Shown one piece after another: positions 1 through 57,707 of a stretch of DNA of 57,707 nt. This DNA comes from Chiloscyllium plagiosum (taxonomy: Eukaryota). The notes below the pieces were generated by a model. It ran no database searches, was not told the origin of the DNA, and saw only the letters and a program-made list of their open reading frames with translations. The position numbers and the translations under genes are program-made. Every line of letters starts with the position of its first letter. The stretch's first letter is position 1. The stretch spans positions 6,501,327 through 6,559,033 of the forward strand of contig NC_057749.1 in the NCBI RefSeq assembly GCF_004010195.1, given 5' to 3'.

Positions 1-163
1 GAGAACTGGCCATTCCCCTTTCATTGTACAAATATTCATTTCAAAACTTAAAAGCTTCTTCAAGTAGGTACACCCAGACATCTTGGAATCCATGACTTTA
101 TGACCCCTCTGAAAAAAAAAAGCCAAGGGTAACAATACCTTGTTAAAGGAGTAGCGTCATCAC
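1..163 (-). mobile_element. Partial solo LTR of the ~630-bp LTR-like family
   Basis: Aligns with the reverse complement of 5194-5354 and ends ...gcgtcatcaca, like the full-length copies. Confidence 0.6.
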
Positions 164-164
164 A

Positions 165-340
165 AGGGCAAGTGGGGAGCACTCCATCACAAGCCTGACT
201 TGTGCCTTGTAGCTGGTGGACAAGCTTTAAGAAGTCAGTAAGTGAGTTACTTGCTGCAGGATTCCTCATCTCTGACACACACTTATATCTATGGTATTTC
301 CATGGACAGTTCAATTTCTGGTCAACATTAACACCCAGAA
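165..340 (-). mobile_element. Fragment of second LINE family (CR1/L2 group)
   Basis: Colinear similarity to 21880-22050 (cctgacttgtgccttgta...gtgagttactt). Confidence 0.65.
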
Positions 341-1573
341 AGGAAGAGAAACAGAGTTTCAAAAATGCAGTCAAGACTTTCAGCATTTTTTCATTTTACA
401 TTTCTCATATCTGTAGTATTTTCCTTTTTTGTTTTTAATGATGCTCAAAAGCTCCACTTATCACTGGACCCCTGCCTGATGGGTGGGTGGGATCATCCTC
501 AGGAGGTGACAAAAATTCAAAGATGACACTTACTCACAGACAGCACTGCATTCTGCCACTGAACGACTCAGACACGGAGACACGGCAGGATCTCACTCTG
601 AGTATATGTTAGCTGCACCACCTAGCAACATGGAGCTTTATTAAGTGCTTGGCTGTCGAGAGTGAGGCACAGGCACTACCTCAGACTGTGGTTGAAGTTG
701 ACTAGTGGAAGCAATTTATGAATTCTGTTGGGAGATATTGCAGTTATGGTGGGAGTGATGAAGAAAGAAGAGGAGGAAGGGCACATCTAAACCTTTTTGG
801 AGGCGACCTCCAAATATACGTGGTAGGGGAGTAAAAGAACATTACCCCCTGATACATCTGATTTGAAATAGTCTTATTATCTCCTCCTGTGTTATTCCAG
901 TGAGCTTTTCTTGAAAGTACTTTTTTCTGAAATACTGCTGAGTATTCCATTGCATTTAGCAATATGTGTGATTTATCTGACAAGTGGCATTCCACATACA
1001 TGCACAGGAGATGAAACTCAGAATTTAATGGAGTTTGGACACTTCTAGGAAGAAGAATGTTAAAATTGCACTTGATATCGGCACTTCACAGCATAGATAG
1101 TTTGCTTGCTTTATTTGCCATAACTAGACCCTAGTCCAATGCTCTTCCGATTGTCTTTCTAATCTTCAAACATTTTGGAATTCAACTTATCTAAAACTCG
1201 ACCAACTGTGCACTACTCCATGCCAAAGCCCTTCTGCTGCTTGGATTCCATTTCCTTGAATTCACTCCCTAAATTGTCTGCCTCATCACCGCCCTGGGTT
1301 AGGGGTGGAGTTAGACAGCTAAAGATATGCTCAGCAATGGTGCAAAGAAGAAATCCAGAGTTCAAAGCGCTGAACGAGACTGTGAAGATAGTGATTGACA
1401 GGCCTTGGAAAGCTTTGGAAACAAGGATGAGAATTTGAAGCAATAATGTGTGCATAGCAGCAGCTTACACTTATAGAGCAACACGAATGTAATAAAAATT
1501 TCAAGTCAGCAATTCCCATGAGCTAGGATCACAGAAATGTTATAACACAGAAAGGCCATTTGGCCCATCATTC

Positions 1574-3216
1574 CATTATGGACCAGACCAGACCCCCTCA
1601 AGATATATTAAAAAGATAGAGTAGACCCAAACTTCCTCTTATTTTGAAGATAGGTATAAGGTGCTGCATTCCAGATGCAATTCGATTGGTCAATCTATCC
1701 GATTTGAAGCAAAACACACTTTATTTATTCACTCTTATAGCTAAGATAGATTTTATTTGATCAGTAAATAAATTAAGAGTTATAGTGACAATAGACAATA
1801 GATAATAGGTGCAGGAGTAGGCCATTCTGCCCTTCGAGCCTGCACCACCATTCAATCTGATCATGGCTGATCATCCTTAATCAGTATCCTGTTCCTGCCT
1901 TATCTCTATAACCCTTGATCCCACTATCCTTGAGAGCTCTATCCAACTCTTTCTTAAATGAATCCAGAGACTGGGCCTCTACTGCCCTCTGTGGCAGAGC
2001 ATTCCACACAACCACCACTCTCTGGGTGAAGAAGTTTCTCCTCATCTCTGTCCTAAATGGTCTACCCTGTATTTTTAAGCTGTGTCCTCTGGTTCGGCAC
2101 TCACCCATCAGCGGAAACATGTTTCCTGCCTCCAGAGTGTCCAATCCTTTAATAATCTTATATGTCTCAATCAGATCCCCTCTCAGTCTTCTAAACTCAA
2201 GGGTATACAAGCCCAGTCGCTCCAGTCTTTCAGCGTAAGGTAGTCCCGCTATTCCAGGAATTGACCTCGTGAACCTACGCTGCACTCCCTCAATAGCTCC
2301 TCAAATCTGGAGNNNNNNNNNNNNNNNNNNNNNNNNNNNNNNNNNNNNNNNNNNNNNNNNNNNNNNNNNNNNNNNNNNNNNNNNNNNNNNNNNNNNNNNN
2401 NNNNNNNNNNNTCTGCCTTCCTGTTCTTGCCACCAAAGTGGATAACCATACATTTATCCACATTGAACTACATCTGCCATGCATCTGACCACTCACCTAA
2501 CTTGTCCAGGTCACCCTGTAACCTCCTAACATCCTCCTCACATTTCACCCTGCCACCCAGCTTCGTATCATCAGCAAATTTGCTAATGTTATTACTAATA
2601 CCATCTTCTATATCATTAATGGTGAGAGGGCGGGTAAGTGGAGCTGAGGCCATAATAAAGATCAGCCATGATCTTATTGAATGGCGGAGCAGACTCAAGG
2701 GGCCAGATGGCCTACTCCTGCTCCTTGTTCTTATGCTATGTTCTCCAGTTAAAACACAATGAAAGAAAGAATAGATAAAAGAACTGCCTTAGCTGTAACT
2801 CTATCAGAAATCTTAACAGACTAGTGGATTGGTTAGCTACTAAACAATAACTGTTCCAATATTGTAACATCTCATTAAGACACCCTGAGCAAAAGACAAA
2901 TTCAGATTGTTTCACAAGCAACCCCGGCAGCAAGAAGAGAACCCCAGCTTTTAGCTGTAACTGAGAGAGGGAAAAACTAATAGCTTCAAGATCCCAGCGG
3001 CAACTGATACTGCAAACTAAAACAAAAACTAAAAATCCTGATTCTGTGAGAGCTGGACCACATCCAGTCAGGCTGCTTCTATTGTTTCAACTTAAAAAAA
3101 AAACAAGGTCTCACAATCTGTTTACTTTATTGGCTTTCCAGTTTGGCACCATTGTCTTCAAACCTATCTTTAACAAAATGAACAAAATTACCTGTTAAAG
3201 CTGTAGTATTGTTATA
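1574..3216 (-). mobile_element. Solo LTR (~630-bp family) split by CR1 insertions: ~1574-1744 and ~2746-3216
   Basis: Both halves are colinear with the intact copy at 44339-44966. Confidence 0.7.
1789..2618 (-). mobile_element. Young 5'-truncated CR1 LINE (RT C-terminus and 3' tail), contains an N-gap
   Basis: ORFs with ISKFADDTKLGG and RLGLYTLEFRRLRGDLIETYKI...FFTQRVV; caataga tail repeat. Confidence 0.93.
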
Positions 3217-3774
3217 CTACGTTAGTTCTACTACTGAATGCCAGTCTCCTGCCTTTTCCCCACATCCCTCCATACCATTTCTATTCAAATAGTCATCCAA
3301 TACCCTTATGGATGTCTCAGTTGAACCTGCCTCCACTACATTTCCAAGCAGTGCATTCTATACTCCAGCCACTTCCTGTGTGAAAGTTTCTTTCTCACAT
3401 CTCCCTTGCTTCAATTGCACATTGCTTTAAATGCACACCCTCTCATTCCTGGTATTTTTAAGATGAGGAACAACCTCTCCTGATCTGCTGTATCCAGCCA
3501 TCTATCTTCGCTCCAAAGAAAACAGTCCCAACCTCTTCAATCCATACAGGATGGTCAATGAAGGATGAGCCTCACCAGTTGTGTCCTCATCCAGTGAATG
3601 AACAATAAAAATTGCAAAACGAAGAATGACACCAAGTGTTGTATACAGACATTAGGATAGGTGACCACTTGGCCAAAGAGGTAGGTTTGTCTTAAAGGAG
3701 AGTCATTGAGGTAGAGATGAGACAAGGTGTAGGGAGGGAATTTCAGAGCCTGGGGTCTAGGGACCTGGAGGCAC

Positions 3775-3911
3775 CTCAGGTCATTCCTGATGAAGGACTC
3801 TTGCCTGAAATGTTGATTTTCCTGCTCCTCGGATGCTGCCTGACCTGCTGTGCTTTTCCAGCACCACTCTTATCTTGACTCTAATCTCCAGCATCTGCAG
3901 TCTTCACTTTC
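3775..3911 (+). mobile_element. Short Penelope-type element (family D) with decayed hammerhead motif
   Basis: CTGATGA 3787-3793 and GAAA 3807-3810; 12-bp TSD acctggaggcac at 3763-3774 and 3912-3923. Confidence 0.75.
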
Positions 3912-3974
3912 ACCTGGAGGCACAGCCTGCAATGGTAGAGTGATTAAAATTAACAAAGTGAAAAATGCCAGAAT

Positions 3975-4562
3975 GTGACCATAAGACCTAGGAGCAGAAA
4001 TTAGGCCATTCAGCCCATTGAGTCTGCTCCGCCATTCAATCTTGGCTGATATGGTTTCCCAACCCCATTCTCCCACGTTCTACCCATAATCCTGGATCCC
4101 CTTGATCCCCAAGAACCTATCTATCCTAGGTTTAAATATACTCAATGACCTGGCCTCCACAGACTTTTGTGGCAATGAATTCCATCAATTCACCACTCTC
4201 TGGCTGAAGATGTTTCTCCCTATCTCCATTCTAAAAGGGCTTCCCTTTACTCTAAGGCTGTACCCTTGGGTTCCTGGTCTCTCCTACCAATGGAAATATC
4301 TTCCCAACATCTACTCTGGACAGGCCATTCAGTATTCTGTACGCTTCAATTAGATCCCCCCCCTGCCATCCTTAAAAATTCCATCGAGTCTACAAATTGT
4401 TCCTCATATGATAAGCTTTTCACTCCTTGGACCATTCTTGTGAACCTCCTCTGAACACACTCCAGGGCCAGTACATCCTTCCAGAGATATAGGGCCCAAA
4501 ACTGTGCATAATACTCCAAATGTGGTCTGACCAGACCATTATAGAGCCTCAGAAGTACATCC
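3975..4562 (-). mobile_element. CR1 LINE 3' fragment
   Basis: LYNGLVRPHLEYYAQFW...VQRRFTRMV plus CR1 3' tail. Confidence 0.9.
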
Positions 4563-5193
4563 GTGAGGAGTGTAGGTACTCTGGGAGAGTTGTGGGTCTG
4601 TAGGAGATGAATTCGGAGAGGCGAGGCAATGCAGGGATTGGAAAACAAGGGTGAGAATTTTAAAATGAGATGTTGCTTGACCCAGAGCCAGTTTCTGTCA
4701 GTGAGCAGAGGGGGAGCTTGGTAAATGGGGGATGGTGCGAACTGAGACACAGGCAGCAAGGTTCTGATTACATCAAGTTAATGGAGATTAGGAAGTGGGA
4801 GACCAGCCAGAAGCAAATTGGCACAATCATGTCCAAAGGACTCTAACTTTAAATATGCACTTTAATGAGAACATCAGTTCCCATTGTCAGCTCATAGCCG
4901 GATAGTGGGTGAATGGGCCTTGGTGCGAGTTTGGATAATGTGAGACTTGGTAATCAATGGAGTCACACACCTGGATTGCTGTGGAGTAGTTACAATTCAA
5001 GCCTCCCTCTACCTGAAATGGCAAAGACTTTGCCCTTCAGTCTATCACAACGTTACAAGGCAGTATTCAGGGATCACTGTTCACCATCAAAGTGAAACTG
5101 TCTTAAGGCAAGGACAAGAGACAGGATGCAGAGCATCAATGGCCTCCTGTAATCTTAGCCCTCAGTTGCCACCTTGAAAAGAGGGCTCAATGG

Positions 5194-5490
5194 TGTGACG
5201 ATGCTGCTCCTTTGCAAAATTACATTGTCCTTGGTGTTATTTTCAGAGGGGTTGTAAAGGCACAGGTTCCGACATGTCTGTGTTTATCCATTTGAAGAAA
5301 TTTCAAGTTTTTAAAAAAACCATGTTTACAATGAAATGGGAGTGGCCAGTTCTCCAAGCTCAGCTTTTCTCTGGTTTGTTTTGGTTTTAGTAGCTGCTGG
5401 TCAAGTTTTAGCTGGGAACCCAGAGAAGCTGCTGGGGACCCAAAGAAGCAGCTCCATGCTGATAGTCTCTCTCTCTCTCTCTCTCTGAAA
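5194..5490 (+). mobile_element. Partial solo LTR (~630-bp family), opposite orientation to the other copies
   Basis: Starts tgtgacgatgc; reverse complement matches 1-163. Confidence 0.6.
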
Positions 5491-5530
5491 TGTTTTGTGG
5501 GGGGGGGGGGGGGTGCAGTCGGGGTCTGCC

Positions 5531-5783
5531 TGGCCAATAGCAGTGGTTTGCACTGCTGCCTGACAGTACCATGGACTTGGGTTTGTTTCCAGCCTCAGGT
5601 GATTGCCTGTATGGATTTCCTCTGGGTGCTCTGGTTTCCTTCCTTAGTCAGGTTAGGTGGATCAGCCATGGGAAATGCAGGATAACAGAGATAGAGTGGC
5701 TCAAAATGGAATGCTCTTTGGAGGGTTGGTGTAGATTTGATGGGCTGAATAGACTGCTTCCACGCTGCCGGCATTCTATGACA
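5531..5783 (+). mobile_element. HE1-type V-SINE, degenerate
   Basis: tRNA-like head cagtggtttgcactgctgcc and CR1-derived tail. Confidence 0.8.
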
Positions 5784-5944
5784 TAATCTGAAGAGAGTGG
5801 CAGTTGGCTTTTGTTCTCCCTTTGGGTTTCAAAGCACTTCAGAGTGAATTTGCATTGACATAACAACTCATTATTCATGAAGGTTAAGTCACACAGGAAA
5901 AGGTTCACTCCTTTCTGAAGGAAATGGGCTGCTGGATAAAAGAA

Positions 5945-6259
5945 AATAGTTGCATTTACAAATCACCTTTGACAATCTCAGCTTGCTTTACAGCTAATGG
6001 AGCACTCTTGAAGTGCAGCCAATCCAGGAAATGTAACAGCTGACAAAAGCACAGCAAGCTCCCACTAAGACCAAGGAGATAATGACATGAAATCTGTTGT
6101 GATAATGTTGATTTAGTGATGATTAAAAGCTAGGGAGTGGGGATAATTTTTTCAAGCAGTGCCTTTTATGTCCACTTGAGAGAGCAGAGGTTGCCTCAGC
6201 CTTATAATTCTTCTAAAGAGGGTAGCCCAGGCAACACAACACCCCCATTTCCCTTCAGG
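5945..6259 (-). mobile_element. DeuSINE (SacSINE1-like) relic
   Basis: Resembles recalled Deu-domain (tccacttgagagagcagaggttgcctc) and tail (gcacagcaagctcccac); related copy at 22595-22870. Confidence 0.55.
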
Positions 6260-6275
6260 CTGGAATAGAATAGAA

Positions 6276-6491
6276 GAAAGTGAGTGCTGCAGATGCTAGA
6301 GATCAGAGTCGAGAGTGTGGTGCTGGAATAGCACAGCAGGTCAGGCAGCATCCGAGGAGCAGGAGAATCAATGTTTCAGCATTAAGCCCTTCACCACCCT
6401 TCCAGATCAAGGACCCATGCCTGAAACATCGATTCTCCTGCTCCTCGGATGCTGCCTGACCAGCTATGCTTTTCCAGCACCACACGCTCGA
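6276..6491. mobile_element. Inverted dimer of family-D Penelope-type element
   Basis: Arms ~6306-6377 and ~6423-6493 are inverted; direct repeat ctggaatagaatagaa at 6260-6275 and 6492-6507. Confidence 0.85.
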
Positions 6492-6585
6492 CTGGAATAG
6501 AATAGAACACCTCCTGGCTTAAAGGTGAGCCAAGACTGCCACCTCGACAATAGGACAAGGGACTTTATGTGGCTCAAGGACATAT

Positions 6586-7226
6586 TGTTATGGACTAGGC
6601 CAGACCACTCAAAGCATTCTTAAACAGACAGCTCCAGACCATAACTTTGCAATTTGTTTCGGTAAGTGTACAGTGAAAATTACCCTGAACAAGATAGTTA
6701 GGTTGACTACTAGATTTTAAATCAGACAAACATTTATTCACAGAATTACACAATGAAACACAAAGAACAGAAAAAAGAACCCCTACAGAACTCAGTCTAT
6801 CCAAACTAGACTTAATTATGCTGTCTCCACAACAGTCCCAAAAAGCAAACTCCCTTTAAAATGAGTATAAATGGAACACATGCTTATAGGTTGAAATTGA
6901 AGGACAGGAGGAGAGAGAGCAAGAGAGTTTCCACACAGGTCCCTGTTGAACTCCTTACCAATTCAGACTGAACTAAACCGCTCAGTTAGAGAGCTGACCA
7001 CTCCCCTTCCATTATACAGGTCACTTCTAAAACATGACCACTTTGGCCTGAAGTCTCATCTGTTTACATATAAACAAAAGGCCTCTCAAAATCCTTTTTC
7101 ATTTCTTTACCAAACCAGACTGATCGAACCTGGCCTGGTTTATTACCCCTCTGAAAAAGATCAAGGATAGAGTTTCCTTGAGCCAAGGAACAGCTTTTAG
7201 TAAAAAAAAAGACTAGCTTTGTGACA
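6586..7226 (-). mobile_element. Full-length solo LTR (~640 bp)
   Basis: tgttatgg...tgtgaca termini; AATAAA on the - strand near 6733; related to 44339-44966; no clean TSD. Confidence 0.7.
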
Positions 7227-7621
7227 CAGTGACCTGAATTCCCACAATTGCACCCTGAAGCATACTTTTCCTTCCTCATTACTACCTGTTTCTGAATGAT
7301 TAGTAACAAATCCCATGCCCTAACAATCTCATTTCAGCATGAGCACATGACAAAGATTTCCCTTGATATTGCCATGGTGGATGGCTAAGTCAAGGTCCTC
7401 CATTTGATGGTCAAGGCCACCTGGCTGCCACTCTGGCCAAGCAGATCTTACTGGCCTCGAAACTGACGGTGCTGACGATGTGTGAAGGGATTAGCATCTC
7501 TGGCAACTTTTACTGGGATAAACTCAAAACGTTGCTTTTTTGAACATGACAGTGAGTACAAACCTATCTTGCGGTCCACGTCACTTCAGAGCACTGAAAG
7601 GGTGAGTTTAACCCTTTATCC

Positions 7622-7912
7622 AAATGCCAGAGACTTGGGTTCGATTCCATCCTCAAGTAACTGTCTGTGTGAAGTTTGCACATTCTTCCCGTGTCTGTGT
7701 TGGCTTCCTCCGAGTGCTCCGGTTTCCACTCACAGTCCAAAGATGTGCAGGTTAGGTGGATTGGCCATGCTAAATTGCCTGTACTGTCCAGGGATGTGTA
7801 GGCTAGGTGGGTTAACCATGGGAAATGCAAGGTTACAGGGTGATGCTCTTCAGAAGGTCAGTGTGAAATCGATGGGCTTAATGGTCTGTATCCACATTAT
7901 AGGGATTCTATA
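7622..7912 (+). mobile_element. HE1-type V-SINE
   Basis: B-box gggttcgattcc and V-domain gtgctccggtttcc...cacagtccaaagatgtgcagg. Confidence 0.88.
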
Positions 7913-8140
7913 ATTCTGTCCCTTCTTTAGATCAAGGTTCATTGTTTAAATGTTTGCATGTGGGATGTACATATCAAGGGTGGCATGCAGTTCAAAGCTT
8001 TGTGACAAAAATCAAAGTTTAATACTATTTTTTACAGATTACAACCTTCCCATCAAACAAATTTCTACAGATAATAATTTCCAGTCAAAAGGTTACACAT
8101 TGACTATCCAACAGTATTCCCACAGTTTATATTCTAGGTT

Positions 8141-9024
8141 GCTGTGGTTCTGTTCGCCGAGCTGGAAGTTTTTGTTGCAAACGTTTCGTCCCCTGTCTAG
8201 GTGACATCCTCAGTGATTGGGAGGTCCTGTGAAGCGCTTCTGTGGTGTTTCCTCCGGCATTTATAGTGGCCTGTCCCTGCCNNNNNNNNNNNNNNNNNNN
8301 NNNNNNNNNNNNNNNNNNNNNNNNNNNNNNNNNNNNNNNNNNNNNNNNNNNNNNNNNNNNNNNNNNNNNNNNNNNNNNNNNNNNNNNNNNNNNNNNNNNN
8401 NNNNNNNNNNNNNNNNNNNNNNNNNNNNNNNNNNNNNNNNNNNNNNNNNNNNNNNNNNNNNNNNNNNNNNNNNNNNNNNNNNNNNNNNNNNNNNNNNNNN
8501 NNNNNNNNNNNNNNNNNNNNNNNNNNNNNNNNNNNNNNNNNNNNNNNNNNNNNNNNNNNNNNNNNNNNNNNNNNNNNNNNNNNNNNNNNNNNNNNNNNNN
8601 NNNNNNNNNNNNNNNNNNNNNNNNNNNNNNNNNNNNNNNNNNNNNNNNNNNNNNNNNNNNNNNNNNNNNNNNNNNNNNNNNNNNNNNNNNNNNNNNNNNN
8701 NNNNNNNNNNNNNNNNNNNNNNNNNNNNNNNNNNNNNNNNNNNNNNNNNNNNNNNNNNNNNNNNNNNNNNNNNNNNNNNNNNNNNNNNNNNNNNNNNNNN
8801 NNNNNNNNNNCCACTACAGCGGATAGCTGAAACTGACAACCGGAAGCGGCAGGTTCAGGCCACTATAAATGCCGGAGGAAACACCACAGAAGCGCTTCAC
8901 AGGAGGCTCCCAAGCACTGAGGATGTCACCTAGACAGGGGACGAAACGTTTGCAACAAAAACTTCCAGCTCGGCAAACAGAACCACAACAACGAGCACTC
9001 GAGCTACAAATCTTCTCACAAACT
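8141..9024 (+). mobile_element. Penelope-like element: 3' pLTR plus inverted partial pLTR, interior in N-gap
   Basis: 8141-8281 is the reverse complement of ~8847-8989; hammerhead motif in both copies; TSD tttatattctaggtt at 8126-8140 and 9025-9039. Confidence 0.85.
8914..8953 (+). ncRNA. Minimal type I hammerhead ribozyme motif
   Basis: GCA-CTGAGGA-T-GTCACCT-AGAC-AGGGGAC-GAAA-CGTT-TGC: intact core, stem II, 3-bp stem I, palindromic ACGT stem III; mirror copy on the - strand at 8177-8215. Confidence 0.75.
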
Positions 9025-9257
9025 TTTATATTCTAGGTTAGCACAATAGATTACTTTCCCCAACTATATCATAGATGTTACCATTTTAGGTATATCTTCT
9101 ATCTGCGGGCGTGAATCTGTAATTATCAGAAATCCTATTCTGTCCATTTTTCTCCTTTCAGTACCAAGCCAGATCTTCTGAAGCAAGGTAAGAGATATAA
9201 TGCAGAATGCAATTAACTTTATCTGGTCAACCAAGCCTCCTTTTGGGTTGTGCAGTT

Positions 9258-9537
9258 TTAGATTAGATTTCTTACAGTGTGGAAACAGGCCCTTCGGCCC
9301 AACAAGTCCACACTGACCCTCCGAAGAGCAACCCACCCAGACCCATTCCCCTACATCTAACACTACGAGCAGTTTAGCATGGCCAATTCACCTAACCTGC
9401 ACATTTTTAGACTGTGGGAGGAAACCCACGCAGACACAGGGAGAATGTGCAAACTCCACACAGTCAGTTGCCTGAGGCGCAAATTGAATCCAGGTCTCTG
9501 GCACTGTAAGGCAGCAGTGCTAACCACTGTGCCACCC
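9258..9537 (-). mobile_element. HE1-type V-SINE
   Basis: Head to aatctaatcta tail on the - strand. Confidence 0.9.
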
Positions 9538-9562
9538 TGTTTACCTGCTGCTTTAGTTAGAC

Positions 9563-9672
9563 TCTCTCTGGAGTGGGTTTCTTTTCGGGAAGGGCTTATG
9601 CCCGAAACACCGACTCTCCTGCTACTCGGATGCTGCCTGAACTGCTGTGCTTTCCCAGCACCATACTTTTCA
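9563..9672 (+). mobile_element. Family-D Penelope-type element, truncated
   Basis: gaagggcttatgcccgaaac; 13-bp TSD gctttagttagac at 9550-9562 and 9673-9685. Confidence 0.75.
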
Positions 9673-9689
9673 GCTTTAGTTAGACCCTC

Positions 9690-10110
9690 ATCATGCGACT
9701 CTTATTCCTATCATACTATTCCAGCCAATTGGGTTGCCTCCAGCACCATCTTATTTTTGATCTTTTTGTAATCATCTCTCTGCCTTAATTAATCAGATCA
9801 TATTCAGCTGTTGACACTTTACTCACACTGTCTGATACTTTTAGATCACCTGCAGAGACATTATCCAGCCTGTCCACACTCCACTCACACCATCTGTGCT
9901 TATCTTTTGAATCTCTTAATTTCCTGGAATTATCTTGCTTTTACCTCTCTGCCTATAAATTCTGTGCATGCGCAGTTCCCTCCACTTCACCTGATGAAGG
10001 AGCAGCTTTCCAAAAGCCAGCGCTTCTAAAAAAGCTGTTGGACTATAACCTGGCGTCGTGTGACTTTTGACTTTGTCCACCCCAGTTCAAGACCGGCATC
10101 TCCACATCGC
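9690..10110 (+). mobile_element. Penelope-type pLTR of another family, with decayed hammerhead
   Basis: CAC-CTGATGA-AGGAGCAGCTTTCC-AAAA-GCCA-GCG at 9988-10022, followed by ctgttggactataacctgg. Confidence 0.6.
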
Positions 10111-11004
10111 CTTTTTGCAGAACAGGGTTCTGTTCTGGAGTCCGTTTGGAAGGCGAATTGTGCGTAAGTTGGAACACAACGTAGGGCAATGGAAAGCAGC
10201 CACTTTTAAGTAAGGAAATGTTGATACCTCAATTCTTTAAAAGCATAATCATGTCCGAGATCCCAGTTGTAAGTATGAGCCTTCGTAAATCCTATGTTCT
10301 CCATGAATCTACAGTCACTGAGAACTTTCAAAGCTAGCCAATCTTTTTATTTATGAGCACATGTAGATTATGTTTTCATAAAATGGAAACAGTACTCTAA
10401 TTCGGAAAGGAAACATTGTAATGTGTTATTTTGGTGTTGTAAACACAGAGATAAATGCATGATATTGAGATGACAATACAGTATTGGTGGCGCTGTTTCA
10501 GTGAGTCACGATATGATTCAGTAACCCACCTTCTTTCTGATTTATTGTTCATGGGACTGGAGTGTTAACATTGTAATTAAGAATGGGCAGTAATTGCTGG
10601 CCTCGTCAGCAACACTCATATCGCATGAACAAGTAGATAGAAAGAAAATTATGGTTACCACTTCACAAATCGCAGTGTCACTCAGTAAGAGAGCTTACCT
10701 TTGTCATGTGAGCACCCATTTCTCCCCAGGGACTGTTCAATGTCTTTTTTCTTGAATGGACTATATATAGAAAGTGATTTGCCTTTGTCCAATTATGGGA
10801 AAAAATAAATTATATGGCGTCAGTCTGCACAGTGTGACTTTCTGGTATTTGAATTGAGACAAAAGATCTAAACAGCATCAAAATAAAACACAGAGGAAAT
10901 TGGTAGTTACTGGATTGCTGACACACAAAAAAAGTTCAGTTTCTCTCCTCAATTATTCACAGCCTTTACTCACAAACAGGCAAATGTCTCAACTTTTTAA
11001 ATCA

Positions 11005-11320
11005 ATTCACAGGATGAGGGTGTCACTGGCCTGGTCAGCAGTTATTGCCCAGAGGGCAGTTAAGAGTCAGCCATGTTGCTAGAGTCACATATAGGCCAGA
11101 CGAGGTAAGGATGGCAGCTTTCTTCCCTAAAATGACTCGATGGTTTTCTTCCTGACAATCAACAATGGAATTATGGTCATCATTAGACACTTAATTCCAG
11201 ATTTTTAAATGGAATTCAAATTCCATCACCTGCCTTGGTGGGATTCGAACCTGAGTCCCCAGAACATTAGCTGGTTCTCTAGATAAATAGTCCAGTGATA
11301 ATACCACTTGGGCTCCTATA
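11005..11320 (-). mobile_element. tRNA-derived SINE, family B
   Basis: Minus-strand head gtggtattatcactggact...ggttcgaatccc; related copies at 28520-28870 and 30050-30360. Confidence 0.8.
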
Positions 11321-12144
11321 TGACTAGTGCTTTCATTTCCAGATACTACTGTTTTCTTACCTTTTTCTTTCATCCCCCCCGAAAGAAAATTAAATGCAAC
11401 AAACAAACTCCACTGGAATTGTCATGAGGCCATTGTTAAGGTTGTGGGGGATGGGGGCATATGGGTATCAAGAAAGTGATTTATTTTCACGTGCTGGGCT
11501 GCTCGTGTTCCATTTGATATTTCAACAAGAATGTGCAATAGGTTGTCTGCTTGTAGCTGTGCAATTTAGCATGAATAGAACCTTAGAAACAGCCTTTTAT
11601 TTTCTTTTTCTTCCCCTCTAATTATCTTCCTTTGTCTCCGTTCCTGAGAAATGCTGGCCAGGCACCAGCACTTTACCTAATTGGCCAGCATTCAGGTCTG
11701 GACAGTGAGAGCAGTTTAACTGTTGGCAACAGCACAGTCAAGTCCTCACCTGACTTCCACACACATGCACCTTCCAGCAGGAATCACTGGTAAACAATTA
11801 GGAGTGTGAACTCCAGCTGATATTCTCTTTCTCTCACTCAGAGACACGGAGACCTGTTAGCAGCATCTGCAGTGAAACTCTGCCAGAGATAAGAGAGCTC
11901 GAGAAAAGCCAAAGGCTGGGTCTGCGGTTTGACTATCCTGTACCACCTAAATCTAATCAAATCACGGATCAATTTCATATTTATTTCCTTGAGATTTAGA
12001 TCTATTTCATAAGCATTTTTTACTTTGGCGACGGAACTTGAGTGCATCAGATGTGACAACAGTGCGCCTTTCCTTTACTATTGTGGGGATCAAGGTGTGT
12101 GTGACTTCTGGAGAGAACGGTTTTCAATGCGCAGATGGAAACTT

Positions 12145-12272
12145 GAGAAAGTGAGGACTGCAGATGTTGGAGATCAGAGTCAAGAGTGCGGTGTTGGAAA
12201 AGCACAGCAGGTCAGGCAGCTTCCGAGGAGCAGGAGAGTCAATGTTTCAGGCATAAGCCCTTCATTAGGAAT
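12145..12272 (-). mobile_element. Family-D Penelope-type element
   Basis: Reverse complement reads attcctaatgaagggcttatgcctgaaacattgactctcctgctcctcgg. Confidence 0.8.
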
Positions 12273-13046
12273 AAGGGACTCTGCAAAAGATTGCTTTGTA
12301 TTCCATGCCTCGGTTTGTGAAGCTCATGGTCTTGTGTGCCTTACTAACCACTTCTACAACCTGTCCCACCAGTGCAATTTGTACTGACATAGTTCATGAA
12401 TCATTTATCGAACATTTCTCCTAATTTCAATTTAACTTCTGGCCAAGAAACCTGCAAGTTAGAGTTTGCCACGATATTGTCTCACAATCCACAAACTGAC
12501 TTACCCTTAAACGTCATTTTCCGAGAGTTGTTTCTGCAGCATAGATGGGATTTGCACACGGGCAATCGCCAACATAACAGACTCCAAGGGAACTATCTGG
12601 GAAATTGAAGATTCTGTTCAACATTTCACTCCACCTGGAATTCTCCAAAAGAATCCCATTTCAGTCAGAGAAACTTCAGGGTAAGGATTCAGCTGACCCC
12701 TCGCAAAGTATCTCATCCACCCCCAACCATAATTCTCAAGATTCTCCAAACCCCCAGACCCTGACCTGACACACCCCACCCCCTCAGTTCCATGTCGGGC
12801 TGGTCATACTCTGCCATTGGTTTCAACTCCTCCTCTATGCCTGGGCCCTGGCACTCCACCCCTCTCCTCTACCTGAACACTCTTCCTCCACTGCCTGGGC
12901 AGGAAAGTTCTTATTTCCCTACCTTTCCCCCAGATCTGGAGCTGAATTGCTCCCTCCTTCCACCCCGATCACGTCTGGACTCAGCATCACCCTCATTCTG
13001 AACCCTACAGCGCTTTTCCAGCTAATGAACTATAAGATTGCCACTT

Positions 13047-13533
13047 ACAGAATCCCTACACTGTGGAAACAGGCCCTTTGGCCTAATGAGTGTACACCAC
13101 CCAGGCCCATTCCCCTACACTTAACCTCTGACTAACGCACCCAACCCATACATCCCTGAACATTGGAATGGAGAGTATTTGAAGCACCTGGAACTGCAGA
13201 GTCTCTACAGTGTGGAAGAAGGCTATTCAATGCATCAAGGCCACACTGACCTTCCAAGGACACTCCCAACCAAACCCCATCCCTGTAACACTTCATTTTT
13301 CTTAGCTAACTCACCTAACCCTCACATCCCTGGACATCAGGCAATTTAGCATGGCCAATCCACCTAACCTGCACATCTTTGGATTGTGGAAGAAACTGGA
13401 GCACCCGGAGGAAACCCATGAAGACACAGGGAGAATGTGCAAACTACACACAGACAGTCACCTGAGGCTGGAATCAACCCCGGGTCCCTGGTGCTGTGAG
13501 GCAGCAGTGCTAGCCACTGAGCCACCATGCCGC
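13047..13533 (-). mobile_element. HE1-type V-SINE with a second SINE tail fragment
   Basis: Full SINE at ~13198-13533 plus extra tail at ~13047-13160. Confidence 0.85.
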
Positions 13534-13756
13534 GCTGTGCCACCTCGCAAATTATTAAAATTTTAAAATTCTTTCTAACAGGAAAGGTGTTCTGTCAGTC
13601 ATTGGATGCAGGCTGCAGAGCTATGTTACTTTATCCCTAAACCTTGTTGCTTCTTCTGAGGATGGCTCCCATTCTACATCACGGAGATACATATTCATTT
13701 ACCCAGAACCTATGTACCAGCTTTTGGAAGGTAAAGGTCATTGGGAGAAAGACTCA

Positions 13757-14107
13757 TGTGGCAGCACAGTGGTTCAGTGGTTAGCACTGCTGCCTCATGG
13801 GACCTGGGTTCGATTCCAGCCTCGGGCAATTGTCTGTGTGGAGTTTGCACATATTCCCCGTGTCTGTGTGTATTACCTCTGGGTGTTCTGGTTTCCTCCC
13901 ACAGTCCAAAGGTGTGCAGGTTAAGGTGGATTGGCCACACTAAATTTTCTATGGTGTTCAGAGCTGTGTAGGTTAGGTGCATTAGTCAGGGGAAGATATA
14001 AGATAATAGGGTAGGGGGATGGTCTGGGTAAGTTACTCTTCAGAAGGTCGGTGTGGACTTGTCGGGCCAATGAGCCTATTTCTACAATGTAGGAATTCTA
14101 TTCTATA
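13757..14107 (+). mobile_element. HE1-type V-SINE (parental copy A)
   Basis: Complete head, V-domain and tail. Confidence 0.92.
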
Positions 14108-16023
14108 AAGTACATGAGGCAGCCCATTAATGTTCATGGAAGATCTTTGAAAGCATGTTCATTTAGACCCAGGCTGTTCAGACAAAAGCATTGATAGTGA
14201 AGATGGTCAAAAAGTTGGACTTGAGGAACGCAGGTATCTCAGAGTAGTAGGATGGGTTAAGATTGCAGATTAAGGAGTGGTCACAACCTTGAAGGGATGG
14301 GCAAACAAGGATGGGACGGGTTGTTATTGAGCTGACAACTGGTGTGGGCCAGCAAGTACAGGGCTGATGGATGTGTCGCATTTGGTAATGTTTAGGACAG
14401 TAACAGATGGGCCAGGAAGCAGAAGGAAGTGATTAATATGGTTGACAGAAGAACCAGAGGTGACATGAGGCAGCATTGTTTCAGATCAGTCAATCTTGCT
14501 CCAGAACACATCGCTTGAAAGCGTGATAGATGCACATCCAGTTGCAACATTCAAAAGGGAGATTGCCAAGTATTTGGAGGAACATAAATTACAGGTAATG
14601 AGGAGTGGCATTAATTATGATACTCTCCGAAGAGCAGATCTTGGAACGATGGGATGAATAGCATCCTTCTGCATTTTAACACTTTAATGTAGGACAACTT
14701 ACATAATACAGAGAAAAAAAAAATCACAAACCATTCATCAATTTGGCAGCCTGTGATCAAAATATAAGCAAAACTAGGGAAGAGAAAGGATCTGATCGTG
14801 ATAGGGAAATTGGAAGAAGAGATTTGTCTCAGTGGTTAGCACTGCTGCCTCTCAGCACCAGGGTCCCAGGTTCAATTCCAGCCTCAGGCTACTGTCTGTG
14901 TGGAGTTTGCACATTCTCCCCGTGTCTGCGTGGGTTTCTTCCAGGCTCTCTGGTTTCCTCCCACAGTCCAAAGGTGTGCAGGTTAAGGTGGATTGGCCAC
15001 ACTAAATTTTCTATGGTGTTCAGAGCTGTGTAGGTTAGGTGCATTAGTCAGGGGAAGATATAAGATAATAGGGTAGGGGGATGGTCTGGGTAAGTTACTC
15101 TTCAGAAGGTTGGTGTGGACTTGTCGGGCCAATGAGCCTATTTCTACAATGTAGGAATTCTATTCTATAAAGTACATGAGGCAGCCCATTAATGTTCATG
15201 GAAGATCTTTGAAAGCATGTTCATTTAGACCCAGGCTGTTCAGACAAAAGCATTGATAGTGAAGATGGTCAAAAAGTTGGACTTGAGGAACGCAGGTATC
15301 TCAGAGTAGTAGGATGGGTTAAGATTGCAGATTAAGGAGTGGTCACAACCTTGAAGGGATGGGCAAACAAGGATGGGACGGGTTGTTATTGAGCTGACAA
15401 CTGGTGTGGGCCAGCAAGTACAGGGCTGATGGATGTGTCGCATTTGGTAATGTTTAGGACAGTAGCAGATGGGCCAGGAAGCAGAAGGAAGTGATTAATA
15501 TGGTTGACAGAAGAACCAGAGGTGACATGAGGCAGCATTGTTTCAGATCAGTCAATCTTGCTCCAGAACACATCGCTTGAAAGCGTGATAGATGCACATC
15601 CAGTTGCAACATTCAAAAGGGAGATTGCCAAGTATTTGGAGGAACATAAATTACAGGTAATGAGGAGTGGCATTAATTATGATACTCTCCGAAGAGCGAT
15701 GGGATGAATAGCATCCTTCTGCATTTTAACACTTTAATGTAGGACAACTTACATAATACAGAGAAAAAAAAAATCACAAACCATTCATCAATTTGGCAGC
15801 CTGTGATCAAAATATAAGCAAAACTAGGGAAGAGAAAGGATCTGATCGTGATAGGGAAATTGGAAGAAGAGATTTGTCTCAGTGGTTAGCACTGCTGCCT
15901 CTCAGCACCAGGGTCCCAGGTTCAATTCCAGCCTCAGGCTACTGTCTGTGTGGAGTTTGCACATTCTCCCCGTGTCTGCGTGGGTTTCTTCCAGGCTCTC
16001 TGGTTTCCTCCCACAGTCCAAAG
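13887..16023 (+). repeat. Tandem duplication with units of 1062 and 1050 bp
   Basis: 13887-14948 is repeated at 14949-15998; copies differ by a 12-bp indel and at least 2 substitutions. Confidence 0.97.
14826..15170 (+). mobile_element. Chimeric HE1 SINE at the duplication junction
   Basis: 5' half matches copy B (15876-16023); 3' half matches copy A. Confidence 0.92.
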
Positions 16024-16155
16024 ATGTGCAGGTTAGGTAAATTGGCCATGCTAAATTGCCCATGGTGTTAGGTGCATGAGTCAGAGGGAAATGGGACTGG
16101 GTGGGTTACTCTGCGGAGGGTTGGTGTGGAAACAGACTAAGGGCCTGTTTCCGCG
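15876..16155 (+). mobile_element. HE1-type V-SINE (parental copy B)
   Basis: Head, V-domain and aatctaatctaa tail. Confidence 0.92.
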
Positions 16156-18524
16156 CTATAGGGAATCTAATCTAATTAAACCCGATGTGAGGGAAGTTTA
16201 AGGCATGCAGGAGTACTCCTGGTACACAAATAATCCCACAATATAACATTAGCATGGAGCTTCCGAGAGCTCGTTATTTGACATATTTACAGTAGTTCGA
16301 TTTCTCTTTTCTCATTCACCACGCTTAGCTTTAACAAATCATGCCTGGCTGAGCAGTCAACAGTGAAAGTAAAATCACATAATTGTACACTGAACGATTG
16401 ACCAATATAGTAACTGGACTGGACCCTGAGGAGTTTTGTGAAAAGGCTTGTTCCCCCCACCTCACCCCACAAAACCCCCGCCCTTTTCACAAGTAGCTGG
16501 AATAAGGTGCCAGGCCTTTTCTGATCTCTAGGTACAGCCCCGCCTGCCCCCACCCCCCCGCCCCACCCCCCCACCCCCACCCCTGACATTCAGCAAGCTC
16601 AATTAATAATATATTTACCCACCAGTCAGGAAGGTTACCAGTTGAAAGGAGCCATTGTAGCTTTCCTTGGCCAATGGTCTTCCAGGAGCTAAAGTGTGAC
16701 AATTCCTGTTTGCTGCACAAGAACTACAACTTGCTTTAATTCATGTTCCTCCTCTCTCTACTCCAGTCCACAATTCCCAAGTGAATCTCAGAAAGAAAGT
16801 CAAATTTACAGTCTGGCCAGAGCGCCAACACATGCTTAAAGAGATGTGCTTCATGTTGTGGACTCCTGGCCTAATGTGCTTTTCCTTTGGCTTATTTCTG
16901 CTTTTCTAACCTTCACTTGCTGGCTTTAACCATCAGAGGTGCCTCAGTGGGTAGCGTTCTCACCTCTGGAATAAACGGTTGTGTGTTCACTTTCCACTTC
17001 AGGAAGTTTTGTGAACAAATTCAGGAAGGTGTTTGGAGCTCGATTTGCCAAATTTCGATCCAGAGAGTGAGACTGAGCTTTGAAGGAGTTGTAAAGTGAA
17101 TGGTAGTGGATTAGCTATTAACTACACATGCTAGCAATGTTGCCTTCAATCATTTCAGACCTCTGCCAACACATGGATGGGGAGCTCAGTTGGCCAAACT
17201 CACCTCCAATCTCTACCAGCATCATGCCCAAGACAGAAAAACGTGAAACCAATGTAGGAGAATGTAGCTGTTGGATACCATACTCTGTATACTCACAGAC
17301 AAGTAGAAGAAAGAGCAGAACTGCTCATTACAGAGTCTAGCCAGCATTTGGACAAATGGAAAAGGTCATATGAAAAATGTTGTAAAAACAGTGAAATAGA
17401 AATGAAAGGATTAACTACGAGGGCAGGCTTTGACATTCTCATCTTGTCTTTGAGTGAACGACACATTTATTCACATCGAGGTGAAATGTTAAAAGTTTCT
17501 GTTGTATTTGCATACTAAATTCTGGTTGGAGGAAGGATTTAGCTAAAATATATATTGAATTCTGTCTCTAAAAACAACCAAGGCATTTCTGCATGCACAC
17601 AAAAGAGGTTGTGATAATTTTAAAGAGACTGAAATAGACATCTCAAAGATTGCACATCACTGGTCTAATAGAATCTAGTCTGCTTGCATTGGGTGATATC
17701 ATAAATCATGAACTCCAAGATTAAAGTCTCTGCTATTTCATTATTCTCAGTACATGCTTCAACTAATGTGGGTGTTTTGCTCAGTGTTGGGGCCTATTTG
17801 TTGTGGTAGCAGCTCTTGTCATCAACGGTGCTGTTTCCACGGCCTGTCATTGACTTGTGATGTTGACACAGCAGGTTTAGTGCCTGCTGTGTTATTATGG
17901 GTCACACTTGCAGGAGTAATCTTCAACTGATTCCTCAGGAAAATTCACTCTCAGGAAAATTAGTGGGTACCCATGGGACAATCTCATTGGTCAGATAGCC
18001 ATGAGACGTTTCCACACCTTCCCGAGATTTTGAATCCATCTCACTGGCCAGCCAGTGAATAAGGGAGAAAAACAGAAAATAGAGGGCTGTGTTAAATCAA
18101 TGCTTATTATAATTACCCAGTTCTTCCTTGAGATTTCTCCTGTGCCTGTCTGATGCTTTATAATAAAAAAAATCTATGAAGGTCAATATTTTTATGAAGA
18201 ACTTGCACCTCACAGAAAGGGTTTTGGTTCAATCTATAGCCAACAGCCTGCTGTGAAAACTCTGCATGCATTTTGACAGCTATGACAATCCACAACTGTA
18301 TAAAACAGCCAGAATTCTAAATAAACCAGGCCAAACCATTGAGCGAAGAAGGCAGTTTGTCATATCTCCCAAAATTAATGGAACCTTTCAAAAGAAGTCA
18401 AGGATTTGCATCTGAATCCACATTTTCATCAAAAAGGAGTCAGCTCTTCCTTGGGTGATGCCTATCTACATATTAAATTTAGTTGGAATTTGACTATTTC
18501 TTATTTAGATATACTGTTTGTAGT

Positions 18525-18735
18525 GGATTGGCTGGATGGTCCATTTACAATGCAGAGTGACAACAATGGCATGGGTTCAATTCCAACAATGGCTGAGGTT
18601 ACCATGAAAGGACTATCTTCTCAACCTCTCCCCTTGAGTGAGGAGTTGTCACCCTCAGGTTTATCCCCACAACTCATTTCTTTTTAATATGAGAGCAGCC
18701 CTATCATCCTGTTAGATTTTGGTGACTACATTTTT
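18525..18735 (+). mobile_element. Short tRNA-derived SINE, family C
   Basis: gggttcaattcc...ctgaggttaccatgaa...caccctcaggtt; related copies at ~19740-19870 (-), ~34118-34275 (+), ~52605-53250 (-, split) and ~55700-55890 (-). Confidence 0.7.
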
Positions 18736-18924
18736 TTTACTTATATAGTTCATAATCAGAGAGAAGCAGAACAACAAGCAATAGTGAAGGACTTATCTCT
18801 GCACACCTTCAATGGTGGAGGCAATAATGATTATACATCCACTTGAGATGTGCCATTGCCCAGCAATAACCATAACAGCATCAAGCAACCACTGGGTTTC
18901 ATGAACAACACTCTCATGTAAAAC

Positions 18925-19325
18925 CAGTAACATAGGAACAGGAATAGGCCAATCAGCCCTTGAATCCTTTCCACTGTTCAATGAGACCATGGCTGATCTA
19001 TGGCCTAACTCTATCCACCTGCAGGGTGGCCTATATCCCTTAATACCTTCACTAAACAAAAAGAAAACTACATCAGATTTAAAACAACAACTGGTCTTGC
19101 ATCAGCTGCCATTTGTGGAAGAGAGTTCCAAATTTCTGCCACCCTTTGCCTGCAGATGTGCTTCTTAATAACTCCCCTGAATAGTCTGGCCCTAATTTTC
19201 AGTTTATGTCCCCTAGTTTTAGAATCTCCAGTGGATATAGTTAATCTTCATCTACACTGTCTTTTCCTGTTATTACCTTGAAGACTTTGATCAGATTATC
19301 CTTTAACCTCCTAAATTATAGAGAA
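18925..19325 (-). mobile_element. CR1 3' fragment
   Basis: Tail aacataggaacaggaataggcc and ggaagagagttccaaatt motif. Confidence 0.8.
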
Positions 19326-19352
19326 AAGTTCCAGATAAAGATTATTAAAAAG

Positions 19353-19638
19353 TGAGCTTGGAAAAGATTCATAGCTCAGGTTAAGATTTTGTATGTAGAT
19401 TTGCTCGCTGAGCTGGAAGGTTCATTTTCATACGTTTCATCACTATACTAGGTAACATCCTCAGTGAGCCTCTGAATGAAGCCCTGGTTATGTAGCCCAC
19501 TTTCTACTTATATGCTTGAGTTTCTTGGGTTGGTGATGTCATTTCCTGCGTAACATCATTTCCTCTGTTACCTCGTATGGTGACGAAAATGTCTGAAAAC
19601 GCACCTTCCAGCTCAGCGAGTAAACCTACATCCAGAAC
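19353..19638 (-). mobile_element. Penelope-like pLTR with inverted partial copy
   Basis: 19566-19638 is an inverted copy of ~19387-19457; TSD tattaaaaag at 19343-19352 and 19639-19648; same family as 8141-9024. Confidence 0.8.
19429..19466 (-). ncRNA. Minimal hammerhead ribozyme motif
   Basis: Minus strand CA-CTGAGGA-T-GTTAC-CTAGTATA-GTGAT-GAAA-CGTA-TG; intact core, GUA triplet, stem I only 2 bp. Confidence 0.6.
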
Positions 19639-20074
19639 TATTAAAAAGGACAGGGATTCAGAAAGTTAATTGCACAATTATTTCTTAATAATCATTGACT
19701 GTCGGGTTCAGTCTGTGGAAACAAACCATTTAAGTGAAAATAAGTAGTCACCAAGTTCTTAGAGAATCCTCTCCCATTAAAGAGAGAAGAGTTATGGGGT
19801 TTAAACTGAGTGTCGCCACTCCTCAGTTCAGGGGAGAGATTGGAGAAGGTGATGCTTTCCTGGTCACCTCAACATTCCACTTGCCATTTCTCTAATAACT
19901 GAGTGCTGACTGTATAACACTGTCAAGGCATCTTTGGTATGCTGGGTCAAATCATATTTTATTCTGTATTTCGAATGTACTCAGGTGGAATATATGCTGA
20001 AGAGCCATTCTGTTATTTCCTTCATTACAAAGTATTTACTCAGGAACAAGCCATTCCACCCAACAACTCTATGC

Positions 20075-21075
20075 TGGTCATAGAGTCCTACAAAACTACA
20101 GGCCCTTTGGCCCAAACTGGTAAATGCTAACCTCATTTCCCTGCACTTGGCCTATATCCTTCTAATCCTTTCCTATCCATGTATTTGTCCAAATGCCTTT
20201 TAAATGTTGTTAATGTCCCCGCCTCAATCATTTCTGCTGGCAGCTCATTCCACATGCGTACCACCCTCTGTGTAAAAAAAGCTCTTTGTGTTTATGCTTC
20301 ACATAAACTTACCCCCATCCTTTCTCATCCAACTGGTCAATCCAATATTGGTCAATCCCTTCCTCTCTTACATACATATTCAGCTTATCTTCAGTACATC
20401 TATACTGCACATCTCAATGACACCTTATGTTTGCAAGCTCTCCATTACTTGATAATAAAAGACAATCCAGAATTCCCTATTGTATTTATTCATGACTATT
20501 ATAGATTGAAGGACTCTATAGAGTTATCGAGTCGTACAGCACAGAAACAGACCCTTCGTCCATGCTGACCAGATATCCTAAATTAATCTAGCCCCACTTG
20601 CCAGCACTTGGTCATATCTCTTTAAACCCATCCAGATACCTTTTAAATGCTGTCATTATAACAGCTTCCACCACTTCGTCTGGCAGCACATTTCATACAT
20701 GCACCACCCTCTGCCCCTCAGGTCCCTTTTAAATCTTCCCTCTCTCACCTTAAAGCTTTGCACTCCAGTTTCAGATTCCCTCACCCAGGGAAAAAGACCT
20801 TGTCTATTCACCTTATCCAGGTCCCTCATGATTTGTAAACACCTTTAAGGTCATTCCTCAGCCTCCAACACTATGGGGAAATTAGCCCCAACTAATTTAG
20901 CTTTTCCCTATAGCTCAAGCCCAGCAACATCTTTGTGAATCTTTTCTGAATCCTTTCAAGTTTAACAACATCCTTCCTGTAGCAGGGAGACCAGAATTGA
21001 GCGCAGTACTCCAAAAGCGGCCTAACCAATACCCCGTACAGTCACAAAATGACCTCTCAACTCTTATACTCGATG
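20075..21075 (-). mobile_element. Two CR1 (HER1-like) 3' fragments at ~20075-20280 and ~20515-21075
   Basis: catagagtc tails; ggcagctcattcc...accaccctctg; accagaattgagcgcagtactcc. Confidence 0.85.
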
Positions 21076-21239
21076 ACTAATTATGTCCCAATTTCAACAC
21101 ATTTATTTTGTTCTGGTAAATTTAATTTAGTTATTAATTAATAATTAACAAATTTTAATTAAACAAACTTAAGTTTGAATTTATAATGTAAAATTTAGGC
21201 AAAACAAATCTCCAAGAAAACATAACATTTGACTTGATA

Positions 21240-21412
21240 AAAACTGAAAGAACTGCAGATGCTGTAAATCAGAAGCAGGGTTCTGAGGAAGGTTCACTGG
21301 ATCTGAAACATTAACTTTGATTTCTCTTCACAGATGCTGTCAGACTTGCTGAGTTTCCCCAGAAACTTCCTGTTTTCATTTGTTTCAGATTTCCAGCATC
21401 TGGATTTCTTAT
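21240..21412 (+). mobile_element. Short Penelope-type element (family E) with hammerhead motif and short inverted ends
   Basis: AGGGTT-CTGAGGA-AGGTTCACTGGATCT-GAAA-CATT-AACTTT at 21277-21318; cagatgctg...cagcatctg inversion. Confidence 0.7.
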
Positions 21413-21421
21413 TTTTTTTAT

Positions 21422-22120
21422 TCACTTGTAGGACCTGGATGTCACTGGCTGGGCCAGCATTTATTGCCCATCCCTAGTTGCCCCTTGAGAAGGTGGAAAT
21501 GAGGAAGCCTTCTTGAACCATTGCGTTTCCTCTGCACAATGCCCCTAGGGTGGGTAATCCAGGATTTTGATCCAGCAACTGTGACGGAATGGCAAAATGT
21601 TTCCAAGTCAGGATGGTAAGTGGCTTGGAGGGGAACTTCCAGTTGGTGGTGTTCCCATGTATCTGCTATCCTTGTCCTTATAGATGGAAGAGGTTGTGGG
21701 TTTTGAAGGTGCTGTCTAAGAATCTTTGGTGAATTTCTGCAGTGCACACCGCTGCTACTGAGTTCCATTGGTGGAGGAGCTAGATGCTTTTGGATACAGT
21801 GCCAATCAAGTGGAATGCTTTGTCCTGGATGGTGTCGAGCATCTTGAGTCTTGTTGAAGCTGCACCCATCCAGGCAAAGTGGGAATATTCCATCACAGTC
21901 CTGACTTGTGCCTTGTAAATGGTGGACAGACTTTGGGGAATTGGGAGGTGAGTTACTTACTGTAGAATTCCTAGCCTCTAACCTGCTCTTGTAGCCATTG
22001 TATTTGTATGGTGAGTCCAGTGTGTTTCCAATCAATAGTAACCCAAGGGTAGTGGGGATTCAGTGATTGCAATGCCATTAAAGGCGAAGGGGTGGTGTTT
22101 AGATTATCTTTTATTGGAGA
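21422..22120 (-). mobile_element. Second LINE family (CR1/L2 group), 3' end
   Basis: Minus strand encodes a YKAQVRTVMEYS-like RT C-terminus; tail gggatgggcaataaatgctggcccagccagtgac. Confidence 0.75.
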
Positions 22121-22594
22121 TGACTTTCCCAACATTGTTTTATTCAGTGCTTAGCAATTGCTTAGTCATGGAAACCTTGTATAAATTGTTAAATTGCTGG
22201 TAAATTTTAACTCCAGGTCAGGGATGTTGTCCCAATGTCAAGTAACTTTGAAGGAAAAATAGAATTTTAAACAAAACTTTGCTCCTGCAGTGAAACTGGT
22301 GATATATACTATTGGCAGGCAGACATTGGGAAACATTGTTGAAGGTTAGAGTCTGTGGTGCCAAACACCAATACCTTTGTTGAAGGAGACAAGATGAAAA
22401 CAATTGTTGTTCAGATGATACCAATCTTGTTTTCTTTTCAAGTCAGTCTATTGTAGGACCTAATGCATTCTGAGAAAGTTTAGGACCTCTGCAACTCTCA
22501 GTTCACAGAAAATGAGCGTGTACATGTTGGGGTCTTAAATGAACATGATGAGAATGGAGAGCATTAAAAATTATGCATTTACAGTTGAGAGGAA

Positions 22595-23305
22595 AGAAGA
22601 CAATAAGACTTGCAATCTTTCACATTGCAATATTTCACAAACTTAAGGACATCTCAAAGTATTTTCCAGCTAATTAGGTACTATCGACATGCAAGCCTAC
22701 CAGTCAACTTGCTCATAGCAAGCAGCAATGATAACCAGATAATGATATTTCCATATTGTTCCCAATACTACTGGGAGAACTCTCCCAGTTATATGGGTGG
22801 CTGGTTTAACGGCTCAATCAACTGTGCAGCAGTCCCTCAGTACTGCACTAAAGTGTCAGCCCAGTTGTTACTTCACAAGTTTTTCAGGCGCCAGGGTGGC
22901 TCAGTAGCTGGCGCTGCTGCCTCACAGTGCCAGGGACCCGGGTTCAATTCCAGCCTCGGGTGACTATCTGTGTGAGGTTGGCACATGCCCCCCCGTGTTT
23001 GCATAGGTTTTCCCAAGGTGCTCTGGTTTCCTCCAACAATCCAAAGATGTGCAAATTCGGTGAATTGGCCATGCTAAATTGTCTATAGTGTTCAGGGATG
23101 TTACAGGTTAGGTTCATCAATCAAAGGTAAATGTAGAGTAATAGAGGAATGGGTCTGGGTGGATTACTCTTCGGAGGATCGGTGTGGACTTGCTGGGCTG
23201 AAGGGCCTGTTTCCACCCTACAGGGATTCTATCATTCTAAGTCTTGTAGAGTGGGCCTTGAACTCACAGTCCTCTAACTCAGGGGTGACTGTGGCACTGA
23301 GCCAG
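22595..23305 (-). mobile_element. DeuSINE relic interrupted by an HE1 SINE (22886-23240, +)
   Basis: gtgcagcagtccctcagtactgcactaaagtgtcagc before the HE1; head remnant ccttgaactcacagtcctctaactcag after it. Confidence 0.65.
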
Positions 23306-23850
23306 ACAGAAAAGTCTATGGAAGCAACAATGATAATTTTAAATGTGAGAGTTAAAAACAGAGGATTGAAACTTGGCCTTCAAAAAAAAGGTGGTTACAG
23401 ATAAGAATTCCTTTTGAAATGACAATATTTTGCAGCAGATATTAAACCAAGGAGGACGGCATAAATTTCCTGGAGAAGTGGTAATCCTCAAAAGTACATT
23501 AGTCAGAGTTTTAATGACACAGGTCTTTTATATTTCAGTGATTAAAACTATTAAGTCAAACTACACAAGCAGCCATTTCGATCGGAGGGTCACTTTATGA
23601 GGAGTTGAAAGTGATTACATTCCACACAGTTTTTCTTATCCTTTTGTTAAGCACTGCCCATGAGACATTTATTCCATGAACAATTTTCAAACAAGATATA
23701 ATTTAGATGATATAACAGAGCTGTTACAAGAATAAGATGGCATTCCCTGCAGACTATAAATTGGGTGCAAAACAGAATGGAGCTTAAACGATTTAGCACA
23801 GAGCAATCTGGAAAAAAATGTTATCTCCTGACTGTTGCCTTGCCATTCTC

Positions 23851-23960
23851 TATATAAGGTTGGGGTTTGGTAGGTCATTCAGCTGGGAGTCATGTGATTC
23901 ACTCGGCACAGAGCATGCCTGTAGCCAACAGTACTGCTCAGAGTACAGCTAAATACAAAA
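23851..23960 (+). promoter_or_regulatory. Candidate promoter with MITF/TFE M-box
   Basis: AGTCATGTGA at 23888-23897; TATATAAG at 23851; p53-type half site GAGCATGCCT at 23911-23920; lies in ~2 kb of repeat-free DNA. Confidence 0.5.
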
Positions 23961-23974
23961 GCTGGCAGAACACG

Positions 23975-24090
23975 GAGCTTCAGATTCATCCCTGACTGCT
24001 TTCTCGGTTTTTCTCTGCTTTTCCTGCATCTCTCCTGTCACAGCGACACAGCCAGGATCTTGGAAAGGGAAACCGACATCCCTGGCCACT
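23975..24090 (+). other. Candidate non-coding first exon (start approximate)
   Basis: Consensus donor cact|GTAAGT at 24091; no ATG; downstream of the promoter motifs. Confidence 0.5.
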
Positions 24091-24956
24091 GTAAGTAGCT
24101 ATTGTTACTTCTCCATGTCAGTAGGGGCTCCTTTAATCAAACAAAAAAAAACAGCTAGACACTGTTGTTGAATAGCAGCATTAAACCCATCTACCAGACT
24201 GATCGGAGTAAAAAGCTTCCCCACCCATTTCTTCCCTTTGATAGAGTCCAAATGTCTGTCAATACTGACTGCCTATTCATTAAAAATAATTGATTTTCTC
24301 TAAGGTGTTGAGTTGGGGGATATTGTTCCTAGTGTCTCAATTCATCCAAGCCTATCCTTGTTAGTCAATCAGTTTGTTCTCAGCTCAGAAGGGCTGACAT
24401 ACCGCACAGATCTGCCGCCTCTCAATACTTGCATTCCTTTATCTTTCTCCGACTGGGTAGCTACTGGGCCTGTGGTCTCCTGTCAGCTCGGAGGGAGAAA
24501 GATATAGGGGGAAGTAAGTGTGATGGGAGAACCTGGCCTTGCACTTAGTTTTGAATTATTACTAAAATGGCACAGATGCAAAGTCATAATTTATTCAATT
24601 CCATCATGCAATAGGGGAGGGCAAAAGAGGGGCATGTTGTGTTTTTCCTGCCTCAATTTTGTTAGCTGTGCTGATCCATTGTTGTCACAAGACTTGCAAT
24701 TTCCTCTGCAATTACTTTCATTTGATTTTGGCTGTTGGGTTTGCAGGCCCAGTTTTTAATCCTCAGTGACGGCTGTGTTTTGCTTCATTGTGTGGACTTA
24801 AAAGCGTTTTCGATGGACTTGGTTATTAATCCCAAAATTTTCAAAAAAAATCTGAAGCAAGAGAATGACGGAAATTTGCCCAGGCCATATCGATTCCGTG
24901 TCTGTGGTAAAATAGCGTAATTTCGTCTGATTGTTGTTTTTTTTTGTGCAGTCAGG

Positions 24957-25023
24957 ATGGCTCTCCCATCAATACCTACACTCCAGGGTCATCATTCTTT
25001 CTCACAGGACCATCCGATATGTG
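24957..25023 (+). CDS. Candidate first coding exon (exon from 24952): MALPSIPTLQGHHSFSQDHPIC plus a phase-1 G
   Basis: Branch-like CTGAT at 24927, poly-T tract, gcag acceptor at 24951, Kozak aggATGG; donor gtg|GTACTT is weak. Confidence 0.45.
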
Positions 25024-25833
25024 GTACTTGTTTTCAGTGCAAATTCTGAATATTTACTTCATGCTAATCAGTTTAAACACGGTGCGCCTGAGTGTTCGGT
25101 AATGCTGCGTGTCCATAAGGTCCCAATGATGGATAAATCCCAAGTTGTAAGTTTGATTTGAGGTGTATTAAACACAAGAAGAATGAGAATAGTTAACTCC
25201 AGGTGTAGCTTGATGAGGGAAGTTGGTGCAGCATTGAATAAAAGTATTGATCAAAAGGCATGCATGCAAGAACCATTTGCTAGGTGGAGGATATATATAG
25301 CCCACTGACCTACGATTCTCTGCAGGTATGCAATAGTAGGTCAGCTGAGGACAGAGAACTAATGCCTGAGGAGCAACATTGTGAATGAAGCTTGTCACTG
25401 ATTCCGTGTAAATCTCCAATCGTTTTGAACTGGCAAGGAAGCATATCACTGGCACTAGCTTTTCCTGCCGCATGGCACTTTCAGACAGAAGCAGTTCCTC
25501 TCTGACGAGGAGCTGACAGAAGTTCTCTGCACTTTAAATTATCCATATCAGCACCAAGTCTGACCTTGTCTTCCGTACTCACCTGTTGAATTGTTTCCTT
25601 GTCTGTGGTGTCCAATTGGCCTTTTTGTTTAATTATCGATGTGCTTTCTGCTCTTGCTTAAGTGAGGGATCAAAAGGTAAGGGGAGAAAATGGGAACAGG
25701 AGACTGAGTTGAGTGATCAGCTTTGATCATATTGAATGGTGGAGCAGACTCGAAGGGCTGAATGGCCTACTCCACCCATTTTCTATGATTCCACGCTTTG
25801 TGGCAGGGAGGGAGTTGGATTTCTAGAGATTCT

Positions 25834-26135
25834 GGGACGGCACGGTGGCTCAGTGGTTAGCACTGCTGCCTCACAGGGTCCCAGGTTTGATTCCTACCTC
25901 GGGCGACTGTCTGTGTGGAGTTTGCACATTCTCTGCCTGGGTTTCCTCCGGGTGCTCCGGTTTCCTCTCACAGTGCAAAGATGTGCAGATCAGGTGAATT
26001 GGCCATGCTAAATTGCCCATAGTGTTAGGTGTATTAGGAGGGGAATGGGTGTGGTGGGTTTACTCTTCGGAGGGTCAGTGTGGACTTGTTGGGCCAAAGG
26101 GCCTGTTTCCATACTGTAGTGAATCTAATCAGATT
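25834..26135 (+). mobile_element. HE1-type V-SINE flanked by CR1 tail fragments (~25660-25790, ~26135-26250)
   Basis: ggcacggtggctcagtggttagcactgctgcc head. Confidence 0.9.
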
Positions 26136-27297
26136 AAATATCTTGAGGGATAGCATGGGAAGGTGGTGTTGAAATGGATGATCAGCCAAGATCTGGTTCA
26201 ATGTAGGAGCAGACTGGATGGGCTGAATGGCCTCCTTCTACTCCCATATACCAATGGTTAGAACTGTGTAAAACATGGGGGAGGGCAATTCATTGACCTT
26301 TCCCTGAGAATTCAGCCACTCATTTCAACATCTTTGCCAAGAATCACAAGCAGAGGGGTTGCAAATTGCTAAATGAGGTGCTAAATTTGACGTTACATTT
26401 ATCCCGAGTTATCCACGATCTGGGCAGTAGGGGGTAACATAGCTATTTACACATTGAGACTTGTTGGTCTCCCTCCCATTCATCAACATGTACCCCTCAA
26501 CTGCTACTGGCAATAGGCCACTGTGTCACCAGTTAGTTGGGCAAGTTTGTGGTATTCTACAATGGATTTCACTGGTGGAATGGAAGTGTAGATCAGCCAG
26601 GGCAAGTGTGACTCCAAGTCTAGGGGAATCTCAATGTCCAGTTCTTCCGATGAACTCTGCACTTTGGATTCACAATTTGCTTTCAAATGTAAACACTGGT
26701 GTGTTTTCCCTTCCTGATTAAGTTTTCATGAACTCGGGTTGGTTTGGCAATCAGACAATTGCCGATCCACTTCCTGCACAGCAGCAGAATGACAGAATTG
26801 TTGAATTTCTTCCATTCTGTTGGGGCAGTGCTTTGCCGTCAGTGAGAAATGCCAGTGCGATGGATATCTTGATAAAACCGAAGGAATAGTGCTGATGGTA
26901 AAGGATCAAGAATGAGAGGACACGGATTTAGAATGATTTGCAAATGTGTCGAGAGAAAAAAACCTTTTCACATGACAAGATGTTTGGGTGTGGAATGCCT
27001 TGCCTTGAGGTGACTCTTGCCATTAATTGACCACTGAGTTAATTGAGTGACTGTGTCTGACCCATCACAGGTTTCTGACCCCTATTTCAGCCTAATGGCA
27101 GTGTTCAGAAGCTTTGCAACGTTTACCCAAAGATATTCATATTGTAAAATTAATAAAACTGCACGTTACAATGGGAGTTCTTGTGACATTGTTCAAAAGA
27201 CCCTAAACCTGGGCCTGTGGCTTCAGGTTCAAATCCCTTGTCAGGTTTTGGTGGCCATAGTGCATCCAAATCAGTTGATTGTCAACCTGTATTTTGT

Positions 27298-27375
27298 TGA
27301 AAAATGTGTTGCTGGAAAAACACAGCAGGCCAGGCAGCATCCGAGGAGCAGGAGAATCGACGTTTCGGGCATAAG
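27298..27375 (-). mobile_element. Family-D element, 5'-truncated, with intact GCCC-GAAA-CGTC half of the hammerhead
   Basis: Reverse complement reads cttatgcccgaaacgtcgattctcctgctcctcgg. Confidence 0.8.
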
Positions 27376-27397
27376 GGCAAACAGCAAGAGCAGCAGA

Positions 27398-27420
27398 GTT
27401 TCCTAGGAAACCATGGCAAC
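27398..27420. promoter_or_regulatory. RFX X-box-like palindrome with overlapping half site
   Basis: GTTTCCTAGGAAAC (14-bp perfect palindrome) followed by CCATGGCAAC. Confidence 0.4.
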
Positions 27421-27761
27421 ATTTTGCCCATACGTGTGGACTCATCCGATGCAAGTCCCACGGCCCAACTCTTGGAAACGCGGGCAGGGGAAAAGACAGA
27501 CCGACGTTACAAAATGGTTCAAAGTTTAGTTTACATAAAGTGCACTACAGGTCTGCTTCTTTTAATGCAGCACACGTGGCATTTTGAGATGCTTATAATT
27601 GCAGATTATAGTTACAATATCCATTTCACGTCAAAGATACAGCCTGCTCTCGGGGATGGGTCCGAGTGGGATGCTAATCAGAGGGTCAGTGTGAACTCGA
27701 TAGCCTGAATGGCCTGCTTCCATACTGTAGAGATTCTGTTATTCTTAAAAAAGATTTTTTG

Positions 27762-28200
27762 GAATGGCACAGTGACTCGGTTAGCATTGCTGCCTCACAG
27801 CACCAGGGACCTGTGTTCGATTCCAGCCTCGGGTGACTGTCTGTATGGAGTTTGCACATTCTCCCAATGGTAAAAACAGGGTAAAAACAATGATTGCGGA
27901 TGCTGGAAACCAGCCTGAAACGTCGATTTTACTGCTCCTCGGATGCTGCCTGAACTGCTGTGCTTTTCCAGCACCACTCTAATCTAGCCCCACGTTCTCC
28001 CAATGTCTGCGTGGGTTTCCTCCAGGTGCTCTGATATCCTCCCACAGTCCAAAGATGTACAGGATAGCTGGATTGGCCATGGGAAATGCAGGGTTACAGG
28101 GATAGAATATGGTGCTGTGTATGGTTGGGACACCCTTCAGAGAGTTGGTGTGGACTTGATGGGCCAAATGGCCTTCTTCCGCACGATAGACATCCTGTGA
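27762..28200 (+). mobile_element. HE1 SINE interrupted by a family-D element (27870-27990)
   Basis: 15-bp TSD cac(a/g)ttctcccaatg at 27855-27869 and 27991-28005. Confidence 0.88.
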
Positions 28201-28519
28201 TTTCTGACCGGTTAGTCTTAGTGTGTGTTCCAGTAACTCAGTAAGTAGACACAAGGTCTGAAATAGTAGGTAAATTTTACCTTTGAACCTAGGAGTGGTG
28301 AGATTTAAGACAGGACAACATGGTACATTTGGTACTTCCTTTTCTACTCACTCTCCAGACACAACATGTACAATATGTCATTTGCACAGCCTTCATCTTT
28401 CTACCCTATTTGGTGCATTCTTGCTAACATTTATTCGTGGGTACTTGTTTGCAAATATCTTTTAAACCCAGAATCTCCTTGTATTGTAAATAATTCATTG
28501 ATTTGCAGATTGCACATGT

Positions 28520-28870
28520 TAGGAGGAGGCAGTGGTAATGTCACTGGATGAGTAATGCAGAACCCGAGACTAATGTTCTGGGGATACCAGTTTGAATCTC
28601 ACCACGGCAGATGGTGAAATGTAAATCCCATAAATACCTGTCATAGAGAGCTAGCGTAATGGTGACCAGGTAAACACGATCAATGTCAAAAACCATCTAG
28701 TTCACTAATGACCTCCATGGAATGAAATCTGCCATCCTACTTGGTCTGGCTGACATGTGACTCCAGATCCAAAGCAATGTGGTTGATTCTTAGCTGCCTG
28801 TCTTGGCAAATAGGTGTGTGTAATTAATGCTGACCTAGGCAGCGATGCCCAATCTCATGAACAAATGGAA
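28520..28870 (+). mobile_element. tRNA-derived SINE, family B
   Basis: Head ggaggcagtggtaatgtcactgga; core gtgactccagatcc...gttgattcttagctgcc. Confidence 0.8.
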
Positions 28871-29631
28871 TAAAACAACTTTCCTGATCTTTTTGCCTTC
28901 CGTTTTAAGTTGTGCAAGTTCTTAAGGGTTCCCCAAGAGGCCTTTCAAGACAAACATTTCTATTCTTCGAAGTTATGATGTTGTATTGTGTTTTGAGTGG
29001 ATTTGATATGGTGAGTCAACCACTCCTGGTAAAAATAATGTCATTGAATCACTATGTGATGATACCAATCTGTGCTTGCACAACTTTAATGCTCAAGCTA
29101 ACTTTGTACTGAGCTATTTTTAAACCGTTTAGTTTGAATCTCAGATTCCTCCAAACATTGTGAGGCTTTAGTAGTTTATTCTCTGATTTCATATGTGTGA
29201 AAATGTCACTGTTTTCAGTTTGTGCTATGGTATGACACTTTTTATCATTCTCGAACCAGTTTGAATTGGCGCTTGGGAATGCTGTGAGATTGTTCTTCAT
29301 GATAGACTAAATACACACTTTTTACCCTCCTTACCGATCAAGATAAACCCAGTGTCCAAACCCGTATCCAGAATCACTGCTACCCCAACCCATTTCACTT
29401 CATTCACTTCAAATATTTCACATCCACCTGAGAGGAGGCATGATCCTTCTCTATCTTTTTAAGGATTGTTTGTTGCTTGAAGTGAGTACCACGTGTGTAC
29501 AGTTACAGGCAGTATGCAGCTGAGCTCTTTCTTGTTGATACTTCACTCATGGGAGATGGGAGTCACTGGCTGGGGGAGCATTTTATTACATGCTCTGAGT
29601 TGCCCTTAGGAAGGTGGTGGTGAACTGTCTT

Positions 29632-29980
29632 AGAGTTCCTACAGTGGAAGCAGGCCATTCAGCCCACTGAGTCCACACCGACCCTCCAAAGAGGATCCCA
29701 CCTAGATCCACCCCACCACCAGTCTATCCCTGTAACCCTTCATTTCCTGTGCATAATCCACCTTGCCTGCACATCCTTGGACACTATGGGCAATTTCCCA
29801 TGGCCAATCCTCCTAACCTGCACATCTTTGGACTGTGGGAGGAGACTGGAGCACCTGGAGGAAACTCACACAGATGCGGGGAGAATGGTTGTGTAGAATG
29901 AGCACAGTCTCCCAAGGTGGAATCGAACCAAAGTGCTCGGTGCTGTGAGGCAGCAATGCTAACTGCTGAGCCACCGTGCT
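29632..29980 (-). mobile_element. HE1-type V-SINE, preceded by a second-family LINE tail (~29545-29630)
   Basis: V-domain and head on the - strand. Confidence 0.88.
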
Positions 29981-30049
29981 GTCTTCTCATACCGATGCAG
30001 ACAATGTGCTGTAGGCCCGAAATTCTGCTCTTTTCCTTTTACTCTTCCA

Positions 30050-30360
30050 TGAGATCTGGACATTGCTGGTAAGGTCAGCCTTTGGTTTAGTCTCTAATTG
30101 CCCTTGAACTTGAATGATTTGTTGGATTATTTCCAGAGGGAAGTTAAGAGTCATGCACTTTGCTGTGGGTCTGGAGTCACAAATAGACTAGACCAGTTAA
30201 ACACAGAAAATTTCCTTCCTGAAAACACATTAGTGAATCAGATTACTTTTTTTTATGACAATTGATGATAGTTTCATGGATGGTGACCATGGGACTAGTT
30301 TTCACTTTCAGGTTTTATGGATTGGGTTGAAATTCCAGCCATTGGCTGCTGTAGTGGGAA
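30050..30360 (-). mobile_element. tRNA-derived SINE, family B
   Basis: gttaagagtca...gtgggtctggagtcac core. Confidence 0.75.
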
Positions 30361-31879
30361 GCACTGCTGCCAAATGTTACCATTTTTGCAATTTTTTTTC
30401 ATATTTCAAAAGCATTAACAGCATATATAGTGCCTTTCACATAATAGAACTTTTCAAGGTGTTTCATAGAAACATTATAAAACAAAATATGACATTGAGC
30501 TACATGACGTATTAGGCCAAACCTAGTCAAAGAGGTAGGTTTAAGAATTGTCCTAAAGGATTCAGTATAATGAGAACAGATATGTCAGTGAGATGGTGAT
30601 GTATATAATGATAAGAGTCATATCAGCCGTCATGTGTAAGAGACTGTGAAAGAAGAAAGGCTGGAATAGTCTCTACTATTGAGCTATGTACTGACAGAGA
30701 ACAAACAATTTGCAGAAACTGAATAGAGTCAGACAGCAGCCACTGATAGGTTAGGCAGATCAAAGGTGTGGCCATGGGTACCTGCATGCACCCCAGTTAT
30801 GCCTGTCTGTGTGCGGCATATGGAATATTCTTTGTTGTAATCCTCCTCAGATTCCTTCTCTCAAATATTTTCTTTGGTAATTCACTGACAGCATTGGTGC
30901 TATTCCCTCTCTTAGCAGGACTTAAGCCCAGGTCCCCAGGCCAATACCCAGGTCTCTGGATTAATATTCTGACGATAATACCACACAGCCACCGAGAACA
31001 TTGAACAGTCAGTGATTTAATACAACGCTGTATACAACTTCAGAAATTATGCAATATCACATGATCCTGCTGCTCCCCCCACCCCCAACCAACTACCACA
31101 TCCCTTAATGGCACGTTGAAACCACGGTAAGATGTTTCTTAAATGAAATTAATGTTCCTTACTTTGGCAATCTCTGTAAATATTTCTTAGCAACACAATC
31201 AGATCAAGAGTGTTATACATCACGCATATTGTCATCTTGTTTCAGAGCAACAGAAATTAAGTTAAAGTTCCCTGTAGGCATGGGGAAAAGGACTAAAATT
31301 AATTGTGCAAAAGATGGGAAGGATAAAAGTAAGATGGAACACTTCATTTCCATCAATATCGGACACCACATTTTACAATGGCTTCAAGATTGGTTCAGTT
31401 AATTAACAGAGAGGCTATAGCATTTGGAATGAGGGGCTGTGGAGATTAAAGTTTACAGAAAAGCAATTGAAAAGATTTACAATTTGGAGTCTGACAAAAA
31501 AAATTGAGTAATTTTAAAGGATAGACAATGTTTGAAAATGCTTAATCTAAATGATGGATTTAATGGGAAGATTTATAAGGATTAGAGATACAGGATTCAT
31601 TTGGAAAATTGTGGAGGAGGTCATGCATTGTCTTTTAAGTTGGAAAAGGCATCTATTTTGCTCATGAAGAAGCTGGTAGCCTCCTAGGCTGGGGAAGGTA
31701 AAACATTTTGATCACAGAAAAGAGAGCAAACAGTACAGAGATACTGTATTGTTATTTAATAGTTGAAACATCATTAGAAAATAACTGTTGAGGGACTGCC
31801 TCAACAATAACTTTCTAGTGTTGAGAATAATAACTACATTCAGACAACACCGGTAGGAGCAAATATGCTACCTCAAAAA

Positions 31880-34105
31880 CCCAGTGTCAGGGATGGGCCA
31901 AAGAGAACACAAGGTTGGATACCTTAGAAAAACCAATTCTTAAGATATAGACTTGCTTCAAAATTACATATTAAATCTCAAGATGAACAAGTAAATACAT
32001 TAATGCATTGAAGAATAGCCACGAATAACGATAGTATAAATCATTAAAATGTGATAAAAAGGTGTAGACACTTTAGAAGAAGCTTGAACAGTTTTTGATT
32101 AGTACTCTATTCTCACAACAAACAATAATCTGGAAATGGCAAGGTTTACCAGAAGGATTGAGAATCCAGGGGCATCCATAAATTACGTCAGTACAGATGA
32201 GTGGAAAACCAGCAGCGGAGCTTTTGAAATTGGATTCCAACAATTCATATTGTTGGAATTATCGGTGAGTCTTTGTCAGATCTATTACAGCCTAAAGAAC
32301 AGTTGTCATTGGATAAAGCAGTTTGCATTGTGCTGGAAGCAGAAACCAGGAAGATTCACAGACAAACCCTGAGAAGAGGAGAAAGGATTTACCACAGAGG
32401 AGCAATAGATCTCTCCAATTTAAAGGCTACAAATGCTCTCAAGACTCATGCAATAAACAAACAAAAAGAAGTGGCTAAATGGCTGATGCTTAGAATCAGT
32501 GGTAACACTGTGGAACCAAAAAGCCTCATAGGCATAAAATGTGCTTAACTATGGCAAAAGGTTGCTGCATCTATCAAACTTCAGGTCACTACCAGAAGGA
32601 CATTGTGTCAGAGCAGGCAAATAGCTAAATACTTACTTAAACAAAGATGCAAATGTGATACAACTATCTCCATTTGAAAGATACCTGAGGAATTCCTGTG
32701 GAAAATTGGAAAATTTGACAGAACGTGTTTGTGACAATGGAAGTCTTGTTAACCTTAAGCTTAATTAGGGTCAAGTGTTTTCAAATACAGTGGCTGAAGA
32801 AACAGAAGTTTCAGTATGCAGAGATGAAAGTACATGATCTGGGTAGAGCAATCATCAAGATTGAAGATCTACTATATGTAACTCTGTAACAGTAACAGCA
32901 GAAAACAATTGAAAGTATATATGAAATTCACAATCAACTCATAATTTTGTGTCTGCATATATTGCTTAACCTCAATATTTATGCAGCAGCAGAAAGTCTT
33001 CAATTAGTTCCAAGAGAATAACTGTCTGGGATCCAACCATGTTGGCCAATTGGTCAAAGGGCAACAAGTAGAATTTATCTTAGGGATTCATGGTAGACAT
33101 AAAAAGAAAGAGATTCTATATATCTTATCTACAGTGGCATAAGAGCAATATTTCATACTGTCAACAGAAAGGAAGCCAGTGTGTTTACAGGACTTGTGGA
33201 AATGTTTTCTGTTCCTATCTCTGAAAAAAAAAATTGGAAGGCCAAAATCAGCAAAGTTTGCTAGAAGAAGATAATATTGAGATCAAGCATGAGTAGTATA
33301 ACCCACTTGAGCTCATTGAGGTGTCTTCATATCTGAAATGTTCAGATACCACAGGAGACTAATGAACAAATTGGCAGAGCAGCTTTGATCTTCTTGCCAG
33401 ATGACCTGCCAAACAGAAACTCAAGAGGAACATTTCAGACCTTTATCTCTGAAAGAAAACTTAGTATTAACTCCAGTCACTGCCACTGATATGTAAGCAC
33501 CCATCTCTAAAAATTGCATTTGAGGATATGAAAATGCCCAGCTCACAAAGAAAGCAAATCCAGAAGGTGAATGAAGAGGTTCAACTGACTCAACAAATTA
33601 AAATAGCTTCCAGACTATTGATTGTAAAGATTTGCTTGAACGAAATAAAAATGAGCTACATAGGGCTCCATGGAAGTCAATCCAACGTTGATAGATTCAG
33701 GACACAATCAAACTAAAGAAAGTGCTTGGTCTGAAAATTCACAATACAGCAAAGAAGAAAGTATTTGTTTCAATTGGCTTCTGCAATGGCCATTCATGAG
33801 GTTAAATGTCTCCCCATGTGATGGAAAGGGGTAATTACTTGAATTAGCAGGGAAGAGTTCCACTGTGAAGGCAAGTCAGGAAAGATCCTCTAGCATAGAT
33901 AATGGACCAGTTATTGGGTTTAGGAGGAAATGTATTCATGGCAAAGAACATCCAAGAGATAAAAGATTCTCCATCAGAGAAATGATCTGTAGAAGATCAG
34001 AATCAAGGTCATCAGTTCTCAAACCAAACAACAACCAATTGTCCAAGTCTGAAGAGGACATATTCTGGAACAATTGTGAAGCCTCCAGATTGCCTGAATT
34101 TGTGA
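31880..34105 (+). pseudogene. Decayed Gypsy-type LTR retrotransposon gag-pol
   Basis: WIP*KNQFLRYRLASKLHIKSQDEQVNTLM from 31916; MARFTRRIENPG; LSDLLQPKEQLSLDKA; Cys/His knuckle remnants at ~32500-32610; integrase-like DNGP at ~33898; terminal YSGTIVKPPDCLNL*. Confidence 0.7.
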
Positions 34106-34866
34106 AGTTAGAAATCTATGATGCCAACAGCGTGGGTTCAATTCCCACACCTGCTGAAAGTACCATGAAGGACTCACCTCCTCAACCTCTGCCCTCGCCT
34201 CAGGCACGGTGACCCTCAGGTTAAACCACCACCAGTCATCACTTTCTCTAATGAGAGAGAGTAGACTTATGTTCCAATTACCTTTCTATCTTCTTACCTT
34301 GGAGACCTAAGGGGATAGTGGTGCATTTAAATGTTGTGTTATACCCAAATGTGCAAATATAAACTGTGGAGGATAAAAAGAAGACTTGGTTAAGATATTG
34401 TATAATATAATAGTTCTGAGAAGGACAATGTTAAGAGTGCCATTAGCTCCACACACCCAATCATATTGTCTTGATGGGGTCTAAGGGGAAACTAGTTTGA
34501 GATCCTGATGGAGACAGATGTCCCATCATAGGCTAACCAGCCAATCAGGAGACAATCTATTTTTACCAGGCAGTAAATTACAACTTTGGGCAAGTTTCAT
34601 TTGTTCAGATTCGTTACTGCTTCATCCTGTACTGCTGTTAACCAAACACTTAATTAGACCGAGCATTGAAAAGAGGTTTTCCCACCAGAGGCTACCTAAA
34701 CCACTACTGTCCATTTCAAAGAGTAGAAAGGGAGTTTGGCTGATTCAACCCAAACTAGAAGCTGTCAGAGCTTGGTTAGACAAACCTTAAATTAATATTT
34801 CTGGCTTGCTTGGAGAGAATGATTAAGAAAGGTTTTAACAAATTTGCCCATCAGTACATTTAGCAA

Positions 34867-35320
34867 AGAGTCATAGAGTCATACAGCACTGAAACAGACC
34901 CTTCAGTCCAACTAGTCCATGCCAACCATAATTGCAAACTAAACTAATCCCACCTGCCTGCTCCTGACCCATATCCCTCCAAATCTTTTCTATTCATGTA
35001 CTTATCCAAGTGTCTTTTAAATGTAATTATACACTTACTCTGGAAGTTATTACTAACGAAAACCACCCTGTTTTTAAAACAAAAACTCCATAAATCCCTC
35101 ATTTCTTGTCTTAAAAATGTGCCCCCAGTCTTGAAACACCCCATCCTAGGAAAAAGACACCTATTATTAACACTATCTCTACCTGTCATGATTTTATACA
35201 CTTCTATCAGGTCACCTCTCAACCTCCTACACTCCAGTGAAAGAAAGTCCCAGCGTTTCTTTATAACTCAAGCCTTCCATAGCTGGCAACAACCTGGTGA
35301 ATCACTTCTGAACTTTTTGT
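34867..35320 (-). mobile_element. CR1 3' fragment
   Basis: MRGDLIEVYKIM...FKRHLDKYMNRK...GAGRWD. Confidence 0.9.
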
Positions 35321-36269
35321 AACATAAAGAAGGTGCTTTGCAGGAAGGTGTAAGGAAGATCAAACCAAGGAAAGAGAAATGAGCATGGCTGACTTGAGGT
35401 TTTGTTAATGATACCATCACATTTAATTACGTTAAGGGTGGTTCCTGACTATAACTATTCACGATAGCTTGTTTTCCTTGATGTATCCTTCACAGCTTCC
35501 TCTTTTTATGAAGCGATTACTCATAATTCTCCCTTTTGGGAAACTTTAAAGCGAAGCATGTGTTCGCAGATGGACTTGCAAAGGAGATCAACTCCAATGA
35601 TGCTTAACTGAACATACAAGCAATGACATTAATTACATTTCTATGTAGCGTTCAGTTGAAGAGAAAAGACATCCAGAGAGTAGCTGATAGTCTGTGGAAT
35701 GGTAACACGCTACACTGACACACAAGCTGCTTGTGTACTGCCATCTCTGCAATTAATTACAACAAGCTCTTTTAAATGATTAATGCTTTCTCCTTTATTA
35801 CTTTATGTATCACCAAGGGTGTATGCTATAAGGGGAAGGACTACCCTTTGACACCGAAAGAATGTGACGTATATAAACACTACACAAACGCTGAGAGGTG
35901 GTTTTAAATCGACGTTTTTGTTCTGTAAAGTCCTGCTTCCCTCTTGGACCAGCTATCTCTTTTTGAGTCAGAAATAATGTGGGCTACATAGGGTATGGGG
36001 AGAAAATGAGAACTGAGTTGGATGATCAGCTGTGATCACTGAAATCGAGGAGCAGACTGAAGGGGCTGAATGGCTTACCCCTGCTCCCATATTCTATGTC
36101 TCTATAGTTCTGTGTTACTGTTTAATTCCCTGCACAGTTTATGCCCATTTCATGCCTATCACAAGGAAGGATCTTATTGTGTTGCAGCACAAAGTGTGGG
36201 AAAAGGCAACTTTCACTTTTCTACTATCTTCGTCTGCACTAAAGCACCACCTTCAAACTCCATCACCTC

Positions 36270-36437
36270 CATCACCTGGAGGAAAAGACACCTACTATTA
36301 ATGCTATCTATACCTGTCATGATTTTATAAACCCCTATCAGGATGCTTCTCAACCTCCTACGCTCCAGTGAAAAAAAGTCCCAGCCTTTCTTTATAAGTC
36401 AAGCCTTCCATAGCTGGCAACATCCTGGTGAATCACT
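36270..36437 (-). mobile_element. CR1 fragment closely similar to 35149-35306
   Basis: Shared ggaaaagacaccta...cctggtgaatcact. Confidence 0.8.
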
Positions 36438-36488
36438 GCTTCCTCATCACCTGGAAGACTGAGGAAGGTGGATGCATGGTATAGTGAT

Positions 36489-36784
36489 TGTAATGTGGTC
36501 AGCCAGATGGACATCAAAGAATATAAGTTCCCTGACTGGGGCTGTTAACCTGGTCCAATCAGGGAGCGCTGGCTGGCAGATACAAACAGGAGTGTACTAC
36601 CGCAGTTAGGCGGTAGTGTGGGGGTTAATAAAAAAAAAAGAGAGAATAAAAAACAAACAGGAGTGTCAGAGGTTCAGTTCACTGAGAGCTGGCTCTGAGG
36701 AAGGTGGATCGGTCTCGAGGACACTCCGTGTGCAAATAATGGGTGACTTGGTGACTAGATACTGGCCTCTGTGGAGATATTTCA
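36489..36784 (+). mobile_element. Short solo LTR with a 57-bp internal retro-insertion
   Basis: tgtaat...tttca termini, CCAAT at ~36555, TATA-like position at ~36580, aaataa at ~36735. Confidence 0.6.
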
Positions 36785-36924
36785 CACAGCAATGCCATCA
36801 ATTTGTTCTTTAATTCACTCAGCCATGCTGCCTTCAATATATAACACAGTTCCTTCATTATTGCTAGGCAAATATCCTGGAAATTCCTATCATATTTTGC
36901 TTCTGTCGGTCCCATTTCCCCCCA

Positions 36925-37058
36925 ACATTCCTGATGAAGGGCTTATGCCTGAAACATATCCTCTTCCGCTCCTCAGATGCTGCCTGACCTAATGTTCTTT
37001 TCCAACACCACACATTTTGACTCTGACTCTCCAGCATCTGCAGTGCTCACTTTCCCTC
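36925..37058 (+). mobile_element. Family-D element with hammerhead motif
   Basis: CTGATGA-AGGGC-TTAT-GCCT-GAAA-CATA at 36931-36958. Confidence 0.8.
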
Positions 37059-37826
37059 TGCTTCTCCAAACAGGGTATTTCCAGACTTAAATGATGGACT
37101 GCTTCAGTATTAGTTGATAGATTTAGTATCCATATTGTGACTCTAGCAACTAGAGTTTGGTTTCAAGACAGCAGTGTCACAGTTAGACCATCCCTGGCCT
37201 TGGAAGAGGCTTTGAATGTATCACCAGGGAATGCACAGTAGTTCTGAGACTGAGTGGTAAGCATTGAGATATGATTCTGTTGTAATATGGCATGGATTCC
37301 AGACCAAAGAGACGTGTAAGATAATTATGACATCAATGTATTTGATATTCGAGTCTCACGATACAAACTGACCTCACCAACAGTCACTGTGTGTAATTTA
37401 ATCAGTGTGGTATCTATAGTTAGTCCATTGCATGTGTGTAATATTCTGTACTATCAGTAAACACAGATCCCAGACAATGTAAGTCTGTGGTAGCATGGTC
37501 ATGTTTAGTGTTATAAGCAAACTTCAAGATATCTGACTCTAAAGAACCTGACTATCTGTGGTATATGTTACATGGACTAACATTTATAAAACCACAAATG
37601 GCTTCAGATTCCATGGATATTAGTAGGTCCTATAAGGCTTTCTCCAATGTACATTCATCTATCCCCCCTCATGTCAATAAGTTTTTCCTCATTTTTTTAA
37701 CTTCCTGGAGAATACAATAACCCTTGAAAGGAATGTCCTGTGGAGGATGTTGCTAAGCAGAAGGTGATTGTCCTTAACTTTCGTTCTCAGATTTAAATAA
37801 ACAAAAAGTCACCAGAAGACATTTAC

Positions 37827-38110
37827 GGGCGGCACGGTGGCACAGTGGTTAGCACTGCTGCCTCACAGCACCAGACACCCAGGTTCAATTCCCGCCTCGG
37901 GCGACTGTCTGTGTGGAGTTTGCATGGGTTTCCTCCGGGTACTCCGGTTTCCTCCCAAAGTGCAGGTTAGGTGAATTGGCCATGCTAAATTGCCCGAAGT
38001 GTTAGGTGAAGGGGTAAATGTAGGGGAATGGGTCTGGGTGGGTTGCTCTTCAGAGGGTCGGTGTGGACTTGCTGGGCCGAAGGGCCTGTTTCCACACTGT
38101 AAGTAATCTA
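37827..38110 (+). mobile_element. HE1-type V-SINE, young
   Basis: Intact head gggcggcacggtggcacagtggttagc. Confidence 0.93.
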
Positions 38111-39509
38111 AAGACTGAAAACTGGGGGAGTCAAAAGATTCATGAACCTGAGAGAGAACAATGATGGCGAGCAAAAGTTTCAGTGAAACATATATTGCAA
38201 GAGTAGGACTCTGGTCATATCAATGGAAGCCTGTTTTGTGTGGGGAACAGTCACCACATTGTGACCTCAATGAAAATAGTTGGTCAATGTCCAAAGGACA
38301 AACATGTCATCCATAAGATGTAGGCTCAGAAGCAGCTCATTCAGTTCATTAAGTTTGCTCCGCCATTCAATGAGATCATGGCTGATCTGATAATCCTCAA
38401 TTCCACTGCCCTGCCTTGTTTCTCATAAAGATTATTGAAGATGGGCTCTTGAAACTCGAGCCAATAGGAGGCCCCCACCTCCCAATGTTAGAAAACACAG
38501 CAGCTTGACCTTGATCATGAGAGAGAGTCCACAGCTTTAGTTTGGAGACTTCTCAAACACACTAACTTGCAATTTAAAAACAAGAACTGTGGGCCAGAAT
38601 TGTGGAAGCTCTCTACACGGTGGCTTGGGTCTGCACAAGGTGTCTTGACAGAGCATAATGGGGACAGACTGTTCCCATTGGTGAAAGGGTCTGCAAGGTT
38701 AAGGCACAGCTTTAAGATGACTGGCTGAAGAAGCTACAGCAACATGAGGAGCATGTTTCCCATGAAGTAAGTGCATTTACATTGAACAGTAGAGCACAGG
38801 AACAGGCCCTTTGGCCCACCATGTGTATGCTGACCATGATGCCATTCTAAACCAAACCCATTTGATGTTACGTATTCTGCTCAAAGTTTTATGGCATTCG
38901 AGAGTGTGGTGGAGGCAGATTCACACGAGACATCAGAGAGAAATGTGGAGTATAATCTGGAAAGGAAGACTGTGCAGGAGAAGATGAGGTTGTGACATAA
39001 GGGGTGCATTGTTCCTTATGTAACAGCTCTGTGATTCTGAAACAAGTTGGTGCCCACCAACTTGTTTCAGAGAACCTCTCGGTGTCCTGGTCTGCCACCC
39101 GAGACCTTCCACCAATCAGCCATGCTGCATCACTCACCTCCCATGATTCCAGTCAACATCAAATAATAAGGCCTCATATGGGGAGGTGGGAAATGGGGGC
39201 TGCTGGTGTATTCCCATTGAATGTTCAGTCCTCAGTTTCCATGTGATGATGGTAGGCAGGAGAGAAGTGAGATTAGGAAGCCAACTTTTAGTCTCTGTCA
39301 CTTTATTGAAGCCTAAAGTGAAGTTGATAAACTGCAGTAGGCTGTTCCTGTTGATCTTTCAGCATTGCCCATTCTCACATCCCAGTCTAAAACAATAACA
39401 CCTCGTCATAACATTAACTTTAACAATGTTCTTCGGAAGACTTATTTCTTCCTGCTGCTCGTGTGCCATCTGACCTTCACAATGATTCCCTCACAGTTTT
39501 TACCCAAGT

Positions 39510-39900
39510 AGCATTGGATTGGATAGACTGGCATTGTTTTCCTTGGAGCAGAGGAGATTGAGAGGGAACATGATAGAGATTCTGCGGGACATCGCGTAGA
39601 CAGGAAGAATTCTTTTCCTCTTGGTGGAGGGATCAACGACCAGGCCATAGATATAAGGGAAGGGGCATAAAGTTTAAAGGAGACATGAGGAAAATCATTT
39701 TCACCCAGGACGGTGATGGGAGTGTGGTACTCACTGCCTGTAATGGTGAAAGAGGTAGAACAATTGAGAAGTATGCAGATGTGAAGACTATGGGCCAAGT
39801 GCTGGAAAATGGGATGAGAATAGTTAGATAGTTATTGTTTTACCAGTGCAGACTCAATGGGCTGAATGGCTTTTCTCTGTGCTGTAGACATCTATGACTC
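39510..39900 (+). mobile_element. CR1 3' fragment, degenerate
   Basis: ccttggagcagaggagattgagaggg...gtgctgtagacatctatgactc. Confidence 0.8.
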
Positions 39901-40267
39901 CGCCATATAGTATCTGCTCATTAAGCTCACAACAAGCAATAAAGTACCACGACATACACATACACATACACATACTGTGATTGAACATCCAATTTCTTTT
40001 GCACAAATCCACACCCTGCCCCCCCACCTTTATGAGGCTGTTAAGTGAGTGGGGTTGGAGAGCCAGTGGGCATAAATATAACCTGGCCATCCATGGACAA
40101 AATAGGACTCTTGCTCCTATTTATAATTCACTGGCCTTGCCTAGGGTAGTCAAAATTAAGGAGAGGACAGTTTTTTTCAGCAATCCAACATGCACTGTTC
40201 AAATATAAAAGACATGCTTGGCTCTCCTGTTGGGCAATGTTAGTAATACTACCTCAGGGTCAGGAGG

Positions 40268-40614
40268 AGACAAAAATACAAAATTGTTGGCAAAGATCAG
40301 CCGATCTTGCAGCATCTGTGGAGAGAAATCAGAGTTAACAATTCAGATCCAGAGTTCTGAGGAAGGGTCACTCGACCCAAAGCATTAACTCTGATTTCTC
40401 TCCACAGATGCTGCAAGATCGACTGATCTTTGCCAACAATTTTGTATTTTTGTATTTTTGCCATCAGAGTTAACATTTCAGATCCAGAGTTCTGAGGAAG
40501 GGTCGTTCGACACTCTGATTTCTCTCCATAGATACCGGCAGACCTGCTGAGCTTTTCCAGCAATTTCTGTTTTTGTTTCTGATTTACAGCATCCTCAATT
40601 CTTTTGATTTTTAT
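40268..40614 (+). mobile_element. Family-E Penelope-type composite: 68-bp inverted repeat plus tandem second unit
   Basis: Arms 40271-40338 and 40385-40452 with 1 mismatch; CTGAGGA-AGGGTC twice; TSD tcagggt(c/t)aggagg at 40254-40267 and 40615-40628. Confidence 0.85.
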
Positions 40615-41139
40615 TCAGGGTTAGGAGGCCTGGGTTCAAGTTTCCCGCTCCCCGCACTTAAGAAAGGGGTTCAGGGTGATGTAATGGCAGAAGGGGAGTG
40701 AATATCAAGAGTTGGCATAAATTTAATTTTGCTTCCATCATTTGATTCCAGCTTTGCTCAGAGCTTGTGGCCACTTGCTGTTCTTTGCTGCAATGTGGCA
40801 GTGTTTCATAAGGCAACTCCTGTGAAAGTGGATCAGAATCCAAGTACAAAACATCATGACATCTGTATAGGTGCCAACTTCAACAACAGGCAGAGTTCAC
40901 TACAACCATCATTTTTGTCTCCTATGGAGACTGGCATGAACAAATTTGCAATTTTAAACGAGCATTACTACATGAAGAGTAATTCAATGTTGTAAGTAGT
41001 CTGCAGGTTTACATTCACATGCCAATACATACATATAAGTAATCTGTATTTGCCAGGAATTTGGGGAAACTTTTGTAAATATCTGCCCAAAGTCCCATTC
41101 CAGATATTTGAACGAGGATCACTATTTTAAATCTAATGG

Positions 41140-43030
41140 TGTCATGGGTTTAAATGGAGAGGAATTTGTTAAGTGCGTACAAGACAATTTTCTGATTCAG
41201 TATGTAGATGTACCTACTAGAGAAGTTGCAAAACCTGACCTACTCTTTGGAAATAAGGCAGAGCAGATGACTGAGGTGTCAGTGGGGGACCACTTTGGGA
41301 CTAGTGACCATAATTCTATTAGATTTAAAATAGTGATGGAAAAGGATAGACCAGATCTAAAAGTTGAAGTTCTAAAATGGAGAAAGACCAATTTTGACGG
41401 TATTAGGCAAGAACTTTCGAAAGCTGATTGGGGGAAAATATTCGCAGGTAAAGGGATGGCTGGAAAATGGGAAGCCTTCAGAAATGAGAATAATGAGAGT
41501 CCAGAGAAAGTATATTCCTGTTAGGGTGAAAAGAAAGGCTGGTAGGTATAGGGAATGCTGGATGACTAAAGAAATTGAGGGTTTGGTTAGGAAAAAGAAG
41601 GAAGCATATGTAAGGTGGAGACAGGATAGATCGAGTGAATCCTTAGAGTATAAAGAAAGTAGGAGTATACCTAAGAGAGAAATCAAGAGGGCAAAAAGGG
41701 GACATGAGATAGNNNNNNNNNNNNNNNNNNNNNNNNNNNNNNNNNNNNNNNNNNNNNNNNNNNNNNNNNNNNNNNNNNNNNNNNNNNNNNNNNNNNNNNN
41801 NNNNNNNNNNNNNNNNNNNNNNNNNNNNNNNNNNNNNNNNNNNNNNNNNNNNNNNNNNNNNNNNNNNNNNNNNNNNNNNNNNNNNNNNNNNNNNNNNNNN
41901 NNNNNNNNNNNNNNNNNNNNNNNNNNNNNNNNNNNNNNNNNNNNNNNNNNNNNNNNNNNNNNNNNNNNNNNNNNNNNNNNNNNNNNNNNNNNNNNNNNNN
42001 NNNNNNNNNNNNNNNNNNNNNNNNNNNNNNNNNNNNNNNNNNNNNNNNNNNNNNNNNNNNNNNNNNNNNNNNNNNNNNNNNNNNNNNNNNNNNNNNNNNN
42101 NNNNNNNNNNNNNNNNNNNNNNNNNNNNNNNNNNNNNNNNNNNNNNNNNNNNNNNNNNNNNNNNNNNNNNNNNNNNNNNNNNNNNNNNNNNNNNNNNNNN
42201 NNNNNNNNNNNNNNNNNNNNNNNNNNNNNNNNNNNNNNNNNNNNNNNNNNNNNNNNNNNNNNNNNNNNNNNNNNNNNNNNNNNNNNNNNNNNNNNNNNNN
42301 NNNNNNNNNNNNNNNNNNNNNNNNNNNNNNNNNNNNNNNNNNNNNNNNNNNNNNNNNNNNNNNNNNNNNNNNNNNNNNNNNNNNNNNNNNNNNNNNNNNN
42401 NNNNNNNNNNNNNNNNNNNNNNNNNNNNNNNNNNNNNNNNNNNNNNNNNNNNNNNNNNNNNNNNNNNNNNNNNNNNNNNNNNNNNNNNNNNNNNNNNNNN
42501 NNNNNNNNNNNNNNNNNNNNNNNNNNNNNNNNNNNNNNNNNNNNNNNNNNNNNNNNNNNNNNNNNNNNNNNNNNNNNNNNNNNNNNNNNNNNNNNNNNNN
42601 NNNNNNNNNNNNNNNNNNNNNNNNNNNNNNNNNNNNNNNNNNNNNNNNNNNNNNNNNCCTTATAGAGTTTACAAAATTATGAGGGGCATGGATAGGATAA
42701 GTAAACAAAGTCTTTTCCCTGGGGTCGTGGAGTCCAGAACTAGAGGGCATAGGTTTAGGGTGAGAGGGGAAAGTTTTAAAAGAGACCTAAGGGGCAACGT
42801 TTTCATGCAGAGGGTGGTACGTGTTTGGAATGAGCTGCCAGAGGAAGTGGTGGAGGCTGGTACAATTGCAACGTTTAAGAGGCATTTGGATGAGTATATG
42901 AACAGGAAGGGTTTGGAGGGATATGGGCCGGATGCTGGCAGGTGGGACTAGATTGGGTTGGGATATCTGGTCGGCATAGACGGTTTGGACCGAAGGGTCT
43001 GTTTCCATGCTGTACATCTCTGACTCTATA
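41140..43030 (+). mobile_element. Young CR1 (HER1-like) LINE, ORF2 portion spanning an N-gap
   Basis: FVKCVQDNFLIQYVDVPTRE...HFGTSDHNSIRF (endonuclease C-terminus); 3' end RVVRVWNELPEEVVEAG. Confidence 0.93.
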
Positions 43031-43225
43031 ACCACCCTATCCACACGTGATGCAAACTTCAAAGAATTCTGTAGCTGAAGCCCTAGGTCCCTCTGTTTTA
43101 CAACACTACCCAGGGCCCTACTTTTAATCATATTAAGTCCTGCCATTGTTTGTTTTAGCAAAATACAATACCAAATTTTCTCCAAATTAAACTCCATCTG
43201 CCACTCTTCAGCCCATTAACCCAAT
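43030..43225 (-). mobile_element. CR1 RT fragment
   Basis: MEFNLEK...LGSVVKQRDLG. Confidence 0.8.
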
Positions 43226-43237
43226 TTTGTTTTTAAA

Positions 43238-44095
43238 TTATTAACCACCAGCAGTAAATCACTCCCATTGTAGTCAGTTAGAAACTTACAGGCAAACCAT
43301 CATAAGTGTGTGAAGAGTCGGGAGAGACGCTACCATTGTGCCACAAAACCTGGCTGGGGTCTGCTTTTTATTTAAATGAACCTGTTCAAAGATACTTTTA
43401 CACACCTCTGGAGCAAGCGGGACTTGAACCCAAGCCTCCTGGCTCAGGAAGTAGGAGCACTACCACTATGCCACAACAGCCCTTTGGGTCAACTCTATTT
43501 TATTTTTGTTAATCTGTCTGTTCGGATGTGTTATGACATGTCCGGAGAGCAGTGGAGCTAACCTCGGTCTCCTGGGTCAGAGGTAGGGACTCTACCACAA
43601 GAGCCTCATGGGTCTGCTTTTTTTTTTAAAACATATATCTGGAAGTGTTATCACACACATCCGAATGACTTTCTCGCCACCAAATCACCATGACGTTTTT
43701 TTATTTTAACTATTAATTATCACCAGTAATCATTTGTGTATCCAATTAGATATTTACAAGCAAACCCTATTTTGGGCAACATAAGTTGTCAAAAGTGAAG
43801 GTGGGGGCAGCATGGATGGAGAGCATTTTGGGCCCTTGAGACTCCCTTGTTATATGTTGTTTTAACTTCACCTGATTTTTCGAGTCAATGTCCAGGGATA
43901 TTATTACATACCTCTGGAGCAGATGGGTGTGGATCCCGGGGGGGTCTAGGTCAGGGGTAGAGATGCTACCACTGCACCACAAGAGAGCCCCTGGGTTTGC
44001 TTTGTTTTTGTGAGTTATGTTTTATTATTCATTTTTTTTTCCACCACCAGTAAAACACCCATGTAGTTAATGAAACAATTATAAGCTCCGTAACA
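43238..44095 (-). repeat. Degenerate tandem array of short tRNA-head SINE units
   Basis: cacctctggagca...ttgaacccaagcctcc...ctaccact...ccacaa recurs 3-5 times, and a caccagtaa...gtagt spacer recurs 3 times. Confidence 0.6.
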
Positions 44096-44338
44096 GGCAC
44101 TGCTGTCATTTAAAAAAAAGTGAACAGGGGTTAGGGAAAGAAGGAGGGGACTAAATCTGGGGCCATTTAATAAAGGGCTCAGGTAATGAGTTCCAACTGG
44201 TCAGCCCTTGCCTGTTACCAAGGAAACTCATCCTCAATGAGCACCATAGGGAGATTAATTAGTGATTCTCCATTGGCCTTGTAGAGGTTATCATCGTCAC
44301 TATAATGAATTTATCCCTGCTGCTTAACTTGCCCCATT

Positions 44339-44966
44339 TGTTATAGACCAGACCAGATCCCGTCAAAATATGTTAAGAAAGTAGCCTAGACCATCGCTTT
44401 TTTCTTATCTTAAAGGCAAATTTGAGGTGCTGTCTTCCACATGCAACTTGTTTGGTTAAACTACCAACATTAAGCAAAACACAATTTATTAAAACATTAT
44501 AGTTAAAATACAACAAAAGAAAGAGAAACGTGGAATAACTTAATTCTATTGGCTATCTTAACAGAAAAATAGGTTATTTTACTCCTAAACATTAACTGTT
44601 CCAATATAGCAACGTCCTCATAAGCACACCCTAAGCAAAAGGCAAATTCAGATACAGATTGTCACATGCAGTTCTTCAATCCAGGTGGAAAGAACATCAA
44701 AAGAAAGAGAGAGAGCCAGGACAGATTCACTGCCTTCCAACCCTGCTGAGACCCCAGCAACAATGGCTGAAAACTAACTAAAAATACTGGATCAATGTGA
44801 GCTCGACCACACCCATTCAGGCTGCCTCTATTGTTCCAACTTTAAAAAAGAATCATGGCCTCACAAGTTGTTTATCTTGTCGTGGACTACTTGCCATCTG
44901 TAACCCAGTCTATCTCAAAATGTAACCAGGACAAAACACACCTCTTAAAACCATAATATCATCACA
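44339..44966 (-). mobile_element. Full-length solo LTR (628 bp)
   Basis: tgttatag...atcaca termini; AATAAA on the - strand at ~44485; colinear with the split copy at 1574-3216. Confidence 0.72.
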
Positions 44967-47020
44967 CACCCAATAGTAGCCATGCTTCTTTTCTTGTTAA
45001 GAACAGTCTTTCAGTTGTTATTGTTATGAATTTAGAATTGGTGGAGTGTCAAGGAATGGCCTCAGCAAACTGAGTTATGATTCATGCTGTGTTTTATGAA
45101 AGCCTAGTCAGAACATTTTAAAAAAAAAGTTCCCCTTTTACTTAAAAGGAGTTTTGCTCTTCACATTGTAGGAAGGAGACACTTTGATTTGGAGGCATTA
45201 CAATGAAGGGTCAGTAGATTGGTCTCTTGGATGAGAGTATGCAAAGATTGGGCCAAAGTTTAGTACTGCAATGAGAAGGAATAGTTTCACTTCAAAATAG
45301 TTGGAACCCGTGTACCCCAGAGATTTTTGGATGCTTCATCACTGAGTAAATTTAAGGCTGAAGGAGATGGATTATTCGCCTCCCAGTCCATATTTAAGTC
45401 AGAGGAAGGGTAAACTAGCAGTGAGGGTCCATATTCAATTTGATATGGTTTGACTGGGAAGCTCAGGACTCAAGATTTTGTACAAGCTGAACTACTTGGG
45501 AAGTTCTAGATACTTCTGGTGGTCTGGATGGCCATGCATGCTGGAACTGCCTACTGTTGGAGATGCGTTTTGGGAGCTTGAGCTGCAGCTAGGGAGACAC
45601 TATAGTACATTCATGAGGTTGAGAGATTTGTGCATGACATACTTCAGGATGTGGTCACCACACGTGCAGGCACCGAGGGAATGGGTGACCACCAGACAGA
45701 AGAAGGGGATCAGGCAGGGAATGAAGATATCTCCTGAGAGCATTTCAATTGTGAGCTATTTCTTGGTGAGAGTGATGGTTCCTCCATGGAACAGCAGGTG
45801 CCAAGACCATAGCACTGTTAGTGGTCCAGCTGCTCGTGCCCAGATCGGAAGTACTGTAGAAGGTCAGTAGTGGTGGAGGATTCGTTAGTGAGGGAATAGA
45901 CAGAGGCTTTTGATGGACTCCAGGGTATTCAGTTGCCTTCTGGCTGCTAGGGTCAAGGACGGCAGGGAATGTCTGCAGGGCACTTTGACAGGGGAGGATG
46001 AACAGTCAGAGATCATAGTATACTTTGGAGCTAATAACATAGGAAGAGAGAGAAAACAAGAGTTCTTGAAAGCAGGCTGTAAAGAGTTAAGTAGGAAATT
46101 GAAAAGCCAGACATCAAAGACAGTCACCTTCAGATTACTCCCGGTGCCACACAAGAATAGAATAATAAAGAAATGCTTAAATCATGTTTGGCTGGAGAAT
46201 TGGTGAAGGAGGGAGTGCTTTAGATTTTTAAGGGCTTGGATCTGTTACTATTTGTGAATGTAACTATGCCACAGCAGTTGTGGAGGGAATAGTGAGAGTA
46301 AGGGCAAATATGTTCTCCATAAGAACAAAGTGTGTGACCAAGACTAGAGAACCCTGGATGTCAAGGGACATAAAGGATATAATTAAGGAAAAGGAGAAAT
46401 GTATGGCAAGTACTGAGACCTCAATACGGCATAGTTTCTGAAAGTGCAGGAGCAGGGATCATAATAAATAAATTACAAATGAAAAGAGAATATATGAGAA
46501 ACAATTATTGGGTGGAATAAAATAAAGGAAAACCCAAATGATTGTTTTAAATAAAGAAAGAGCAATATAATAACTAGGGAAAGAGTAGGGCTCATTATGG
46601 ACCAGAGAGGTAATGTGTATTTGGAGCTAGTCATCAATGAATATATTGTATCAGTCTTCACAATGAAAAAGGACAATGCAGATATAGCTACCAGGATGGG
46701 GAACTGTGAAATATTTGAAGAAATTAACAGAGTTTTTTTGATGAGGTAACAAACAAGGTTGATGAAGGGGGAGCAGTAGATGTTGTCTGTATGGACTTCA
46801 GCAAAGTGTTCAACAAGGTTCCGTATGGTAGACTGGTGAGCAATGTTAGATCGCATGGGATCCAGGCAGAGCCAACCAACTGGCTTCAGACTTAGCTCGA
46901 AGGGAGGAGAAAGTGGGGATGATAGAGTTACTGCTTTTCAGACTGCAGCCCTCTGACCATCAGTGTCAGCCCTCTGACCATAAGGGTCAGTGCTGGGTCA
47001 ACTATCTTTCATCATTTATA

Positions 47021-47819
47021 TAGGGGAACCTCGATTATCCGAACATGATGGGCGGGTACTATTTCGTTCGGATAATCAATTATATGGTTAATCGATTAAA
47101 TGCCTTTCCGCTAGGGCTCCGAGTTTTTAACAGTCTGCTCCTCCTTCAGGCGACTGCAGGAGCACACAGTTCACAGGGCCCTGCCCCCAACCCTGTGCAA
47201 TACCGCCCCTCCACTCCCAACACTACCTCCCCACCCTGACCTCCACTCCCAACGCTGTCCAACACCGCCCCATCCCCACCACTTCCCGCTGCCATCCAAC
47301 ACCGCCCCTTAACCCCAACCCCGCCCAACTCAGCCCTTCCACCCCATAACCCCGCCCAACACAGCTCCCAACAACACCCGGCCCCAACTCCGTCCAACCC
47401 TGTCCACCCCCTGCCCCTCTCCGGGACAGCTGGACTGTACACCAAAACCAACAAGACTGCTGCAGCTGCCTTTGTGGGGTAAGTCTCCAAATAGCATGCA
47501 CACACACACACACCCCTTTTTACTGCAACTTTTTGACAGGTTCCACCTTTGCCCTGTACAGGACAATGTTGGAGAGATTATCTGGGGAAGGAGGGTTTAG
47601 GGTACATCCCCTGTGTAGGACTCTATGGAAAGGTGGGGAGAGAGAGAGGTCGGACACTCAGTCATTTGGAGACAGTGCCTGTTTAATCACTTTAAACAAA
47701 AGACACGATCACTGTTGGAAACAAGTCTTTGATGTCATGTTTCCATCGGAACCTCGAGATCTGCTTTGGATAATCCAATTTTTGGATAATTGGTATTCAG
47801 ATCATCGAGGTTCCCCTTG
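47021..47819. mobile_element. Tigger/pogo-like non-autonomous DNA transposon (MITE)
   Basis: TIRs aggggaacctcgattatccgaa / ttcagatcatcgaggttcccct; TA on both sides; subterminal ggataat repeats; interrupts the CR1 RT. Confidence 0.85.
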
Positions 47820-48110
47820 TATAAAGAATTTGGATGTGAATATAGGAGGTATGGTTCACAAGTTTACAGATAACAACAAAATAGTGTTGTAGTGGATGAT
47901 AAAGAAGGTTATCTCAGAGTACAATAGGACCTTCATCAGCAGGGCCAATGAATCATGGAGTGGCAGATGGAGTTGTGAGTTGTTGCATTTTGGTAAGGCA
48001 AACCAGCACAAGATATACATAGTTAATGGTAGGCCCTTGGGGAATGTTGTCGAACAAAAAGACCTTGGGGTGCAAGTGTGTAGTTCCTTGATAATGGGGT
48101 CACAGGAAAA

Positions 48111-48627
48111 GCATAGAGTCATAGAGATGTACAGCGTGGAAACAGACCCTTCGGTCCAACCAATCCATGCTGACCAGATATCCCAAACCAATCTAGTCCC
48201 ACCTGCCAGCACTCGGCCCATATCCCTCCGAACCCTTCCAATTCATATACCCATCCAAATGCCTCTTAAATGTTGCAATTGTACCAGCCTCCACCAAAGT
48301 TGCCCCTTAGGTCTCTTTTATATCTTTCCCCTCTCACCCTAAACCTATGCCCTCTAGTTCTGGACTCCCCGATCCCAGGGAAAAGACTTTGCCAATATAC
48401 CCTATCCATGCCCCTCATCATTTTGTAAACCTATAAGGTCACCCTTCAGCCTCCGAGGCTCCACGGAAAACAGCCCCAGCCTGTTCAGCCTCTCCTATAG
48501 CTCAAGCCCTTTCAAGTTTCACAACATCTTTCCGATAGGAAGGAGACCAGAATTGCACGCAATATTCCAACAGTGGCCTAACCAATGTTCTGTACAGCAG
48601 CAACTCCTGTACTCAATACTCTGATCA
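48111..48627 (-). mobile_element. Younger CR1 3' fragment nested in the older CR1
   Basis: agagtcatagag tail; very similar to 56076-56710. Confidence 0.9.
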
Positions 48628-49364
48628 AAGAATGCATTTGGTATGCTTGCCTTCACTGATCGGAACATTGAGTAGTGGATTTGGGATGTCACGTTGCAGC
48701 TATACAAGATCTTGTTGAGGACCACTTTTCGAACGCTGTGCACAATTCTGGTCACCCTTCTATGGGAAGGGTCTTGTTAAACTTGAGAGAGTACAGAAAA
48801 GATTGACGAGGTTGTTGCTGGAACAGGAGGGTTTGAGCTGTAGGGAGAGGCTGGGGCTTTTCGTCCCTCGAGCCTCGGAGGCTGAGGGGTGAACTTGTAG
48901 AGGCTTACTAAATCATGAGGGGCATGGATGGGGTAATAGTCAAGGTCTTTTTCCTCAGGTGGAGGAATCCAAAACTAGAGGGTATAGGCTTCAGGTGAGG
49001 GGGGGGAAAGGTTTTAAAAAAGGACTGGAGAGGTTACTTTTACACGCAGAGGGTGGTATGTGGATGTGTGGAATGAGCTGCCAGAGGAAGTGGTGGAGGC
49101 TGGTACAATTACAGCATTTAAAAGGCATCTGGATGGGGACATGAATAGGAAGGGTTTAGAAGGATATGGGCCAAATGCTGGCAAATGAGACTAGGTCAGA
49201 TTGGGGCGCCTGGTCAGCATGGTCTGTTTCCATGCTGTATGACTCTATTGATACGAGTTGGCTTTGAAACCTAAAAAGTGGATAAATTTGCAGGTCTGGA
49301 TGAGATGAATTCCAGGCTGTTGAGGGAAGAGATATATGGAGTCTGGGCAGTAACTTTCAAGTTA

Positions 49365-50021
49365 CAATATGTCTGCACTTGTTCCTGCAGCTCAGTTTGC
49401 CAGGTCTTTTTCTGCAGTTCGCTTACTTTCCTCAGAACATGTTTAACAATTCCAGTATAACGACCAAAGATCAGTTACCAGAAGCTTGTCATGAATCAAA
49501 AACATTTCGACATTATGGAGGTTAAAGGCTGAATGTTCGCCGTGGGGTGGCACGTGTGGTGAAAGGGTTAAAATTGTGTCCCAATACATGTGTGAATCTA
49601 ACCGAAAATGGAAGGTGTCGCTTAGTCCCGTGTGAATCTTATTATACACCTTCCCGTGTGAATCTTCTTATCTGTATGTAACCAGAATGGAATGTGTTTT
49701 TTAGCCTTGCTCTGCTGTTCACATGAATGTTTATATCTGGAAAAGAGTATATCAGCTGGAAAAGTCTCCAGTTCGGTAGAGTCTGCTCCGGGGTTACGTT
49801 TAACCGCCGAGCGTGGGTTGTTGGCAACCGCTCTACGAGAACTGACGGCTCCCAGTTCCGGTAACACGTAGAGTGAGTATAAACCAGACCCGTTGTAAGT
49901 ACGAGACCTGGTTGTGGCGACGCTGCGGGGAATAAAACACTTATATTCTAGCAGACTCGCCTCTTGGCTGTTTGTTCTGTGTCAGACTACTTTCCTGCGA
50001 GCCTGGTCCTTGACCTTGAGA
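49365..50021 (+). mobile_element. LTR-like, CpG-rich element (ends unresolved)
   Basis: tgtgaatct x3, TATAAA at 49878 and AATAAA at 49931 in U3-R-U5 order. Confidence 0.45.
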
Positions 50022-50032
50022 ATTTTTTAAAA

Positions 50033-50321
50033 CAGCACGGTAGCTCAGTGGTTAGCACTGCTGCCTCACAGCATCAGGGTCCCAGTTTTGATTCCACCCT
50101 CAGGCGACTGTCTGTGTGGAGTTTGCACATTCTCCCCGTGTCTGCGTGGGTTTCCTCCCACAGTCCAGAAATGTGCAAGTCAGGTGAATTGGCCATGCTA
50201 AATTGTCTATGGTGTTAGGTGCATTCTACAGAGGGAAATGGGTCTGGGCAAGTTACTCTTCGGAGGGTCGGTGTGGACTTGTTGGGTCGAAGAGCCTGTT
50301 TCCATACTGGAGGGAATCTAA
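50033..50321 (+). mobile_element. HE1-type V-SINE
   Basis: Head, V-domain and tail. Confidence 0.9.
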
Positions 50322-51218
50322 ACAAAGTCAGGAAAATTCATGACTCCTTGAATTCAGTTTGGTTAAAAAAAAAGGTTAAAAAAAGGGCCAGATTTTTATT
50401 TCGAGGTAGTTGGAAGGGTGGGTTAGATGGAGTTGGACCTACTGTCCCTTGGAAATGGTGCTCAGACAACAGAGAGGACTGACAAAGGTCAAGACAGACA
50501 CTTTATATAAGGCCCTTCTTTCTGCCCTGGAACTTTATCCCGTTATATTAAAAACAGACTGAACTTCCAACCCTCATTCCTGTCCTCCACTCACACACAC
50601 TCCAGTGTTACAGACCAGCATCTCTCTCCATATGCTGAGCTTTTCCAGCAATTTCTACTTTTATTTCTGACTTACAGCATCCACAGTTCTTTCAGTTTGA
50701 TGGTTTCACAGATCTTATCCACCTTTATGTATATTTGTGTCTACTTCTAACAATTCCTTCATATTTGTAAAACTCATTAGTTATGTTTCAGACTCCTAAG
50801 AAAAATAAGTTGCTTCTGATAGAAGCATTTTAAATGTGGGGCCACTCCTGTGAAATACACCTGACCCCCTGTACCACTGACCAAAATGGAAGCCACTTAG
50901 GGTTCAGGTTTGGGATTTCAGTATCGATGCACCTGGGCAATTTTGGTGAAGTCATAAAGTTTCTCTGTCTCCAGTGAAAATTCAGACCAAATAATCAACA
51001 TTTCAAAAAGTGGGAACATAACAGCATAAAATAGACAGGCATATTCTCGAGGCAACATAGAAGTGATGGATGAAATGGTAAACTGGATTATTGAGTCAAA
51101 ATTAAAATTGCAAACCAATACCCCATTCCTACATTACAGGGACTGATGTATGCATAGATTTAATGATTTACATGAGCACCCAACCCAGGTAAGGACTGTG
51201 ACTATGACAGTTTGTTTC

Positions 51219-51545
51219 ATAGAATCCCTACAGTGCAGAAGCAGGCCATTTAGCCCATCGAGTCCACACCAACCCTCTGAAGTGTATCTCACTCAGACGC
51301 TCCCGATACCCCTACCCTCCATGTCGAATCCACCCAGCCTGAACATCCTTGGGCACTATGGGCAATTTAGCTTGGCCAGTCCACCTAACCCGCATGTCTT
51401 TGGACTGTGGGAGGAAGTGGGTTCATTTAGGTGGAAACCCAAGCAGACATGGGGAGAACGTGCAAACTCCACACAGACAGTTGCCCGAGGGTGGACTCGA
51501 ACCTGGCTCCTTGGCACTGTGAGTGCTAACTACTGAACCACCGTA
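51219..51545 (-). mobile_element. HE1-type V-SINE
   Basis: V-domain and tail on the - strand. Confidence 0.88.
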
Positions 51546-52157
51546 CTTATCTTAATATCTTTTCCTTTGAGTATCTTTTGGTGTTGAATTTATTCAAGGG
51601 TCGCCATGATTGCTGTGGGCTTAGGAGTGTTTGTAGTCACTTACCTGTCCATTTAGAGCTAAAAATGACATTTGTTAATCATTTATTAATATTTCAAACA
51701 TGTGTCTCCATCCCACTGATTGCTCAGCTGTCTGGTCTGGCGCAAAATGTTGGCCTTTAAACTTCAATGTGGATGGCTGCCAGCGCAGGCTGTTGCCTTC
51801 TCTACCCCAATGAAGCCACCTGAGAATAAGCCATTGTTCCTGCCCCTGGTGACATCTGCTCTTTATTGAAGGGTCCCTGGACACAATGATTGCAAGCTTT
51901 GCAGATGTCAACCCCCCGATCCCATGATGCATTGTGAGCAGCTGACTGCTCCACCTCAGCTTTCCCCACCGAAACAGATGGGAAGCAAGCAACTGATCTG
52001 AAGCAACACATCCGATATCCAGGCAGCGAGTTCTTGCTGCTAACATGGTTACTTTAAATGTTTTGAAGCATTTATCTTTCAATATTGTCTTTTTTCTTAC
52101 ATTCATAGTTCTTACAGGGCACAACTGATTTTTTTTTTCCCTTCTTTTCAATGACAG

Positions 52158-52316
52158 AGAAGGTTGTTGAGAGATCATCGGTTGTCAAGGAGATTTCACA
52201 GTGCAGGCGATTGTTCGCAGGCCCTTTTTCTTCACTTATTACCAGCCCCCTCTGGCAGAATGGAGGACCGAGGCCTAGTCAGAACACAGACTTGTCTCTG
52301 AATTTCAGCGCAAATG
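52158..52316 (+). CDS. Candidate internal exon (159 bp, phase 1-1): KVVERSSVVKEISQCRRLFAGPFSSLITSPLWQNGGPRPSQNTDLSLNFSAN
   Basis: CTGAT branch motif, long pyrimidine tract and gacag acceptor; donor aatg|GTGAGT; length divisible by 3; open in the phase-1 frame; non-repetitive. Confidence 0.6.
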
Positions 52317-52689
52317 GTGAGTGAGCCTCATCGTTTTACTCACTGCTCTTGCACTTCCTTTGAACTTTCAAATGTCGAAATGGGGTTTTTCACTACGTTT
52401 TCGATGCCCCGAACAACCCATTCGTCAAATTCATTCTGTGTGCGAAAGGACATTGAAAATGTGAAATTATCAATAAGTGGCCAACCTCCACAGTTATTAA
52501 TTGTCTTTTATAACAAATATATTTTGTGTCTATGTGCGACGTCAGCTACTTCTTTTCTGATATAGGATATTTTCTGCATGGTAATTGTTGATGTCTGTTT
52601 TATAGAAAGGTGAAGTTGCCATTGTTTCACCAGACCATACAGCTGATCTCATGAGAAAGAATGAGACGGCAGGTGGTGGTTTAACTGCG

Positions 52690-53100
52690 ACCAAAGATGT
52701 GTCAGTTAGGTAGATTTGCCATGCTAAATTACCCCTTAATCTCCAGGAATGTGTGGGTTAGGTAGATTGGCCATTCTAAATTTCCCCTTTGTCTCCAGGG
52801 ATGTGTAGGTTAGGTAGGTTGGCCATGTTAAATTGCCCCATAGTGCCCAGGGACGTGTAAATTAGATGGATTGGCCATGCTAAATTGCCCCATAGTGTCC
52901 AGGAATGGAAAGGTTAGGTGGATTGGCCATGCTAAATTACCCATATTGCCCAGGGATGTGTACGTTAGGTGGGCTAGCCCTGGGAAATGCAAGGTAACAA
53001 GGATAGGTTCGAGGATTGGGTCTGGGTGGGATGCTGTTTGGAGGGCTGGTGTGGAGACGATGGGCTGACTGGCCTGCTTCCACACTGTAGGGATTCTATA
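52690..53100 (+). mobile_element. 5'-truncated HE1 SINE with five ~52-bp internal tandem units, nested in a family-C SINE
   Basis: gttaggtggattggccatgctaaattgccc-like unit at ~52706, 52757, 52809, 52861 and 52913. Confidence 0.88.
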
Positions 53101-53404
53101 ACCTGAGGATCTCCATGACACAGGTGAGAGGAAAGGTTCAGAATGCAGGACCTTAGTGATAACTTCAGCCAAAGTGGGAATTGAACCTGTTCGATTGGCA
53201 ACACTCTGCATAAAACATTAGCCATCCAGCCAACTGAGCTAACCGATCCTTTACCTTGCTTCATCCCACATGCCTGCTCCACCATTTAATATGATCAGAT
53301 CTGAATGAATGTTTCAATATCGTTTATCAACATTATCCCCATAACCTTTTACGCTGTTGGTAATCAGAAATCTATGAAACTTTCTTTTATATTCAAGTTC
53401 TCTC

Positions 53405-54020
53405 AAAATAAATTAAAAGCAGGGATATACTTCTGAGGCTGTATGAGGCTCTGGTCAGGGTACTTTTGGATATTGTGTGCAGTTTTGGGCCCCATATCTC
53501 AGGAAGGATGTACTGACCCTGGAGCGTGTTCAGAAGAGGTTCATGAGAATGGTCCCAGGAATGAAAATCTTAATGTGTGAGGAAAGTTTGAGGACTTTGG
53601 GTCTGTATTCGATGGAGTTTAGAAGGATGAGGAGGGATCTAATAGAAACATACAGAATACCGAATAGCCCGGACAGAGTGGATGTTGGGAAGATGTTTCA
53701 TTGGTAGGAGAGACTAGGATCCAAGGGCACAGCCTTAGAGTAAAGGGAAGACCTTTTAAAACAGAGATAAGGAGAAACTTATTTAGCCAGAGAGTGGCAA
53801 ATCTACGGAATTCATTGCCACAGTGGGCTGTGGAGGCCAGGTCATTGAATATATTTAATACTGAGATAGATAGGTTTGTAATTGTCAAGTGATCAAGGGT
53901 TATGGGGAGAAAACAGGAGAATGGGGTTGAGAAACTCACCAACCTTGATTGAATGGCAGAGCAGACCCGATGGACCAAATGGCCTAATTTCTGCCCCTAT
54001 GTTTAATGGTCTTATGGTCT
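53405..54020 (+). mobile_element. CR1 3' fragment
   Basis: QFWAPYLRKDVLTLERVQKRF...FSQRVANLRNSLPQ. Confidence 0.92.
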
Positions 54021-54867
54021 AAAAATACTGAAAGACTAAACTTTTGCTTCTAAGCTGGAGATTTCCAAGGATTCACAAGCCTCTGAATAAAAATGGTTCT
54101 CTTTGTGTCAGTGGCATCCACCTTATTTTTAAATTGTGCTCCCTGGTTTGAGACTCCTCAATGAGAGCAAACACTTCACCAGCACCTACCCTGACTATTT
54201 ATTACATTTTTTTTAGGTTTCAATGAGATCACTTCTCATTCTACAACCCTCCAGAGAATATAGACCCAGTTTATCCAATCTCTCTTCATAGGCCAGTCAC
54301 CCCATCCTGGGATTGACTCCAGTGAACCTTTGATGCAGTCCCTCATATATAACATGCATATATAGTGTAACTTGCACCTGGTTGCTATCACACAATCAAT
54401 GACACCTTACTTAAGGGAAGAGCTTCTTCTCATTGGGTGACCAGGTAATTTTCCCGAACTGCACTAGATAAAGCAGGCCCTGTAGGTCCCATGTAAGTGG
54501 AGGATGTGCTAGTGAATCTACTCGATGGCGACTAGGAGTTCAGTCAGCACACACACAACATGATGTCAATGGTGGTTGCCTGAAGATTGAAATCCAGAGG
54601 CTTGACTTCAGCCCACGCAAAGTGTTTGTGAGGCCCCTCCCACTAGATGCCATCTGTTCCACTTCAGAGAGGGACAGGACTGGGCACTGTCTGGACTTTG
54701 GTGCTGGTGCAGGGCAGAGACTCAGAAATAGGGGAAGGGGAGAGCTTGTGACCCCAACAATTGTTTCTATGAGCCCAAAAAGGGGTTTGGGGGGCGGGGG
54801 GGGGGGGTCAGCTTTTGTTTTGGTAAACACTAGACTTGCTTTTAAATTTTACTTTTGTGGCAACCCC

Positions 54868-55215
54868 CTTAGAATCCCTACAGTGTGCAAACAGGCCATT
54901 TGGCCCAACAAGTCCACCTGACCCTCTGAAAAGTATCCCACCCAGACCCTTCCCCTACCCTATTACTCCGAATTTCCCCTGACTAATGCATCTTAACCTA
55001 CACATCCCTGGACACCACGGGCAATTTAGCATGGTCAATTCACCTAACCTGCACATCTTTGGACTGTGGGAGGAAACCAGAGTACTTAGGAGGAAACACA
55101 TGCAGACACGGGGAGAATGTGCAAACTCCACGCAGCCAGTTGCCTGAGGCTGGAATTGAACCTGGTTCCCTGGCGCTGTGAGGCAGCAGTGCTGCCCACT
55201 GAGCCACTGTGCCCT
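54868..55215 (-). mobile_element. HE1-type V-SINE
   Basis: Complete copy on the - strand. Confidence 0.92.
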
Positions 55216-56075
55216 TTTTCTTTGGGAATTTCGAGGTCCCATATCAATAATGGCGTGTCATAGGTATTAATTCTTTAATTCTTGCAAAGTTACAGGTTAT
55301 ATTTCCTATTATCTGTGTTTACTTCCTTCTCGTGAAATTTTTCAAGCATGCTTAATACATTAAATTCCTCTCTGCAGTATTTAACTATACTTGTAATATT
55401 CTAAAATAAAACCTGTACTGCATCCTGGGAGGAGAATGAGCTAAGCAATGAGCTAGAGGTGGTGCCTGAACAAATTGGTATTGAAGTTTGTTATTTTACA
55501 GCTATTTTCTAATATTAAATTCATTATATTTTCTATTACTAATCTTATTATTTTTTCTAATATAAATGAGTTTCTCCATTTGATACGTGAAAATAATAAT
55601 GACTGCAGAAGACAATAAAAGCAAAACAGTGTTAAAGCAGCAATGTCACACTCATTATATAGGAACCTTCATCTCTTATAGAGAACTTATAAAAGAAAAA
55701 GATTAAGTCACCATAGTCTTAGAGGATAAGGCTGCTCTATCATTAGAGGGAGATGGCTGGTGGTGGGTTAATCTGAGAGTCACCATCTCAGGCGAGGGAA
55801 GAGGTTGAGAAGGAGAGTTCTTTGTGGTACCCTCAGCCATTGTGGGAATTGGACTCCTGCTGTAGGCATCACAAACCAGCCATCCAATACAAAAAAGTAG
55901 CCTTGCATTTCAACCATGGGTTTCATGACCTGAGGACATCCTAAAGTGCTTACAGCCAATTCATTACATTTGAAGGAGAGGAGGCCTGAGGTGAAATTCC
56001 ACCTACTCCCCAAAGATGTATCCCACTATCTCCAAACAGGTCGATTAGAAAGCATCTAGAACTGGTGTGAATGGT

Positions 56076-57707
56076 TAGAGTCATAGAGTCATAGAGATAT
56101 ACAGCATGGAAACAGACCCTTTCGTTCAACCCGTCCATGCCGACCAGATATCCCAACCCAATCTAGTCCCACCTGCCAGCACCCGGCCCATGTCCCTCCA
56201 AACCCTTCCTATTCATATACCCATCCAAATGCCTCTTAAATGTTGCAATTGTACCAGCCTCCACCACTTCCTCTGGCAGCTCATTCCATACACGTACCAC
56301 CCTCTGTGTGAAAAATATGCCCCTTAGGTCTCTTTTATATCTTTCCCCTCTCACCCTAAACCTATGCCCTCTTGTTCTGGACTCCCCAAACCCAGGGAAA
56401 AAAACTTTGTCTATTTACCCTAAAATAATCCTTTGTCTATTTACCTTATAATTGCCCCTCATAATCTTGTAAACCTCTATAAGGTCACCCCTCAGCATCT
56501 GACACTCCAGGGAAAACAGCCCCAGCCTGTTGAGCCTCTCTCTATAGCTCAAATCCTCCAACCCTGGCAACATCCTTGTAAATCTTTTCTGAACCCTTTC
56601 AAGTTTCACAACATCTGTCCGATAGGAAGGAGACCAGAATTGCACGCAATATTCCAACAGTGGCCGAACCGCAACATGACCTCCCAACTCCTGTACTCAA
56701 TACTCTGACCACTAAACAAAAGTGTACCAAATGCCTTCTTCACTATCCTATCTACCTGTGACTCCACTTTCAAGAAGCAATGAACCTGCGCTCCAAGTTT
56801 TCTGTGTTCAGCAACACTCTCTAGGACCTTACCTTTGAGTGTATATGTCCTGCTAAGATTTGCTTTTCCAAAATGTAGCACCTCACATTTATCTGAATTA
56901 AACTCCATCTGCCACTTCTCTGCCCATTGGCCCATCTGGTCAAGATACTGTTGTAATCTGAGGTAATCCTCTTCGCTGTCCACTACACCTCCAATTTTGG
57001 TATCGTCTGCAAACTTACTAACTGTAACTCTTATGCTCGCATCCAAACCATTTATGTAAACGATAAAACGTAGAGGACCCAGCACCGATCCTTGTGGCAC
57101 TCCACTGGTCACAGGTCTCCAGTCTGAAAAACTACCCTCCACCACTACCCTCTGTCTTCTACCTTTGAGCGAGTTCTGTATCCAAATGGCTAGTTCTCCC
57201 TGTATTCCGTGAGATCTAACCTTGCTAATCTGTCCCATGGGGAACCTTGTCGAACGTCTTACTGAAATTCATATAGATCACATCTACCGCTCTGCCCTCA
57301 TCAATCCTCTTTGTTACTTCCTCAAAATACTCAATCAAATTTGTGAGACTTGATTTCACATGCACAAAGCCATGTTGACTATCCCTAATCAGTCCTTGCC
57401 TTTCCAAATACATGTCGAACGTCTTACTGAAATTCATATAGATCACATCTACCGCTCTGCCCTCATCAATCCTCTTTGTTACTTCCTCAAAATACTCAAT
57501 CAAATTTGTGAGACTTGATTTCACATGCACAAAGCCATGTTGACTATCCCTAATCAGTCCTTGCCTTTCCAAATACATGTCCATCCTGTCCCTCAGGATT
57601 CCCTCCAACAACTTGCCCACCACCAATGTCAGGCTCATTGGTCTATAGTTCCCTGACTTGTCCTTACCACCCTTCTTAAACAGCGGCACCACGTTAACCA
57701 ACCTCCA
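56076..57707 (-). mobile_element. CR1 (HER1-like) LINE, frameshifted reverse transcriptase region, runs off the window
   Basis: GNYRPMSLT, SQHGFV, SGVPQGSVLGP, SKFADDTK and RGDLIEVYKIM spread over several frames. Confidence 0.96.
57248..57581. repeat. 165-bp tandem duplication inside the CR1 RT
   Basis: Two apparently identical units with tgtc microhomology at 57248, 57413 and 57578. Confidence 0.95.

Follow-up and report, generated by a model that had tools for sequence, protein, structure and literature searches.

What are the short dispersed repeats in this 57,707-nucleotide stretch of Chiloscyllium plagiosum DNA (hereafter the window) in which a hammerhead ribozyme motif recurs, and how might they have been inserted? 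Judged from their sequence, they are likely to be short retro-insertions of the PLE (Penelope-like element) type bearing minimal type I hammerheads. In the window, 15 hammerhead-related segments were found across 12 insertions, assigned to families D, E, F and G. Each unit starts a few bases before the minimal hammerhead and ends 39-108 nt past the predicted cut. All the coordinates listed in an initial annotation of this DNA hold a member of the family named there, and its figure of one copy per 4-5 kb agrees with the 12 loci counted across 56.1 kb once N runs are set aside (one per 4.7 kb); its membership lists, however, had missed the F copy at 8213(-) and the second inverted arm at 19464. 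The insertions are given below, with core letters intact out of 12 and matching letters for each target duplication.

3775..3910, plus: single family D copy, long form; core 3787-3814 (12/12), stem II with one A.C mismatch, predicted cut after 3814; target duplication 3762-3774 / 3911-3923 (12/13).
6276..6491, both strands: D head-to-head pair; left arm minus, hammerhead remnant 6405-6360, ending in a 32-nt tail; right arm plus, remnant 6395-6440, short form; arms reach 93 and 61 nt past the predicted cut; target duplication 6260-6275 / 6492-6507 (17/18).
8141..9023, both strands: F head-to-head pair flanking an N run (8282-8810); hammerheads 8213-8180 minus and 8917-8950 plus, both 12/12 with CG intact; arms 95% identical along 145 nt; 34-nt tail at the right end only; TATAAAT at 8864-8870, 53 nt 5' of C3; target duplication 8125-8140 / 9024-9039 (15/16).
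9563..9672, plus: D short form; 5' junction replaces CUGANGA, 8/12, stem II GGGC/GCCC and GAAA kept; target duplication 9550-9562 / 9673-9685 (16/17).
9985..10110, plus: single decayed G copy; CTGATGA 9991-9997, bulged A, stem GGAGC/TTTCC (4/5 pairs), AAAA for GAAA, then GC, then C for U16.1; no target duplication in the flanks searched.
12147..12272, minus: D long form; core 12268-12241 reading CTAATGA, 11/12; no clear target duplication in the flanks searched.
19353..19638, both strands: F head-to-head pair; longer copy minus, hammerhead intact 19464-19431, 33-nt tail; shorter copy plus, 19566-19638, 5'-truncated within stem II; target duplication TATTAAAAAG, 19343-19352 / 19639-19648 (10/10).
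21238..21420, plus: E copy; hammerhead 21283-21312 (12/12), stem II with one mismatch; preceded by about 40 nt of reverse complement of its own 3' end (21237-21277 vs 40614-40574, 83%).
27301..27375, minus: D short form, 5'-truncated within stem II; GCCC-GAAA-CGTC kept, both CpGs present.
27870..27990, plus: D short form within a tRNA-derived SINE; 5' part resembles an inverted piece of the 3' end; target duplication 27855-27869 / 27991-28005 (14/15).
36926..37054, plus: D long form; hammerhead 36931-36958 (12/12), stem II GGGC/GCCT; weak 9-bp target duplication.
40268..40614, both strands: E compound insertion; inverted arm 40268-40352, 5'-truncated; partial plus copy 40340-40462, hammerhead 40357-40386 (10/12); further plus copy 40463-40614 with its core deleted; tail at the right end only, about 34-35 nt; target duplication 40254-40267 / 40615-40628 (13/14).
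50620..50700, plus: E 3' fragment, 5'-truncated, without hammerhead; 90% identical along 60 nt to 40545-40604.

RRE and miRNA matches at 6276..6491 were rejected as spurious, being the head-to-head hairpin; likewise, the mir-7094 match at 40268..40614 is that insertion's hairpin.

The recurrent layout CTGANGA, hairpin, GAAA, CG-T-H was assessed against shuffled sequence. The loose pattern CTGANGA-N(4-30)-GAAA occurs 14 times in the window against 6.55 +/- 2.48 in shuffles, none of 100 reaching 14. A strict descriptor (one bulged base, stem II no shorter than 4 bp and allowed one mismatch, GAAA) found five sites (8917+, 8213-, 19464-, 21283+ and 36931+) where 0.118 +/- 0.35 were expected (500 dinucleotide shuffles, maximum 2), and C-[G/A]-T-H follows in all five although the descriptor made no such demand. 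The claimed recurrence holds, with corrections: all 12 letters are intact in only 6 of the 15 segments (D36931, D3787, E21283, F8917, F8213- and F19464-). Losses mostly reflect CpG decay or 5' truncation. The CUGANGA box was lost to an inversion or truncation junction at D 6397(-), 9584, 27375(-) and 27897, and E40492 lost GAAA through deletion. Most window copies are probably old and dead, their core CpGs lost or the copy truncated at birth.

The motif carries the four hallmarks published for the minimal hammerheads (min-HHRs) of metazoan PLEs (PMC4209133): the base following A9 is unpaired, G10.1 is paired with C11.1, 15.2/16.2 is palindromic and helix III lacks a loop. Of the 15 segments, 13 retain the stretch preceding stem II, and in each of them a single base following A9 is unpaired. 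All 15 have G at position 10.1, with C (7) or U (8) as partner, and 15.2/16.2 is CG in five, a CpG-decay form (CA/TG) in eight, GC in one and deleted in one. Helix I of families D and F is 2-3 bp. The suggested scan with Infernal hammerhead models gave no Rfam match in the window at E up to 10, a miss that is expected because the motif has no helix III and that is equally no positive evidence. The proposed fourth family at 9991 keeps its CTGATGA and bulged A but is a single copy, with no second in the window and with AAAA and C at the positions of GAAA and U16.1; its score of 26.6 bits comes from a model of which it is itself a seed.

Stems I and II covary between families: 61.6% of cells form pairs, shuffles giving 50.7 +/- 2.7, and covariation scores 0.381 where shuffles give 0.217. 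Neither value was reached by any of 500 shuffles, and slid controls gave at most 48% paired cells. This upholds the claim that family-specific stem II sequences still pair, except that GTCACCT/AGGGGAC contains one A.G mismatch; stem I pairing in family E is complete at E21283 (7/7). Predicted folds of single copies are no better than those of shuffles (z -1.19 to +0.55). When cofolded, homodimers gain 3.0-9.0 kcal/mol in stability over two monomers, and the F8917 dimer makes its contact through the palindrome surrounding C15.2-G16.2.

The families had been described as otherwise unrelated, which alignment contradicts: D and E are homologous (62-69% identity along 109-136 nt), and a TTCCAGC box 13-45 nt past the predicted cut is common to D, E and F. 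Each of these three has two alternative 3' ends, short (39-69 nt past the predicted cut) or long and tailed (73-108 nt); in D and F the short end comes after an AC-rich stretch adjoining a stem-loop. A common 5' limit (36926-36929) and a nearly common 3' limit (37049-37054) unite three D copies of the window with four contigs from run X23, which match 36926/36927/36929 to 37049/37054 only. The shared 5' limit lies 4-5 nt upstream of C3 and homology stops there. Family F continues at least 105 nt further upstream of the hammerhead, TATA-like box included.

Further evidence came from the insertion scars. Target duplications of 10-17 bp (at least 10 matches) flank 7 of the 12 loci, compared with 47 of 1000 random pseudo-loci; the 10-16 bp duplications previously claimed hold to that extent. 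At four loci (6276-6491, 8141-9023, 19353-19638 and 40268-40614) a 5'-truncated copy in inverted orientation lies head to head against the 5' end, the outer ends differing by 32, 34, 33 and about 34-35 nt with the tail one-sided in all four. One partial tandem is present in the window, and opposite-strand joints recur at the same points in X1 (7-15 contigs) and X9 (9 contigs). PLE traits listed in PMC8557442 are an inverted 5'-truncated copy, pseudo-LTRs (pLTRs) that contain a hammerhead, and a tail of 30-40 bp, frequently confined to one end; the tail has been explained by two adjacent internal reverse transcription (RT) start sites (PMC11167929). Because the window scars match these features, we assign the insertions to the PLE type. 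The same inverted copies, partial tandem and one-ended tails, on which the initial annotation had not drawn, bear out the earlier view of short, mostly non-autonomous retro-insertions.

The autonomous partner sought for these insertions is not encoded in the window. Excluding 13 that overlap N runs from 94 ORFs of at least 90 aa left 81, among which no PLE RT/GIY-YIG gene was found. RVT_1 was detected in two ORFs only and belongs to an AP-endonuclease LINE, so it was rejected as a PLE RT. In a poly(A) single-cell RNA run, family D reads were equally balanced between strands (203 vs 225), and read starts or ends piled up nowhere in this library type, which is poorly suited to show transcription or cleavage. 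There is therefore no sign of dedicated transcription or cleavage in that library. The consensus of loose read ends before 36968 (411 RNA reads, agreement 0.75) keeps GGGC...GCCC, GAAA and CGTC.

The closest known motifs are the min-HHRs of metazoan PLE pLTRs (PMC4209133). They have the same type I order without helix III loop, the palindromic 15.2/16.2, the unpaired base between 9 and 10.1, G10.1-C11.1, a stem II of 4-7 bp and a short helix I; they likewise form several consensus families per genome with compensatory changes, mostly as dispersed single motifs with some opposite-strand pairs 100-700 bp apart. Here, by contrast, family D forms a discrete, roughly 130-nt unit, and read depth suggests far more than the 4,000-9,000 copies called remarkable there. 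PAc, a Poseidon-clade PLE of Anolis carolinensis (Frangieh et al. 2024, PMC11167929), similarly has a hammerhead a few tens of nt upstream of its RT starts, which lie 85-92 nt past the cut site, and two adjacent internal RT starts whose spacing makes an optional tail; unlike the ORF-less window elements, it is autonomous, its ORF beginning inside the hammerhead. Schistosome Sm-alpha and Sj-alpha (PMC6765202, PMC6155905) are also short, SINE-like retroposons of very many copies with a near-5' hammerhead, but theirs are canonical, monomer-active type I hammerheads with a Pol III-type promoter, whereas the window motif is the minimal, dimer-type form.

Could the copies instead be severely 5'-truncated ends, solo pLTR pieces, of autonomous full-length PLEs? 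We regard this as unlikely. Heavy 5' truncation of PLE insertions is described in PMC8557442, most dispersed min-HHRs are 'probably related to truncated PLEs' (PMC4209133), family F reaches at least 105 nt upstream of its hammerhead, and 27301-27375, 19566-19638 and 50620-50700 are cut at differing points. Random truncation, however, would not yield the single 5' limit of three D copies and four X23 contigs, and D and E read depths of tens of thousands times that of unique sequence are more typical of a SINE-like unit. Animal non-LTR retrozymes are small, non-autonomous and hammerhead-bearing too, are thought to be PLE-dependent and have target duplications above 4 bp, according to Cervera & De la Pena 2020 (PMC7229834) and a preprint by Li et al. 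2026. The copies might be monomer offspring of retrozymes, with tandem-array transcripts self-cleaving and circularising to give a circular RNA template, one round of which could account for a start upstream of the hammerhead and a fixed downstream end. The 2026 preprint (10.64898/2026.07.22.740005) ties vertebrate retrozymes to PLE pLTRs and reports them in its one chondrichthyan genome. We nevertheless consider this origin improbable: retrozymes are defined (PMC7229834) by canonical type I hammerheads with tertiary loop-loop contacts in 150-450 bp tandem repeats, and they give circular RNAs, none of these three features being seen here. No canonical hammerhead model matches the window, whose units measure only about 95-130 nt and include a single partial dimer but no array.

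That the copies are LINE-dependent SINEs or foldback/MITE DNA transposons with fortuitous hammerhead-like words is very improbable, despite the very high copy number, the abundance of AP-endonuclease LINEs in the window and the inverted arms and target duplications at several loci. DNA transposon families leave target duplications of one fixed length; those here vary from 10 to 17 bp and also flank single-orientation copies (3775-3910). Arm inequality is constant (32-35 nt), there is neither an A-rich or microsatellite tail nor a tRNA, 5S or 7SL head, and the motif is 40-fold enriched and covarying. The initial annotation's reading, minimal type I hammerheads of the PLE kind carried by short and mostly non-autonomous retro-insertions, is supported, being consistent with every test run.

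In the mechanism that we propose, the target would be nicked by a PLE RT/GIY-YIG protein whose gene lies at another place in the genome, and reverse transcription would begin at either of two internal RNA sites about 32-35 nt apart, giving short or long, tailed 3' ends. Template switching or second-strand events may produce the head-to-head and tandem forms. Since the hammerhead has no helix III loop, its active fold would arise only when two copies pair through the C15.2-G16.2-centred palindrome, a situation expected in tandem or read-through transcripts and probably dependent on the element protein; dimer cleavage of min-HHRs is credited to Lunse et al. 2017 in PMC6765202. Cleavage would then trim the RNA. 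Simply cleaved linear RNA is excluded as template because D copies start upstream of the hammerhead, not at the cut. Family D, and probably E, would consist of dedicated non-autonomous units, roughly 95 or 130 nt long, and family F may be the pLTR end of a longer element.

The element kind is a described one: a 2014 study reported such motifs by the thousand from the genomes of fish, coelacanth, frog and reptiles (PMC4209133), and cartilaginous fishes are absent from the genomes named in the text of that study (Cervera & De la Pena 2014). The insertion scars mark the short repeats as probable passengers of Penelope-like retrotransposons, and, judging from read depth, their copies in two related organisms may number in the tens of thousands.

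The window (57.7 kb, about 42% G+C) is dense in interspersed repeats, including tRNA-derived SINEs (8-11 copies) and LINE tails, and is interrupted by three N runs (2313-2411, 8282-8810 and 41713-42657). BLAST of the window against itself, together with a covariance model, identified 15 hammerhead-related segments within 12 insertions. With N bases excluded, the density is one such locus for every 4.7 kb, in line with the copy per 4-5 kb estimated in the initial annotation, and each position which that annotation had given proved to be a member of the family to which it was assigned.

Hammerhead-related loci by family (window coordinates)
3775-3910, family D
6276-6491, family D, two arms
9563-9672, family D
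12147-12272, family D
27301-27375, family D
27870-27990, family D
36926-37054, family D
21238-21420, family E
40268-40614, family E, two cores
50620-50700, family E, fragment without core
8141-9023, family F, two arms
19353-19638, family F
9985-10110, family G

A loose pattern for the motif occurred 14 times in the window, against 6.55 ± 2.48 in 100 shuffles. An initial strict descriptor demanding a perfect stem II and an exact palindrome returned a sole match, at 19464 on the reverse strand, and was afterwards relaxed to require GAAA, a single bulged base and a stem II no shorter than 4 bp. The relaxed form gave five matches where 0.118 ± 0.35 were expected (500 shuffles, maximum 2), and all five continue into C-[G/A]-T-H, though this lies outside the descriptor's requirements. 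The covariance model built on the 15 segments retrieved just those 15, with the next match at an E-value of 0.41. No match to the Rfam hammerhead models was obtained in the window, either at the gathering score or with E-values as high as 10; such a miss is expected of a motif without helix III, yet it provides no support. Rfam matches to RRE, mir-7094, mir-680, mir-2007 and MIR528 were discarded as head-to-head hairpins at 6320-6480 and 40316-40407. Searches of metagenome contigs with a 26-mer and of prokaryote genome contigs with a 27-mer returned nothing. A 20-mer found 17 metagenome loci, none of which fits the covariance model; these are therefore chance matches in microbial contigs.

All 12 core letters (CUGANGA, GAAA, U16.1 and H17, in type I order) are retained in 6 of the 15 segments. 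The remainder keep 6 to 11 owing to CpG decay, deletion or 5' junctions, most losses being attributable to decay of the two CpGs of the motif. The CUGANGA box has been lost at an inversion or truncation junction in four D segments, and the E segment at 40492 carries a core deletion. The fourth family proposed at 9991 stands in part: a motif-related copy is present there, but it is decayed, with AAAA in place of GAAA and C in place of U16.1, and no other copy was found. Resting on this one sequence, G is a candidate family. For family D, 411 RNA reads have loose ends before 36968 whose consensus keeps GGGC...GCCC, GAAA and CGTC, so that the 3' half is intact in the sequence of the family as a whole.

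Four features of the minimal hammerhead ribozymes of metazoan Penelope-like elements (PLEs) emerged in an earlier study without being imposed by its search (PMC4209133), and all four are present here: compensatory changes, an unpaired base after A9, a G10.1-C11.1 pair and a palindromic 15.2-16.2, which would allow helix III to form between two copies. The base after A9 is unpaired in all 13 segments that retain the 5' half, being A in families D, E and G and U in F. The G10.1-C11.1 pair (columns 17/34) reads GC in seven segments and GU in eight, the U at 11.1 representing a C-to-T change in the C11.1-G12 CpG. Positions 15.2/16.2 read CG (n = 5), CA or TG (n = 8) or GC (n = 1) and are deleted in one segment; the helix III loop is absent from every copy.

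Stem II varies between families yet still pairs, as had been annotated: it is GGGC/GCCC in D, GGGTC/GACCC in E, GTCACCT/AGGGGAC or GTTAC/GTGAT in F and GGAGC/TTTCC in G. Within this stem 74% of cells are paired, with changes on both sides in four of the five pairs. Over the whole structure of the 15-row alignment, 61.6% of cells are paired against 50.7 ± 2.7% after shuffling, and covariation scores 0.381, compared with 0.217; none of 500 shuffles equalled either value. Sliding the partners by one to three columns reduced pairing to 48% or less. Pairing is weak in helix I, at 52% overall, with 2-3 bp in D and F; the pairing annotated for E was borne out (7 bp). In family F, one pair of helix I is C-G at one locus and A-U at the other.

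The families are not, as first described, otherwise unrelated. E matches D at 62-69% over 109-136 nt, and a TTCCAGC box is common to D (3856-3862), E (40556-40562) and F (8963-8969, and 19412-19418 on the reverse strand), lying 13-45 nt past the predicted cut site. The box might be a protein-recognition signal or might reflect plain common descent.

The strongest new evidence is the anatomy of the insertions. At 7 of the 12 loci the insertion lies between target duplications of 10-17 bp, close to the 10-16 bp annotated; at least 10 matches were found at 47 of 1000 random pseudo-loci (4.7%). Four loci are head-to-head pairs, in which an inverted 5'-truncated copy adjoins the 5' end, and a partial tandem (40340-40614) lies within the E locus starting at 40268. 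Other genomic copies repeat these opposite-strand joints, in 7-15 contigs of sequencing run X1 and in nine of X9, a run from another, related organism. At all four head-to-head loci, one outer end only carries an additional 3' tail of 32-35 nt.

Outer ends of the head-to-head loci (nt past the predicted cut)
Family D locus starting at 6276: 93 and 61, difference 32
Family F locus starting at 8141: 39 and 73, difference 34
Family F locus starting at 19353: 78 and 45, difference 33
Family E locus starting at 40268: 69 and 104, difference about 34-35

Across all D copies, the length after the cut is likewise either 58-66 nt (n = 4) or 93-98 nt (n = 4). Published hallmarks of PLE insertion are heavy 5' truncation, partial tandems that produce pseudo-LTRs (pLTRs) and, at the 5' end, a 5'-truncated copy in inverted orientation, together with a tail of 30-40 bp that is often confined to one end and a hammerhead inside the pLTR (PMC8557442). 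In the PLE of Anolis carolinensis (PAc), the tail corresponds to the segment separating two adjacent internal reverse transcription start sites, which lie 85-92 nt past the hammerhead cut inside a stem-loop that is rich in AC (PMC11167929); in D and F, the short end similarly follows an AC-rich run beside a small stem-loop. The N run at 8282-8810 (529 bases) exactly separates the two inverted F arms. Inverted PLE structures reportedly break assemblies (PMC8557442), and this run may be an assembly gap of such origin.

Other classes of element account less well for these insertions. A MITE or other TIR DNA transposon would possess symmetric terminal inverted repeats and one fixed length of target duplication; here the inverted arms are unequal by 32-35 nt and the duplications range from 10 to 17 bp, flanking also copies that have no inverted arm, and this candidate was rejected. 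Non-LTR retrozymes share a type I hammerhead, but theirs is canonical, possessing helix III as well as contacts between loops 1 and 2, whereas the motif in the window lacks a helix III loop and escapes the Rfam models. Such retrozymes also form tandem arrays of 150-450 bp units that give circular RNA; the tandem organisation within the window amounts to one partial dimer and no arrays. A viroid-like rod was considered for family E on account of its 61% self-complementarity and was rejected, the fold being no better than those of shuffled sequences. We consider it very probable that the elements are of the PLE kind; a PLE protein would then mobilise them in trans.

No ORF with a telomerase-like reverse transcriptase and GIY-YIG domain was found in the window among 81 ORFs compared with Pfam (94 ORFs of at least 90 aa, less 13 overlapping N runs), which yielded RVT_1 only; the elements present are thus at most non-autonomous or truncated. 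The sole reverse transcriptase, an RVT_1 match at 56609-57707 on the reverse strand, has relatives with AP endonuclease domains, the closer named ones being from sharks and rays, in keeping with DNA like that of a cartilaginous fish. The surrounding 56093-57707 (reverse strand) is the 3' part of a LINE with AP-endonuclease-type reverse transcriptase relatives from bird, turtle and shark. Its 309-nt tail has an inverted copy at 42713-43021 (93%), with further tail copies at 48123-48296 and 49065-49229.

In the mechanism we propose, a PLE protein would begin reverse transcription inside the element RNA, at one or the other of two sites, giving 3' ends with and without the tail, and strand switching would generate the inverted and tandem forms. 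The hammerhead would probably trim tandem or read-through transcripts, acting as a dimer with the help of protein; we propose that the master copies retain it owing to its action at the level of RNA. Since the copies contain the core upstream of the cut, the template is something other than simply cleaved linear RNA. It could be a promoter-defined transcript or a religated circle, both of which fit equally. For PAc, cleavage required protein, but insertion in vitro could proceed without cleavage (PMC11167929).

Predicted folds of single-copy RNAs were unremarkable (z from -1.19 to +0.55), neither a rod-like nor a hammerhead fold being predicted. Predicted homodimers were 3.0-9.0 kcal/mol better than two monomers, and in the F segment at 8917 the predicted contact is the palindrome around C15.2-G16.2; these models are compatible with action as a dimer without proving it. 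In a poly(A) single-cell RNA run, D reads were equal on the two strands (203 versus 225), and no piled-up read starts or ends were found in this library, which is poorly suited to reveal them. The element RNA reads represent passive transcription with no sign of cleavage. Public RNA-seq for PAc likewise contained no reads terminating at the cut site (PMC11167929).

The limits of the repeated unit differ in clarity between families. Three D copies in the window start at (C)ATTC, 4-5 nt before C3, with no homology upstream, and four contigs of run X23 (142-3435 nt) match only from 36926, 36927 or 36929 to 37049 or 37054. These shared limits favour a dedicated unit, about 130 nt long with the tail and about 95 nt when the tail is missing. 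Family F continues upstream of the core for at least 105 nt and may belong to a longer pLTR. In each of the three longer F copies, a TATA-like box stands some 45-55 nt upstream of the core (8864-8870, its mirror near 8255, and 19505-19519), which reads TATAAAT 53 nt before C3 in both arms of the locus starting at 8141; it is consistent with a putative promoter in a pLTR.

Summed read depth on D reached 389,173 (X1) and 1,043,547 (X9) against roughly 2-50 in repeat-free bins, depth being no copy number; on E it was 167,782-389,406 (X1). We therefore read the apparent excess of D and E only as tens of thousands-fold. X9 contigs span unique flanks with about 2-3% differences and reach 22 nt into a D and 31 nt into an E element; as they run from flank into element, these insertions are probably common to both organisms and hence old.

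The dominant repeat of the window is a tRNA-derived SINE (37817-38120 and at least eight more copies, for example 14828-15170, 25825-26135 and 50020-50330), with a depth of 2.2-2.8 million in X1. In the RNA run, hundreds of SINE reads continue into poly(A) immediately after 38102-38112, so that many SINE copies are transcript ends or internal priming sites. The D 3' end (37054) is fused directly to the SINE 5' start (37827) in 21 X1, seven X9 and one X23 contigs, and a comparable joint between the end of E and the SINE is also present in other copies; this recurrent adjacency might stem from a preference in insertion or mark a composite element. Other features of the window are a local duplication at 13766-16180 (spacing 1050-1062 bp, two 300-nt blocks at 93-100% identity with SINE copies inside) and a tandem run of five 52-bp units (GTTAGGT...GCCATGCTAAATT) at 52691-52962, which derive from the body of the SINE.

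The elements of the window belong to the minimal hammerhead/PLE system known since 2014, which numbers thousands of copies in fish, coelacanth, frog and reptiles (PMC4209133). PLEs are known from elephant shark and whale shark (PMC4350176, PMC8455134), and one chondrichthyan is among the species surveyed for retrozymes in a 2026 preprint (10.64898/2026.07.22.740005). Such motifs in sharks were not found among the matches listed in a literature search on Penelope, ribozymes and sharks. Possible novelties are the apparent copy number and a discrete unit of very small size. A more speculative possibility, which we regard as rather doubtful, is that D and E are PLE-driven, SINE-like units of about 95/130 nt with a minimal hammerhead as 'head', amplified to around 10^5 copies in two or more shark-like species, with TTCCAGC as the signal for the PLE protein and a fixed 5' end upstream of the cut, in line with a template other than simply cleaved linear RNA; if true, this would be the largest minimal-hammerhead population described for any genome.

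These elements leave the understanding of how minimal hammerheads work unchanged. They add cartilaginous fishes to the lineages with minimal hammerheads on Penelope-type retroelements, at an apparently very high copy number. Furthermore, the PLE tail signature can be read straight from insertions of 100-350 bp, providing a simple aid for assigning orphan repeats to the PLE machinery with no reverse transcriptase gene nearby.
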